Source of the DNA: an uncultured Holophagales bacterium
Lineage (GTDB): Bacteria > Acidobacteriota > Thermoanaerobaculia > Multivoradales > UBA5704
Length of the DNA: 64,000 nucleotides
Reading direction: 5' to 3'
Assembly (NCBI GenBank): GCA_963842525.1
Contig: CAWJGT010000009.1
Coordinates: 1,280,001 to 1,344,000 of the forward strand
Under the pieces are notes generated by a model that saw only the letters and a list, made by a program, of their open reading frames with translations, searched no databases and was not told where the DNA came from. The translations under genes and the position numbers were made by a program. Positions 1 through 64,000 of this stretch are shown in pieces (the first letter of the stretch is position 1; every line of letters begins with the position of its first letter).

Positions 1-2524
1 GCGCGTAGCCGGGGCCGACGCCGGCGCGCAGGCTCACCTGCCGCTGCCGGTCGAGCCGGTCCACGCGCGAGGCGGTCGTCACCTCCCGCAGGGTCACCAG
101 GCTGTCGAGGCGGACGAGCTTGCCGCTGGCGCTCGGCACGTAGAGGCGGCTGATCGCCCCGGGGTCGTTACGCTGTCCCTCGGCCAGCCGGAGCTCCACG
201 TCGTAGTCGTCGTTGACGTCGGGATCGTGGAAGCGTGAGACCTCCGCGTCGCCGCCGACCATGAGACGCAGGGCGGTGGCGATGTCGGTCATCTGCACAC
301 CCTGGTCGGCGGCGCGCGCGCGGTCGACCTGGACCTGGAGCTCCGGCTTGTCGAGCTTCAAGGTGGTGTCGGCGTCGACGATGCCGCCCAGCTCCTGGGA
401 TTTCTCGCGGAGCTGGTTGGCGTAGGCATTGAGCCTCTGGAGGTCGGGGCCGCGCAGGGCGAAGTCGATGTCGTAGTTGCCGCCGCCGATGTTGAACGAC
501 TGGACGTTGCGCACCGAGCTGCGGAGGTCCTCGAACTTGCGGAGGCGTCCCCGCACCTCGTTCATCACATCGGCCTGCGAGTAGTTGCCGCGGAAGGCGG
601 ACAGAGGATCGAGGCGCAGCAGGCTGCGCACGATGCGGCCCGCCGAAAGCTTCCTCTCCTCGTGCGGCGCGATCTGGACGTAGGCGTTCCCCTGGTTGAC
701 TCCGCCGAGGAACGAGCTGCCCGCTGTGGACAGCACGGTACGCACGCCGCGCACCTGCCGCAGCTCGGTCTCGACGGCCCGGATGGCCTCGTCCATCGCC
801 GCCAGGCTGGTCCCCTCGGGGGCGTTGACGTTGACCTCGAACTCCGACTCGTCGACGCCGCTCGGCATGTATTCCATGCGCACGACGCGGTAGAGCGGAA
901 CCGAGACGACGATCACCACCAGGCAGAGGAGAGCCACCCAGCGCCGGCGGACCAGGGCCGTGCGCAGCAGCCGCTCATAGAACCGGTCGAGCCGGGCGTA
1001 GAAGCCGGCGCGCGACTTCGGCGCCGGGCCGTGCTGGAGGGCGTCCGCGGAGCGCAGCAGGCGCGCGCTCATCATCGGCGTCAGGGTGAAGGAGACCAGC
1101 AGAGACACCAGCACCGCCGCCGCCGCCGTGATGCCGAACTGGAAGAGGAAGCGCCCCGAGATGCTCGACATGAACGACACCGGGACGAAGATCACCACCA
1201 GCGAGAACGTGGTCGCCAGCACCGCCATGCCGATCTCGGCGGTGGCCGCCCGCGCCGCCTCGAAGGTGGTCATCCGCTTCTCCTCGACGAAGCGGAAGAT
1301 GTTCTCCAGCACCACGATGGCGTCGTCGATCACCACGCCCACCATGAGCACCAGGGCCAGCATGGTGACGCTGTTCAAGGTGAAGTCCAGCGCCTTCATG
1401 ACGCCGAAGGTGGCGATCACCGAGGAGGGGATGGCCACGGCGGCGATGATCGTCGAGCGCCAGCTCCGCATGAAGGCGAACACCACGAGCGAGGCAAAGA
1501 TGCTGCCCAGGATCAGATGGATGTTGATCTCGTGGAGGGCCGCGTAGATGTAGCGCGACTGGTCGCGGATCACCTGAAGCTCCAGGTCGGCTGGGAGCTC
1601 GCCGCCGATCCGTCCCATGGCCTCCTTGGCCCCTTCGATCACCTCGACCGTATTCGCCCCCGACTGCCGGCGCACCTCCAGGGTGACCGTGGGCACGCCG
1701 TTCAGGCGGGCGAGCGAGCGCTGCTCCTTGGTGCCGTCCTCGGCCTGGCCGAGGTCGCGGATGCGTACCGGCTGGCCGTTGACCGTGCGCACCACGAGCT
1801 CGTTGAAGTCGCGGGCCTCGGCCACGCGGCCGAGGGTGCGCAGCGGCATCTCGCGCACCGCGCCGGTGACATTGCCGCCCGGCACGTCGCTGTTCTGGCG
1901 CACCAGGGCGTCGCGCACCGCGGTGATCGGGATCTGGTAGGCCTCCAGCCGGTCCGGATCGATCCAGACGTTGATCGCCCGCTCCAGACCGCCGACGAGC
2001 CGGACCTCGCCCACCCCGGGCGAGCGCTCGAGCTGCACCTTGACCACCTTGTCGGCGACCTCGGTCAGCTCCTTGAGCGACCGGTTGCCGGACAGGGCCA
2101 CGGTGAGCACCGGCGTGCTGTCGTTGTCGAACTTGGCCACGACCGGCGGCAGCGTGTCCTCCGGCAGGTCGCGGATCACGGTGGCGACGCGGTCGCGGAT
2201 GTCCTGCGCGGCAGAGTCGATGTCGCGATCGAGGTCGAAGGTGACGATCACGAAGGAGGTGCCGGCACCGGAGACGGAGCGCAGCTCCTGGATGCCTTCC
2301 ACCGTATTGACCGCCTCCTCGATCCGCTGCGAGACCTCGGTCTCGACCTCTTCAATCGAGGCGCCGGGCAGGGCGGTGCGGATCGAGACGGTGGGCAGGT
2401 CGACCGACGGGAAGCGGTCGACTCCCAGGCCGAAGTAGCTGGCCGAGCCGATCACGACCAGGGCCAGGATGATCATGGCCGCGAAGATGGGCCGGCGGAT
2501 ACAGATTTCGGCGAGCTTCTGCAT
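1..2524 (-). CDS. RND efflux transporter permease subunit (AcrB/AcrD/AcrF family), 3' end outside window
   Basis: Read manually on the minus strand from ATG at 2524: MQKLAEICIRRPIFAAMIILALVVIGSASYFGLGVDRFPSVDLPTV...; contains VGVVIDDAIVVLENI and FTLTPMMSA motifs; lies directly downstream of a membrane fusion protein gene. Confidence 0.95.
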   Translation of the reverse strand, partial: MQKLAEICIRRPIFAAMIILALVVIGSASYFGLGVDRFPSVDLPTVSIRTALPGASIEEVETEVSQRIEEAVNTVEGIQELRSVSGAGTSFVIVTFDLDRDIDSAAQDIRDRVATVIRDLPEDTLPPVVAKFDNDSTPVLTVALSGNRSLKELTEVADKVVKVQLERSPGVGEVRLVGGLERAINVWIDPDRLEAYQIPITAVRDALVRQNSDVPGGNVTGAVREMPLRTLGRVAEARDFNELVVRTVNGQPVRIRDLGQAEDGTKEQRSLARLNGVPTVTLEVRRQSGANTVEVIEGAKEAMGRIGGELPADLELQVIRDQSRYIYAALHEINIHLILGSIFASLVVFAFMRSWRSTIIAAVAIPSSVIATFGVMKALDFTLNSVTMLALVLMVGVVIDDAIVVLENIFRFVEEKRMTTFEAARAATAEIGMAVLATTFSLVVIFVPVSFMSSISGRFLFQFGITAAAAVLVSLLVSFTLTPMMSARLLRSADALQHGPAPKSRAGFYARLDRFYERLLRTALVRRRWVALLCLVVIVVSVPLYRVVRMEYMPSGVDESEFEVNVNAPEGTSLAAMDEAIRAVETELRQVRGVRTVLSTAGSSFLGGVNQGNAYVQIAPHEERKLSAGRIVRSLLRLDPLSAFRGNYSQADVMNEVRGRLRKFEDLRSSVRNVQSFNIGGGNYDIDFALRGPDLQRLNAYANQLREKSQELGGIVDADTTLKLDKPELQVQVDRARAADQGVQMTDIATALRLMVGGDAEVSRFHDPDVNDDYDVELRLAEGQRNDPGAISRLYVPSASGKLVRLDSLVTLREVTTASRVDRLDRQRQVSLRAGVGPGYA

Positions 2525-2539
2525 ACTCGACTCCTGAGC

Positions 2540-3757
2540 TTACGCCGCGATCCGGACCGACTGGCCGCCCACGAGGTTGCCGGGCTCGAGGACCACCCGG
2601 TCGCCGGCCGCGACCCCTTCGAGGATCTCGACCCGGTCGCCGGACCGCCGCCCGGTCCGCACCCTCTTCTCGACGACTTTCCCTGCCTCGACCGACATCA
2701 CCTTTTCAGTGCCGGCGAAGGTGATCACCGCGGCGGTGGGCACCAGCAGGGCCGGCTCGCCGGACTGCGTCACGATCTCGGCGCGGGCAAAGGCGCCGGG
2801 CCGCAGCCGGCCGTCCCGGTTCGGGACCTCGGCTTCCACCATGAGGGTGCGGTTGTCCTCGCTGATCGACGGGCTGATGCGGGCCACGCGGCCCTGGTGG
2901 GTTGCGGGATCGCCTTCGACATTCAGGCGGACCGTCTGCCCGGTCCGCACCGTGGCGGCCTCGCGCTCCGGCACCGCCAGGCGGAGGCGCAGAGGATGGA
3001 CCCGCACCAGCACCACAACCGGCTGGCCCGCGGCCACGTAGTCGCCGACGCCCGCCTGGCGCTCCCGGATCATGCCGTCGAAGGGAGCGACGAGCCGCGA
3101 GTCCGCCAGCCTTTGGCGGGCGATCTCCAGCTCCGAGGTGCGCTGGGCGAGGAGGTACTGGCGGCCGCGGGCGTCCTCGACCGCCTCCTGGTAGCGCGCG
3201 TCGGCCACCTGGAGGGCCGCCTCGGCGGCGTCCAGGTCGGAGCGGGGCACCAGCTCCTGGGAGAAGAGCGAGCCGACACGGTCGCGGGTGACCTGCGCCT
3301 GCTTGAGGTTGGCCGCGGCCTGCTTCACCACGGCGGTCTGCTCGGGAGCGAGGACCGTCTTGGGGTCGCCGGCCGCCAACCCGAGGCGGGCGCGCGCCTG
3401 GTCCAGGGCCGTCTGGGCCTGGACGATCTGCAGCTCGTAGTCGGTGGGCATCAGGCGGGCGAGGATCTGGCCGCGGTGCACGCGGTCCCCGAGGTCGACC
3501 AGCACGGCCTGGATCCGCCCCGGCACCTTCAGGCCCAGTTGGGCTTCCTCGTCGGCCGCCAGGGCGCCCGACACAACGACGGTGCGTGAGAGCTGGCCCG
3601 TCTCCGCCTGGGCCACCCGCACCTCGCGGGCTTCCTGCTCGCCGCCGCGCGCCTTGGCCTTGTCGGAGGCCGAGGCCTCCCGATCGTTGCCACACCCGGC
3701 CAGCAGGGCAGCGCCGCCGCAGGTCAGCAGCAGGACGACAAAAAACTTCCGCAGCAT
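2540..3757 (-). CDS. RND efflux periplasmic adaptor (membrane fusion protein), lipoprotein
   Basis: Lipobox LLAGC, GxIxxVxVxLGDxV hairpin start, APFDGMI, LRPGAF motifs; ATG at 3757. Confidence 0.93.
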   Translation of the reverse strand: MLRKFFVVLLLTCGGAALLAGCGNDREASASDKAKARGGEQEAREVRVAQAETGQLSRTVVVSGALAADEEAQLGLKVPGRIQAVLVDLGDRVHRGQILARLMPTDYELQIVQAQTALDQARARLGLAAGDPKTVLAPEQTAVVKQAAANLKQAQVTRDRVGSLFSQELVPRSDLDAAEAALQVADARYQEAVEDARGRQYLLAQRTSELEIARQRLADSRLVAPFDGMIRERQAGVGDYVAAGQPVVVLVRVHPLRLRLAVPEREAATVRTGQTVRLNVEGDPATHQGRVARISPSISEDNRTLMVEAEVPNRDGRLRPGAFARAEIVTQSGEPALLVPTAAVITFAGTEKVMSVEAGKVVEKRVRTGRRSGDRVEILEGVAAGDRVVLEPGNLVGGQSVRIAA

Positions 3758-3834
3758 CCTATCCCCCTCGAAAGGTCCCCCCGGAAGGGACACGAAAAAT
3801 CTCCAGCTTCAAACGGACGCAGGCGGGAAGAGCT

Positions 3835-4587
3835 TCACCGCCCCTGTGCCTGCTTTGCCACCGCCTCCGCCGCCTTCCGCGCCGCCTCGGGATCCCCGAG
3901 GTAGCTGCTGCGGACCGGCTTCAGATCCTCGTCGAGCTCGTAGACCAGCGGGATGCCGGTCGGGATGTTCAGCTCCACGATCTCCTCCTCCGAGACGCCG
4001 TCCAGGTGCTTGACCAGCGCCCGCAGGCTGTTGCCGTGAGCGGCGATCAGGACCCGCTTGCCCGCCCGCAGGTCGGGGACGATCGTCCCGTGCCAGTAGG
4101 GGAGGAAGCGGGCCACGGTATCCGCGAGAGACTCGGCGAGCGGCAGCTCCGAGGGCGGCAGGTCTGCGTAGCGCCGGTCCCAGCCCGGCCAGCGCTGGTC
4201 GTCGGGCGTCAGGGGCGGGGGAGGGGTCGCATAGCTGCGCCGCCACACCTTGACCTGCTCGTCGCCGTACCGTGCCGCCGTCTCCGCCTTGTCGAGCCCC
4301 TGGAGCGCGCCGTAGTGGCGCTCGTTGAGCCGCCAACTCCGGATCACCGGGAGCCACATCAGATCCATGTCATCCATTACGAGCCAGAGTGTCCGGATGG
4401 CGCGCTTGAGGAGCGACGTATAGGCCACGTCGAACGTATAGCCCCCCTCGGTCAGCAGGCGTGCCGCCTCGTGAGCCTCCTCGATCCCCTGGGGCGAGAG
4501 GTCCACATCGGTCCAACCGGTGAATCGGTTCTCCAAATTCCAGGTGCTCTGGCCGTGCCGCAGCAGGACAAGCTTGATCGTCTCCAT
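3835..4587 (-). CDS. gpmA: 2,3-bisphosphoglycerate-dependent phosphoglycerate mutase
   Basis: [46 protein letters not shown] motifs. Confidence 0.97.
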
Positions 4588-4684
4588 GAAGCGCCAACCT
4601 CCCTTTCGGTTCCGGGGGGAGGATACAACGGGCGGCGTGCGCGGCTATCATGCGCGGGAACGACGCAACGGGAGGGTCGACGCA

Positions 4685-5311
4685 ATGAAGATCGCAGTGA
4701 TGGGAACCGGAAGCGTGGGGAGCGCCCTGGGGCGCGCCTTCACGAAGGCAGGCCACGAGGTGATGTTCGGAGTGCGGGACGCGGGCAAGCCGGAGGTCCG
4801 GAAGCTCGTCCAGGAGACCGGCGCGAAGGCGGGGCCGGTCAAGGAGGCGGCGGATTTCGGCGAGGCGGTGGCTCTCGCGGTCCCCTGGGGTGCGGTCCGC
4901 GGGCTGATCCAGGAGACGAACGCCCTCGACGGCAAGATCGTCCTCGACTGCATCAACCCGCTCAACGCCAGCTTCTCGGGGCTGGACACCGGCGACGCCA
5001 CCTCGGCGGCCGAGCAGATCGCGGCCTGGGCTCCCACTGCCCGGGTGGTCAAGATCTTCAACAACACCGGCGCCGGCAACATGGCGAGCCCGGGGTACCC
5101 CGAGGGCGCCGCGGCCATGTTCTACTGCGGCGATGATGCGGGAGCGAAGGATGCGGCGGCACAGCTCGCCAAGGACATCGGCTTCGACGCGGTCGACGCC
5201 GGACCGCTGAGCAACGCCTACCTGCTGGAGCACCTCGCCATGCTCTGGATCACCCTCGCCTACAAGGTCGGGATGGGGAAGGACTTCGCCCTGCGGCTGA
5301 TGCGGCGCTGA
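4685..5311 (+). CDS. NADPH-dependent F420 reductase family oxidoreductase
   Basis: MKIAVMGTGSVG Rossmann start, LAVPW, DCINP, VVKIFN, CGDD, DAGPL motifs. Confidence 0.88.
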   Translation: MKIAVMGTGSVGSALGRAFTKAGHEVMFGVRDAGKPEVRKLVQETGAKAGPVKEAADFGEAVALAVPWGAVRGLIQETNALDGKIVLDCINPLNASFSGLDTGDATSAAEQIAAWAPTARVVKIFNNTGAGNMASPGYPEGAAAMFYCGDDAGAKDAAAQLAKDIGFDAVDAGPLSNAYLLEHLAMLWITLAYKVGMGKDFALRLMRR

Positions 5312-5321
5312 GGGAGGACGC

Positions 5322-6506
5322 ATGACGACGCGGGCCGCATCCGTAGTTTTGCCCCTTGCCGTCCTTGTTGTCCTTTTTGTCCTTGCCGCCACCGCCGCCC
5401 CCACCGTGCCAACCGGCCGGATCGACCTCTCGTTCCCCGGCCGCGACCCGGGCCTGGCCTGGGACGGCGAGGGCCGCCTCCATGGCGTCTGGGTGGAGGA
5501 GGCCGGCGGGTCCAACAGGGTGGTCTACCGGCGCCTGGACACGCCGGCGTCCCGGCCGGTGGCCGTCTCGCCTCCCGGCGCGACGGTGAGCGCCCATGGC
5601 GAGGTCCCGCCCCTGGTGGCGGCCCTGCCGGACGGCGCGCTGGTGGTGGCCTACACCGTCTCGCTCCCCGGCAAGTGGCAGAACGAGATCCGGCTCCAGC
5701 GCTCCACGGACGGCGGGGCTACCTGGAGCGCGCCGGCGCCGCTGCGGGCCGGCGGCGACACCGGCTCCCACAGCGAGCTTGCCGGCGCCGTCACCTCCGA
5801 CGGCAGCCTCGTGCTGGCCTGGCTCGATGGGCGTGAGGGGAGCCGGGGGCTGCGGACCGCCCGCAGCCGCGACGGCGTGCGCTTCGAGACGGGCCGGACG
5901 CTGGACGGGAAGACGTGCGAGTGCTGCGGCAACGCCGTCCTCGCGGGCGCCGGCGGCGACGTCTGGGTGGTCTGGCGCGACGCCTCTCCGCAGGGGGACC
6001 GCGACTTCGCCGTGGCGCGCAGCCGCGACAAGGGGGTCACTTTTGGGGCGCCGCGCCCGCTTTCGGCCGACGGCTGGCGGATCGAAGCCTGCCCGCACAC
6101 CGGCGCCCGGCTGGCCCTCGGAAAGGACGGCAGCCTCTGGGCGACCTGGTTCACCGGCGCCGACCCAGGCATCTATGCCGCGAGGTCCACGGACGGCGGA
6201 GCCACCTTCGGACCGCGGCAGCGGATCGCCGCGCCGGCCGCGGGCATCCCGAGTGTGGCCCATCCCGAGATCGGGGTCCTGCCGGACGGACGGATCGCCG
6301 TGCTCTACGAGGCCCTCAGCGCCAACGGTGACCGCAACCTAAAGGCGCGGCTGCGCGCGCCAAACGGCGCCTGGGGGCCTCCGGCCGTCGTCGCCACCTC
6401 CGCCGTCTACCCGCGCCTCGCCGTGCGGGACGGCCGGTCCGCCGTCGCCTTCACCCGCAGGAAAGGCAATGGCACGGAGGTGGTGGTGAAACATTTCCCG
6501 CCCTGA
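5322..6506 (+). CDS. Secreted BNR/Asp-box (sialidase-like) beta-propeller protein
   Basis: Signal peptide; Asp-boxes STDGGATW, SRDGVRF, SRDKGVTF, STDGGATF; CECC and CPHTG motifs. Confidence 0.8.
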   Translation: MTTRAASVVLPLAVLVVLFVLAATAAPTVPTGRIDLSFPGRDPGLAWDGEGRLHGVWVEEAGGSNRVVYRRLDTPASRPVAVSPPGATVSAHGEVPPLVAALPDGALVVAYTVSLPGKWQNEIRLQRSTDGGATWSAPAPLRAGGDTGSHSELAGAVTSDGSLVLAWLDGREGSRGLRTARSRDGVRFETGRTLDGKTCECCGNAVLAGAGGDVWVVWRDASPQGDRDFAVARSRDKGVTFGAPRPLSADGWRIEACPHTGARLALGKDGSLWATWFTGADPGIYAARSTDGGATFGPRQRIAAPAAGIPSVAHPEIGVLPDGRIAVLYEALSANGDRNLKARLRAPNGAWGPPAVVATSAVYPRLAVRDGRSAVAFTRRKGNGTEVVVKHFPP

Positions 6507-6591
6507 TGCCATTGCGGGGAGGGAGGCCTCTGACCATTCCGAAGATTCCGGCGAGCCGACGCCGTGGACGGAGCTGCTCGCCGCGGCGCGG

Positions 6592-9500
6592 CTACGCCGT
6601 CCGCCGCTCTTCGGGCTGGACGTCTTCCATCTCGACGGAGACGAGCTTCGAGACGCCCTTCTCTTCCATGGTCACGCCGTAGAGCGTGCCGGCCACCTCC
6701 ATCGTCAGCTTGTTGTGGGTGATGACGATGAACTGTGTCTGGTGGGCCATCTCGGCCAGCAGGTCCACGAAGCGGGTGGTGTTGATGTCGTCGAGCGGCG
6801 CGTCCACCTCGTCGAGGATGCAGAAGGGGGACGGCTTGCTGCGGAACAGTGCGAAGAGCAGGGCGATCGCCGTCAGCGCCTTCTCGCCGCCGGACATCAG
6901 CATCAGGTTCTGCAGCCGCTTGCCCGGCGGGCGGGCGAGGATCTCGATGCCGCTTTCGAGCGGGTCCTCGTCGTCGAGCAGGCGCATCTCGGCCTCGCCG
7001 CCGCGGAACAGGCGGGCGAAGGTCTCGCCGAAAGCCACGTTGACCTCCTGGAAGGTGGCGGCGAAGCGCTCGGCCGAGGCCTCGTTGATCTCGCGGATGG
7101 TCTTACGCAGGCTCTCGACCGAGGTGGCCACGTCGGTGCGCTGCTCGGTCAGGAACGTGAAGCGGGTCTCCTGCTCGTCGTGCTCCTGGACGGCCAGGAC
7201 GTTGACCGGGCCGAGGCGCTCCAGAGCGGCCTTGCAGCGGGCGAGCTCCGCTTCGTGCTCGGCCAGGTCCGTCTGCGCCTCGCCCGGCATCTCCGGCAGC
7301 GGACGCTGGAAGTCCTCCTGGAAGGTGAGGGAGAGGTGCTCGGCGTCCTGCCGCAGGCCGGCGTGGGCGACGCGCAGCTCTTCGATCTCGCTGCGCACGC
7401 CCTCGCGGCGGTCGCGGGTGGCCGCGATGCGCTCTTCCAGCCCGCGAATCTCCTGGCGGTGCATGTCGAGCCGCTCCTGCTCGTCGAGAACTCCCTCCTC
7501 GGCGGCGGCCCGCTGCTCCAGCGCGCGCTGCAGGTCGGCCTCGGCCTGCTCGATGGCGGCCTCCAACTCGCGGCGCCGCACGGCCAGCTTGTCGGCGTCC
7601 TCGCGCCAGATGGAGACCTGCCGCTGGCCGCGCTCGATCTCACCGCGCACCCTGCGCCTCTTCGCGGTCGTGCGACTCCAGCCGCTCTTCGAGCAGCTCC
7701 AACCGGCCGCGCCGTCCGGCGCTCTCGGTGCGCAGGGCCTCTCGGTGGCTCTTCGCGGCTTCGAGCTCGGCCTGGGCGCGATCGAACGCCTCCTGCAGGG
7801 CCGCATTGCGCTCTTCGGCGGCGGTCAGCTCCTCCTGGATCTGCAGGCGCCTTTCGTCGACCCGTGCGAGCTCGCGGGCCAGGGCCTCCTGCTCGCCGGT
7901 CAGGGTCTCCTGCTCGGCGGTGAGGCGGCGGTGGCGGGTCGACAGATCCTCGTGCCGGGCGCGGCCGACCGCCAGCTCCTGGCGAAGCTGTGAAATTTCG
8001 CCCTGGAGACGGTTCGACTCCCGGGCCAGGGCGGCGCGCTCGCCGACCAAGCGCTCGAGCTCGGTGCCGACCTCGCGGAGCTGCCTTTCGACCTCGGGGA
8101 TCGACTTCGCCAGCGCGGCCAGCTCGCTCTCGCGCTCCAGCACGCCCGGGGTCGCTACCTCGCCTTCGACGTGGAAGGTGCCGGCCTGCACCCAGACCCC
8201 TTCGCGGCTCAGGAAGGCGAAGCCGGGATGGAGCCCGGCGAGCCGCTCGGCATCGCGCGCGGAGCGGACCAGGAAGGCCGGCGGCAGGGCGGCGGCCAGA
8301 TCCTCGGACAGGCCGAGGGCCTCGCCCAGGGAGAGGACCACCGCCGGATCGTCCACCATGGGAACGGCGCCCTCGTCCGCAGCCATCGGCCGGCGCTCGA
8401 TCAGCGTCGCGGCCGAGCGGCCGGCAAGGGCCTGGGCAAGGCCAAGGGCGCTGGCGCCGGTGTCCAGGAGGACGGCGTCGGCGAGGCTCCCGAGATAGAC
8501 GTCGAGAGCGCGCTCCCACCCTTCGAGGGCGTGCGCCTGGCCGGCCAGGTAGACCGGCGTGGACAGGCCGGCCGCGGCCAGGGCCTTTTCCAGAGCCGCC
8601 CGACGCTGGGCATGGGCGCGCGAAAGCTCCTCCAGGATGCGCTGGCGCTGCCGGGCGCCGGAGAGGTGGTTCTCCAGACCGCGCTTGCGCTCGGTGGCCT
8701 CGGCCTCGCGGCGCATCGTTGTTTCGAGGGACTCGGCGACCCGCTCCTGCTCGTCGGTCTTCGTCTCCAGGGCGCTTTCTGTCGAACGCACCCGGGACTG
8801 CGACATCTCCAGCGCCTCGGCCGCCTGCTTCAGCTCGTGCGCGTGCTGCGCCAGCTCGCGGTCCAGGTGATGGCGGCGGAAGTTGCCGCGCTCCAGCTCG
8901 AGCTGGGCCTGCTGGGTGCGCTGGCGGAAGGTGTTGATCTCGTCGGCGGCGCCGAGGAGCTGGCCGCGCGTGGTCTCGACCCGCGCTGCCACCTGTTTCA
9001 GGTCCCGCTCGGCCGCGGCGATCTGCTGCTCGTCCTGGTCGACTGCGAACGCTGCCTGCTCGCGCTCGGCGGCCAGCTCGCGCCGCCGCTCCTCCAGGGA
9101 GGTGAGCACCTGCACGAAGGTCTCGATCTCCTGCTCCCGGCGGTCGGCCAGCGTCCGTCCCTCGGTCGCCCGTTCGGCGATCTCCTGGACTGTCTGGCGG
9201 TTGGCCTTGAGGAACTCCTGCCGGCCCTCGATGGTGGCGGCGAATTCAGACATCCGCTGGTGGCGCTCGGCCATGTGGCGCGCCAGCTCGTCGAGCCGCT
9301 CGCGGCCGGCCACCAGGGCCGCCTCGTCGCGGTGCAGGTCGGCCGCGAGCCCCGCCTCGCGGGTTCCCGCCTCCTCGATCCGCGCCCGCAGCTCGGCAAG
9401 GCGGGCGGAGAGCGAGCTCCAGCGGCCGAGGAGGACCTGCTCCAGGAGCTGCCGGTACTCGACCTCCTTCTCCTGGTAGCGCCGGGCCGCGCTCGCCTGG

Positions 9501-10123
9501 CGCTTGAGCGACCGGAGGGCGCGCTCGACCTCGGAGATCACGTCGTCGAGCCGGAGCAGGTTGGCCGTGGCCTCCTGGAGCTTGACCTCGGCGATGCTCT
9601 TGCGCGCCTTGTAGCGCGTGATCCCGGCGGCCTCCTCGATCAGCTTGCGGCGCTCCTGGGGCTTGCCGGAGAGGATCATTCCGATCTTGCCCTGCTCGAT
9701 GACCGAATAGGCCCGGATGCCCAGGCCGGTGTCCATCAGCAGGTCCTTGATCTCCTTCAGGCGGACCAGCTTGCCGTTGATGCGGTACTGGCCCTCGCCG
9801 CCACGGTAGACCCGCCGGCTGATGGAGATCAGGCCCTCGTCGGAGCGGGGGAACGACGGATCGGTCCGCAGCACCAGGCAGCACTCGGCCATGCCCAACG
9901 GCTTGCGCTGCTCGGAGCCGTTGAAGATGACGTCCTCCATCGTGCCGCCGCGCAGGCTCTTGGCGCTCTGCTCGCCGAGCACCCAGGTGATGGCCTCGGA
10001 GAGGTTGCTCTTGCCGCAGCCGTTGGGGCCGACGATGGCGGTGGTACCGCCCGCGAAGTGGACGGTGACGGGATCAACGAAGGACTTGAATCCGGAGATC
10101 TCTAGGCGTTCGAGCTTGAGCAT
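6592..10123 (-). CDS. smc: Chromosome segregation protein SMC (one frameshift near 7640-7660, probably a sequencing error)
   Basis: GFKSF, Walker A GPNGCGKSN, long coiled coils, signature MSGGEKALT, Walker B ILDEVDAPLD, QFIVITH; split over ORFs 7640..10123 and 6592..7806. Confidence 0.95.
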
Positions 10124-10216
10124 CGTGGAAGACCTCTCGTCCGTGGGGAAGAGAGTAACCCAGGCACCGCAGATGGGGGAAGTCTAGGAAACAGCCACTA
10201 GATGTGGTAGGGCTTT

Positions 10217-10275
10217 CCTCACCCCCTGGCCCCCCTCTCCCATCTCCCTTCCCAACCTCCGCCGGGAGAGGGGGA
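10217..10275. repeat. REP-like palindromic element, family A (intergenic copy)
   Basis: cctcaccccctggcccccctctcccat...ccgggagaggggga; related copies at 10600, 10688, 16406, 17130, 39462, 41028, 57225, 57751, 57860. Confidence 0.85.
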
Positions 10276-10309
10276 ACCGCTGCTGGCAGAAGCGGATACG
10301 CTCTCGTCC

Positions 10310-12231
10310 ATGGTCCTGTCGCCCTGGCTTCCGCCGTCCGGTTCCCTCGCCTTCTGGGGGGCCCACCTGCTGGCGCTGCTGCTCCTGGCGGCCACCGTCT
10401 GGGTGGCCGGCCGGGCGGCGACGCGGCGTCTGGAGATCGGAAACGGATGGGAAGGCTTCGCGATTCCGGCGGCGCTCGGGTTGGTGGTTCTTGCTCATGT
10501 CCTACTGCTGCTCGGATTCGTGGGGCTTCTCTCGCGGGGGGCGGTGATTCTGGTGGTGGCGGGGGTGTATCTGATTGGGCTGTATGCGCGAGCCCGGAAC
10601 CCTCACCCCCGGCCCCTCTCCCAGCCTCACTCCCGACCACCGGGAGAGGGGAGCCCCCACCCAAAAACTCACTGGCAGCGCCTTTTGCCCCCTCTCCCGG
10701 GCGGTAGGGAGTGCGGATGGGAGAGGGGGGCCAGGGGGGTGAGGGTCTCCGCTGGGCCTGCTGCTCGTGGCCATCCCTCTCTTCGTCCTCGCCCTCTATC
10801 CGCCGATCGAGTTCGACGAGACCCTCTACCACCTCCCGTATGCCCGGGCCTTCGCCAGCACGGGCGGCGTGCCCTTCCTGCCGGAGCTGCGTTTCCCGGT
10901 CTTCCCGCAGCTCGTCGAGGTCCTCTTCACTGCCATGCTGCTCGTGACGGGCGACGTCGCTCCCCATCTGATCAATCGCTGCTGGCGGTGCTGGCGACCG
11001 CGGCGCTCCTCGTTGGCTGGGGACGGCGGCTGGGCTCGCCGGCGGTGGGCTGGCTGGCTGGCGGCCTCTGGCTGGGCAACCCCATCGTGGCCCACCTCGC
11101 GGGGACCGGCTATGTCGATCCAGTCCTTGCGCTGCTCGCCATCTCGGCGGTGTGGGCGGTGGACCGGTGGAAGGGAGCCGGCGAAAGGGCCTGGCTCGTC
11201 CTCGCGGGAGTCTTCGCCGGCGCTGCTGCCGGCACCAAATACCTCGGCCTCTTCTTTGTCGGGGCGGTTTTCCTCGCCATTGCCTTCGCCGCTCCGCGGG
11301 AGCGCCGGATACGCGATCTCCTCCTCTACAGCCTGGTCGCGCTGGCGGTCGTCGCACCCTGGTATGGCCGCATCTTCTTTCATACGGGCAATCCGCTCTT
11401 CCCCTTCTTCTCCGGACTCCTTCCCGTGACGCCGACCCCCTGGGACCCCGAGGGCTGGCCGGTGTCCTCCCAGCCGCTCGGGGTGCGCCTGAGGGACGTT
11501 GGCGACCCTGCCCTGGGATGTGGTGTTCGAGCGTGGGAAGACAGGGTCCCAGCCGCCACACTCCCCGGCCTATCTGCTCGGCGTGCCGCTGCTGATCTTG
11601 GCCCTGTTCCGCGATGCGCGGGTGCGCTGGATGCTGGTGTTCTTCCTCGGGTACATGCTGCATCTTCCTGGTCCTGCACCCGGATGCGCGCTATCTCGCC
11701 GTCGCGCTGCCCCTGGCGAGCCTGGCCCTGGGCCTTTCCCTGGCACGGCGGGTCCCGCCCCGTCCGGCCGCCGTGCTGGCCGTGCTCCTCTTCCTGCCTG
11801 GGTGGGCCTATGCCGTCTATCGGATCGCGATCCAGGGTCCGCCGCCGGCCACGGCCGAAGCGCGGGACCGGTACCTGGCCGCGCGCCTGCCGGTCTATCC
11901 CGCCGTCCGCTTCCTGAACCACACGCGGGGGAGCGGCTACACCGTCTACGCCCTGCACGCCGAGAACATGGTCTACCACGCCGAGGGAGTGCTCCTCGGC
12001 GACTTGAACGGCCCGGCGAGCTTTGCGCGTATCGTTCCGCTGCTCCAGGACCCTGCGGCCCTCCACCACGAGCTGCGGCGCCTCGGGGCCGGCTATCTCC
12101 TGGTGGTCGACGGCACCGGCGTCCACCTGCCGGTTGACGATCCCGTCTTCCGCAAGCTCTTCCGCAGGGTCTACTCGGACGGGGCGAGCGAGGTCTTCGA
12201 GCTGCTGAGCCCGGGCATGTTCCGCAGATAG
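10310..12231 (+). CDS. Multi-pass GT-C/ArnT-like membrane glycosyltransferase (several frameshifts)
   Basis: Many TM helices; FDETLYHLPYA, GYVD, AAGTKYLG, PWY...TGNPLFP, ARYL motifs spread over ORFs 10310, 10767, 11499 and 11614. Confidence 0.7.
10600..10746. repeat. Inverted pair of family A elements inside the GT-C gene
   Basis: Forward copy 10600-10653, reverse copy 10688-10746. Confidence 0.85.
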
Positions 12232-12794
12232 AACACTGCCCAGAGAAGGAAGGGGAGGGCCAGCTTGAACGGCAGGTTGAGGAGGTGCCTGCCGAGGCCA
12301 TAGAAGTTGCGGGCGAAGGCGCCGTAGTTGGCCACGCTCCAGGGGCCGAGCGCGGTCGCATAGAACGCCTTGACGATGAAGAAGACGACCAGGAGGTCGA
12401 AGAAGATCGTGATCAGAAGGGCCTGTCCCAGATTGGCCAGACGGTCGCGCCAGGAGATCCCGGGCACGGCCAGGAACAGCGCGCCGAGCAGCACCAGGTG
12501 GAAGTGGACATCGGTCATCCGGAACTGGTGGACGAGGCGCCGGGCCGGCGGGAAGTCACGGCGCGACACATAGGCCATGTGCTCGTTTTCCGGATGGGCG
12601 AGGACGTCGGTCCTGTCCGGCCTCTCCGTGAGGCGCACGAGGTTCCCCGACGCGGCCATGAGGAAGCGGTTGTAGCCCGGAGTCAACAGCGTCCAGAGTG
12701 CCCAGACCGGGATGAGCCAGAGCACGACGTTGCGGATGAACCGGACGGCCCAGCTCCGGGGATCCGAAGAAGGCGCCGGACGGGGCGACGTCAT
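12171..12794 (-). CDS. Exosortase H-associated membrane protein (putative)
   Basis: ATG overlaps the xrtH stop codon; 4-5 TM helices; MTSPRPAPSS...KLALPFLLWAVFY. Confidence 0.65.
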   Translation of the reverse strand: MTSPRPAPSSDPRSWAVRFIRNVVLWLIPVWALWTLLTPGYNRFLMAASGNLVRLTERPDRTDVLAHPENEHMAYVSRRDFPPARRLVHQFRMTDVHFHLVLLGALFLAVPGISWRDRLANLGQALLITIFFDLLVVFFIVKAFYATALGPWSVANYGAFARNFYGLGRHLLNLPFKLALPFLLWAVFYLRNMPGLSSSKTSLAPSE

Positions 12795-13354
12795 GAGGCC
12801 GCCGGCCGGGCCGGCGCGGCGAAGCGGTTCGCCCAGAAGACCCAAAGCAGCACGCCGGTCAGGATCACCAGGGTCTGCCAGATCACCGTGTGCGAGGTGT
12901 CGAAGAAGCGGGGCAGATAGGCGCCGGTCAGGAAGAGCGCCACCACGCGGATCAGGTTCACAATCTGGATGATCACGATACCGAGCCCCAGGCCGATCAG
13001 GCGCGACTTCCAGGAGGCGGGGAAGGCGAGCACCGCGGCCAGGAAGATCAGCATGGCCTCGACCCCGTTGCAGCCGTTGCGGATGTTGACCGCGAAACGG
13101 GGGCTGCGGATCACCGTGCCGTTCATGGTGACGTCCTGGCCGATCAGGTCGAGCGTCGCGCCGCTCACCCGCGCAATGCCGGCGGTGAGAGGCTCGATCA
13201 CGTTGTCGTTGACCCAGTTGAGGGAGATCAGGCTGAAGCTCAGGCCGAGCAGCAGGGCGAACACCACCAGGAAGGTGAGCTCGCGCCGGTTGCGCTGCCA
13301 GAAGGGGCCGGTCGGCCGGTCGGGGGCGGGTACAGTTTCTCTCTTGCGGGACAT
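12791..13354 (-). CDS. xrtH: Exosortase H (IPTLxxWG-CTERM type)
   Basis: FAVNIRNGCNGVEA (catalytic Cys), NLIRVVALF (Arg), HTVIWQ (His) in a short multi-TM protein. Confidence 0.88.
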   Translation of the reverse strand: MSRKRETVPAPDRPTGPFWQRNRRELTFLVVFALLLGLSFSLISLNWVNDNVIEPLTAGIARVSGATLDLIGQDVTMNGTVIRSPRFAVNIRNGCNGVEAMLIFLAAVLAFPASWKSRLIGLGLGIVIIQIVNLIRVVALFLTGAYLPRFFDTSHTVIWQTLVILTGVLLWVFWANRFAAPARPAAS

Positions 13355-13431
13355 CTGGGACCTCGAAGCTCTGAAAAAGCAGCCGGGATCTTACCACGGG
13401 CGCTACAATCTTCGTGTTCCCGGAACACTCC

Positions 13432-16394
13432 ATGAGCGGCCCGACGGTCTTCATCAGCTACAGCCATTACGACGAGGCCTGGAAGAACCAGCTCGTCAGC
13501 CAGTTACGTGTCCTGGAGATCGAGGGCGTCCTCTCCGTCTGGGATGACCGGAAGATCGCTGCCGGCGACGGCTGGCGCACCGAAATTGAGACGGCTATGG
13601 AGCACGCCCGTGCCGCCGTGCTGCTGATCTCGGCCGACTTCCTGATCTCGGAATTCATTCGTGGCACCGAGGTTCCCCGCCTCCTCCAGCGTCGCGCGCA
13701 GGATGGGCTGCGGATCATCCCGCTGATCGTCCGCCCCTGCCCATGGCGCCGGGTCCCGTGGCTGGCGGAGATCCAAGGCCGGCCCAGCGACGGCCGGCCT
13801 CTTGCCAGGGCAGCCCGGCCAGGTCGAGGAGGACCTCTCCGCGCTCGCCGGAGAGGGATTGCTGGGATGTGCTCGAGGCCGGGAGGGTGGGGGACCCTGG
13901 GACCGCGGGCGTCCCGCCCGCCCAGATTCCCATCGACCGTGGCGCTGCCGCCAGCTCAACGTCGGCCCGAGTCCGTGGAGGGCGGGCGGGACGCCCGCGG
14001 TCCCAGGGAGAAGCCACTCCCACTCTCGACATCGGCCGCCTGCCCATCCCCGGCCCGCAGTTCGTCGGCCGGGACGCGGAGATCGCGTGGCTGGATGCGG
14101 CCTGGGAGGACCCGGCCATTCACGTCCTCACCCTGGTGGCCTTCGGCGGCGTCGGCAAGTCGGCGCTTGTCGCCCGCTGGTTGGACCGCATGGCAGCTGA
14201 CGGTTGGCGCGGCGCCGTGCGGGTGCTCGACTGGTCGTTTTACAGCCAAGGGAGTAAAGACCAAAATACTTCCGCCGAGCCGTTCATCGACTACGCCCTC
14301 CGCTTCTTCGGCGATCCCGACCCCAAGGCCGGCTCCCTATACGACCGCGGCGCCCGCCTCGCCTCTCTGATCAGGCTGCAGCGCGGCCCTGCTCATCCTC
14401 GACGGCATCGAGCCGCTGCAGTACCCGCCGGGCCGGCCGGAGATCGAGGGCCGCCTCAAGGACCCCGGCCTCGTCGCCTTGCTCAAGGGCTTGGCCGCAG
14501 GTAACCCGGGCGTCTGTGTGGTCACCACTCGGGAACGGATCGCCGATCTCGCCGGTTATCCGAGCACGGCACCGCAGATCCCTCTGGAGGAACTGGAGCT
14601 GGACGCGGCGGTGGCCTTGCTCCGCCAGCTTGGCGTGGACGGCCGGGAGAGCGCGCTACGCGCTGCGGCCAAGGACGTCCAGCGGCACGCCCTCACCCTG
14701 ACCCTCCTCGGCAACTTCCTGCGCAGAGCCCACGGCGGCGATGTCCGTAAGCGGCGAGAGATCGACCTTCACCACGCCGACGAAAAGCAGGGCGGCCATG
14801 CCTTCCGCGTGATCGCCGCCTACGCCCGCTGGCTGGGAGAGGGACCGGAGCTGGCGATCCTGCGCCTCCTCGGCCTCTTCGACCGACCGGCGGAGGCCGG
14901 CCCCCTGAAGGCCCTGCGCGCCGCGCCGCCGATCCCGGGCCTCACGGAGCCCCTGGTGGACCTCTCGGGCGAAGATTGGCGGCTCGCCGTCACCACCCTG
15001 CGAGAGCACAGCCTGCTGACGGCGGCCGATCCGCGAGAGCCGGAGACTCTCGATGCCCATCCCCTGGTGCGCGCCTGCTTCGCGGAAGAGCTGGAGAGCC
15101 ACCGCCCCGAAGCTTGGCAGGAAGGTAACCGGCGTCTCTACGAGCACCTGCGCCAAGCAGCGCCGGACTTCCCCGACACCTTGGAAGCGATGCAACCCCT
15201 CTACGCCGCCGTCGTCCACGGCTGCCGGGCGGGACGGCAGGAGGAGGCAATGGACGAGGTTTTCTGGCGGCGGATCCGGCGGGGTGAACAGGCGTTCAGC
15301 TGGAGAAAGCTTGGGGCCTTTGGCTCGGAGCTGACGGCGCTGGCGGGCTTCTTCGATCGTCCTTGGTCCCAGCCCTCCGCTCGCCTCACCTCAGGATGGA
15401 CAGGCGTTCGTCCTGCACGAGGCCGCCTTCTACCTGCGAGCCCTGGGGCGCTTGGCGGAGGCGATTGAACCGATGCAGGCGGGGCTGGAGGCACGCATCG
15501 CCCAAGAGAACTGGAAGAACGCGGCGATCAGCGCAAGCAACCTCGGCGAGCTGACCCTGACCCTGGGAGACGTGTCGCGCGCCGTGGCATTCGGCGGACA
15601 GAGCGTCGAGCTGGCCGACCGCAGCGGCGATGCCTTCTTTCGGATGGTAGTGCGTGCGAGATGGGCCAACTCCCTGCACCAGGCGGGCCGGTGGGAGGAG
15701 AGCGGGGCAGCCTTCCGCGAGGCTGAAGCGATGCAGGCGGAGCGGCAGACGAAATACCCCCGGCTTTACTCGCTCCAGGGCTTTCAGTACTGCGATCTGC
15801 TGCTGAGCCGGGCGGAGCCTGGGGCCGGTTCCGGGCTGGACGGGCTCGCCGGGCTGGGCTCGTCGGAAGAGGCGGAGCGGTTCAAGCAGGCCTGCCTGGA
15901 GGTGCTGGAGCGGGGGAAGCAGACGCTGGATTGGGTCACAAGCGATTTACTAGTGTTACAGGTCCTCTCGATTTCGCCTTCGAACACCTCACCCTGGGCC
16001 GCGCCCACCTCGGCTTAGCCCTGGCCGGAGGCCCGATACCTCCGGGCTCACCCAAGTCCCTCGGTCACTGGATCAGGCCGTGGACGGCCTGCGGCAGGCC
16101 GGTCAGGAACTCTATTTGCCCCTTGGCCTCTTGGCCCGCGCCGCTCTCCGTCGCTTCCATTCCGACTTTGCCGGCGCCGCCGCAGACCTCACCGAGACTC
16201 TGGAGATCGCTGAGCGAGGCCCGATGCGGCTTCACGAGTGTGACGCGCACCTGGAGTGGGCACGCTTGTGCCGGGATCAGGGGGATCTCGCCGCGGCGCG
16301 GCGGCATTTGGCGCAGGCGCGGGAGCTGGTGAACGAGACCGGGTATGGGCGGCGGGAGCGGGAGGTGAGGTGGTTGGAGAGGGAGGTGGGGTAG
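13432..16394 (+). CDS. TIR-domain / P-loop NTPase (STAND-like) / TPR protein, with about 5 frameshifts
   Basis: TIR: VFISYSHYD, WDDRKIAAG, SADFLISEFIRGTE. Walker A AFGGVGKS, Walker B LLILDGIEP. C-terminal helical TPR-like repeats ending TGYGRREREV. Confidence 0.82.
13895..14008. repeat. Inverted REP pair (RAYT-flanking family) in the TIR-NTPase linker
   Basis: ccctgggaccgcgggcgtcccgcccgc (13895-13921) and gcgggcgggacgcccgcggtcccaggg (13982-14008), near-identical to the REPs at 30066-30931. Confidence 0.9.
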
Positions 16395-16405
16395 GGGGCG
16401 GGAGT

Positions 16406-17164
16406 CCTCACCCCCTGGCCCCCTCTCCCATCTCCCTTCCACCGCCGCCGGGAGAGGGGGGACGCATCCGGAGACGTGCGGGGAGCTTCCCCTCGTTGGA
16501 GGAGTCAACCTCCATGCGACGGGTAGTGACCCCCTGGTGAGGGGGGCCAGGCCCCTCGCGACAGGCACAGCCCCCCTGAGTAGGGGAGCCAGCCCCCTGG
16601 CCGGGGGGAATGCCCCTGGCGCCCCAGGGGTGGTCCCCCCGGCCGGGGGACATCACCCTCTGTCCGGGGGAGTCAGCCCCCTGGCGAGGGGAGTTGCCCC
16701 TGTCGCAACGGGCCTTGGCCCCCTGAGGAGGGAGAGTGCTCCCCTGCCCAGGGGGAAAGCTCCGATCCTCGGGGGACTTTCCCCGCTCCTCAGGGGATCC
16801 GCCGCTGTCCACTGATTCCGCAGCACCCAACGGCAGGGCGGGGTAGAGACGCCCCAGTCCGTGACCACGAACCTGCCGGGTGTACACAGACGGGGCGTCT
16901 CAAGGCCTCGCCGGCGAAACGGGTTCGTGCTCGCGCAGGGAATACCGCCTGGGACGCTGTACGCAGGGACGGCCATCCCGTCACCATTCGCATACGGGAG
17001 GCCCAGCGTCCACGGCGTGCTGCCGGCGTTGGTGGTTGTTGGGGCCTTGAGACGCCCCGACTGTGTGCACCCGGTCGGTTCGTGGTCACGGACTGGGGAG
17101 TCTCTACTCAGGATGAAACCGCAACGTTCCCCCCTCTCCCGGGCGGCAGGGGAATGCGGATGGG
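16406..17164. repeat. Composite repeat region: family A ends enclosing a 21-bp degenerate array and a GTAG-type inverted pair
   Basis: Family A forward at 16406-16461 and partial reverse at 17130-17164; about 13 units of ~21 bp (cccc-N-gggg-N) at ~16529-16800; inverted ~65-bp arms at 16843-16907 and 17043-17107 starting gtagagacgcccc. Confidence 0.85.
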
Positions 17165-17171
17165 TTCTTCA

Positions 17172-17201
17172 TTGACAACCCCCGGCCCACAGCCATACGA
17201 T
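17172..17201 (+). promoter_or_regulatory. Putative sigma70 promoter of pyrRBC
   Basis: TTGACA-18 nt-TACGAT, 33 nt upstream of the pyrR ATG. Confidence 0.55.
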
Positions 17202-17234
17202 GCCGCGGGCTCGTTCGGAGCCCCACCCCAATAC

Positions 17235-17795
17235 ATGGCCAAGAATCTGACGCCGAAGAACACGATCCTCGACGCCAAACAGATGGCGCGGATCATCCGG
17301 CGGATGGCTGGCGAGATCGTCGAGCGCAACCAGGACCTCTCGCAGCTCCTCCTCGCCGGGATCCGCACCCGTGGCGTTCCCCTTGCCGAGAAGATCGCTG
17401 CCGAGATCGAGCGCATGGAGGGGGTCAAGGTGCCGGTGGGCATCCTCGACATCACCCTCTATCGCGACGACCTGTCGACCATCGCCGCCCAGCCGCAGGT
17501 CAAGGGTACCCACCTTCCGCGGTCGATCGACGACTGCGTGGTGGTGCTCTGCGACGACGTCCTCTACACCGGACGCACCGTGCGCGCCGCCCTCGACGAG
17601 CTCGTCGACTTCGGCCGTCCGCGGGCCGTGCGGCTCGCCGTGCTGATCGACCGCGGCCATCGCGAGCTGCCGATCCAGGCGGACGTGGTCGGCAAGAAGG
17701 TCCCCACCTCGCAGGACGAGGTCATCGAGGTCTCCTTCGAGGACACAGACGGCACCGAGCAGGTCCGCATCCTGGAGCGTAAACCGCCCCGATGA
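17235..17795 (+). CDS. pyrR: Bifunctional pyrimidine regulator / uracil phosphoribosyltransferase
   Basis: [38 protein letters not shown] motifs. Confidence 0.96.
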
Positions 17796-18737
17796 CCACC
17801 GAGCCTCTCCGCTGGACCCGGAAGGACCTGTTGGGGATCTCCGATCTGTCCCCGGCGGAAATCGAGCTGATCCTGGACACCGCCGAGTCGTTCCGCGAGG
17901 TCGGCGAGCGCCCCATCAAAAAAGTCCCGACGCTGCGCGGCAAGACGGTTCTCAACCTCTTCTTCGAGGCCTCGACGCGCACCCGGTCGAGCTTCGAGAT
18001 CGCCGAGAAGCGCCTGTCGGCCGACAACCTCAATTTCTCGACCTCGGGCTCGGCCCTGGAGAAGGGCGAGAGCCTGATCGACACCGCCATGAACCTGCAG
18101 GCCATGGCCCCCGACCTGGTGGTCATCCGACACGGCGCTCCCGGCGTGCCGCACATGCTGGCGCGCCGCCTGGAGGCAGGGGTCATCAACGCCGGCGACG
18201 GCGCCCACGAGCATCCGACCCAGGCGCTGCTCGATGCCTTCACGATCCGCCGGCACAAGGGGCGGCTCGCCGGCCTCAAGGTGGCGATCGTCGGCGACAT
18301 CGAGCACAGCCGGGTCGTGCGCTCGAACATCCACCTGCTGACCAAGATGGGCGCCCGCGTGGTGGTTGCCGGCCCGCGCACCCTGATGCCGGTCGCGGTG
18401 GAGACGATGGGGGTCGAGGTCGCCTACTCGCTGGAGGACTCGATCCGCGACGCGGACGTAGTCATGATGCTCCGCATCCAGCTCGAGCGGCAGGGCCGGA
18501 TGGCCTTCCCCTCGATCAAGGAGTACTTCCAGCTCTTCGGCCTCACCGCCGAACGCCTGAAGGCGGCCAAGGAGGACGTGATCATCATGCACCCGGGGCC
18601 GATGAACCGGGGCGTCGAGATCGCGAGCGACGGTGGCGGACGGCCCCTACTCGGTCATCCTGGAGCAGGTCGCCCACGGCGTGTCGGTGCGGATGGCCGT
18701 CCTCTACCTGCTCTCCGGCGTGCGCGAGGAGCCCTGA
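17792..18737 (+). CDS. pyrB: Aspartate carbamoyltransferase catalytic subunit (one frameshift near 18630)
   Basis: [35 protein letters not shown]; the true C-terminus ([13 protein letters not shown]...RMAVLY) is in the shifted frame and stops at 18737. Confidence 0.95.
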
Positions 18738-18738
18738 G

Positions 18739-20034
18739 ATGCCCAGCCTGCTGATCCACGGCGGCCGGCTCGTCGATCCGAGCCAGGACCTCGACGGGCG
18801 GTTCGACCTCCTGCTCGAAGACGGCGCCGTCGCCAGGATCGACGGCAGGATCGCGAAGCCCAAGGGGGCCGAGACGATCGATGCCACCGGTCTGGTCGTG
18901 ACCCCTGGGCTGATCGACATGCACGTCCACCTGCGCGAGCCCGGGCAGGAATACAAGGAGACGGTGCGCACCGGCACCATGGCGGCCGCCGCGGGCGGCT
19001 TCACCGCCGTGGCCTGCATGGCCAACACCATCCCGGCGAACGACAACCGGTCGATCACCGAGCACATCCTCCTGGAGGCCCGCCGCCACGGCTTTGCGCG
19101 GGTCCACCCGATCGGCGCCATCAGCAAGGGGCTCGACGGCCAGGAGCTGGCCGAGATCGGCGAGATGGTCGCCGCCGGCGCCGTGGCGGTCTCGGACGAC
19201 GGCAAGCCGGTGATGAACGCCGAGCTGATGCGGCGGGTGTTGCTCTACGCCCAGCACTACGGCATTCCGGTCATTCAGCACGCCGAAGACCTGAACCTCA
19301 CCGGCAAGGGCGTGATGCACGAGGGGGAGTGGTCGACGAAGCTGGGCCTCGCGGGCATCCCCGGATCGGCCGAGGACGTCATGGTGGCCCGCGATCTGAT
19401 CCTCGCCGAGGACGCCGGCGGCCGGTACCACGTCGCCCACCTCTCGACCGCGCGCAGCCTGGACCTGGTGCGCCGCGGAAAGTCTCAGGGCACCCCAGCG
19501 CTGCGGGTCACCTGCGAAGTGACGCCCCACCACGTGCTGCTGACCGACGAGGAGGTGGCGAAGACCGGTTTTTCGACCTGCTGCAAGATGAAGCCGCCGC
19601 TGCGCTCCCAGCGCGACGTCGAGGCCCTGATTCAGGGGCTCGCCGACGGCTCCGTGGACTGCATCGCCAGCGACCATGCCCCGCACCATGTGGACGAGAA
19701 GGACGTCGAGTTCGACCGCGCCCCGTTCGGCATCCTGGGCCTGGAGACGACACTGAGCCTCTGCCTCGACCGGCTGGTCCACCCAGGCATCCTGAGCCTC
19801 TCCCGCCTGGTCGAGCTCCTCGCGACCGGCCCGGCGCGCGTCCTCGGCCTCCCGAGCGGCACCCTGAAGGAGGGGAGCCCGGCCGATGTTTCCCTTTTTC
19901 ACCTGGACGAGGAGATCACGGTGATCGCTTCCGCCTTCCGCAGCAAGTCCCGCAACACCCCCTTCGACGGCTGGAAGCTCAAGGGCCGGCCGAGGGGGAC
20001 GGTGGTTGGGGGGCGGCGGGTGGAGCTGCCGTAG
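18739..20034 (+). CDS. pyrC: Dihydroorotase
   Basis: [32 protein letters not shown] motifs. Confidence 0.96.
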
Positions 20035-20175
20035 GCCCCTCCCCCGCAGGGCGAGGGGAGCGCGGTGTATGATTTTCTTCATGTCCGTTACGCCACCACG
20101 TCCCACTTTCGCCGCTTCGCCGCACCCTTGAGGGCAGAGATCCTCGGACCGCATTGGACCCCAAATAGATTGCAT

Positions 20176-20832
20176 ATGCAAAACATCCGCACCCTCGACG
20201 TCGACTCATCCCCGTTCCTGGGCCAGGGACTCTGCCGGGTGGTCGCCGACCTCGCCTCCCAGGGGTGGTGCCAGGGCACCGGAGGGAACTTCAGCGTCAC
20301 CCTCGGCCGCAAGCCGCTGCGGCTCCTGATCACCCGCTCCGGGGTGCACAAGCGCGAGCTGACGCCCGAGGAGCTGATGGTCGTCGGGCCCGGCGGGAGC
20401 GTCGTGGACGAGGAGGCCGGGACTCCTTCGGCCGAAGCTGCCCTGCACGCCGCCATCGTCGAGCGGACCGCCGCCGCCTCGGTGCTGCACGTCCATTCCG
20501 TGCCCAACACCCTGCTGAGCGAGCACTTCGCCGCGCGCGGCGGTCTCACCCTCGGAGGCTACGAGATGCTCAAGGGGCTGGACGGGATCACCAGCCATGA
20601 GGTGGAGGTCTTCGTCCCGGTGCTGCGCAACTCGCAGGACATGCCGGCCCTCGCGCAGGAGGTGTCCCATTTGCTCAGCCAGGAGCGGCGGATCTACGGC
20701 TTCCTCCTCGCCGGGCATGGCCTGTATACGTGGGGAAGCTCGCTCGACGACGCCCATCGGCACGTCGAGATCTTTGAATTTCTTTTTGAATGTGTCGCCC
20801 GGAGGATTGCTTTCGAACCATTCCTTGGATAA
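20176..20832 (+). CDS. mtnB: Methylthioribulose-1-phosphate dehydratase
   Basis: GTGGNFS, SGVHK, PSAE, VLHVHS, GHGLYTWG; clustered with mtnD and mtnC; start codon approximate. Confidence 0.9.
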   Translation: MQNIRTLDVDSSPFLGQGLCRVVADLASQGWCQGTGGNFSVTLGRKPLRLLITRSGVHKRELTPEELMVVGPGGSVVDEEAGTPSAEAALHAAIVERTAAASVLHVHSVPNTLLSEHFAARGGLTLGGYEMLKGLDGITSHEVEVFVPVLRNSQDMPALAQEVSHLLSQERRIYGFLLAGHGLYTWGSSLDDAHRHVEIFEFLFECVARRIAFEPFLG

Positions 20833-20850
20833 ATCCAGGAGGTAACCGTT

Positions 20851-21411
20851 ATGGCCACCGTCACGCTGCGGGATGAGAACCGGGCTCTCACCGAGCCGGC
20901 CGAGATCTCCGCCTTCCTCGCTCCCTTCGGGATCTGGTACCGCCGCTTCGAGGGCACGGACCAGCTCCCCGAGAGCCCCACGGACCAGGAGATCCTGGAC
21001 GCCTACAAAGAGCCCATCGACCGGCTCAAGGCCGAGGGCGGCTACGTCACCGCCGACGTCATCAACGTCCGGCCGGAGACCCCTGGGATCGAGGTGATGC
21101 TCGCCAAGTTCAACAAGGAGCACTGGCACGACGAGGACGAGGTCCGCTTCATCGTCCACGGCCGCGGCCTGTTTCACATCCATCCCCAGGAGGGGCCGGT
21201 CTTCAGCATCGAGGTCACCAAGGGCGACATGATCCGGGTGCCCCAGGGGACGCACCACTGGTTCGACCTCTGTTCCGACCGGACGATCCGGGCCGTGCGC
21301 CTGTTCCAGGACTCCTCCGGTTGGACGCCGCACTACACCGGCGTGGGCACGGAGACCGGCTACCAGCCCCTCTGCTTCGGACCGGTCTACATGCCGGCCC
21401 TGTTCCCCTGA
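20851..21411 (+). CDS. mtnD: Acireductone dioxygenase
   Basis: EHWHDEDEVRF and HWF cupin motifs. Confidence 0.93.
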   Translation: MATVTLRDENRALTEPAEISAFLAPFGIWYRRFEGTDQLPESPTDQEILDAYKEPIDRLKAEGGYVTADVINVRPETPGIEVMLAKFNKEHWHDEDEVRFIVHGRGLFHIHPQEGPVFSIEVTKGDMIRVPQGTHHWFDLCSDRTIRAVRLFQDSSGWTPHYTGVGTETGYQPLCFGPVYMPALFP

Positions 21412-21419
21412 GAGGAACG

Positions 21420-22133
21420 GTGCATCTCCCGCCCGGCGTGCGCGCGGTCCTGACGGACATCGAAGGGACCACGACACCGCTCTCCTTCGTGCATGACGTC
21501 CTCTTCCCGTACGCCAGGCGGCGCCTCGACGCCGCCTGCGTCTCGGGAGAGCCGCGCTTCGCCGAGTCCCTCCGTCTCCTGCGGGAGGAATACGAGGCGG
21601 AGAAGCAGGCTGGTGCCGATCTACCGGCTTTCGGCGACGATGGGGACATCGCCCCCTATGCCCACTGGCTGATGGACCAGGACCGCAAGTCGACCGGCCT
21701 CAAGATGCTCCAGGGCATCCTCTGGCAGGACGGCTACCGCGCGGGCGAGCTGCAAGGTCAGGTTTGGCCCGACGTGGCCGAGGCCCTGCGCGCATGGAAG
21801 GAGCGGGGGATCCGCGCCCGGGTCTTCTCCTCCGGCAGCGTCCTCGCCCAGAAGCTCCTCTTCGGCCACAGCGACCAGGGAGACCTCCTCCCGTTTTTCG
21901 AAGGCTTTCACGACACCACCACCGGTCCCAAGCAGAAGCCCGCCGCCTACGCCGCCATCGCCGAGTCCTTCGGCCTCCCGCCCGGCGAGATCCTCTTCCT
22001 GAGCGACATCGTCGCCGAGCTCGACGCCGCCCGTGACGCCGGCATGCAGACCGGCTTCTTCACCCGTCCCGGCAACCGGCCGGCGGAGGCGGGGGAGCAT
22101 GCGGTTTATGGGAGCTTCAGGGAGCTGGTGTAG
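21420..22133 (+). CDS. mtnC: Acireductone synthase (enolase-phosphatase E1)
   Basis: DIEGTT, FVHDVLFPYA, DRKSTGLKMLQG, SSGSV, FLSD motifs; GTG start. Confidence 0.93.
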   Translation: MHLPPGVRAVLTDIEGTTTPLSFVHDVLFPYARRRLDAACVSGEPRFAESLRLLREEYEAEKQAGADLPAFGDDGDIAPYAHWLMDQDRKSTGLKMLQGILWQDGYRAGELQGQVWPDVAEALRAWKERGIRARVFSSGSVLAQKLLFGHSDQGDLLPFFEGFHDTTTGPKQKPAAYAAIAESFGLPPGEILFLSDIVAELDAARDAGMQTGFFTRPGNRPAEAGEHAVYGSFRELV

Positions 22134-22491
22134 GACGGCCTACCACCGCCAGCCCCTCGCCCGCGGCGAAGGCGGCCGGCAGCTCCGGGAGCGCGGCCAC
22201 GATGCAACGGAGATCATGTCCGGGAACAAAGATGAGGGCAACAGCCGCGATCCAGAGAGCCTCTTCGAGCTCTGTGAAGAAGAGGGTATAGGGGAAGCGA
22301 CGAACGAGAGCTTTTCGAGTGGCCCGCCGATCGTACAGAGGGAACTCCCGCGGATTCCGTTGCATCCGCAGAACCGTGGTCTCTACCTCGATCCGGAGCT
22401 CGCGGCCGAGCCCCGGCCTCTCGGCTTCGTAGTGCGCGACAGCTTCTTGGAGCTCGGCTTCAGCTTCCGAATGGAAGATGACGGGCTTCAC
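22117..22491 (-). CDS. RelE/ParE-family toxin (atypical C-terminus)
   Basis: VKPVIFHSEAEAELQEAVAHYE...PGLG...RRFPY; GTG overlaps the antitoxin stop codon. Confidence 0.8.
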   Translation of the reverse strand: MKPVIFHSEAEAELQEAVAHYEAERPGLGRELRIEVETTVLRMQRNPREFPLYDRRATRKALVRRFPYTLFFTELEEALWIAAVALIFVPGHDLRCIVAALPELPAAFAAGEGLAVVGRPTPAP

Positions 22492-22715
22492 GGATAGCGT
22501 TCGCGAAGCTCGGCGAAGACCTGTTCCGCTGGCCTGCCGGATGCTCGCCCGCCCTGGATCTCGTCCACACGCTTGGCGACCTCCGCATCCCACGCAGCAG
22601 CCGCCTCGATATCCTCGGGTTCCAGGGACTGGAGGAGGATGTAGGCGAGCTCAGCCCGCTCTGCTTGAGAAAGCTGCTCGGCTTGAGATTTGATCCTCTT
22701 GAAGACCTCGGTCAT
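22488..22715 (-). CDS. Addiction module antitoxin
   Basis: LSQAERAELAYILLQSL...AWDAEVAKR pattern; immediately upstream of the toxin. Confidence 0.85.
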   Translation of the reverse strand: MTEVFKRIKSQAEQLSQAERAELAYILLQSLEPEDIEAAAAWDAEVAKRVDEIQGGRASGRPAEQVFAELRERYP

Positions 22716-22879
22716 GGTGTCTCTCCATCTTCCTATTCTCTCACAATCTTCCCCGAAAAGACGACTGCTGCAACCCTCTGAACATTCCGCCCGCCCCGGG
22801 GTCTAGGGACCCTTCAGAACCGCACCCGTCGCGAGGACCTGCTCAGGCCGGCGAGCCGAGGTGCGGAAGGAGGGTTTCC

Positions 22880-23449
22880 ATGCGCAAGAATTTCGTCATC
22901 CTCGTCCTTTGTCTTCTGGTCTGTGCCGGCTGTTCGGTTAACCTCGGCCACAACCCGCTGCAGCCGGTCTCCCAGGGCCGGACCGGCGAGGTCCTGGTCA
23001 AGCAGAGTGCCGACGGCATGTCCAACCGGATCGGATGGGGGACCTTTACCGCCTTTGCCATCCCGGTGGCGCGGGTGACCGTGGACGGCAAGGCGGACGA
23101 AGGCCTCATGCTTCAGATCAAGTCGGGGCTGGAGCACATGGGCTACTCGGTGCGGGTGGTGCCCGACGAGTCCCAGGCCGCCGGCCTGCCGGTCGTCACC
23201 TGCCGCGTCAACAAGTTCAAGTTCCGCAACTACACCTGGTTCTTCCCCCTGGTCTTCAACTGGGGAAAGATCGACGTCGACATGACCCTCGCTTCAGGCG
23301 ACGGTCCGGTCTGGCAGAAGAACATCGTCGGCAAGGCGAGCGGCTTCTACAGCTTCGAGAAGACCGTCAACAAGGCGCTGACCCGGGTCCTCGACCAGAT
23401 GGTCCAGGAGATGAGCGCGGCGCCAGTGAAGACCGCGGCCGGCTCCTGA
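22880..23449 (+). CDS. Hypothetical lipoprotein
   Basis: Signal peptide with lipobox CAGC; RBS ggaggg; typical codon usage. Confidence 0.75.
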   Translation: MRKNFVILVLCLLVCAGCSVNLGHNPLQPVSQGRTGEVLVKQSADGMSNRIGWGTFTAFAIPVARVTVDGKADEGLMLQIKSGLEHMGYSVRVVPDESQAAGLPVVTCRVNKFKFRNYTWFFPLVFNWGKIDVDMTLASGDGPVWQKNIVGKASGFYSFEKTVNKALTRVLDQMVQEMSAAPVKTAAGS

Positions 23450-23543
23450 GGCTTGCACCGCCTCGGCGTGAGAGCCTCGCGCCGAGGCGGCCCCCCGCCT
23501 GAGCCTCCCCGCCGCGAATCTTCCTCGCCTCCGACACAGGGGC

Positions 23544-23589
23544 TTGACAGCCACCTGCGACATCTGTAGCATGCTACATATGTCGCAGG
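23544..23589 (+). promoter_or_regulatory. Sigma70 promoter overlapped by a BlaI-type operator palindrome
   Basis: TTGACA(23544)-17 nt-TAGCAT(23567); 36-bp near-perfect palindrome at 23554-23589 containing GACAtcTGTA and TACAtaTGTC, which resemble the TACA-NN-TGTA box. Confidence 0.82.
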
Positions 23590-23599
23590 GAGCTACGGA

Positions 23600-23995
23600 A
23601 TGGCACGATTGACCGGACAGGAGCTGAGCCGCCGCGAGCGGCAGATCCTGGACGCGCTCTTCGAGCTTGGAGAGGCGTCGGCGGAGGAGGTGCGGCAGCG
23701 GTTGCCGGACCCGCCGAGCTATTCGGCGGTGCGGGTGATGCTGACGCGGCTGGAGAAGAAGGGCGCCGTGCGCCACCGCGAGGAGGGGCTGCGCTACATC
23801 TATGCCCCGGCGGTCTCCAAGGCCCGGGAGCGCCGCTCCGCCCTCTCCCGGCTGGTCCGCACGTTCTTCGGCGGCTCGACCGCCGAAGCCATCACGGCCC
23901 TCCTCGACACCGCGGAGGACCTCTCGGACGAAGAGCTCGACCGGCTGGTCGCCGCCATCGAAGACACCAAAGAGAAGCGGAAGGAGGATGCATGA
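23600..23995 (+). CDS. BlaI/MecI/CopY family transcriptional repressor
   Basis: LSRRERQILDAL, SYSAVRVMLTRLEKKG, RYIY, TFFGGS, LSDEELDRL motifs. Confidence 0.93.
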   Translation: MARLTGQELSRRERQILDALFELGEASAEEVRQRLPDPPSYSAVRVMLTRLEKKGAVRHREEGLRYIYAPAVSKARERRSALSRLVRTFFGGSTAEAITALLDTAEDLSDEELDRLVAAIEDTKEKRKEDA

Positions 23996-25711
23996 GCCCC
24001 CAGACGTTCGCACTGGAAATCCCGTCGATGGCCCTTGAAGTCGCGGTGAAGGGAGCCTTGATCGCCCTTGCCGCTCTGGCTGCGGTCGTCGTCCTGCGCC
24101 GCGCGTCGGCCGCCAGCCGGCACCTGGTGCTCGCACTGACCACGGCCGCCCTGCTGCTGCTGCCGTTGCTGGCGGCAGTTGTTCCGTCCCGCGAGATCGC
24201 GGTCCTGCCGGAAGTCTCGAATGAGCCGGCGGCCGTGACCGTCGTGGGCCCGGTCAAGGAGGCTCCCGAGCCCGTCCCTGGAGGCCGTGGCCCCACCTGT
24301 CGTAGCCACCCCGGCGAGGCAGAGCCTCCCTGCCAACCTTCCGGCCGCGGTCGTCCTCGCCCTTCTGGCGCTGGCGGTCTCGGGGCTGCTCCTGGCGCGC
24401 CTGCTCCTGGCGATGCGACGGCTCGCCGGGCTCGCGGCCGACTCTGTCCCCGCGTCCCCTGAGTGGCTGCGGCTCCTCGACGAGCAGCGGCAGCGGTTTG
24501 GGATCGCGCAAGCGGTGCGCCTCGGCATCTCCGCGGCGGTCGCCGTGCCGGTCACGTTTGGCTGGCGGCGTCCCGTGGTGCTGATGCCGGAGGCAGCCCG
24601 CGGCTGGGGTGACGAGCAGCTCCGCGAGGTCCTGGTCCACGAGCTCGCCCATGTGCGGCGGCGCGACTGGCTGCTGCAATTGGCCGCCCGTTTCGCTTGT
24701 GCCCTCCACTGGTTCAATCCCCTGGTCTGGCTGCTCTCGCGGCGGCTGCGGCTGGAGGCCGAGCTCGCGTGCGACGACCAGGTGCTGCGGGCCGGCGCGG
24801 GCGCCACGGGGTATGCGGAACGACTGGTGGTCCTCGCCCGGCAGGTCCGGAACGCGGCGCGCCATCCCTCGATGGCCACGGCCATCGCCCGCCCGTCCGG
24901 CCTGGCGAGCCGGGTCACGGCCCTCCTCGACCCTGAGCGCCGCCGTGGCGGGCCCGGCCGCCTCACCATCGCCGGGGCTGTGGCAGCAGCCTTGTTGCTG
25001 CTGGCGTTGGTCGTCCCCGCGCACCTGGTGCGGGCGGAGACCAAGTACGAGCGGGACGTACGGCTGGGCGCGCAGAGAGGGGTCGCGGACGGCGTGCGGG
25101 GTGGCGTCGAGGGCGGTGTTCGGGGAGGCGTCGAAGGTGGCGTGCAAGGAGGCGTCGAGGGAGGCGTGCAGGGCGGCGTTCTCGACGGGATCGAGCAAGG
25201 GAAGCAGGAGGCCCTGATCGAGGCCGCGGAGCACGGAGATCTCGAGTCCGTCCGCTTTCTCCTGGAGAAGGGCGCCGATCCTAACGGGGCTGTCCTGGGC
25301 GACGGCTCGCCCCTCATCGCCGCCGCTGGGAAGGGGAGCCAGGACATCGTCGAGCTGCTGCTGGAGAAGGGCGCCCGCCTTGATCTCGCCGTACCCGGGG
25401 ATGGCAGCCCTCTCATCGCGGCAGCAGCAGCAGGGCGGGTCGCCGTCGTCCAGCAGCTCCTCGCCGCCGGCGCCACCGTGGACCTCGTGGTCCCGGGCGA
25501 CGAAAACCCGCTGATCCAGGCCTCGGCCAACGGCCGGCTGGAGGTGGTGCGTATACTGCTCGATGCCGGTGCTGATCCCAATATGCGGGTGGTGGAAGAC
25601 CGTTCCCCTGCCCATCCAAAAGGCGACCTGCGCACGCCGTTGCGCATGGCGCGCCGCGGGGGCCATGAGGCCGTGGTGCGGCTCCTCCAGGAGCGCGGAG
25701 CCAGGGAATAG
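23992..25711 (+). CDS. BlaR1-like M56 metallopeptidase with a GGV repeat linker and C-terminal ankyrin repeats (frameshift near 24280)
   Basis: SAASRHLV, HELAHVRRRD, WFNPLVW, ELACDD; (GGVE/Q/R)n; ankyrin repeats SPLIAAA...GADPN. Confidence 0.88.
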
Positions 25712-25718
25712 AGGAACC

Positions 25719-27980
25719 ATGACAGCATATCGAATCCGGAGGGCGCCGGCCGCCCTCCTCGCCTTCACTCTGTCTCTTGGAGGCGCCGTTGCCGGCCGCG
25801 CCCAGACGCCCTTGCCGAGCCCCGAGGCTCCTCCGGCACGCCTTCAGGTCTCCCGGGCCACCTCGCCGGTCCATGTCGACGGCACCCTGGAGGAGCCGGC
25901 CTGGCAGGGGGCCACGGCCATCCCACTCCCGTACGAGTGGTACCCCGGCGACAACGTCCCGGCGCCGGTGACCACGACCGCCTTCGTCACCTATGACGAC
26001 GAGCATTTCTACGTGGCCTTCCGGGCCACCGACCCGGAGCCCTCGAAGATCCGCGCCCGCTTTGCCGACCGGGACGGCGCCGGCGTCGACGACACGGTCG
26101 GATTCATGATCGATCCGTTCCACGACGGCCGCCGGGCCTTCCAGTTCAGGGTCAACCCCGCGGGTGTGCAGATGGACGCCGTCAACTCCGACGTCGAGGG
26201 GACCGAGGACTTCTCCTGGGATGCCATCTGGGAGTCCGCTGCCCGCATCACCGCCGAGGGCTACGAGGTGGAGATCGCGATCCCCTTCCGCCAGCTCCGC
26301 TTCCCGGCCTCCGGGCTCCCCCAGACCTGGGGCTTCATGGCGATGCGGGATTGGCCCCGCTCGTTGCGCCACCGCCTGCGCTCCATCTTGACCGACCAGG
26401 ACCGCAACTGCCTGGTCTGCCAGCTCCAGGAGCTCGCCGGGTTCGAGCGGATGGAGACCGGCCGCAACCTGGAGATCGCTCCCACCATCACCGGCAGCCG
26501 GTCCGAGGAGAGGGCCGGAGAGACGCTGGGTTCTTTCGAGACCGGCGACGAGCAGTTGGAGCCAGGCGTCTCTGCCCGCTGGGGCATCACTCCCAACGTC
26601 TCCCTGAACGCCACCATCAACCCCGATTTCTCGCAGGTCGAAGCCGACGCGGCCCAGCTCGACGTCAACGAGCGCTTCGCCCTCTTCTTCCCGGAAAAGC
26701 GTCCGTTCTTTCTGGAAGGGGCGGACTTCTTCGAGACCCAATTCCCCCTGGTCTTCACCCGCACCGTGGCCGATCCGGTCGCCGGGATCAAGATCACGGG
26801 CAAACAGGATGCTCACGCCTTCGGCGGCTTCTTCGCCCAGGACCGGATCAACAACCTGATCCTTCCCGGGGCGCAGTCCTCGCGCCTCACCTCTCTCGAC
26901 CAGGACGTCACCAGCGGGGTGCTGCGCTACCGGCGCGACCTGGGGAAGACCTCGACCCTGGGAGCATTGTGGACCGGGCGGGAAGCCGAGGACTACCGCA
27001 ACCACGTAGGTGGGCTCGACGGCGTCTACCGTTTCACCGACAGCGACGTCCTGCGCTACCAGCTCGCCGGCTCCACCACCCGCTATCCGGACGCCTTGGC
27101 CAGCCAGACCGGAGAGCCCGCAGGGAGCTTCGAGGGGCACGCCCTCTCCATGACCTACCGGCATGGGGATCGAAACTGGAGCTGGTCCGGCAGCTATCAG
27201 GAGCTCGCCCCCGAATTCCGGGGAGACAGCGGCTTCGTCAACCGCGTGGGGGTGCGGAGCGGCAGCGCCTGGGCGGAACGGCGCATCCGGGGCGGGGAGA
27301 AGAGCTGGTTCTCGAACCTCTATCTCTTCGCCGGCGTCGACGGCACCCGCGAGTACGACGGCGCCTTCAACGAATGGGGCTCGGACTTCGTGCTCACCTA
27401 CAACGGGCCGCGGCAGAGCGCCGCCAACCTCGGCGTCGCGCCGAACCAGGAGCACTTCCAGGGCGTCACCTATCACAATACCCGCTACAGCGCCTCGGCG
27501 CAGATCCAGCCCACGGGCGACTCGGAGCTGAGCCTGTCCGTGCGCTGGGGAGAGGCCATCGATTTCGCCAACAACCGGCAGGCGGACTTCGTCACCATCA
27601 CCCCGAGCCTGAGCCTCAAGCTGGGCCGCCGCCTCCAGGGCACGCTCGATTGGACCCGCCAGACCTTCGACGTCGCGGGCGGGCGCCTCTTCACCGTCGA
27701 CCTCACGCAGACCCGCCTCTTCTATCACTTCAACAACCGGAGCTTCCTGCGCGCGATCCTGCAATACGAGCAGTTGGACCGCGACCCGGCCCTCTACACC
27801 GTGCCCGTGGACCGCACACGGGACGAGCTGCTGTCCCAACTCCTCTTCTCCTACCGCCTGAACGCCCAGACCGTCCTCCTGGTGGGCTATTCGGACAACC
27901 ACCTGGGTCTCGACACGGTCGATCTCACGCAGACCGACCGCACGGTCTTCCTGAAGCTCGGCTACGCGTTCCTGCTGTAG
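25719..27980 (+). CDS. Secreted CBM9-like / DUF5916 outer-membrane protein
   Basis: Signal peptide; VDGTLEEPAW, EIAIPFRQLRF, NPDFSQVEAD, FPEKRPFFLEG; C-terminal beta-strand FLKLGYAFLL. Confidence 0.85.
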   Translation: MTAYRIRRAPAALLAFTLSLGGAVAGRAQTPLPSPEAPPARLQVSRATSPVHVDGTLEEPAWQGATAIPLPYEWYPGDNVPAPVTTTAFVTYDDEHFYVAFRATDPEPSKIRARFADRDGAGVDDTVGFMIDPFHDGRRAFQFRVNPAGVQMDAVNSDVEGTEDFSWDAIWESAARITAEGYEVEIAIPFRQLRFPASGLPQTWGFMAMRDWPRSLRHRLRSILTDQDRNCLVCQLQELAGFERMETGRNLEIAPTITGSRSEERAGETLGSFETGDEQLEPGVSARWGITPNVSLNATINPDFSQVEADAAQLDVNERFALFFPEKRPFFLEGADFFETQFPLVFTRTVADPVAGIKITGKQDAHAFGGFFAQDRINNLILPGAQSSRLTSLDQDVTSGVLRYRRDLGKTSTLGALWTGREAEDYRNHVGGLDGVYRFTDSDVLRYQLAGSTTRYPDALASQTGEPAGSFEGHALSMTYRHGDRNWSWSGSYQELAPEFRGDSGFVNRVGVRSGSAWAERRIRGGEKSWFSNLYLFAGVDGTREYDGAFNEWGSDFVLTYNGPRQSAANLGVAPNQEHFQGVTYHNTRYSASAQIQPTGDSELSLSVRWGEAIDFANNRQADFVTITPSLSLKLGRRLQGTLDWTRQTFDVAGGRLFTVDLTQTRLFYHFNNRSFLRAILQYEQLDRDPALYTVPVDRTRDELLSQLLFSYRLNAQTVLLVGYSDNHLGLDTVDLTQTDRTVFLKLGYAFLL

Positions 27981-28032
27981 GACATGGGATCGGAATAAGC
28001 GGCGCGCGGCCGGCCCCGGGCCGCCGACGACA

Positions 28033-28270
28033 TCACATTCCATCTGCCGGCGCGGCGGCCGGGAAGTCAGGGCAGGTACTGCGGTAGCTCTCGTTGCCGA
28101 GATTCTGGTTCCACTCGTCGCGCGTGAGGTTGCGGCCGGCCATGCGGCAGGCAAGGTCGCGCAGCTCGTCGAGGTGCAGGCGCCAGCGGCGGACGGTGCC
28201 GTCGGCGCTGCCGGTGAAGAGGAAGCGGCTCTCCGGATCGAAGGCCAGAGTCTGGACGGCGCCGGAGCGA
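28033..28270 (-). pseudogene. 3' remnant of a WD40-repeat (STAND-type) gene
   Basis: VQTLAFDPESRFLFTGSADGTVRRW followed by LACRMAGRNLTRDEW...YRSTCP; no 5' part present. Confidence 0.7.
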
Positions 28271-28279
28271 TCGGAAGAT

Positions 28280-29981
28280 CGGGCAGTAAGCCCGGTGGTT
28301 CCCGGCCGGCCGGCAGCTTTCCAGGTAGTGATTGGAAGAGGGGGCGGCCTAAGGGTGGACCTGGCAGTCCTGACACTGGAATTCAACAAAAAAGTCCTTC
28401 CGCTCGACGGCTTCGAGCAGGACGGCACTGCCTTCACCAAAACCCTTGACATCGCGGCGCGCGAGGAGAGACTTCCGATCGCCGTCACCATCGACCCTGG
28501 AGAACGAGGCCAGCTTGAGGTCACCGCTTCGATCGAAGCGCCGGCCGGGTTCGTAGATCCGCAGCTCGAAAACAACAGCGTGACGCTGGACGCTGGCTCT
28601 CTCACACCCGTGGTGAACTTCGAGGTCACGGTCAGCTCTGGCCCAACCTGGGTGCCGGGGACGCGAGTCACCTACACGGTAACGGTCCATTCTAAGGGCC
28701 CAAGCTCCCTGCGCAACGTCACCCTGACGAACACCTTCGATCCGCCGCGGAATGCCAGGATCGTTGAAAGCCTGCCTGGGAGCATTGCGGAAATCCGGCC
28801 TAGGAGCACTGACCAATTCAAGGTGGTTGCGGCGATTGTGCAGACCGCAGTTGGAAACCTGAGCTACACGGCGAAAGCCAGCTCGGAGGGACGGTCAAGC
28901 TCGGCGACCTCCACGAAGCTTCTCAAGCCGAAGGTCGACGTCGCAGCCAACTTCATAAAAACTCCATCGATGCGATACCAGGCAATCTCCTCCCGGTGAC
29001 CTACGAGCTTCGAGTGACGAACAAGAACGGCCCGAGCGCCGCGCTCGGTGCCAAGGTTGAAGTCCTTTTCCCTCCCATGCTTACTACCGTTCACTGGACC
29101 TGCATGGCCAAGCAGCAGGCATCTTGCATCAGCGACCAATCCCTCGGCACGGGAAGCTCAGGGAGATGGCAACATTGCTTCAACAGTGGATCTCTTGCGG
29201 GGCGACCAAGGAGAGCTGCGCTACACAATCCAGGGCCGGATTCCAGCGGACGTGGTCAAGGACTTCTCCTTCGGTGCTTCCGTAAGCTTTCTCGGGAGCG
29301 TCACCACCACTCCCGAGAAGATGACGACCACGGTTCATCCTACGGCGGATCTCTCTGTTGCGATGAGTGACCTGAACGTCATCCCAGGCAGTCCCCTACC
29401 CGCGACCTTTACGATTCAGGTTGCCAACGCTGGACCGAGCGATGCGCGGAGAGTGAAAGTCACCACCGACGCTCCCCCGCGCAGCCTTACCGCAGTGACC
29501 TGGACCTGCGCGGCCCTCAACGGCTCGTGCACGCCGAGCGGAACTGTAAGAATCGACGACGATATCAATCTCCGCGCGGGCGGCTCTGCGACCTACACTC
29601 TCCGCGTCGTCGCCGACCCCGGCGCCCGTGGGAAATCGAAATTACAAGGCGATGGTCGAGACACCCGAGCCCCTCAACGGGGAGGCCAGGCTGACAGACC
29701 CCAGGCCCGACAACAACAAACGCACGACGGTGATCCGCTTCACTCCCGTGGCAGACCTGGCCATCACAGTGACCGACGGCCAGACGACCGCCGTCCCCGG
29801 CAATCCACTTCCGCTCGTCTACACGATCCGTGTCACCAATGGCGGGCCGAGCGACGTGCATGGCGCAACAGTGGTTGACACATTCCCATCCCAACTCACC
29901 CGGGTCTCCTGGACCTGCGAAGCCCTCCGCGGTTCCTGCGCGCCTTCCGGCCAGGGAAACATCAACGACTCGATCAGTTAG
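28280..29981 (+). pseudogene. DUF11-repeat surface protein fragment (several frameshifts, no clear start or sorting tail)
   Basis: Repeated units ADLAIT/VTNGGPSD/WTC...SC/DPxPDNN over ORFs 28094, 28996, 29048 and 29628; lower GC than the flanks. Confidence 0.7.
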
Positions 29982-30014
29982 ACGGCAGTAGAAGTACCAC
30001 CGTGAGCAACTGGG

Positions 30015-30296
30015 TGGTGTGGGGGAGGTCGTTGCGAAAAGCCGCGGTAGTGGTAACGGCGAGAGTGTTGCGGGCGAGACGCCCGCGGTCCCAGGGGGTG
30101 GCGATGTCAGCAGGGTGAAGGCCGGCGGGCTTTTCCCTGGGACCGCGGGCGTCTCGCCCGCTCTCCTCTCACCAACCTTCACGTTACCGTCCCCTGTCTC
30201 CACTCCGGCCAAGCCAGGTTTGGTGGCGTGGGGGAGGTCGTTGCGAAAGCCCAGCGGTAGTGGGAACGGTGAGTGTGTTGCGGGCGGGACGCCCGC
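30015..30296. repeat. REP cluster downstream of the RAYT gene
   Basis: REP tgttgcgggcgagacgcccgcggtcccaggg at 30066-30096, inverted copy at 30135-30161, partial copy at ~30277-30296; ~70-bp direct repeat at ~30015 and ~30223. Confidence 0.88.
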
Positions 30297-30303
30297 CTTC
30301 TTC

Positions 30304-30960
30304 CTACCGTTCCCGTTCCCCTGCACTGCTCCATCGCCACTCCTCCGGCGTCGCAACCAGCCCCGCCTTGACCGGATTGTCTTCAACATAGGCAATCACA
30401 CGGGCCAGGTGGTCATCGTCGCGGACGAACCGATCGTAGTAATCCTCCATCCAAAACACGCCGGAACGGCCGAGCACATCGTTGGCCGCTTTCGCGGTGT
30501 AGGATTTCCAGGAGTGGACGATTGTATCGAGTGGATAGCCTTCCACGCATTCGCAGACGACGTGGGCGTGATTGGGCATGATGCACCAGGCCAGCAGCCG
30601 ATAGCGTTCCCCATCGAAGTGGAGGAGAGCGTCTTCGACGAGCCTGGCGATCCTGGCCCGGCGGAGCCAGCACTGGCCGTGGCCGGCGTCTTCATAACGG
30701 TCCAGCCGGCGGCGGAGTGCGATGGCGGCGCGATCGGTTGCGGGAAGCCCTTCGCGCCAGCCAAGCTCTTTCCTCCAGCGTTCGATCAGGTCGGAGGGCA
30801 CGGAATCGTGCAGGCGAATGGTGATGCTCTGGAACAAGCCGGGCTGATCGACGTGGGGGAGGTAGCCGCGAGAATGCCAGCCCTTGTGGGGATGGGAAGG
30901 ATGTTGCGGGCGAGACGCCCGCGGTCCCAGGGGTGGTTCCGGGGGAGGCTTCTCGAGCAC
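30304..30960 (-). mobile_element. REP-associated tyrosine (Y1 HUH) transposase, RAYT-like
   Basis: WHSRGYLPH, ITIRLHDS, HUH motif IMPNHAHVV, SWKSYTA, FWMEDYYDR, YVEDNPVKAGL, WRWSS; flanked by REPs (also at 30902-30931); start uncertain (GTG at 30960). Confidence 0.88.
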
Positions 30961-30962
30961 GC

Positions 30963-31634
30963 TCAGTTCTTCGACACCACAAAGCGGGTGGCGTCGCCGC
31001 GGTCGTGGGTCGTGGGATCGTCGGTCACGGCGTCGGCGTCGTTGGTGCCATCGGCGTTGCTGTCGTAGCGGAGCGTCCCCTGGCTCGCCAGGATCGCCTC
31101 GAAAGGCTCCACGCCGAGGCCGCCGACGGTCTGGCGCAGGTAGACGGTGCGCGCACCGCCGGGGCTGCGGCTTTCGCTCTGGATCTCCAGGTGCTCGACC
31201 TGGTCCGGGGCGAGGCCGTAGACGGCGCCGTGGGTGCGGAGGAAGCCGAGGACGATGGCTGCGCCGTCGCGGTCGGGCGCCGCCGGGGTGAGCGGGGTGC
31301 CGGCGGCGGAGACGACTTCGATGCCGCCGCCGATGGGGGAGGGCTCGATGCGGACGCCTGGGGCTGCGGTCTCCAGGCGGGCGGCGCCCTTCCGCATGCT
31401 CTGGCCCAGGGTTTGCGCGGAGGCGGTGATACGACGCACGGGGGCGCCGTAGGCTTCGGCGATCCGGGCGAGGTCGGTCTTGCCGAGGACCCGAACGTCG
31501 TAATGGCCGAGGAAGGCGTCGGCGGGAGCATTGCCCGGCAACGGTCCGGTCGCCGTTTTGGCGGCCGGCGCGAGGGCGAAGAGGGACAACGCGAGCAGAA
31601 GGGGGACGACGATTCGAAAGGACGTCTGGCGCAT
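30963..31634 (-). pseudogene. Secreted protein, probably an internally deleted propeptide-containing peptidase/surface protein
   Basis: Signal peptide plus FTP-propeptide-like segment (FLRTHGAVYGL...TVYLRQTVGGLGV) joined directly to SQGTLRYDSNADGTNDADAVTDDP; no catalytic domain. Confidence 0.5.
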
Positions 31635-31779
31635 GGTCTGGCCTCCCGAGGCCCACCTGGCAGAATTTCTCAGTGTATGATGAAAGTGTACTGCACGAAG
31701 GAGGCCGCGTCAACGGCCCTCGCCGCGGGATGGGCGAGGGCTCGTGCGCGTTGAGGGCGGAGCTGAGGCCGAGCCGGCT

Positions 31780-31968
31780 TCAGAGCCCGTCGAGGAGCGA
31801 GCCCAGGATCAGCAGGGCCCCGGCCACGACGAGCGACCAGAAGCCGAGGTTGCTCGGGGGATGGATCATGCCCAATCCCGCCAGGAGGCCGATGATCCAC
31901 AGGATGATCGCGATGATGAGGGTCACTTCCTTCGGGGCCTGCGTCCTGAATCCTCCACGCCTTGCCAT
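31780..31968 (-). CDS. Small two-TM membrane protein
   Basis: 62 aa, MARRGGFRTQAPK...LLDGL; strong RBS ggaggagg. Confidence 0.7.
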   Translation of the reverse strand: MARRGGFRTQAPKEVTLIIAIILWIIGLLAGLGMIHPPSNLGFWSLVVAGALLILGSLLDGL

Positions 31969-32163
31969 GGGGCTTCCTCCTCCCTGAATTCGGTCCGCGC
32001 CTCGGAGAGGGGCCGCGGAGACCGGGGCGAAGCCTATCACGGCGTCGGCCGGCGCGCTTTTCCCCGCCCGGTGCACTTCTACTTGCCAGAGGGCCCTCTC
32101 CAGACGCGCTTCCATCGCGGGGCGCAGATACGACGTGTCCGTTCTTCTTGGAAGGAGATTGGA

Positions 32164-33414
32164 ATGCGGAGAGTATGGTTTCGTATCGTTGGAACGGCGG
32201 CCGTGCTTGCTTTCCTGGCCGTCTCGGCTCAGGCTGGCGAGGGTCTTTTCACGCCTCTCGACATCGCCAGCACGTATGGCAAGGCGCTGAATCTGGACCC
32301 GTCTTACAATGCGTTGTCTGAAGATGCCGCCCTGGGACCCCTGCACCTGGTGCGGGCGAACGTCGACCTGGTGACCGAGACGGCGGCGTCGCTGCCCTTG
32401 AATCTCGGTCCGGGCCTCGACCTGCGAGCGTATCGCATCAATTCCTATATGACGAAGTCGGGATCCCTGGTGTGGTCCGGCGTCATCGAGGACCCCGGGA
32501 CGGCGATCGTGCCGTTCACGGCGGACGCGCTCCGGTTCAACCCGATGAACCAGGTGATGCTGGTCAAGAACAATGGCAACATCACCGGCAACATCCATTT
32601 CGCCGGGGCGCTGTACCAGATCCGGCCCTTGAAGAGCGGCGGCCATGTGATCTCCGAAGTGAACCCGGCCGCGATGCCGCCGGACCATCCGCCGGCATAC
32701 AAGAACATCAAGACCTACAGGATGAAGGGCAGCGGCAACGGCCTGGACAAGGCCGACACCGTTATCCGCGTGATGGTGCACTACACGTCGTCCGCGGCGT
32801 CGGCTTCGGGCAACATCAGCGCCGTGGTCGACCTCGCCGTGGCGGAGACCAATCAGGGCTACACCAACAGCGGCGTGCTCATCGACCTCATCCTGGCCCA
32901 CAAGTCGCAGGTCACCTACACCCAGAGCGGCAGCTTCAGCACCGATCTGAGCCGGTATCGCGGGACCAGCGATGGCTACATGGACAGCATCCACACGACG
33001 CGCAACTCGGTGACGGCTGACGTCGGCGTCCTGCTCATCAACAATTCGTCCTCCTGCGGCCTCGCCTCCAGCATTGGATCGACGGCGAGCACGGCATTCG
33101 CAGTCGCCCACTGGAGCTGTGCCACGGGCTACTACTCCTTCGGCCACGAGATCGGACACCTCCAGTCCGCTCGCCACGACCCGGCGACCGATCCGTCGAC
33201 CTCGCCCTACTCGTACGGCCACGGCTACCGGTACACCGGCAGCCCGTCCTGGCGCACGATCATGGCGTACAACTGCCCGGCCGGCTGCCCGCGGCTGAAC
33301 TACTGGTCGAGCCCGCTCACGCTCTATAACGGCCTGCCCATGGGCACGGCGTCCCAGAGCGACAACCACCGCGTGCTGAACAACACACGCAACACGGTCG
33401 CCGCCTTCCGCTAG
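32164..33414 (+). CDS. Secreted reprolysin-like (M12-type) zinc metalloprotease
   Basis: Signal peptide; HEIGHLQSARHD zinc motif; Met-turn TIMAY. Confidence 0.85.
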   Translation: MRRVWFRIVGTAAVLAFLAVSAQAGEGLFTPLDIASTYGKALNLDPSYNALSEDAALGPLHLVRANVDLVTETAASLPLNLGPGLDLRAYRINSYMTKSGSLVWSGVIEDPGTAIVPFTADALRFNPMNQVMLVKNNGNITGNIHFAGALYQIRPLKSGGHVISEVNPAAMPPDHPPAYKNIKTYRMKGSGNGLDKADTVIRVMVHYTSSAASASGNISAVVDLAVAETNQGYTNSGVLIDLILAHKSQVTYTQSGSFSTDLSRYRGTSDGYMDSIHTTRNSVTADVGVLLINNSSSCGLASSIGSTASTAFAVAHWSCATGYYSFGHEIGHLQSARHDPATDPSTSPYSYGHGYRYTGSPSWRTIMAYNCPAGCPRLNYWSSPLTLYNGLPMGTASQSDNHRVLNNTRNTVAAFR

Positions 33415-33667
33415 GAATCCGTCCTGCAAGAGCTCGCTTCGAGGGTGGGTGCTCCGGCACCTGCCCTCGTGCGGCCGTGCATCAGGTGTATGCCTCGCGT
33501 ACAGGCAATGTCTCTGCTGATCCATAAGGCCGGGGCACGGGCTCTGACTGCCTCGCCATAAGTCGAAACAGTTGAGTCACATAGGTCTTTTGACCAATGG
33601 TGGCACGCCGTTCGCCTTACGTGCCGATGGAGCCAAGGGTGCTCCGCCTTCTGCTGGGGAGGTCACC

Positions 33668-34546
33668 ATGAGACACCGGATTCCCGTCCTTCTGCTCCTG
33701 GCTGCGTGTGTGGCCTCGACCGGCTGCGTGGGCACCTTGCCGCCGACGAAGCGCACCAACAGCGCGCTGGACTTCCTCTATCCACAGGGGGCCACCGCCG
33801 CGCAGCCGGCGCAAGAAGTGGTCCTCCAGTTGCCGGTCCGGGTGGGGCTGGCGTTCGCTCCGAACCGGAGCGACGAGCCCGACCCGATTACCGAGGAGCA
33901 GAAGCAGAGGCTCTTAGCGGGGGTTGCCGAAGCGTTCAAGGCGCACAAAGGGATCGGGCATCTGGAGGTCGTTCCGACCACCTATCTTCAGCCTGGTGGA
34001 GGCTTCATCAACCTCGACCAGATCCGCGCCTCGCTGGGGCTCGACCTCATCGTCCTGCTGTCGTACGACCAGGCACAGTTCACGGAATCGACCCGCGCCT
34101 CGTGGACCTACCTGACCGTCGTCGGTCCCCTGTTGATCGAAGGGGAGAAGAACGATACCCGGACCGTGGTGGATGCCGTGGTCTACGACATCGAATCGCG
34201 AGCGCTTCTTTTTCGGGCCGCCGGCGAGAGCACGGTCAAAGGGCGGTCGAGCCCGTTGAATGTCGACCGCAAGCGGCGGAATTTTGCCGCGGCGGGTTTC
34301 GAAAAGGCGACGGACACCCTGATCGCCCAACTGAACACGGCGCTCGAGCAGTTCGAGGAGCAGGCCACGAACGGCACGGTACAGGGGCCTGGCACGCCTG
34401 CCATCGCCATGTACAACGCCGAGGGGCAGCGCATCACCACCGAGAGCCGGGGCGGTGGAGCGTTCGGAGCGGTGGAGATGATCGGGGCGGCGCTGTTGGC
34501 GCTGGCGCTGTTTACCGGCGGCCGGCGTCGGGCTCTTGAAAAATGA
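33668..34546 (+). CDS. Rhombotarget-type lipoprotein with GlyGly-CTERM tail
   Basis: Lipobox STGC; LDFLYP, LPVRVGLAFAP, LLFRAAG; tail GGGAFG + TM helix + RRR. Confidence 0.8.
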   Translation: MRHRIPVLLLLAACVASTGCVGTLPPTKRTNSALDFLYPQGATAAQPAQEVVLQLPVRVGLAFAPNRSDEPDPITEEQKQRLLAGVAEAFKAHKGIGHLEVVPTTYLQPGGGFINLDQIRASLGLDLIVLLSYDQAQFTESTRASWTYLTVVGPLLIEGEKNDTRTVVDAVVYDIESRALLFRAAGESTVKGRSSPLNVDRKRRNFAAAGFEKATDTLIAQLNTALEQFEEQATNGTVQGPGTPAIAMYNAEGQRITTESRGGGAFGAVEMIGAALLALALFTGGRRRALEK

Positions 34547-34640
34547 GTTGACCGGGAACGCCACGGTTCTGCCACAATCTCGGTCCGCTTCTTCCCGATT
34601 CGGCCGTTCGGATGCCCTTCGGAGGTGGTGGACTGTCCCC

Positions 34641-36074
34641 ATGGCGAAACCACGACCCTTGCGCGTCAAGATGATTCTGCCGTCCCTGACCGAGGCCACC
34701 AGCCCGTTCTGTCGGCCGATCAAGTACTCGCTCTTCCCACCCCTGGGGCTGGCGACCCTGGCGGCATATCTCGACCCCGACGCCGAGATCACGCTGGTGG
34801 ACGAGCACGTCGAGACCCTCAGACTCGACGATCACCCGGACCTGGTGGTGATCCAGGTCTACATCACCAATGCCCGGCGGGCGTACGCCATCGCCGACCA
34901 CTACCGGGCCCGGGGATGCTACGTGGCGCTCGGCGGGCTGCATGTGACCTCGCTGCCGGCCGAGGCCGCGCCCCATGCAGACAGCATCTTCTGCGGCCCT
35001 GGTGAGGAGACGTTCCCCGAGTTCCTGCGCGACCTGGCCGCGGGCTGTCCGAAGCGGCGCTATTTCTCCAGTGTGCGGACGCTGGAGCGCCTGCCGCCGG
35101 TGCGGCGCGATCTGATCCGGCGGCCGCTCTACCTCGTCCCCAACTCGATCGTGGTCACCCGCGGCTGCCCGCACCACTGTGACTTCTGCTACAAGGACGC
35201 GTTTTTCGAGGGCGGCCGGGGGTTCTATACGCAGAAAGTGGACGACGCCCTGTCCGAGATCGAGCGCCTGCCCGGGAGCCATCTCTACTTTCTGGACGAT
35301 CACCTGCTGGGCGATGTCCGCTTCGCGACGGCGCTATTCGTCGGCATGCGCGGCATGGGCCGGCTGTTCCAGGGCGCGGCCACGGTCGACTCGGTGCTGC
35401 GCGGAGACCTCATCGAGCGCGCCGCGGAGGCGGGGCTGCGCAGCCTCTTTGTCGGGTTCGAGACCTTGAGCCCGGCCAACCTGCGGCAGAGCAACAAGGC
35501 ACAAAACCTCAATAAGGACTACCGCGCCGCGGTCCGTCGCCTGGACGAGCTCGGCATCATGGTCAACGGCAGCTTCGTCTTCGGGCTGGACGACGACGGT
35601 CCTGACGTCTTCCGGAGCACTGTGGACTGGGCTCTCGACAACGGCCTGACCACCTCGACGTTCCACATCCTCACCCCCTATCCCGGCACGGCCCTCTATG
35701 CGCGGATGGAGGCGGAGGGGCGCCTGCGGACCCGCGACTGGGACCTGTACGACACGCGCCACGTGGTCTATCGGACGCGCGGGATGTCCGAGGAGGAGTT
35801 GGAGGCGGGCTACTGGTGGGCCTACAAGGAGTTCTACCGCTGGGGCTCGATCTTCCACGCCAGCGCCCAGCATTCAACCTGGGAGCGCCGGCTCAAGAGC
35901 TTCTGCTACACCGCGGGCTGGAAGAAGCTGGAGCCTCTCTGGGACGCCGCCATCCGCTGCCGGCGGCTGCGCTCCCTCCGGCCCGTCCTGGAATCCATCC
36001 TGGCGAGATCGGAAGGACAGGTGGAGACCCAGGCTGGAATCTCATCTCCCCTGGTTGACGCGAAAACGACCTAA
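34641..36074 (+). CDS. B12-binding domain radical SAM protein
   Basis: PPLGLATLA, GGLHVT, RGCPHHCDFC (CxxxCxxC), VGFET, TPYPGT motifs. Confidence 0.92.
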   Translation: MAKPRPLRVKMILPSLTEATSPFCRPIKYSLFPPLGLATLAAYLDPDAEITLVDEHVETLRLDDHPDLVVIQVYITNARRAYAIADHYRARGCYVALGGLHVTSLPAEAAPHADSIFCGPGEETFPEFLRDLAAGCPKRRYFSSVRTLERLPPVRRDLIRRPLYLVPNSIVVTRGCPHHCDFCYKDAFFEGGRGFYTQKVDDALSEIERLPGSHLYFLDDHLLGDVRFATALFVGMRGMGRLFQGAATVDSVLRGDLIERAAEAGLRSLFVGFETLSPANLRQSNKAQNLNKDYRAAVRRLDELGIMVNGSFVFGLDDDGPDVFRSTVDWALDNGLTTSTFHILTPYPGTALYARMEAEGRLRTRDWDLYDTRHVVYRTRGMSEEELEAGYWWAYKEFYRWGSIFHASAQHSTWERRLKSFCYTAGWKKLEPLWDAAIRCRRLRSLRPVLESILARSEGQVETQAGISSPLVDAKTT

Positions 36075-36213
36075 GGGCTCGTCACAAAATAAGTGTCTCA
36101 TTTCGGCCCTTCAACGCGGCCTTCTAGCGAGCTGACAAAGTCTGTCCTGGGGCCCCAGACCCGTCGTGTCATCCTGAGCGTAGCGAAGGATCTGGGGGCA
36201 GGTAGGCTGCACG

Positions 36214-36672
36214 CCGCGGGACCACTGCGAGCCACCGCAGGGAGCGTCGATGGTCCTGTGGTGGCTCCTGCCGGTCCCGCAGCACCACTGTGAGCCACCG
36301 CAGGGAGCGTCGATGGTCCTGTGGTGGCTCCTGCCGGTCCCGCGGCACCACTGTGAGCCACCGCAGGGAGCGTCGATGGTCCTGTGGTGACTCCTGCCGG
36401 TCCCGCGGCACCACTGTGAGCCACCGCGGGGAGCGTCCCTGGTCCCGCGGTGAAGCCTGCCGGTCCCGCGGGACCACTGTGAGCCACCGCAGGGAACGTC
36501 GATGGTCCTGCGGTGAATCCCGCCGGTCCCGCGGGACCACTGTGAGCCACCGCAGGGAACGTCGATGGTCCCGTGGTGAATCCCGCCGGTCCCGCGGGAC
36601 CACTGCGAGCCACCGCAGGGAACGTCGATGGTCCTGTGGTGAATCCCGCCGGTCCCGCGGGACCACTGCGAG
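36214..36672. repeat. 63-bp tandem repeat array (~7.3 units) with internal palindrome ggtcccgcgggacc
   Basis: ccactg recurs at 36222+63n up to 36663; units are nearly identical. Confidence 0.95.
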
Positions 36673-36818
36673 TCTCCACGGGCCCCGTCCCGTTTTTCAG
36701 GGCTCGCAACACTATTCCCGCAAGGCATCTGTGTGCCCGCAGTCTGCAGCTCTGATTTCTTGTCGGCGCGCTGCGCTCCCCGGGGAGCGTCGCGCCCGGG
36801 TATGATGGAGGGAGAACG

Positions 36819-39800
36819 ATGACGCGCCTTTCCGATGGTCCCCTTGCCGGGGCCTCTTCGCTGGTCGAGGTGCTGCGCCACCGTGCGCTGGCCCAGCCCG
36901 ACCGGCTGGCCTACCGGTTCCTCGCAGACGGCGAGGTGGAGGAAGCCACCTTCACCTATGCCGAGCTGGACCGGAAGGCGCGCGCCATCGCGGCGACGCT
37001 CCAGGATCTGGGTGCCGCGGGGGAGCGCATCCTGCTGCTTTATCCGGCGAGCCTCGACTATGTAGCCGCCTTCTACGGGTGCCTCTATGCGGGCGCTATT
37101 GCCGTGCCTGCCTATCCGCCACGGCCCAACCGGCCGATGCCGCGCATCCGCGCCATCGTGGCGGATGCCCAGGCGCGGATTGCGCTGACGACGCAGGCGG
37201 TCTTTGCCACGATCGAGCGCCGGATCGAGGACCTTCCCGATCTTCAGGCCCTCACCTGGCGGACGACGGACGACCTGCCGGCCGGTCCGGAAGACATGTG
37301 GCGCGATCCCTCCGTCGGGCTGGAGACGCTGGCCTTCCTTCAATATACGTCCGGGTCCACGGCCACGCCCAAGGGGGTGATGGTCAGCCACGGCAATCTG
37401 ATTCACAACGAGCGGCTGATCGAGGTCGCGTGCGAGCACACGGGCGAGACGCCGTGCGTGAGCTGGCTGCCGCTCTACCACGACCTTGGCCTGATCGGGA
37501 ACATGATCCAGTCGCTCTGGGTGGGGACGCCGTGCACGCTGATGTCGCCGGTGTCGTTCCTCCAGAGCCCGATCCGTTGGCTGCGGGCGGTGTCGACCTA
37601 CGGGGGGCATACGAGCGGCGGCCCCAACTTCGCCTATGAGCTGTGCGTGGCCAAGACCACGCCGGAGCAGCGGGAGGGGCTGGATCTGTCGAGCTGGCGA
37701 GTGGCCTTCAATGGCGCCGAGCCGGTCCGCCAGGAGACCCTGGAGAAGTTCGTCAGCGTTTTCGAGCCCTATGGCTTCCGGCGCGAGGCGCTTTTCCCGT
37801 GCTATGGCCTTGCGGAGACCACGCTCATCGTCACCGGCCCTGGCAAGCATGCGCCGCACGTTCACAAGAGCTTCCGCGGCGACGAGCTGTCGCGCAACCG
37901 GGTGGTGGAGGCCGCGGCAGGGGATGAGGCAGCGACGCGCGAGCTGGTGGGCTGCGGTGCGGTGTTGGGTGGGCAGGATGTGCGGATCGTCGATCATGAG
38001 ACGCTTATTGCTTGCGAGACGGGGAGCGTCGGGGAGATCTGGGTGGCGGGACCGAGCGTGGCGCGGGGATATTGGAATCGGACGGAGGAGACGGAGCAGG
38101 CGTTCGGCGCGCGCCCCGGGTTGACACCCGGGGCTACCCAGTCTCGCCCTCCGGGCTCTGGGATCCCTGACTCTGGCGAGCCCGGAGGGCGGCATTCGGT
38201 AGCCCAGGGTGTGAACCCTGGGCGAGGGAGCGAGGACGGCTCCTATCCCTACCTCCGCACCGGCGATCTCGGTTTCTTCCAGGACGACCAGCTCTACATC
38301 ACCGGCCGGCTCAAGGACCTGATCATCCTGCGTGGCGTCAACCACTATCCGCAGGACATCGAGCTGACGGTCGAGCGCAGCCATCCGTCGCTGCGGCCCG
38401 GGTGCGGCGCAGCCTTCTCGGTGGAGGTGGATGGCGAGGAGCGGCTAGCGGTCGTGCAGGAGATCCAGCGCGAGCAGCGCCGGGCCGATTTCGACGAGAT
38501 CGTGGCCGCGGTACGCAAGGCGGTGGCTGCGGAGCACGAGGTGCAGCTCTGGGGCCTGGCGGTCATCAAGCCGGGGAGCCTGCCGAAGACCTCCAGCGGC
38601 AAGATCCAGCGGCGCCAGAGCAAGGCGGATTTCCTGGCGGGTGCTGTGGACTTGGTCGGTGAATGGCGGGAGAGCGGCGCCGGGGCGGCGGATGCAGCCG
38701 ATCTGGAGGTCCCGGACGAGCTGCGTACCCGCGAGGATGTGGAGCGGTGGCTCATCGTGCGGGTCGCGTCGCTCGCCGGAGTCGCGCCCACGGAGATCGC
38801 TCCGGAGCGGGCGATCGGCGACTGGGGGCTCGATTCTCTGAAAGCCATCGAGCTGATGCACAGCATCGAGGAGCGGACCGGGGTGTCGCTCCCCATGGAG
38901 AGCTTCTTCGGCGGCCTGACGCTCGCCGAGGTCATCGACCGGGTGGTGACTGAGCGAATCGCAGCGCCGGCCGAAGGCACTCTCGTGCACGAGGGGGAGG
39001 AGACGGGGGACTTCGCACTCTCGGACGGCCAGAAGGCGCTCTGGTTCCTCTGGCGCCTGGAGCCCGCGAGCCCCGCGTACAACCTGCCGGCCGCGGTGCG
39101 GATCACCAGCCAGGTGGACGCCGAAGCCCTGCGCCGCGCCTTCCAGGCTTTGGTCGACCGGCACCCGGCGCTGCGGACGACCTTTGCGGTGGGGGAGAGT
39201 GGCGACCCGGTCCAGAGGGTCGCGCCGGCGTCCGTGGTCGACTTCGAGGTCGTGGACGCCGCGGGCTGGAGCGAGGAGGATCTGCGCGCCCGGCTGGACG
39301 AGGAGGCGCACCGGTCCTTCGACCTGGAGCAAGGGCCGCTGTTCCGGGTCCGGCTCTATCTCAGGACAGGAGAGCCGGTTTTGCTTCTGAACATGCACCA
39401 CATTATGGGTGACTTCTGGTCGCTCTCGGTGCTGGCCCGCGAGCTGGGAGCCCTTCTTCTTCCCCCCTCTCCCGGGGGAGGGGAGTGCGGATGGGAGAGG
39501 GGGGCCAGGGGGGTGAGGGCTCTCCGCTTCACGGACTATGTCCGCTGGCAGCGCGAGCTGCTGGCCGGGGCCGATGGGGAGCGCCTTCTCGGCTGGTGGC
39601 GGGAGCGGCTGGCCGGCGAGCTGCCGGTGCTCGATCTCTCGACCGACCGACCGCGTCCACCGGTCCAGACCTATCGCGGGTCCGCGGTGCGCTTCCGCAT
39701 CGATCCGGAGCTGACCGCGCGGCTCAAGACGGTGGGACAGAGCCGGCAGGCCACGCTCTACATGACGCTCCTTGCGGCCTTCCAGGCTCTGCTTCACCGG

Positions 39801-42800
39801 TGGACCGGCCAGCCCGATCTGCTCGTCGGATCGCCGTCGGCGGGACGGGGACGGGCGTCTCTCGCGGGCGTCGTGGGCTACTTCGTCAATCCGGTTGTGC
39901 TGCGGGCCGACCTGTCGCGCGAGCTGTCGTTCGGCGATCTTCTGGAGCAGGCCCGGGGCGGTGTGCTCGGCGCGTTCGAGCATCAGGACTACCCGTTTCC
40001 GGCGCTGGTCGAGCACCTCCAGCCGCAGCGCGATCCGAGCCGCTCGCCGATCTTCCAGGTCATGTTTGCTCTGCAGAACGCACCGATCCCGGAGCTGACC
40101 GCGTTCGCAGTGGGGGAGGAGGGAGCGACCGTCGAGCTGGGCGGCCTGCGCCTCGCACACATGGCGCTGCCGCAGCGGATCGCGCAGTTCAACCTCACCC
40201 TGTCGATGGGTGAGAGTGGAGGGAGCCTCGCCGCCACGCTCGATTTCAATACCGATCTGTTCGATGCCGGCACGGCGGAGCGGATGGCGCGGAGCCTCCA
40301 GACGCTGTTGGCTGCCGCCGCGGTCGAGCCCGGGCGGCACATCTCAGGCCTGCCTGTGCTCGCGGAGGACGAGCGCCGGCAGGTGCTCGCGGAGTGGAAT
40401 GCCACGGGCGCGCCCGAGGGCGAGGCCCTGGTGCACGAGCTGTTTGCGGCGCAGGTGGCCCGGGACCCCTACGCCACGGCTGTCGTATACCGCGGCGAGC
40501 GCCTGATCTATCGAGAGCTTGAGCGACGGGCCGATGCCGTCGCGGCCCGGCTGTGGGAGCTGGGAGCGGGCCCGGAGATCCTGGTCGGTCTGTGCGCCGA
40601 GCGAAGCCTCGAGCTCGTCGTAGGCATCCTGGCGATCCTCAAGTCCGGAGCCGGCTATCTGCCGCTCGACCCCGAAGCGCCGGCCGAGCGGCTCGCCTTC
40701 CTCGTCAAAGACGCGGGCGTGCAGGTGGTGGTCACGCAGAGCCATCTCGGGCTGCGCTGGCCGGAGGGGATCGAGGTGGTTAGCCCCTCACAGCCGTTCC
40801 CCATGGGCGAACTCAACCCCGTAGGGGTGGCCGGAATTAGCCCGGGATTTCAATCCCGGGAATCGGGTGCATCCTCAGACCCCCGAAGCCCCGCTAGGGG
40901 CGACAGGAATCCTGCCGACGAGCCCCTGCCGCCCCTACCGGGGCTGATGGAGGGGGATGGCCTCCCCTTCCCGGGCCTGAAGGCCCGGGCTAATTCCGGC
41001 CGCCCCTACGGGGCTGATTTCACGCCTATGGGCCAGGGGGGTGAGGGCTCCGCCTGTCTCATCTATACATCCGGCTCCACGGGCGAGCCCAAGGGCGTGC
41101 TCCTGACCCACCGCAACCTCGCTGGCCTGATCGCTTCCTTCGTCCGGGACTACGCGCCGGGATCGGGGGACGCCGTTTTGCCGCTCACCTCGGTCGCGTC
41201 GGCGAGCTTCGTGGGCGAGGTGCTGCCGGCCCTGGCCGCGGGCGCCGCGGTCGTTCTGCCGGATAAGGAGGAGCTGCTCGACTTCGAAAAGTTGACCTCC
41301 CTGATCGCGGCGAGCGGTGTCTCGATCCTGAGCACCGTGCCGTCCCTGCTGGCTGGCCTCAACGCCATGAAGGACCGGCTGCCGAAGCTCCGGCTGCTCC
41401 TCTCCGGCGGCGAGGCGCTGTCGGCCGGCGACGTCGATCGGCTGCTCGGCACGACGGAGATCGTCAACGGCTACGGCCTGACCGAGACGACAATCTGCTC
41501 GACGATCCATCGCGTGGAGCGGATCGACTTCGAACGGGGCACGATCCCGATCGGCCAGCCGGTGCTGGGACATCAGGCCTATGTGCTCGACGGCCACCTG
41601 GAGCCGCGGCCGGTGGGGTGCCCGGGCGAGCTGTTCCTGGCCGGCTGCGGCCTTGCCCGCGGCTACCACGGCAACCCGGCGGGGACGGCTGAGCGTTTCC
41701 TGCCCGATCCGTTTGCTCCGGACAGCCGGATGTACCGCACGGGCGACCTGGCGCGCTGGCGGCCGGATGGCTCTCTGGAATACCTGGGCCGCGCCGACCA
41801 GCAGGTCAAGATCCGCGGCTTCCGCATCGAGCTGGGCGAGATCGAGTCCGTGCTTGGGCGCCATCCGGCCGTGCGCGAGGCCGCGGTCGTGGCGCGGCAG
41901 GACACGGGCGAGAAGCGCCTCGCGGCCTATGTGGTCTTCCGCGAGGGGGAGAGCGCCACGGCGGGCGATCTGCTCGCCTTCCTCCGCGAGAAGCTCCCCG
42001 AGGCCATGATCCCGGCGGCCTTTGTGCCGTTGCCGGCCCTGCCGCTTACAGCCAACGGCAAGCTGGATGTCAAGGCTTTACCCGTACCCGAGCAGCTCCG
42101 GCCCGAGCTGGCGCATGCCTATGTGGCGCCGCGCGGCGACCTCGAACGGATCATCGCTGAGGTGTGGCGTGGTGCACTCCAGGTCGAGAAGGTCGGCATC
42201 CACGACAACTTCTTCGACCTGGGCGGCCATTCGCTGCTGATGACCCGGGTCCATGCGCGCTTGAAAGAGGTTCTGCCGGCGGACCTGTCACTGATCGATC
42301 TCTTCCGCTATCCCACGATCTCGTCGCTGGCCCGGTTCCTGGCGCCTGGTGATGCGGCGCCCGTCCTGCCGACGCGGCCGGTCCGCCAACGTGGCGAGCG
42401 GGAGGACATCGCCATCATTGCGATGAGCGGTCGCTTCCCGGGTGCCCGAACGGCCAACGAGCTCTGGCGCAATCTCGTCGATAGGGTCGAGTCCATCCAT
42501 CGCTTTACCGACGAGGAGCTGCTCGCCGCCGGCATCGATGCCGAGATGGTGGCGAATCCCAACTACATCAAGGCCAAGGGGATCCTCGGCGACATCGAGA
42601 TGTTCGACGCCTCCTTCTTCGGCCACAACCCGCGCAGCGCCGAGCTGACCGATCCGCAGCACCGCGTCTTTTTGGAATGCGCCTGGGAGGCCCTGGAGCT
42701 GGCCGGGTATGACCCTGACCGCTATCCAGGCCGCATCGGTGTATTTGCCGGCCAGAGCATGAACACCTACTGGCTGAGCAATCTTTATTACCACGTGGAC

Positions 42801-45800
42801 CTGGTCGCCTCGGTCGACTCGCTCCAGGCGGCGATCGGCAATGACAAGGACAGCCTGACCACCGAGGTCTCCTACCGGATGAACCTCAAGGGTCCGAGCG
42901 TCCTTGTCCAGTCCTCCTCGTCGACATCGCTCACCGCGATCCACTACGCCTGCCAGAGCCTGCTGGCGGGCGAATGCGAGATGGCGATCACCGGCGGCTC
43001 GTCGATCCACGTGCCCGAGGTCTCGGGCTACCTCTACCACGAGGGAGGAACAACCGATCCCGACGGGCATTGCCGCACCTTCGACGCCGACGCCAAGGGG
43101 TTCGTCAGCGGCCACGGCGTGGGAGTCGTCGTCCTGAAGCGGCTTTCCGACGCCCTGGCTGACGGCGATCAGGTTCTGGCGGTGGTCAAGGGCTCGGCGT
43201 GCAACAACGACGGCGCGTTCAAGGTGAGCTACATGGCGCCGAGCGTCGACGGCCATGCCGAGGTGGTGCGGCTTGCCCAGGAGGCCGCGGGGGTGGGCCC
43301 CGAAACGATCACATATGTCGAGGCGCACGGCACCGGCACCCTGCTCGGCGACCCCATCGAGGTCGCGGCGCTCACGCAGGCGTTCCGCGCCGGCACTGAT
43401 AAAAAGCAATATTGCGCGCTGGGATCGATCAAGACCAATATCGGGCATCTGGACACGGCGGCAGGCGCGGCAGGCTTCATCAAGGCCGCGCTCTGTTTGC
43501 ATCACAAGACGATCCCGCCGATCCTCCACTTCAAGCGGCCGAACCCCAAGATCGATTTTGAGAGCAGCCCATTCTACGTCGCCACCGAGCTGCGGCCGTG
43601 GGACGTGCCGGAGGGCATGCCCCGGCGCGCCGGTGTCAGCTCGCTCGGCATGGGCGGCACCAACACGCACATGGTCCTGGAGGAGGCGCCGGAGGCAGAG
43701 CCTTCCGGACCGGCTCGCGAATGGCAGCTCCTGCCGTTGTCCACAAAGACCGCTTCGGCTCTGGAGAACCTGACGCTCGGCCTCGGCACCCATCTACGGG
43801 AGAGCCCGAATCTCTGTCTCGCCGACGCCGCCTGGACCCTGCAACAGGGAAGGCGGACCTTCGACCACCGGCGCGTCCTGGTCTGCCGCTCGGTCGAGGA
43901 CGGCGTCGAGGCGCTGGAGTCGCGCGATCCCGACCGGGTGCTCGACGGCTTCTGCGAGGCCGGCGAGCGGTCGGTCGCTTTCCTGTTCAGCGGCCAGGGG
44001 GCACAGTACCCGGATATGGGGCGCGGTCTTTATGACACGGAGGAGGTCTTCCGCCAGGAGATCGATCGCTGTGCTGAGATCCTCCGGCCGCACCTTGGCT
44101 TCGACCTGCGCGACGTGCTCTATCCCGGAGCCGACAGCGAGGAAGCGGCGCGGCGGCTCCAGCAGACGGCGGTCACGCAGCCGGCCCTGTTCACGGTCGA
44201 ATACGCACTCGCGCGGCTGTGGATGAGCTGGGGCGTGCGGCCGTCGGCGATGGCCGGCCATAGCATCGGCGAATACGTCGCGGCCTGTCTGGCCGGCGTG
44301 TTCGCCTTGGAGGATGCGCTGGCGCTGGTCGCCGAGCGCGGCCGGCTGATGCAGAGCATGCCGGCGGGCTCGATGCTCGCGGTGCCGCTCCCCGAGGCGG
44401 ACCTGCTGCCGCGGCTGGCACGTTTCCCCGAGGTGTCCCTCGCCACCATCAATCGGGTTGACCTCTGCGTGGTCTCCGGTCCGGGCGAGGCGATCGAGGC
44501 GCTTGAGAGGGAGCTTGCGGCGGAGGGTCTCGACTGCCGGCCGCTCCACACCTCGCACGCCTTCCACTCGGCCATGATGGACCCGATCCTGCCGGCCTTC
44601 ACGGCGGCGGTGGCCCGGGTGCCGCGGCACGCGCCGCGCATCCCCTACCTCTCGAACGTCACCGGCACCTGGATCCGGCCCGAGGAGGCCGTCGATCCCA
44701 CCTACTGGGCCCGCCAGCTCCGCGGCGCCGTCCGTTTCGCCGAAGCGGTCGCCGAGCTGTTCCGCGAGCCGGACCGTGTCCTGCTGGAGGTGGGGCCGGG
44801 CAACACGCTCGCCACGGCGGCGCGGCAGCACCCAACCCGGTCTGGTCACGCGGTGATCTCATCCCTGCGGCATCCCAAGGAACGGCACGAGGACGCGGCC
44901 TTCCTGACCGCGGCGCTCGGCAAGCTCTGGTTGGCGGGTGTCCCGGTCGACTGGACCTCCTGCCATGCGGAGGAGCGGCGGCTCCGGGTTCCACTTCCGA
45001 CCTATCCCTTCGAGCGCCAGCGATTCTGGGTGGAGCCCAAGAAGCCGGATTTCGCCACGAAGCGCGAGTCGTCCGACCTGGCCGACTGGTTCCACGCGCC
45101 TGTCTGGAAGCGGTCCAAGGCCCCGCTGCCGCTGCCCGACAATCTGGCAGGGGAGAGCTGGCTGCTCTTCGTCGACGGGCTCGGGCTGGGCGCGCGGCTG
45201 GCAGAGCGGCTGCGCGAGCTGGGCGCCGAGGTGGCCGCGGTCGAGATCGGCGACTTCTACGAAAGAGCGGGGGAGAGCACCTGGCGGCTCGATCCGCGGC
45301 GTGAGGAGGATTACGACTCCCTGCTCGCGGAGCTGGCCGACGAAAGTAAAACCCCGCGCCGGATCGTCCACCTCTGGACCGTGACCGGCGAGGGGGAGAC
45401 CCTCGGCCTCCAGGGAGCGCTCGATCTGGGCTTTTACAGTCTGCTCTTCCTGGCACGCGCCCTGGGCAAGCGGAACGGCGAGGCGAAGGTGGACCTCCTG
45501 GCGGTCTCCTCGGGCGTGCAGGAAGTGACCGGCGAGGAGCCGCTGGAGCCGGAGCGGGCCACCCTGCTCGGCCCCTGCAAGGTGATCCCGCGCGAATTTC
45601 CGAATATCGGCTGCTGGACGGTCGATGTCCCGGGCCGCTTGCCCCGGGCGGGCGTGCTCGCATCCTTGATCGACAGCCTCCTCGCGGAAGCGGTGGCCGG
45701 CGCGGCGGACCACGTCCTCGCCTGGCGCGGCGCGCACCGGTGGGTGCAGGCGTGGGAGCCGGTGCGGCTGGAGAAGGACGCGGGCCGGCCAAGGCTGCGC

Positions 45801-46982
45801 GAGGGTGGCGTCTATCTGCTCACCGGCGGCCTGGGCGGCATCGGCCTGGCCGTGGCGGAGCGGCTGGCCACCACCTGGCGGGCCAAGCTGATCCTGGCCG
45901 GCCGCTCCGGCCTGCCCGAGCGGGCCACATGGGAAAGCTGGCTGGCACAGCACGGCGAGGACGACCGGACGAGCCGTCGCATCCGCACGGTGCGGCGCCT
46001 GGAAGAGCTGGGGGCCGAAGTCCTGGTGGCCGCCGCCGACAGCTCCGACCGGCAGGCGATGGCCGGGGTCAAGGCGCAGTCGCTTGCGCGCTTCGGCCGG
46101 ATCGACGGCGTCTTCCATGCCGCGGGCGTTCCTGGCATGGGACTGATCCAGACCAAGACCCGCGAGGCCGTCGAGCGGGTGCTGGCGCCCAAGGTCCGGG
46201 GCACGCTGATCCTGGCGGACCTCTTCCGCGAGCAGGCCGGTTTCCTGGTCCTCTTCTCCTCGGTCACCTCGGTCCTGTCGCAGCCGGGCCAGTCCGACTA
46301 TGCGGCGGCCAACGCCTTCCTCGACGCCTTCGCGCAGGCGGAAAACGCCCGCGGCGGCCCCTTTACGCTGTCGGTGAACTGGGACGCCTGGCAGGAGGTC
46401 GGCATGGCGGTCGAGACCGAGGTGCCGGCGGAGCTCAAGGCCTGGCGCGAGGAGAGCCTGCGCAGGGGTTTGTCGCCGGCCCAGGGCGTCGAAGCGCTGG
46501 AGCGGGCGTTGCGCGCATCCATCGCACAGGTGGCGGTGTCGCGGCAGGACTTCCAGACGCGGATCGAGGAGAGCTGGGCCGCGCGCAGCCTGGAGGAAGA
46601 GCTGGCCACGCCCGAGGTGCGGGAGGTGCACACCCGGCCGGCGCTGTCGAGCGCCTTCGTGGCGCCCCGCAACGAGATGGAGGAGAAGATTGCCGCCGTC
46701 TGGCAAGGGGTCCTGGGGCTCGATCAGGTCGGAGTCAATGATAATTTCTTCGACCTGGGCGGCAACTCGCTGATCGGCCTCAAGGTGATCTCCCGGCTCA
46801 AAGCCGAGTTTCCGGGAGCGGACGTCTCCGCTGTCACCCTGTTCGAGGGGCCGACGGTCGGCGCCCTGGCCCGGCTCCTCCAGCCGGTCGAAGAAGGTGG
46901 AGCCGCGCCGGTCCAGGCGATCGAAGAGCGGCGGAGCCGCGGCGCGCTGCGCCGCGAGAAGCAGCGCCAGCGCAGGGTTTAG
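36819..46982 (+). CDS. Hybrid megasynthase FAAL-ACP-C-A-PCP-KS(Cys->Ser)-AT-KR-ACP
   Basis: FAAL LQYTSGST/WLPLYHDLGL/YGLAE; GLDSL; C HHIMGD; A YTSGSTG/YRTGDL; GGHSL; KS VQSSSSTSL/HGTGT; AT GHSIG/HAFH; KR GGLGGIG/YAAAN; GGNSL. Confidence 0.96.
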   Translation: MTRLSDGPLAGASSLVEVLRHRALAQPDRLAYRFLADGEVEEATFTYAELDRKARAIAATLQDLGAAGERILLLYPASLDYVAAFYGCLYAGAIAVPAYPPRPNRPMPRIRAIVADAQARIALTTQAVFATIERRIEDLPDLQALTWRTTDDLPAGPEDMWRDPSVGLETLAFLQYTSGSTATPKGVMVSHGNLIHNERLIEVACEHTGETPCVSWLPLYHDLGLIGNMIQSLWVGTPCTLMSPVSFLQSPIRWLRAVSTYGGHTSGGPNFAYELCVAKTTPEQREGLDLSSWRVAFNGAEPVRQETLEKFVSVFEPYGFRREALFPCYGLAETTLIVTGPGKHAPHVHKSFRGDELSRNRVVEAAAGDEAATRELVGCGAVLGGQDVRIVDHETLIACETGSVGEIWVAGPSVARGYWNRTEETEQAFGARPGLTPGATQSRPPGSGIPDSGEPGGRHSVAQGVNPGRGSEDGSYPYLRTGDLGFFQDDQLYITGRLKDLIILRGVNHYPQDIELTVERSHPSLRPGCGAAFSVEVDGEERLAVVQEIQREQRRADFDEIVAAVRKAVAAEHEVQLWGLAVIKPGSLPKTSSGKIQRRQSKADFLAGAVDLVGEWRESGAGAADAADLEVPDELRTREDVERWLIVRVASLAGVAPTEIAPERAIGDWGLDSLKAIELMHSIEERTGVSLPMESFFGGLTLAEVIDRVVTERIAAPAEGTLVHEGEETGDFALSDGQKALWFLWRLEPASPAYNLPAAVRITSQVDAEALRRAFQALVDRHPALRTTFAVGESGDPVQRVAPASVVDFEVVDAAGWSEEDLRARLDEEAHRSFDLEQGPLFRVRLYLRTGEPVLLLNMHHIMGDFWSLSVLARELGALLLPPSPGGGECGWERGARGVRALRFTDYVRWQRELLAGADGERLLGWWRERLAGELPVLDLSTDRPRPPVQTYRGSAVRFRIDPELTARLKTVGQSRQATLYMTLLAAFQALLHRWTGQPDLLVGSPSAGRGRASLAGVVGYFVNPVVLRADLSRELSFGDLLEQARGGVLGAFEHQDYPFPALVEHLQPQRDPSRSPIFQVMFALQNAPIPELTAFAVGEEGATVELGGLRLAHMALPQRIAQFNLTLSMGESGGSLAATLDFNTDLFDAGTAERMARSLQTLLAAAAVEPGRHISGLPVLAEDERRQVLAEWNATGAPEGEALVHELFAAQVARDPYATAVVYRGERLIYRELERRADAVAARLWELGAGPEILVGLCAERSLELVVGILAILKSGAGYLPLDPEAPAERLAFLVKDAGVQVVVTQSHLGLRWPEGIEVVSPSQPFPMGELNPVGVAGISPGFQSRESGASSDPRSPARGDRNPADEPLPPLPGLMEGDGLPFPGLKARANSGRPYGADFTPMGQGGEGSACLIYTSGSTGEPKGVLLTHRNLAGLIASFVRDYAPGSGDAVLPLTSVASASFVGEVLPALAAGAAVVLPDKEELLDFEKLTSLIAASGVSILSTVPSLLAGLNAMKDRLPKLRLLLSGGEALSAGDVDRLLGTTEIVNGYGLTETTICSTIHRVERIDFERGTIPIGQPVLGHQAYVLDGHLEPRPVGCPGELFLAGCGLARGYHGNPAGTAERFLPDPFAPDSRMYRTGDLARWRPDGSLEYLGRADQQVKIRGFRIELGEIESVLGRHPAVREAAVVARQDTGEKRLAAYVVFREGESATAGDLLAFLREKLPEAMIPAAFVPLPALPLTANGKLDVKALPVPEQLRPELAHAYVAPRGDLERIIAEVWRGALQVEKVGIHDNFFDLGGHSLLMTRVHARLKEVLPADLSLIDLFRYPTISSLARFLAPGDAAPVLPTRPVRQRGEREDIAIIAMSGRFPGARTANELWRNLVDRVESIHRFTDEELLAAGIDAEMVANPNYIKAKGILGDIEMFDASFFGHNPRSAELTDPQHRVFLECAWEALELAGYDPDRYPGRIGVFAGQSMNTYWLSNLYYHVDLVASVDSLQAAIGNDKDSLTTEVSYRMNLKGPSVLVQSSSSTSLTAIHYACQSLLAGECEMAITGGSSIHVPEVSGYLYHEGGTTDPDGHCRTFDADAKGFVSGHGVGVVVLKRLSDALADGDQVLAVVKGSACNNDGAFKVSYMAPSVDGHAEVVRLAQEAAGVGPETITYVEAHGTGTLLGDPIEVAALTQAFRAGTDKKQYCALGSIKTNIGHLDTAAGAAGFIKAALCLHHKTIPPILHFKRPNPKIDFESSPFYVATELRPWDVPEGMPRRAGVSSLGMGGTNTHMVLEEAPEAEPSGPAREWQLLPLSTKTASALENLTLGLGTHLRESPNLCLADAAWTLQQGRRTFDHRRVLVCRSVEDGVEALESRDPDRVLDGFCEAGERSVAFLFSGQGAQYPDMGRGLYDTEEVFRQEIDRCAEILRPHLGFDLRDVLYPGADSEEAARRLQQTAVTQPALFTVEYALARLWMSWGVRPSAMAGHSIGEYVAACLAGVFALEDALALVAERGRLMQSMPAGSMLAVPLPEADLLPRLARFPEVSLATINRVDLCVVSGPGEAIEALERELAAEGLDCRPLHTSHAFHSAMMDPILPAFTAAVARVPRHAPRIPYLSNVTGTWIRPEEAVDPTYWARQLRGAVRFAEAVAELFREPDRVLLEVGPGNTLATAARQHPTRSGHAVISSLRHPKERHEDAAFLTAALGKLWLAGVPVDWTSCHAEERRLRVPLPTYPFERQRFWVEPKKPDFATKRESSDLADWFHAPVWKRSKAPLPLPDNLAGESWLLFVDGLGLGARLAERLRELGAEVAAVEIGDFYERAGESTWRLDPRREEDYDSLLAELADESKTPRRIVHLWTVTGEGETLGLQGALDLGFYSLLFLARALGKRNGEAKVDLLAVSSGVQEVTGEEPLEPERATLLGPCKVIPREFPNIGCWTVDVPGRLPRAGVLASLIDSLLAEAVAGAADHVLAWRGAHRWVQAWEPVRLEKDAGRPRLREGGVYLLTGGLGGIGLAVAERLATTWRAKLILAGRSGLPERATWESWLAQHGEDDRTSRRIRTVRRLEELGAEVLVAAADSSDRQAMAGVKAQSLARFGRIDGVFHAAGVPGMGLIQTKTREAVERVLAPKVRGTLILADLFREQAGFLVLFSSVTSVLSQPGQSDYAAANAFLDAFAQAENARGGPFTLSVNWDAWQEVGMAVETEVPAELKAWREESLRRGLSPAQGVEALERALRASIAQVAVSRQDFQTRIEESWAARSLEEELATPEVREVHTRPALSSAFVAPRNEMEEKIAAVWQGVLGLDQVGVNDNFFDLGGNSLIGLKVISRLKAEFPGADVSAVTLFEGPTVGALARLLQPVEEGGAAPVQAIEERRSRGALRREKQRQRRV
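38114..38222. repeat. Inverted palindromic pair (family C) in frame in the FAAL domain
   Basis: ccccgggttgacacccggggctacc...gccctccgggct and agcccggagggc...ggtagcccagggtgtgaaccctggg. Confidence 0.85.
39462..39519. repeat. Family A element in frame in the C domain
   Basis: Encodes PPSPGGGECGWERGARGVR; near-identical to 10688-10746. Confidence 0.9.
40784..41047. repeat. Nested palindromic insertion (family D within family A remnants) in frame in the A domain
   Basis: ccccgtaggggtggccggaattagcccgggatttcaatcccggg (40817-40860) inverted with 40970-41015; inner arms at ~40888 and ~40924; ends ggccaggggggtgaggg. Confidence 0.85.
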
Positions 46983-47001
46983 ATTAGAAAAGGAGTCTGC
47001 A

Positions 47002-47934
47002 ATGAGAAGAGCATTCGCCGCCGCGCTTCTGGTCCTGGCGGTCGTAGGGTCCGCCGCGGCCCAGGTGATCAAAGATCTCCCGGGCGACCTCGACGCGCTC
47101 GTGGCTGCGGAGCGCGCCTTCGCGAAGGCGTCCGTGGAGAAGGGGATGATGGACGCCTTCCGCGCCTACATCGCGGACGACTCCGTCCTGTTCCGTCCCG
47201 GGCCGGTGCCCGGCAAGCAGTGGCTGGGGACCCGTCCGAATCCGCCCATCACCCTGGACTGGCGGCCGGTCCACGCCGACATCGCCCGCTCCGGCGACCT
47301 CGGCTGGACCACGGGCCCCTTCGAGATCAGCCGTTCGGGGTCGGACCAGAAGACCCACGGCCACTACATGACGATCTGGCGCAAGCAGCCGGATGGCAAT
47401 TTCCGGTTCGTCATCGACATTGGAATCGGGACTCCGACAGCGGCGCCCGCGGGCGGCGAGCCCGGGCCGCTCAAGCCGGAGAAGGAGGGCGGCGCGCCGG
47501 CCGTTGATGCGAAAGCGACCGAAGCGTCGTTGCTGGAAACCGACCGGACCCTGGCGAAGAACGGAGTCGCGCAGGGGATCGCATCCGCTTTCTCGCCGGT
47601 CCTCGCCACGGACGCCCGGCTGATGCGCAATGGCGCGCAACCCTCCGCCGGCAAGGAAGCGGTCCAGAAGGCGCTGGCGGAAGAGAAGGCGCGTTTCACC
47701 TGGGAGCCGATCGCCGCGCACGCCTCGGCCGCGGGCGACCTCGGCTACGTCTACGGCACCTACGAGCGCACCGAAGGAGAAGCAACGGAGAAGGGGCACT
47801 ACGTGAGGATCTGGGACCGCGCACCGGGAGGCCCCTGGAAGCTGTCCATGGACATCATCAATCCCCTCCCTCCGCCGCCACCCCCGGCGGCTCCGGCACC
47901 GCCGCCGCCTGCCGAGAAGCCGCCCCAGGTCTGA
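47002..47934 (+). CDS. Secreted tandem NTF2-like (DUF4440) protein with a Pro-rich tail
   Basis: Signal peptide; two repeats of W.P....A.SGDLG...G.Y..IW; RBS aggag. Confidence 0.8.
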   Translation: MRRAFAAALLVLAVVGSAAAQVIKDLPGDLDALVAAERAFAKASVEKGMMDAFRAYIADDSVLFRPGPVPGKQWLGTRPNPPITLDWRPVHADIARSGDLGWTTGPFEISRSGSDQKTHGHYMTIWRKQPDGNFRFVIDIGIGTPTAAPAGGEPGPLKPEKEGGAPAVDAKATEASLLETDRTLAKNGVAQGIASAFSPVLATDARLMRNGAQPSAGKEAVQKALAEEKARFTWEPIAAHASAAGDLGYVYGTYERTEGEATEKGHYVRIWDRAPGGPWKLSMDIINPLPPPPPPAAPAPPPPAEKPPQV

Positions 47935-47949
47935 TCGCTCGCGAGAGCA

Positions 47950-48870
47950 CTATCCGAGCCCGATCTCCTCGAAGGATCGGGCTCGGAGCACGTCTCCCGC
48001 CAGGCGTGTCAGGCGATCCAGGGATTCGATCTCCTCGACTTGTCGGCGGATGCGATCGGGGATGGCTCCAAAGCGCTCGCCGAGCAGATGGAGGACGACC
48101 CGCCGGGCTCCCTGCTCCTGCCCCTCTTGCCTGCCCGTCTGCATTCCCTCTTCACGTCCTTGCGCGATCATTCGTTCCGCCCAGGTCATTGCCATGGTTT
48201 GAACCTCCTGATTCTCGTCGAGGTGGCTCAGGGACTGAAGCTCCGCGGCCTCCTCGGGGTTCAATTCTAAATACGACTCGACGCAGTTGACCAGTAGGAG
48301 TCTTTGGACATCGCTCAACTCGGCAGAAGCGATCTTCCGCAGACAGGTGAGCTTGTGGTGGACGCGGCTGAGGGTCCCGCGGTCCATCAGAGCCGCTAGA
48401 CCCCAAGCCAGAGGCTCCGGCCTGGTGAGGTATGCAGTGGCGCTGCAACCGGCGAGGCCGAAGCTGAAATAGTGGAATCCTTCGAGCTCCGGCCCGAGGA
48501 GGTCGTCGTCCAAGACCTCCAGGTGGATGCCTGGCTTCCCCCTTCGCACGTTGACCACGATAGGTAGGACCCGGCAGTTGTGCAAGGCCTGGATCTGGTT
48601 CCGGTAGCCCCACATGCGTCGTCCCATTCCATCCGTCGCGCGGGCCTCGATCTCCACGTGCACCAGCAGGAAATCGTCGCTGTCCTGAAGATCGACCTTC
48701 GCGAGCAGGTCGACCTCGCGGCGCGTCCCCTTCAGCCAGTCGGTGAAGAGCTCCTTGTCCAGGAAGGTGGGGCAGGAGAGATCGAGCCGCTCCGTGATCC
48801 TGGGGAAGACCAGGCGGAGGAGGTCGGGTAGGAAGGCCCGGAACAGGCCCTTGAAGATCCGGTCGTGCAT
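47950..48870 (-). CDS. Rpn-family PD-(D/E)xK nuclease / DUF4351 protein
   Basis: HDRIFKGLF, VDLLAKV, VHVEIE; GREEG repeat and C-terminal LGERFG. Confidence 0.82.
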   Translation of the reverse strand: MHDRIFKGLFRAFLPDLLRLVFPRITERLDLSCPTFLDKELFTDWLKGTRREVDLLAKVDLQDSDDFLLVHVEIEARATDGMGRRMWGYRNQIQALHNCRVLPIVVNVRRGKPGIHLEVLDDDLLGPELEGFHYFSFGLAGCSATAYLTRPEPLAWGLAALMDRGTLSRVHHKLTCLRKIASAELSDVQRLLLVNCVESYLELNPEEAAELQSLSHLDENQEVQTMAMTWAERMIAQGREEGMQTGRQEGQEQGARRVVLHLLGERFGAIPDRIRRQVEEIESLDRLTRLAGDVLRARSFEEIGLG

Positions 48871-49139
48871 GACGCGGCGTCTCCCGGAGGACAGGCCGCC
48901 GCCCGTCGGCGCGCACGCCTCCGTGTCTACCCCTTAAAAAGACGAAAAACGGCAGCCGAATCTTGCATAACTCGCCAAAGTTGTTGAAATTTGTCGGAAC
49001 CGGGGCGGGGGGGGCCATGCGCCGGTCTCGTCTGCTTGTGGCCTCCACCCCTGCTGAGGGGCCATGCTACCCTTCCTCGTTCCGACCTCTGGGGCGCTTA
49101 TGGGTCTCGCCCGGCACCTATAGGTAAGAAGAGGACGAT

Positions 49140-52100
49140 ATGGATACTCTCGATCGGATCGCAATCATCGGGATGGCCGGACGTTTCCCCGGCGCGAGGG
49201 ACGTCGACGAGCTGTGGCGCAATCTGCGCGGCGGGGTCGAGTCGATCACCCGGTTCACCGAGGAGGAGCTGGCCGCCAACGGGGTGGCTCCCGAGCTGCT
49301 CGCCGACCCGGCCTACGTGAGGGCCCGCGGGGTGCTCGACGGCGTGGAGCTGTTCGACGCCGAATTCTTCGGCTTCACGCCGCGCGAGGCGGAGCTGATG
49401 GACCCCCAGCACCGGCTCTTCCTCGAATGCGCCTGGCAGGCCTGCGAGAACGCCGGCTATGACCCGCAGGGCTTCGCGGGGCGGGTCGGCGTCTTCGGAG
49501 GCTCGGCCTCGACCAGCTATTTCGCCTTCAATCTCCTGTCGAATCCATCCCTCCTCGCCGAGGCCGGCGGGCTCCAGATCAAGCTCTTGAACGACAAGGA
49601 CTTCCTGACCACCCATACCTCGTACAAGCTCAACCTGCGCGGTCCCAGCGTGGCGGTGCAGACGGCCTGCTCGACCTCGCTCGTGGCGATCCACATCGCC
49701 TGCCAGGCGCTGCTCGGCGGCGAGTGCGACCTGGCGCTGGCCGGCGGGGTCGGGGTGAGCTTCCCGCACCGCACCGGCTATCTCTTCGAGGAGGGGAACA
49801 TCGGCTCGCCGGACGGCCACTGCCGGGCTTTCGACGAGAATGCCCGCGGGACGGTCGAGGGGAACGGCGCCGGTGTGGTGCTGCTCAAGCGCCTGGCCGA
49901 TGCGCTGGCCGACGGCGATACGGTGCATGCGGTGATCCTGGGCTCGGCCATCAACAACGACGGCGCGGCCAAGGCGGGCTATACGGCGCCGAGTGTCGAG
50001 AGCCAGACCGAGGCGGTGGCGGAGGCCCTGGTCGTCGCCCAGGTCGAGCCGGACACGATCGGCTATGTCGAGGCGCACGGCAGCGGCACCCCGCTGGGCG
50101 ATCCGATCGAGGTGCAGGCGCTGACGCGCGCCTTCCGCGCCTCGACCGACCGCCAGGGATTCTGCGGCCTCGGCTCGATCAAGACCAATATCGGGCACGC
50201 GGACGCCGCCGCGGGGGTGGCCGGTCTGATCAAGACGGTGCAGGCCCTGAAGCACGGCCAGATCCCGCCGAGCCTCCACTTCGAGCGGCCCAATCCGGCC
50301 CTTGGCCTGGAGGAGAGCCCGTTCTACGTCAGCACCGCCCTGCGCGACTGGCCGGTGGGAGCTGAGCCGCGCCGGGCCGGCGTCAATTCGCTGGGGATCG
50401 GCGGCACGAACGCGCACATCGTGCTCGAAGAGGCCCCGCCGCCGGAGCCGTCTTCTCCCTCGCGGCCCTGGCAGCTTCTCGTGCTGTCGGCCCGCACCGC
50501 GTCCGCCCTGGACGCGGCGACGGCGAACCTGGCAGGCTGGTTGGAAGACTCCGAGCGATCGATCAATCTCGCAGACGCGACCCACACGTTGCGGGTGGGA
50601 CGCAAGACTTTTCGCTATCGCCGCGCCCTGGTCTGCCGCGATGGAGAAGAGGCAGCCCGTCTCCTCCGGAACGCAGAGCCGGGACGGCTGATCACCGCCG
50701 ATGCCGGGACCTCCGGAGAAGAGGCGCCGGGCGTCGCCTTCCTGTTTCCCGGGCTCGGGGACCATTACGCCGGGATGGGTGCCGAGCTGTACCAGCGCGA
50801 GCCGGTCTTCCGCGAGGCGATCGACCGCTGCGCCGAGCTGCTCCGTCCCCACCTGGGCGTCGACATCCGCGAGGTGCTCTATCCCGAAGGGGCCGCCGAG
50901 CCCCCTTCCGGCCCTCCTGGAACGTCGGCGAAGTCCGACCTGCGCCGCCTCCTTGCCGAGGAGAAGGAGCCCGGGGACGACGGGCTCGGGCAGACCCTCG
51001 TGGCCCATCCCGCGGTCTTCGCCGTCGAGTATGCTCTGGCGCAGCTCTGGATGGAGTGGGGCATCCGCCCGCAGGCCCTGCTCGGCTACAGCCTGGGCGA
51101 GTACGTGGCCGCCTGCCTCGCCGGGGTCTTCTCCCTGGAGGACGCCCTCGCCCTGGTCGCCGCACGCGCCCGGCTGATCGACGGCCTGCCGGGCGGCGCC
51201 ATGCTGGCCGTGCCGCTGCCGGCCGCCGAGGTCGAGCCCCTGCTGCGGTTACTGCCGGCGGAGCTCTCTCTGTGCGCCGCGAACGGTCCGGCCCTCTCGG
51301 TCGTCGGCGGCCCGTCCGCGGCGGTGGAGGAGCTGGCACGCGGGCTCGCCGCGCGGGGAATCGCCAGCCGCCGCCTCCAGACGGTACACGCCTTCCATTC
51401 GCGGATGATGGAGCCGGTCGTCGCGGACCTCGCGCGGGTGGCACGCGGCATCACCTTCGCGCCGCCGCGCATCCCCTTTGTCTCGAATGTGACCGGCACC
51501 TGGATCACCGATGCCGAGGCGACCGATCCCGGCTACTGGGCGCGGCACCTGCGCGAGACGGTCCGCTTCGCCGAAGGGCTGGAAGCGCTGATGGCTCGGG
51601 CAGATGCGGGAGACAGACCGCGCATCCTCCTCGAGGTCGGGCCCGGCCAGGCCCTCGGCACCCTCGCCCGGCAGCACCCCGCGCGGCCCGCCGGGCAGGT
51701 CGAGGTCTCCTCGCTGCGCGACCGTCGTGACGACGTCTCCGACCAGGCGTTCCTGCTCGACGCCCTCGGCCGTCTCTGGCTCGCCGGCGCGGCACCGGAC
51801 TGGACCGCTTTCGCCGCCGGAGAGAGCCGCCGCCGCGTGCCGCTGCCGACCTATCCCTTCGAGCGGCGCCGTTACTTCATCGAGCCCGGAGCCGTGAATG
51901 CCGCCGCGCCGGGGGCCGGCTCCCGGAGCCCCCTCGACGACTGGTTCTACACCCCGGTCTGGGAGCGTGCGCCCGCGCTGGCGTCACCCGCCCTTGAGCC
52001 GGACAGTCCCTGGATGTTGTTCCTCGACGAGCTTGGCCTGGGCGAGCGCGTGGCTGCACGGCTGGAGGCGCACGGACATACCGTGTTCCGCGTCGCGAAG

Positions 52101-53858
52101 GGAGAAGGCTTCTCGGCGCTCGGCGAGCGCTCCTGGAGCCTGGACCCGCGCAACCGGGAGGGCTACCGGAGCCTGTTCCGGGAGCTGCGCCCGCGCGGCG
52201 ATTTACCCGGTCGGATCATCCATCTCTGGAGCCTGACGCCCGCTGTGCCAACCCCGGCAGAAGCCGAGGAGCTGGGCTTCTACAGCCTGCTCTGGCTGTC
52301 GCAGGCCCTCGGCGAGCTGGAGCTCCACACGCCGCTCCATGTGCGCGTCGTCGCGAACGGCCTTCAGGAGGTGACAGGAGGGGAGGAGCTGGTCCCGGAG
52401 AAGGCTCTCCTCCTGGGACCCTGCCGCGTGCTCCCGCAGGAGATCGCGCACGTGACCTGCGGCGTGATCGACGTCCTCCCTGAGCACCTGGATACTCTCG
52501 CGGACCGGCTGGTCCCGGTGTTGGCCTCCGCCGAGGCGGAGTCGGTGGCGGCCCTGCGCGGCCGGCATCGCTGGGTGCGGCGCTTCTGCCGCATCCGCCT
52601 GCCGGAGCCCGGAGCGGCTGCCAACCGGCTGCGCCAGGGCGGCGTCTACCTGATCGCGGGCGGCCTCGGCGAGACCGGGCTGGTCGTGGCCGAGCACCTC
52701 GTCCGCACCGCCGGAGCGAAGCTCGCGCTCCTCGCTCCGGAGGACACCCCGCCGCGCCCGCGCTGGGGCGAATGGCTGGGCGCGCGCGACGAGCAGGACG
52801 AAGAGGCGGTCCGCCTGCGCCGCGTCCTTGCCCTGGAGGCGGAAGGCCACGAGGTGCTCGTGCTGCCGGTCGATCTGACCCACCCGGGGAGGGTCGAGGC
52901 GGCGGTGTCGCGGGTACGCGAGCGGTTCGGGGCGATCCACGGCGTGATCCTCGCCGAGGAGGACGCGCCCGGCGGGCTGATGCAGTGGAAGACCCGCGAC
53001 ACGGCCGCCGCCGAGCTGGCGCCGAAGGTGCGCGGCACGCTCGCTCTTGCTGCTGCCACGCGCGACCTGCCGCTCGACCTCTTCGTGCTCTTCGGCGCCC
53101 ATGCGGCGGCGATCGGCGGCTTCGGCCAGGCCGACGTGTGCGCGGCCTCGTCGTTCCTGGACGCCCTGGCGCAGGCCCGGTCGGTCGCGGGAGGAGGACC
53201 GTTCACCCAGACCATCGACTGGGGCCATTTCCGCTGGCAGCCGGTGACCGCGGCGGATCCCGCCCTGGCCGAGCAGCTCCGGGCGGCGCTCGCGACGTAT
53301 GGCATCACGGCCGGCGAGCTGGAGCAGGCCCTGGAACGCGCCCTGGCGAGCGGCCTGCCGCAGGTGGTCGTCTCGACCCAGGACCTGGACGCCCTGGCGG
53401 AACAGCTCGATTCCGTCCATGCCGCGGGGTTCCTGGCCAGTGCTCATGCCGCGCATCCCGGGGAGGCCCATCCGCGGCCGGACCTGGCGGTTGACTATCT
53501 CGAGCCGCGGACCTCCACGGAGCGGACGCTCGCCGGCATCTGGCAGGAGGCCTTCGGCCTCGACCGGGTAGGTGCGGAAGACAATTTCTTCGATCTCGCC
53601 GGCAACTCCCTGCTGGCCATCCAGATCATCACCCGGGTCAATGCGGCCTTCGGGAGCGAGCTGCCGATGGCGGCGCTCCTCGAATCCCCGACCGTCGCCG
53701 AGCTGGCGGACCGCATCGAGGACGCCGGCTTCAGCGCCGCGAAAGAGAGCGACGAGGAGGAGCTGGCGCGCCTGTTGGCCGAGATCGAGTCGCTCTCTCT
53801 GGAGGAGGCCGAGGTCCGCCTGGCCCGTGAGCTGGGAACCGGCGGAGAGGCTGGATGA
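49140..53858 (+). CDS. Type I PKS module KS-AT-KR(inactive)-ACP
   Basis: KS VQTACSTSL/HGSGT/NIGH; AT GYSLG/HAFH; KR GGLGETG with GQADVCAAS in place of GQxxYAAAN; ACP AGNSL. Confidence 0.95.
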   Translation: MDTLDRIAIIGMAGRFPGARDVDELWRNLRGGVESITRFTEEELAANGVAPELLADPAYVRARGVLDGVELFDAEFFGFTPREAELMDPQHRLFLECAWQACENAGYDPQGFAGRVGVFGGSASTSYFAFNLLSNPSLLAEAGGLQIKLLNDKDFLTTHTSYKLNLRGPSVAVQTACSTSLVAIHIACQALLGGECDLALAGGVGVSFPHRTGYLFEEGNIGSPDGHCRAFDENARGTVEGNGAGVVLLKRLADALADGDTVHAVILGSAINNDGAAKAGYTAPSVESQTEAVAEALVVAQVEPDTIGYVEAHGSGTPLGDPIEVQALTRAFRASTDRQGFCGLGSIKTNIGHADAAAGVAGLIKTVQALKHGQIPPSLHFERPNPALGLEESPFYVSTALRDWPVGAEPRRAGVNSLGIGGTNAHIVLEEAPPPEPSSPSRPWQLLVLSARTASALDAATANLAGWLEDSERSINLADATHTLRVGRKTFRYRRALVCRDGEEAARLLRNAEPGRLITADAGTSGEEAPGVAFLFPGLGDHYAGMGAELYQREPVFREAIDRCAELLRPHLGVDIREVLYPEGAAEPPSGPPGTSAKSDLRRLLAEEKEPGDDGLGQTLVAHPAVFAVEYALAQLWMEWGIRPQALLGYSLGEYVAACLAGVFSLEDALALVAARARLIDGLPGGAMLAVPLPAAEVEPLLRLLPAELSLCAANGPALSVVGGPSAAVEELARGLAARGIASRRLQTVHAFHSRMMEPVVADLARVARGITFAPPRIPFVSNVTGTWITDAEATDPGYWARHLRETVRFAEGLEALMARADAGDRPRILLEVGPGQALGTLARQHPARPAGQVEVSSLRDRRDDVSDQAFLLDALGRLWLAGAAPDWTAFAAGESRRRVPLPTYPFERRRYFIEPGAVNAAAPGAGSRSPLDDWFYTPVWERAPALASPALEPDSPWMLFLDELGLGERVAARLEAHGHTVFRVAKGEGFSALGERSWSLDPRNREGYRSLFRELRPRGDLPGRIIHLWSLTPAVPTPAEAEELGFYSLLWLSQALGELELHTPLHVRVVANGLQEVTGGEELVPEKALLLGPCRVLPQEIAHVTCGVIDVLPEHLDTLADRLVPVLASAEAESVAALRGRHRWVRRFCRIRLPEPGAAANRLRQGGVYLIAGGLGETGLVVAEHLVRTAGAKLALLAPEDTPPRPRWGEWLGARDEQDEEAVRLRRVLALEAEGHEVLVLPVDLTHPGRVEAAVSRVRERFGAIHGVILAEEDAPGGLMQWKTRDTAAAELAPKVRGTLALAAATRDLPLDLFVLFGAHAAAIGGFGQADVCAASSFLDALAQARSVAGGGPFTQTIDWGHFRWQPVTAADPALAEQLRAALATYGITAGELEQALERALASGLPQVVVSTQDLDALAEQLDSVHAAGFLASAHAAHPGEAHPRPDLAVDYLEPRTSTERTLAGIWQEAFGLDRVGAEDNFFDLAGNSLLAIQIITRVNAAFGSELPMAALLESPTVAELADRIEDAGFSAAKESDEEELARLLAEIESLSLEEAEVRLARELGTGGEAG

Positions 53859-55538
53859 GGCTCGCAGGACCTCGCGAACCGGCTCGCCTCCCTCTCTCCG
53901 GCCCAGCGCGCTCTCTATGAGCTGGCCCTGAAGAAGCGCCAGACGGAGAGCGAGCGTCCCATCCCAAGGGCGGTTGAGAGCCGGCCAGCGCCGGCCCCCC
54001 AGGCCCCTCCGCTCGTTCCGGTCATTCCCAGGAGGACGCGCGAAGGCGCCAGCCCGCTCTCCTTCGACCAGGAGCGGCTCTGGCGCGTCCAGCGGGCCCA
54101 TCCCGCGAGCCCGGTCTATAACATCTGCGCGGCGAGCCGCTTCCGGGGGCGGCTGAATATCGCCGCCTTTGGAAGCGCTCTGCAAGAGACGGTGCGCCGC
54201 CACGAGAGCCTGCGTACGACCTTCCGCGAGGTGGGCGGCCAGCCTATCCAGGAGGTCGCTCCGAGCGTGACGGTCCACCTCCCGGTCGTCGACCTGCGGG
54301 CGCTCCCCTGGGACCGCCGCGAGGACGAGGCCGCCCGGGCCGCCAATGCCACGGTCCGCGAGCCGTTCGACATCGGGCGTCTGCCGCTTTTCCGCATCGT
54401 GCTGGTCCAGGTGGACGACGACGACTTCGTCCGGCCCATCGTGCTCCACCACATGATCAACGACCACCTGTCGTTCTACTCGACCGAGAGCGAGCTGCTG
54501 AACTGCTATCGCGCTTTCCAGGCCGGCCGGCCTCCGGGCCTGCCCGAGCCGCCGTTCCACCTCGCCGACTTCGCGGTCTGGCAGCGGGAGCGGCTGCGCG
54601 ACGAGGCCCTGGTGGCGGATCAGCTCGCCTGGTGGCGCGAGCGCCTGGACGGCATCGTCGATCCGTTGCCGGTGCCGCTCGACCGGCCGCGCCCGGCCGT
54701 GCCGGGCCTCCGTGGCGAGCGGCGCCCATTCACCGTGCCGCGGTCCAGGGCGGCGGGGCTCGGCGATTTCGCCCAGCGCGAAGGGGTGACCCTGTTCGTC
54801 GCCGGCCTCGCGGTCTTCGACGCCCTGCTCGTCCGCCTCTCCGGCCAGGAGCGGCTGGTCGTGGGCACGCCCATGAGCTACCACCAGACCGTGGTGGACC
54901 ACGTCATGGGCTTCTACCTGAACCAGGTGCCGATCCCGGTCGACCTTTCCGGCAATCCGCCGTTCCGCGAGGTCGTGCGCCGGGTGCGCGATGCCACTCT
55001 GGGCGCCCATGCCCACCAGGATCTGCCGCTCGGGCACCTCGTCCAGGCGCTGCATCCGGGTCCGGACCAGAGCTTCCTTCCCTGGACGCAATTCGTCTTC
55101 CTGCTGCTCTATCCGCCGAAGGTGGAGGGCGGCGAGGTGCCGGGAATCGACGCGCGCTCGTATTTCGTCGATCCAAGGCGCACGCAGTTCGACACGCAGC
55201 TTGCCCTCTTCTGGCGGGATGAGGGGATCACGGGCTTCTGGGAGTACAACCCCGAGATCTGGGACCCGACCACGGTCGACCGGTTCAAGGAGTACTTCCG
55301 TATCCTTCTCGCCGGCGCGCTGGCCGAGCCCGACCGGCTGCTCTGGGACCTGCCGATGCTGCCCGAGGGCGAGCTCCACCAGCTTCAGGAGTGGGAGGAG
55401 CTCGCCGGGGTCCGGGTGCTCGACCGCCACGGCCGGCCGGTGCCGATCGGAGTGGTGGGGGAGGTCTCTCCTGGCGGCGGGAGGGCGCGCTGGCTGCCGG
55501 ATGGTCGACTGGAAAGGATGCCGCCGCGGAAGGTTTGA
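53855..55538 (+). CDS. Stand-alone condensation domain protein with a collapsed A-domain remnant (start affected by an indel or an in-frame stop)
   Basis: Docking-like LANRLASLSPAQRALYEL, PLSFDQERLW, RHESLRTTF, HHMINDH; tail VLDRHGRPVPIGVVGE...RWLPDGRLE. Confidence 0.85.
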
Positions 55539-55540
55539 GC

Positions 55541-58500
55541 ATGCCGTCTCCTGCCACCCTGCCGCTCTCGCCCGGCCAGCGGGGCCTCTGGTTCCTGCAC
55601 CGCCTGCACCCGGAGGGCTCTGCGTATCACCTGGCCCTGGCCTCCCGGATTGTCGGCAAGATCCCGGCCACGGCGATCCGCGATCTCTTCCAGGCCCAGG
55701 TGGACCGCCACGAGGCGCTGCGGACCACGTTTCCCTTGGAAGGGTACGAGCCGGTCCAGCGCGTGGCGGATCGGGCGGAGCTGAGCTTCGAGGAGATCGA
55801 TGCGATCGGGTGGGACGAGGCCGCGTTCCGTGCGCGCCTGGAGGAGGAGGCCTGGAAACCGTTCGACCTGGACAGCGGACCGCTGTTCCGGGTGCAGGTC
55901 TTTCAGCGTGCCGGCGATAGGGTGCTGCTGGTGGTGGCGCACCACATCGTGGTGGACTTCGGATCGTTTGCCGCGATGCTGAGCAGCCCGGAAGGGGGAG
56001 GCGTCCGGCAGTACAGGGACTTTCTGGCTTGGCAGGCGGAGATCTGGACGAGAGGGAGCTGTGGGCGTTCTGGCGGGATCGTCTGGCCGATCTGCCGATG
56101 CCGGAGCTGCCGGTGGACCGGCCACGGCGGGGAAGCGTGCCGGAGCGGGGGTGACTGCCGCTGGCGCGAGATCGGGCCGGGCATCCTGCGGGATCTCAAG
56201 AAGCTGGCGCGCTCGAAGGGAGGGACTCTCTACGTGGCGCTGCTGGCGGGGTTCCAGGCGCTGCTCTCCCGATATACGGGTCAGACCGATTTCGCCGTGG
56301 GCTCGCCCGCGGCCGGCAGGCCAAAGGGTTTTGCCCGGACCATGGGCTACTTCACCAATCCGCTCGCGGTGCGGGCGGACCTCTCGGGGGACCCTTCGTT
56401 CCTGGAGCTGCTTGGCCGCACCCGGCAGCGGGTCTCCGAGGCTCTGGACCACCAGCACCTGCCGTTGCCGGTGATCGTCGAGCGGCTGCGGGCCGAAGGC
56501 CGGGAGGGGGACCTGTTCCGGACGCTCTTCGTCTTCCATCGCGACCCGTCGGGCCTCGAGGGGATGGTGGGCTTCGCCCTCGGAGAAGGAGGCGGCCGGC
56601 TGCGCTGGGATGACCTGGAGCTGGAGCCCCTGCCGCTGCCGCCGCGCGCTGCGCAGTTCGATGTGACCCTGGCGGCGGGAGAGAGGCGGGGCGCCCTCGG
56701 GTTGCAGCTCGTCTACGACGCCGACCTGTTCGACGGCCCGACCGCGGTCCGCTGGCTGGAGCATCTGAGCGTGCTGCTCGAAGGCGCTACGGCCCATCCG
56801 GACGACGCCGATCGTGGAGCTGCCGTTGCTGACCCTCTGGGAGCGCCAGCAGGTACTGGTGGAGGCGAACGATCAAGGCGACGTGGAGCTGCTCTGGAGC
56901 CGCCTGGAAGAAGGGTTCGAGCGGCAGGCAGAGAGGACGCCGGAAGCGTTCGCCGTGATCGATGGGGAGAGGCGGGTCACCTATCGGGAGCTGCAGGACC
57001 GCGCGACCATGCTGGCCGAGCATCTGAGACAGCCTGGGAGTCGGCCCCGAGCAGGTCGTGGGGGTCAGGATGCCACGGACCGCGGAGATGGTGGCGTCTC
57101 TGCTCGGGGTCCTGCAGGCCGGAGCCGCCTACCTGCCGATCGATCCCGCGTATCCGGAGGAGCGGATCAACTTTCTCCTGGAGGACTCGGAGGCAAGCTA
57201 TATCCTTCAGAGCACCAACGACGTCCCCCCTCTCCCGGTGGAGGGGGGGCGATGGGAGAGGGGGCCAGGGGGTGAGGTCGCATATTTGATCTACACCTCC
57301 GGCTCCACCGGCCGTCCCAAGGGCGTCGCCATCGAGCACGCCAGCGCCGTCCGCCTCGTCGCCTGGGCCGGGAAGACCTACTCGGCCGAAGAGCTCGCCG
57401 GCGTCCTGGCTTCGACGTCCATCAGCTTCGATCTCTCCATTTTCGAGATCTTCGTCCCTCTCTCCTTCGGCGGCACGGTGATCCTGGCCGAGAACGCTCT
57501 CGCCCTGCCTGCTCTCCCTGCGGCGGGGGAGGTGACGCTGATCAATACAGTCCCTTCCGCCATCGCCGCCTTGCTCGATCTCGGGCCGCTTCCTTCCTCG
57601 GTGAAGACGGTCAATCTGGCCGGCGAGCCGCTGCGGCGGTCGCTGGCCGAGCGGGTGTATGCGGCCGGGGTGGAGCGGCTGTGGAATCTCTACGGCCCGT
57701 CTGAGGACACGACCTACTCGACAGGCTCCCTGGTTGAGCGAGGCCGAGAACCTCACCCCCTGGCCCCCTCTCCCATCGCCCACCCAGCCCATCCCCGGGA
57801 GAGGGGGAACGTAGATGAGGCGGCGGTGGCGAGTCCAGGCACAGTCGTTCCGGATGCGTCCCCCCTCTCCCGGCGGGGGGTGGAAGGGAGATGGGAGAGG
57901 GGGACAGGGGGTGAGGACCCACGGCCTGAGCCGTCAATCGGCTGGCCGGCAGCGGGCTCCCGTGCCTATGTGGTGGATGCAGGGCTTCAGCCCCTGCCTG
58001 TCGGAGTCCCTGGCGAGCTGTGCTTGAGCGGAGGAGGGCTGGCGCGGGGGTACTTCGGCCGGCCGGAGCTGACGGCGGAGAGGTTCGTGCCCGATCCGTT
58101 CTCCGGCGGAAGGCTCTACCGGACGGGCGACCTGACCCGGAGACGGCCGGACGGTGCTCTCGACTACCTCGGCCGGCTGGATCACCAGGTCAAGATCCGG
58201 GGGTTCCGCATCGAGCTCGGCGAGATCGAGGCGGCGCTGCTGGTACACCCCGGGGTGCGCGAGGCGGTGGTGGTCGCCCGGGACGGCGCGCTGGTGGCCT
58301 ATGTTGCGCTCACGGACCGGGTCGAGGGCGAGCTGGCCTCGTACCTGCGATCGCGCCTGCCGCCGGCGTTCGTGCCGTCGGCCTTCGTCGTGCTTCCGGC
58401 GCTGCCGCTCACGCCCAACGGCAAGGTGGACCGCAAGGCGCTGCCGGTTCCCTGGAGCGCGGGCGATGCGACGGAAGGGCCGTCCGGCCCGGTCGAGGAG

Positions 58501-61500
58501 CTGCTGGCGGAGATCTGGGCCGAGGTGCTCGGGCTGGAACGCATTGGACGGCACCAGAGCTTCTTCGACATCGGCGGGCACTCCCTGCTCGCTACACACG
58601 TGGTGGTCCGCATCCGTGAGACGCTGGGGGTTGAGATCCCCCTGACCACAGTCTTTGACGAGCCGACCCTTGCCGGCCTCGCACGATGCGTCGAGACGCT
58701 CCGGCGGGACGCACCGGCGCTCCCCATCCCGCGCGCCCGGCGGGACCTCCCCCTGCCGCTCTCCTCGGCCCAGCAGGGGCTCTGGTTCCTCGACCGGTTG
58801 GAGCCGGGAACCGCCACCTACAACATCCCCCTGGAGCTGCGGCTGACCGGTACGTTGTCGGTGTCCGTCCTGGAGGCGGCCCTCGCCGGGATCGAACAGC
58901 GGCACGAGGCGCTGCGGACCACCTTCCCCGAGGTGGAAGGCCGGCCTGTGCAGCGGATCGCGCCGCCGGTCCAGCGACCGTTGCCGTGGATCGACCTCGC
59001 CGGTCTCCCCGCCGCGATTGGAGAGGAAGAGGCCAGGCGCCTGGCCTGGGAGGAATCACGCAGGCCCTTCGATCTCGAACGAGGACCGCTGATCCGGACA
59101 ACCCTGATCCGCCGCGGGGCGGAAGACCATCGCCTGCTCCTGACCGTCCATCACATCGTCTTCGACGGCGGATCGATCAGCGTCCTCCTCCGCGAGCTGG
59201 CTGCGCTGTATGGAAGGAGCTCCGCTCCCGCCTCTCCCGGTGCAGCTTGCCGACGTGGCGGTCTGGGAGCGGAACCTCCTCGATGCTGGAGTCATGGAGC
59301 CGCAGCTCGCCTGGTGGGAGAGCCAGCTCTCCGGGCTGCCTGTGCTCGACCTCCCGGCCGACCGAATGCGCCCGGTAGCTCCGACGCCGCGCGGAGGCCT
59401 CCGCCATCTGGAGCTGGCCTCCGGGCTGGCCCGCGAGGTCATGGCCCTTGCGCGGCGCGAGCGCGCCACTCCGTTCATGGCGCTGCTTGCGGCCTTCCAG
59501 ACGCTCCTTGGCAGCCTCGCCGGCCAGGACGACTTCGCCGTCGGCATGCCGGTCTCCCGGCGCGGCCGAACCGAGCTGGAGCCGCTGATCGGCCTGCTGC
59601 TCAACACCGTAGCCGTGCGGGTCGCCTTGGACGGGGAGCCCACCTTCCGGGCCTTTCTCGGAGCTGTGCGGCGCGCGAGCCTGGAGGCTTTCCGGCACGC
59701 CGATGTCCCGTTCGAGAAGGTCGTCGAGCGCCTGCACCCGGACCGGAATGTCCGCAACCCTCTCTTCCAGGTCCTCTTCACCATGGAGCCTCCGATTCCG
59801 CGGCAAATCGAGCTGTCGGGGCTGACTTTGGAGCCGCGCGGCATTCCAACCGGCACCGCCAAATTCGACCTCAGCCTCTTCCTCCGCGAGGAGGCGGATG
59901 GCCGACTGACCGCCGAGCTGGAGCACAGCCGTGATCTCTTCGACGGCTCGACCGCGGACCGCCTGCTGCGCTCGTTCGTCACTCTCCTGGAAGCCGTGGT
60001 CGCCGATCCGGACGCCAGGATCACGGATCTGCTGACCCTCGAAGGGACCGAGCACCGCCAGCTCCTCGTCGAGGCGAGGCCCGGAGGTGAGGCCGTCTTC
60101 GTGCCGCCGCGCGGTCCCGTCGAGGAGGCGCTCGCCGATCTCTGGACCGTGCTGCTCGGCGCGGAACGGATCGGCGTCCACGATGACTTCTTCAACCTGG
60201 GGGGCCATTCGCTGCTGGCGGTCCAGGTTGTCTCACGGGTGCGGGCCGCCTTCGGTGTCGAGCTGCCGCTCCGCACGGTGTTCCAGGCGCCCACGGTTGC
60301 CGGCCTGGCCGCGGCGGTCGAAGCGGCCCGGCGTGCAGAGAGCCCGGAGGCGCCGCCGCTGGTACGGGTCTCGCGCGAGGGTGCCTTGCCGTTGACCTTC
60401 GCCCAGCAGCGTCTCTGGTTCCTCCACCAGCTCGATCCCGGCTCAGCGGCCTACCACATGGCCGGTGTCCTGGAGCTGGAGGGAGCCGTCAATGTGCCGG
60501 CTCTGGAGGGGGCTCTGCGTGAGATCGCTCGCCGGCACGAGGCGTTGCGGACGACCTTCACTCTGGCGGGAGAGAGCCCTGTCCAGGTGATCGCGGCCGA
60601 GCCGGAGCTGGAGCTGCCGGTGGTGGACCTTTCGAGTCTGGCCGACCCGCTCCGGGGTGCCGAGGTCAGGCGGATCGAGACGGCGGAGGCCCGCCGTGGC
60701 TTCGACCTCGGCCGCGGGCCGCTGCTGCGGGTCCGACTGCTGCGGCTCGGGCCGGAAGAGCACCGGCTTGCCGTCGTGATGCATCACATTGTGGCCGACG
60801 GCTGGTCGTTGGGAGTGATGCTCCGCGAGCTGGGCCAGCTCTATCTGCGGAGCCCGGCCTTGCCGGAGCTCCCGGTCCAGGTGGCGGACTACGCGGTCTG
60901 GCAGCGCCGCTGGCTGGACGGCGAGGCACTGCGGTCGCGGCTCGCCTGGTGGCAAGGCGAGCTCGCCGGAGCTGATCCGTCGCTCCCCCTACCCACGGAC
61001 CGGCGGCCGGTGGGGACGGTTTCGAACAGCGCAGCCCTGCGCTTCCGGCTCTCCCCGACGCTGACGCAAGGGCTCGAAGCCCTCTCGCGGACGCGGGGAG
61101 CTACCCTGTTCATGACGCTGCTGGCGGGATGGAACGCCTTGCTCTACCGTTACAGCGGACAGCGGGACCTCTCGGTGGGATCGCCGGTCGCCAACCGCGA
61201 CCGCACGGAGATCGAGGGATTGATCGGTTTCTTCGTCAACACCCTGGTGCTCCGCACGAGCTTGGATGGGGCCGAAACCTTCGGTGATCTGCTGGGACGC
61301 GTGCGGGAGTCGACGCTCGGCGCCTATGACCACCAGGACCTGCCGTTCGAAAAGCTCGTCGAGGAGCTGCGGCCGGACCGGGGTGCGGTGCCGACACCTT
61401 TGTTCCAGGTCTTCCTGGCCCTGCAGAACGCTCCGACGCCGCGCCTGGATCTGCCGGGGTTGACTGCTCGGCTGGAGCCCGTCGAGATTGGAACCCCCAA

Positions 61501-63562
61501 GACCGACCTGGCCCTCGACTTCCAGCGGGAAGGAGAAGAGCTTGCCGGGTCCTTGGAGTACGGGACCGACCTTTTCGACGCCGCGACGATCGCCCGTCTG
61601 GCGCGGCACCTGGAGAGGCTGCTCGCGGGCGCGTCGGCCGATCCCCATGTTCCTTTGAGCCTCCTGCAGGTGCTCTCGGACGAGGAGCGCGACCATCTCC
61701 TGCTTGATCTCAATCCCACCGCGACGGATCCGCCCTCCGGTCTGCTGCATGAGCACGTCGCCGCCTGGGCGGAGAGGACGCCGGATGCGCCGGCTGTGCT
61801 TTTCGAGGGAGATCGCCTGACCTATCGCGATCTCGAAAGCCGGACCAACCGGCTGGCACATTACCTGATCGTGCAGGGTGTACGACCTGGTGCGCGGGTC
61901 GGGCTCTGGCTGGAGCGCTCGGTGGATGTGATCGTGGGCATCCTGGGCGCTCTCAAGGCGGGAGCGGCGTGGGTCCCCCTCGATCCCGCCCATCCCCTGG
62001 AGAGGCTCGCGTTCATGGCGCGCGACGCTGGTCTCTCCGTCCTGCTGACCACGCAGGCCATCGCCGAGGCCCTGGGGACTCTGGACGCCGAGCTGCCGGA
62101 AGGAACCGTGCGGATCCTGCTGGATGCGGACCGGAGGCCCATCGAGGATCGGCCGGACTCGCCCCCTCTCCTCCGGCTGACCGGCAACAGCCTGGCCTAC
62201 ATCCTCTACACGTCCGGCTCCACAGGACGGCCGAAGGGGGTCTGCTGCCATCATGCAGGTGTGATCAACCTGCTGGAGGAAATCCAGCGTCTCGCTCCGC
62301 TCCCGGCCGGCGCCGTCGCGAGCCTCTGGACCAGCCTCTCCTTCGACGTCTCGGTCTACGACATCTTCTCGGCCCTGCTCTTCGGGGGGACCGTGGACGT
62401 CGTTCCCGACCGGGTGCGCTCCGACGGACGCGCCTTTGCCGAATGGCTCGCCGAGCGCAAGATCGAGAGTTCCTACGTGGCCCCGGCCATGCTGGGCCAG
62501 CTCGAGGAGGTGCTGCGGCACACGCCGATCCCCCTGAAGCGGCTGCTGGTCGGCGTCGAGCCGATCCCTGAGCCTCTCCTGGCAGCGATCGCCGCGCGGT
62601 GTCCCGGGCTGTGCATCGTCAACGGCTATGGCCCTACCGAGACGACGATCGCCACCACCGAGTACCCGATCACCTCCACGGCGGCTTTGGATCGGAACAC
62701 CCCGATCGGCAAGCCGGTGCGCAACACGCGCGTCTACCTGCTGGGCCCGGACCTGGAGCTGAGGCCTGCCGGCGTTGCGGGCGAGCTGTACGCGGCCGGC
62801 GTAGGTGTTTCCTGGGGCTACCGCGGCCTTCCTGACCTGACGGCCGAGCGCTTCCTGCCTGATCCGTTCAGCACGATCTCCGGCGAGCGGATGTACCGGA
62901 CCGGCGACCTGGCGCGCTGGCTGCCGGACGGCAATCTTGCGTTCCTGGGACGCATCGACCAGCAGGTAAAGATCCGCGGTGTCCGGGTCGAGCCAGGGGA
63001 GATCGAGGCCGCATTGCGCGACCATCCACAGGTCCGGGATGCGGCCGTGGCGCCGCGCTTCGGCCTGGATGGCGAGCTGCGGCTGGTGGCCTGGGTGGTG
63101 GGGGAGGCCCCCCCGGCCGCGCTGCGCGACTTCCTGCGCGCCCTCCTTCCCGAGGTCATGGTTCCCGCCGCCTTCCTGCCGCTGGACGCGCTGCCGCTCA
63201 CCGTCAACGGCAAGGTGGACCGCGCCGTCCTGCCCGATCCCGACTGGCAGCGGCCGGACCTCCGCGGTGGCTACGTGGCCCCTCGCACCCTCGTTGAGGA
63301 GATGCTGGCGGACCTCTGGAAAGACCTCCTCGGGATCGAGCAGGTGGGCATCCACGACAGCTTCTTCGACCTCGGCGGGCATTCGCTCAAGGCGGGCCAG
63401 CTCGTGCTCCGGGTGCGCGACCTCTTCGAGGTCGAGCTGCCGGTGCGCACGGTCTTCGAGGCGCCGACCGTGGCCGGCCTGGCGGTTGCCATCGGCCGCA
63501 AGATGGTGGAGGAGGCCGATCCGGAGGCGCTGCGGGAGGTGCTTGCCGAGGTGGAGCCATGA
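55541..63562 (+). CDS. NRPS C-A(Ala-like)-PCP-C-PCP-C-A-PCP (frameshifts near 56050-56160, 56810, 57030, 59210)
   Basis: C HHIVVD; A code read by eye DLFNNALTYK; GGHSL; C HHIVFDG; GGHSL; C HHIVADG; A code DVYYLGGIAK; GGHSL. Confidence 0.9.
57225..57277. repeat. Family A element in frame immediately before the A3 motif
   Basis: Encodes PPLPVEGGRWERGPGGE, followed directly by VAYLIYTSGSTG. Confidence 0.88.
57751..57916. repeat. Inverted family A pair in frame between A5 and the IG-P motif
   Basis: Forward copy 57751-57808, reverse copy 57860-57916; encodes PHPLAPSPI...RWERGTGGE. Confidence 0.9.
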
Positions 63563-64000
63563 GCGATCCCAAGGGCTCGGGCTGGGTCGGTGACATCCCC
63601 GCCGGCAAGCTGGACCTGCTGATCCGCCGGCTCCAGCAGAAGAAGGCGCCCGAGCGCCGGCCGCGCGTCGTCCCCCGGCCGCGCACCGGCGAGCCGTTCC
63701 CCCTGTCCTTCGGCCAGCAGCAGCTCTGGTTCCTGGAGCAGATGGACCCCGGGACGCCGGTCTTCAATCTGCCCGCGGCGATCCGTTGCGACGGCCGGCT
63801 GTTGACCGACGTCCTGGAGCGCTGTCTCGCCGAGATCGAGCGCCGGCACGAGGTGCTGCGCACCCGCTTCGAGGTTGTGGACGGCCGGCCCGTTCAGCTC
63901 CCGCAGCCGTTCGAGCCTGCGCCGGCCGTTCCTCGTTTGCCGGTCGTCGATCTCGCGGGCCTGCCCGAGGCGTTGCTCGACACGGAGGCCGGCCGGCTGA
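63559..64000 (+). CDS. Next NRPS gene (docking region + start of a C domain), runs off the window
   Basis: ATG overlaps the previous stop codon; PLSFGQQQLWFLEQMDPG, RHEVLRTRF. Confidence 0.88.
   Translation, partial: MSDPKGSGWVGDIPAGKLDLLIRRLQQKKAPERRPRVVPRPRTGEPFPLSFGQQQLWFLEQMDPGTPVFNLPAAIRCDGRLLTDVLERCLAEIERRHEVLRTRFEVVDGRPVQLPQPFEPAPAVPRLPVVDLAGLPEALLDTEAGRL

What the first reader, a model, noticed from the sequence alone, without database searches (positions are those of the whole stretch)
10217..57916. Several REP-like palindrome families are inserted in frame in proteins, including NRPS catalytic domains
Seen: family A (cctcaccccctggccccctctccc...gggagagggg) is intergenic at 10217, 16406 and 17130. 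It is also translated inside a C domain (39462), two A domains (41028, 57225, 57751-57916) and a GT-C gene (10600-10746). Three other families sit in frame in the FAAL (38114-38222), in A1 (40817-41015) and in the TIR-NTPase linker (13895-14008). The 3387-aa ORF stays open through three such inserts. In the NRPS copies the TGA-containing frame of the ggtgagg end is never used. Established: Rickettsia palindromic elements are translated in frame, whereas REPs are normally intergenic. Inference: a multi-family system, possibly RAYT-driven, that adds 17-90 aa Pro/Gly-rich loops to enzymes. It could modulate assembly-line kinetics, translational pausing or recombination between modules.
Basis: partly seen in the sequence, partly recalled or inferred. 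Interest (0 to 1): 0.8.

Follow-up and report, generated by a model that had tools for sequence, protein, structure and literature searches.

The report
Palindromic repeats translated inside NRPS genes
Small hairpin-forming repeats that normally lie between genes also sit, in frame, in tolerant loops of this soil bacterium's giant peptide- and polyketide-synthetase genes. This looks like tolerated selfish DNA of a known kind, unusually abundant here, with no sign of being a new enzyme feature.

Summary
The repeats are real. Family A has 765 copies in this 9.95-Mb acidobacterial genome, and families B, C and D are long palindromes.

The in-frame claim holds for the intact 3387-aa FAAL-NRPS-PKS gene. 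It carries B, A, C and an A remnant, and four orthologues lack these inserts. It fails for the GT-C and TIR-NTPase genes, where the coding frame differs on the two sides of the element. The A-domain copies at 57.2-57.9 kb keep the local frame, but their NRPS has a stop, four frameshifts and a deletion.

Genome-wide, family A is three-fold depleted in coding DNA. Of 83 in-frame sites, 56 lie in NRPS/PKS ORFs, which make up 14% of the genome. Of 231 adenylation domains, 27 carry A, B or C just upstream of core motif A3. This is the loop where methyltransferase domains are naturally embedded.

B and C flank IS200-like Y1 transposase genes, and D flanks a RAYT in the window. No transposase was found for A.

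Best reading: selfish REP/REPIN-type DNA filtered by selection into permissive loops, as with Rickettsia RPEs and the intragenic REPs of Di Nocera 2013. No function is shown. This scan found the same thing in at least eight other genomes.

The parts
10217..10275 (+). Family A unit, upstream of the GT-C gene start (intergenic)
   Evidence: (D17)
10602..10745 (.). Family A inverted doublet (arms 10602-10652 + and 10687-10745 -) inside the GT-C gene. The coding frame differs on its two sides, so it is not in frame.
10310..11917 (+). GT-C/PMT_2-like glycosyltransferase gene. The conserved segments lie in several phases, so it is a likely pseudogene or holds local sequence errors.
13886..14012 (.). 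Family D palindrome with perfect 29-nt arms. It lies in a TIR-NTPase gene whose coding phase changes at least three times.
   Evidence: (I22)
16406..16462 (+). Family A unit in a stretch with no clear coding signal
17130..17165 (-). Truncated family A unit, lacking the GGGAGAGGGG...GTGAGG half
30304..30700 (-). RAYT gene. The Y1_Tnp match is at 30376-30606. Only the last ~110 aa of the 469-aa ORF 30304-31713 match, so the true start is probably nearer 30700.
30070..30166 (.). D-type REPs downstream of the RAYT (30070-30096 and 30128-30166). A third lies upstream at 30906-30932.
   Evidence: (D13, I11, I15)
36819..46982 (+). Intact 3387-aa FAAL-C-A-T-KS-AT-KR-T gene that hosts four translated repeat pieces
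38100..38235 (.). Family B palindrome, in frame in the FAAL domain just before the RTGDLG motif. It adds 38 aa relative to four orthologues. One arm scores as Rfam Acido-Lenti-1.
39461..39520 (-). Family A unit, in frame in the condensation domain, in the loop after the HHxxxD helix
40809..41021 (.). Family C palindrome, in frame in the A2-A3 region of the adenylation domain (71 aa). Both arms score as Rfam Acido-Lenti-1.
41028..41050 (-). 23-nt remnant of a family A unit (GGTGAGG end) abutting motif A3, next to the C element. This is nested or sequential insertion.
53859..64000 (+). Disrupted NRPS stretch. The coding signal continues in the same phase after a TGA at 53856-53858, then changes phase near 55.5, 56.8, 57.04 and 59.2 kb. 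One adenylation domain is mostly deleted.
57225..57277 (-). Family A unit directly upstream of motif A3 in the disrupted NRPS. The same insertion occurs in paralogues at C20:44053 and C30:22456.
57751..57916 (.). Family A inverted doublet (REPIN-like, -71.1 kcal/mol, z -9.6). It lies between positions 300 and 315 of the adenylation-domain seed, and the local frame is kept.
   Evidence: (I5)

Best explanation
These are several families of selfish, hairpin-forming REP/REPIN-type repeats. At least three (B, C, D) are tied to Y1/HUH tyrosine transposases and presumably move as single-stranded hairpins. They land everywhere, and selection removes most hits in genes. Survivors inside genes are those that kept the reading frame, avoided the one stop-containing frame, and fell in surface loops or inter-domain linkers that tolerate 17-90 extra, probably disordered, Pro/Gly/Ser/Arg-rich residues. 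NRPS/PKS megasynthases make up 14% of this genome and are full of such loops and linkers, so they collect most of the survivors. The clearest case is the stretch just upstream of adenylation core motif A3, a site known to accept whole embedded domains. The inserts are then inherited as part of the protein, through module duplication and across species. Shown here: repeat families, copy numbers, positions, frames, empty orthologues and transposase neighbourhoods. Inferred: the mode of movement, the disordered-loop state and the neutrality of the inserts.
For: (1) Mostly extragenic. By one flank-based coding classifier, 119 of 765 family A copies (16%) lie in an open frame with the same coding phase on both sides, against 1854 of 4000 random positions (46%).
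(2) Survivorship signature. Of 86 copies lying within or between NRPS/PKS domain matches, 79 have the same ORF on both sides and 7 sit where the ORF changes. All five stop-free orientation/frame combinations are used (9, 33, 14, 19, 40) and the TGA frame is used 0 times. No single peptide is therefore favoured.
(3) Host bias. 56 of 83 in-frame sites lie in megasynthase ORFs, which hold 14% of the genome.
(4) Same loop, unrelated elements. 24 of 276 A3 motifs have family A within 150 nt upstream. 27 of 231 adenylation domains carry A (20), B (4) or C (3) there. All 3 in-frame C copies and 4 of 9 in-frame B copies are at this loop.
(5) That loop is a known permissive site. Methyltransferase domains are embedded between a2 and a3 in TioN and MarQ (PMC11355689, passages; also PMC8097286, passage).
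(6) Many events. On a tree of 258 adenylation domains, 23 insert-bearers need 19 changes.
(7) Orthologues without the inserts.
(8) Long retention. One insertion is shared, with about 90% identical flanks, by G000, G095 and G062, and is half deleted in G090. The element-end-plus-A3 pattern occurs in 23 of 81 genomes of the family and 0 times in the reversed control.
(9) Non-NRPS hosts include DnaE and UvrD, with one Pfam match spanning each insert. These are the classes reported for intragenic REPs (PMC3733652, passages).
(10) In an AlphaFold2 model the insert is coil with pLDDT 22-48, between core strands.
Against: Insert ends cluster tightly: 13 of 24 end 11-20 nt before the Tyr codon of motif A3, and 23 of 24 present the GGTGAGG end to the motif. 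Uniform tolerance across the roughly 50-aa variable region would not predict this. Family A has no transposase in the 34 Y1 places examined, so its mobility is assumed, not shown. In-frame copies fit the family profile as well as extragenic ones, median 41.0 against 42.1 bits, p = 0.08. This could mean maintenance rather than neutral decay. No expression or protein data exist (one search listed no runs). The structural model is of low overall confidence (mean pLDDT 59). Three genes in this one window show multiple frame changes, so either pseudogenes are common or the assembly has local indel errors. I could not decide between these without reads.
Confidence: 0.7

Rival explanations
1. Targeted insertion. 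The DNA just upstream of motif A3, the most conserved nucleotide stretch of adenylation domains, is itself a preferred landing site. The cause could be a short target recognised by the mobilising enzyme, or single-strand or secondary-structure features there. On this view the loop is hit more often, not just tolerated more often.
For: 13 of 24 family A copies end 11-20 nt from the Tyr codon. 23 of 24 have the same end facing the motif, and 11 of 12 single units have one orientation. The junction GGTGAGG-NN-CTCGCCTAC recurs across many genomes.
Against: Three unrelated families with different or no transposases use the same loop. A shared protein-level filter explains this more simply than three shared DNA targets. 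No conserved flanking motif appears next to 718 family A copies or next to B, C or D copies. Other in-gene sites are also loops and linkers: T-C, KS-AT, C-A, A4-A5 and the C-domain loop. Three of the single units are one event inherited by paralogues.
Confidence: 0.15
2. Spread inside megasynthases mainly by module duplication and gene conversion between adenylation domains, anchored in the conserved A3 sequence, and not by repeated transposition.
For: C9:1337223, C20:44053 and C30:22456 carry the same insert with diverged flanks. NRPS genes recombine often, mostly within the A core (PMC8097286, passages). A fixed A3-side junction with a variable far side would fit conversion tracts that start in A3.
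Against: 23 insert-bearing domains need 19 state changes on the adenylation-domain tree. The ten shuffles I printed gave 21-23. Close paralogues carry different configurations, a single unit against a doublet. Only 1 of the 83 site contexts has a near-identical twin. Best-partner discordance across the loop is no higher in insert-bearers, 33% against 37% concordant, p = 0.44.
Confidence: 0.1
3. Exaptation. The hairpins or their peptides are kept because they do something useful, such as ribosome or polymerase pausing between subdomains, flexible spacers that tune domain movement, or homology handles for module shuffling.
For: Doublets and long elements are very stable hairpins, -71 to -84 kcal/mol as DNA. 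One insertion is retained across genera. In-frame copies are no more decayed than others. In 3 of 27 domains the A2-A3 stretch is shorter than usual (29-36 aa against a median of 50), so the element seems to replace the native loop.
Against: All stop-free frames and both orientations are used, so no peptide is conserved. The same orthologous insert is half deleted in G090. Four orthologues of the 3387-aa gene do without the inserts. The recombination test was negative. Two of the window's host genes are broken.
Confidence: 0.05

Closest known systems
Intragenic REPs ('REP-decorated proteins') of GTAG/CGTC-tagged palindromic repeats, Di Nocera et al. 2013 (PMC3733652; passages read)
   Same: Short palindromic repeats that are mostly extragenic, with a minority lying wholly inside ORFs of known proteins as single units, dimers or clusters that encode about 20-80 aa. 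The authors suggest the inserts are neutral because they fall in flexible linkers or loops. DnaE and UvrD are among the hosts both there and here. Some families have a flanking tyrosine transposase and others have none. An Acidobacteria-specific group of such transposases flanked by long inverted repeats is described.
   Different: NRPS/PKS hosts are not mentioned: 'peptide synthetase' occurs 0 times in the main text, and I did not open its supplementary table of host ORFs. Here two thirds of in-frame sites are in megasynthases and one loop is hit by three families. I did not establish a GTAG or CGTC tag for family A.
Rickettsia palindromic elements (RPE; Ogata et al. 2000, known to me through the text of PMC3733652 and from recall, paper not read)
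   Same: Palindromic repeats inserted in frame in genes that likely encode functional proteins.
   Different: Different phylum, free-living, with a large genome. No sequence relationship was tested. Protein-level expression is reported for RPE-1 hosts (as cited in PMC3733652) and is unknown here.
REPIN-RAYT systems (Bertels and Rainey 2011, PMC3116915; search listing and start of abstract only)
   Same: Inverted doublets of a REP unit form a long hairpin, occur in hundreds of copies, and are shared by related genomes: 57 of 81 in the family. Family D flanks a RAYT.
   Different: No RAYT was found for family A. The transposases of B and C score as IS200/IS605-type and not as RAYT. A large in-gene fraction is not a described feature.
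Interrupted adenylation domains (M, Ox or KR domains embedded between a8-a9, a2-a3 or A4-A5; PMC11355689 and PMC8097286, passages)
   Same: The same permissive places in the adenylation fold. The a2-a3 region is the main hot spot here, and two sites lie between A4 and A5.
   Different: Those inserts are folded catalytic domains with a function. These are low-complexity translations of repeat DNA.
Rfam RF01687 Acido-Lenti-1 RNA (Weinberg et al. 2010, PMC2864571; table row and alignment in a supplement seen)
   Same: Both arms of family C and one arm of family B reach the family's gathering score: 51.4, 47.7 and 41.5 bits against 37.
   Different: It is listed as a candidate small RNA. Here the matches are arms of dispersed DNA palindromes, and they flank three Y1 transposase genes in inverted orientation.

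Membership tests
REP/REPIN-RAYT system | Short imperfect palindrome in high copy number, mostly outside genes | tested here: met
   Family A has 765 copies. 16% are in frame in coding DNA, against 46% of random positions. The unit has an 11-13-bp G/C stem and a 17-22-nt loop, at -12 to -14.6 kcal/mol. The single-unit z is only -1.2 to -1.4.
REP/REPIN-RAYT system | Inverted doublets that fold into one long hairpin (REPIN) | tested here: met
   The doublet 57749-57918 folds at -71.1 kcal/mol, z -9.6. Many '><' doublets occur genome-wide.
REP/REPIN-RAYT system | A RAYT gene flanked by copies of the same REP | tested here: not met
   Family A: no copy within 2 kb of 19 Y1_Tnp places in G000. nhmmer at E <= 1 finds none in 25 fetched loci, 10 from G000 and 15 from five relatives. 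Family D does meet this feature: REPs at 30070-30166 and 30906-30932 flank a gene that reaches NF047646.
REP/REPIN-RAYT system | GTAG (or CGTC) tetranucleotide at one end of the unit | not tested
   GTAG follows the stem in some of the 40 copies printed, and others read GCATCC. No count was made.
IS200/IS605-type Y1 transposase with dispersed palindromic derivatives (REPtron/TIRYT-like) | A single ~150-aa Y1 transposase gene flanked on both sides by copies of a dispersed palindrome family | tested here: met
   B flanks the C14 gene (203950-204105 and 204745-204880). C flanks the C32 gene (133447-133539, 134068-134161, 134808-134908). Both genes exceed NF033573, at 68.4 and 65.9 bits against a cut-off of 55, and match PF01797. 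B has 42 loci and C has 27.
RPE-like / intragenic REP (in-frame palindromic insert in a functional protein) | The insert lies inside a conserved protein, in the same frame on both sides, and is absent from orthologues | tested here: met
   In the 3387-aa ORF the B and C inserts are absent from four orthologues. 79 of 86 copies in NRPS/PKS context have the same ORF on both sides. In DnaE and UvrD a single Pfam match spans the insert. The feature is not met for the window's GT-C and TIR-NTPase genes.
RPE-like / intragenic REP (in-frame palindromic insert in a functional protein) | The insert sits in a surface loop and leaves the fold intact | tested here: inconclusive
   AlphaFold2 model of the adenylation domain from an 8-row alignment: mean pLDDT 59. 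The insert (residues 127-207) is coil at pLDDT 22-48, between strands 99-102 and 207-213. The site matches known permissive sites.
RPE-like / intragenic REP (in-frame palindromic insert in a functional protein) | The host protein is expressed with the insert | not testable with these tools
   No sequencing run was listed, and there are no proteomics data.
Rfam RF01687 Acido-Lenti-1 | Covariance-model score at or above the gathering threshold | tested here: met
   Three matches in the window and eight beside Y1 transposase genes in L002, L003 and L007.
Interrupted adenylation domain | A folded auxiliary catalytic domain embedded in the A domain | tested here: not met
   The inserts are 17-71-aa translations of repeat DNA, with no Pfam match of their own in the host scans and no predicted secondary structure. 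Only the site is shared.

The most novel reading that the evidence does not exclude
The hairpin repeats are not mere passengers. They are preferentially kept at subdomain and domain boundaries of megasynthases, above all next to motif A3. There, dozens of near-identical 60-170-nt stretches at equivalent positions would serve as homology handles for swapping adenylation cores and modules. Alternatively, the very stable hairpins would pause transcription or translation between folding units. On this reading a repeat family helps generate the large NRPS/PKS repertoire of these soil Acidobacteriota.
Probability: 0.07. Interest if true: 0.8.

Novelty: new member of a known kind. Interest (0 to 1): 0.4.

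Why it matters
In-frame palindromic repeats in proteins are known, so the principle is not new. The scale here gives a natural map of where megasynthases tolerate extra sequence. About one adenylation domain in eight carries such an insert in the same loop, contributed by three unrelated repeat families. Inter-domain linkers and a condensation-domain loop are also hit. That map is useful for NRPS engineering and for annotation. Such inserts, with their homopolymer runs, can make genes look split, can inflate 'novel' loop features, and can mislead specificity predictors. The finding also ties the Rfam 'Acido-Lenti-1 RNA' to the arms of transposase-associated DNA palindromes. Family A remains a widespread repeat with no known mobilising enzyme.

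Tried and rejected
(1) Public sequencing runs for 37900-41200: none was listed and no RNA holder was listed. Expression and read-level checks of the assembly were therefore impossible, and read laying was not used.
(2) RAYT for family A: not found near 19 Y1 places in G000 or in 25 fetched loci.
(3) Genes bracketed by two A copies: 40 ORFs, with only one cluster of 2.
(4) Recombination test across the A2-A3 loop: 27 insert-bearers against 204 others. Concordance was 33% against 37%, and the median relative score drop was 0.28 against 0.06, Mann-Whitney p = 0.44. The test has low power.
(5) Target motif or target-site duplication: none seen beside A or beside B, C or D. Element boundaries are not exactly known, so a length-mod-3 count was not meaningful. 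The profile-adjusted lengths show no clear pattern.
(6) A coding mask built from ORFs of 150 aa or more covered only 65% of the genome and counts gene-end REPs as coding. I did not use its densities.
(7) My first classifier threshold (0.25) was too strict and was replaced.
(8) The first orthologue alignment used the wrong strand for some loci and was redone.
(9) Papers on REPs inside NRPS adenylation domains: searches returned nothing on this. The hits were Pseudomonas comparative genomics, Planktothrix IS elements and reviews, seen as listings only.
(10) Assembly chimera as the explanation: rejected, because the same insertion stands in independent assemblies of other species. Only one of the 83 in-frame site contexts has a near-identical twin elsewhere in the assembly, so duplicated contigs inflate the count little.

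Full report
SETTING. The window is C9:1280001-1344000 of a 9.95-Mb, 34-contig, 68% G+C assembly. Earlier notes of this scan call it a soil acidobacterium. I did not test that label. At this G+C content, long open frames occur in non-coding phases. I therefore judged coding by codon-position G+C, by a codon log-odds score trained on 914 long ORFs and by homology, never by ORF length alone.

THE REPEATS ARE REAL.
- The 24-nt family A core occurs 4 times in the window at up to 3 mismatches and 0 times in 100 shuffles. Looser copies lie at the other stated places.
- A profile of eight window copies finds 765 copies in the genome, evenly split between strands.
- The unit is a C-rich tail (CCTCACCCCCTGG) followed by an 11-13-bp G/C stem and a 17-22-nt loop. 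On its own it folds little better than shuffles (z -1.2 to -1.4).
- Two units in inverted order form a REPIN-like hairpin of -71.1 kcal/mol, z -9.6.
- Families B (136 nt, 42 loci), C (213 nt, 27 loci), D (127 nt, 32 loci) and a fifth family E (272 nt, 14 loci) are long palindromes.

WHICH WINDOW COPIES ARE IN FRAME.
- The 3387-aa ORF 36819-46982 (FAAL-C-A-T-KS-AT-KR-T) keeps one coding phase over its whole length.
- It reads through B (aa 428-473), A (881-901), C (1331-1401) and a 23-nt A remnant (1404-1411).
- A search of 40 relatives returned orthologues whose matches break exactly at the B and C inserts, while the subject DNA is contiguous or nearly so.
- In the alignment, G020, G004, G010 and G008 lack the 38-aa B insert and the C insert, and have a shorter loop at the A site. 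More distant homologues carry other short low-complexity inserts at the same two places.
- In the GT-C gene, the orthologues' conserved segment is encoded in phase 0 directly after the doublet, whereas the N-terminal part is in phase 2. Phase 0 meets the element's TGA. Further phase changes follow near 10960, 11560 and 11650.
- In the TIR-NTPase gene the coding signal runs phase 1 (TIR), phase 2, element D, phase 0 (P-loop GGVGKS), then phase 1 (Walker B).
- The NRPS downstream of 53.9 kb has an in-frame TGA at 53856 with the coding signal continuing in the same phase. It also has four phase changes and a condensation domain fused to the tail of a mostly deleted adenylation domain. Its two family A sites keep the local frame.
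- So one of the four host genes is intact, and two of the five claimed in-frame hosts are not in frame. I cannot tell true pseudogenes from local indel errors without reads. I did not test that claim.

GENOME-WIDE PICTURE.
- I used a classifier that asks for the same best coding phase in the 300 nt on both sides and an open frame across the element. By it, 119 of 765 family A copies are in frame in coding DNA, against 1854 of 4000 random positions. The other copies were classed as: one flank coding 394, non-coding 107, same strand but different phase 86, opposite strands 38, same phase but closed 15, contig edge 6.
- The 119 copies form 83 sites in 65 ORFs. Only one pair of site contexts is near-identical.
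- ORFs with condensation, adenylation, KS or AT matches number 269 and hold 1.39 Mb, which is 14% of the genome. They hold 56 of the 83 sites.
- By homology context, 86 copies lie within or between megasynthase domain matches. Of these, 79 have the same ORF on both sides and 7 sit where the ORF changes.
- In the 115 in-frame copies with a recognisable anchor, sense units use the three frames 9, 33 and 14 times. Antisense units use the two stop-free frames 19 and 40 times and the TGA frame 0 times.
- In-frame copies score like extragenic ones against the profile: median 41.0 against 42.1 bits, p = 0.08.

ONE LOOP STANDS OUT.
- Of 276 matches to the A3 core motif, 24 have family A within 150 nt upstream. 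Of those 24, 13 end 11-20 nt before the Tyr codon and 23 present the GGTGAGG end to the motif.
- Counting families A, B and C, 27 of 231 evaluable adenylation domains carry a repeat between seed position 92 and motif A3 (A 20, B 4, C 3). That stretch has a median of 50 aa without a repeat and 29-125 aa with one.
- All 3 in-frame C copies and 4 of 9 in-frame B copies are there. The single in-frame D copy is in a C-A linker.
- Other recurrent sites are the loop after the HHxxxD helix of condensation domains, T-C and KS-AT linkers, the A4-A5 region, and seed positions about 300-315 and 453 of the adenylation domain.
- On a FastTree of 258 adenylation domains built from the 320 aa after the motif, so that the loop itself is excluded, the 23 family A bearers need 19 changes. 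The ten shuffles I printed gave 21-23. Three sites (C9:1337223, C20:44053, C30:22456) are clearly one event inherited by paralogues.
- The a2-a3 region, and also A4-A5 and a8-a9, are published places where whole methyltransferase or other domains are embedded in adenylation domains (PMC11355689 and PMC8097286, passages).
- An AlphaFold2 model of the window's adenylation domain is weak overall (8-row alignment, mean pLDDT 59). It shows the insert as coil at pLDDT 22-48 between core strands.

HOSTS OTHER THAN MEGASYNTHASES.
- I scanned twenty of the 26 such ORFs against Pfam. The six I did not fetch are listed.
- The hosts include DnaE (insert inside the PHP domain match), UvrD (inside the N-terminal helicase match), an RND pump, ABC transporters, a CHAT-TPR protein, a histidine kinase and several membrane proteins.
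- DnaE and UvrD are the very classes highlighted for intragenic REPs by Di Nocera et al. 2013 (PMC3733652, passages).

TRANSPOSASES.
- The genome has 20 Y1_Tnp matches, 8 of them strong and full-length. Most of the strong ones are flanked on both sides by repeated segments of 10-80 copies.
- Copies of B flank the gene at C14:204236-204577. Copies of C flank the gene at C32:133626-133973. D-type REPs flank the gene at window 30376-30606.
- The first two genes exceed NCBIfam's IS200/IS605 model. The window gene reaches the RAYT model at 80.4 bits against a cut-off of 80.
- Rfam's Acido-Lenti-1 family matches both arms of C and one arm of B in the window. It also matches hairpins beside three of the Y1 genes.
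- Family A is near none of the 19 Y1 places in G000. It is in none of 25 fetched Y1 loci, 15 of which come from five relatives. No gene recurs between pairs of A copies.

RELATIVES.
- The family A doublet matches in 57 of 81 genomes sampled from the taxonomic family, in 7 of 11 genera.
- The pattern 'element end, 1-30 nt, A3 motif' occurs in 23 of 81 genomes (4 of 11 genera) and never in the reversed control.
- One such insertion is orthologous in G000, G095 and G062, with flanks about 90% identical in protein, and is half deleted in G090. The inserts are therefore inherited for long periods and are not artefacts of one assembly.

READING.
- The simplest account is selfish REP/REPIN-type DNA plus a selective filter. 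In-gene survivors keep the frame, avoid the stop frame, and sit where extra disordered residues do no harm. A genome that is one-seventh megasynthase offers many such places.
- The tight clustering beside A3 and the orientation bias are not fully explained. They leave room for some DNA-level targeting or for conversion between domains.
- My test for recombination across the loop was negative but weak. Nothing found here points to a function for the inserts.

PRIOR KNOWLEDGE.
- In-frame palindromic repeats are established for Rickettsia, and for GTAG/CGTC REPs in several phyla (PMC3733652).
- I found no paper on REPs in NRPS adenylation loops.
- This scan has already recorded the same phenomenon in at least eight other genomes, one with this very element family. 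Those are unchecked AI notes. They agree with my reading but are not independent evidence.

Noticed in passing
window 36126-36754: A tandem array of a 63-nt unit, at least 7 copies in register at 72-100% identity. Each unit holds a small palindrome. The array lies directly upstream of the start of the 3387-aa gene. The unit gives 111 BLAST matches genome-wide.
   Followed up: partly
window 16836-17107: Family E: a 272-nt palindromic element with 65-nt arms that are 92% complementary. It has 14 loci in the genome, none classed as in frame in coding DNA.
   Followed up: partly
window 38179-38222, 40815-40860, 40970-41015; L002, L003, L007: Rfam RF01687 'Acido-Lenti-1 RNA', listed as a candidate small RNA, matches the arms of repeat families B and C. 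It also matches hairpins placed in inverted orientation on either side of three IS200-like Y1 transposase genes. In this genome it therefore behaves as a transposase-associated DNA palindrome.
   Followed up: partly
L055 (G000:C9:302102-303322): One 407-aa open frame joins the end of HisF (His_biosynth, aa 38-121) to HisI/HisE (PRA-CH 219-292, PRA-PH 303-397) through a family A doublet at aa 138-194. This is either a repeat-mediated gene fusion or an intergenic repeat that happens to lack stops.
   Followed up: no
L061 (G000:C9:93880-97419) and L064 (G000:C9:710014-712998): DnaE carries a family A unit inside its PHP domain, and a UvrD-type helicase carries one inside its N-terminal helicase domain. 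In each, a single Pfam match spans the insert.
   Followed up: partly
window 53856-53858: A TGA ends the 1572-aa PKS ORF, but the same phase continues with a typical inter-module linker and a condensation domain, with no start codon before 54192. This is a nonsense mutation, a sequence error or an unusual gene boundary.
   Followed up: partly
window 41028-41050: A 23-nt remnant of family A lies at the usual A3 junction with a full family C element immediately beside it. This suggests one repeat landed in or next to another.
   Followed up: no
G000, whole genome: 269 ORFs holding 1.39 Mb (14% of the genome) carry NRPS/PKS-type domains, and 276 A3 core motifs were counted. This is an unusually large biosynthetic load.
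   Followed up: partly
G000:C18:39395-39834 and C19:531558-531997: Two contigs share a 440-nt stretch at 100% identity, including a family A doublet in an NRPS gene. This is a recent duplication or assembly redundancy.
   Followed up: no
genome-wide, 24 family A sites upstream of motif A3: 11 of 12 single units at this loop are in one orientation, with the GGTGAGG end towards A3, although in-gene copies overall are balanced (59 against 56). Three of the eleven are one inherited event.
   Followed up: partly
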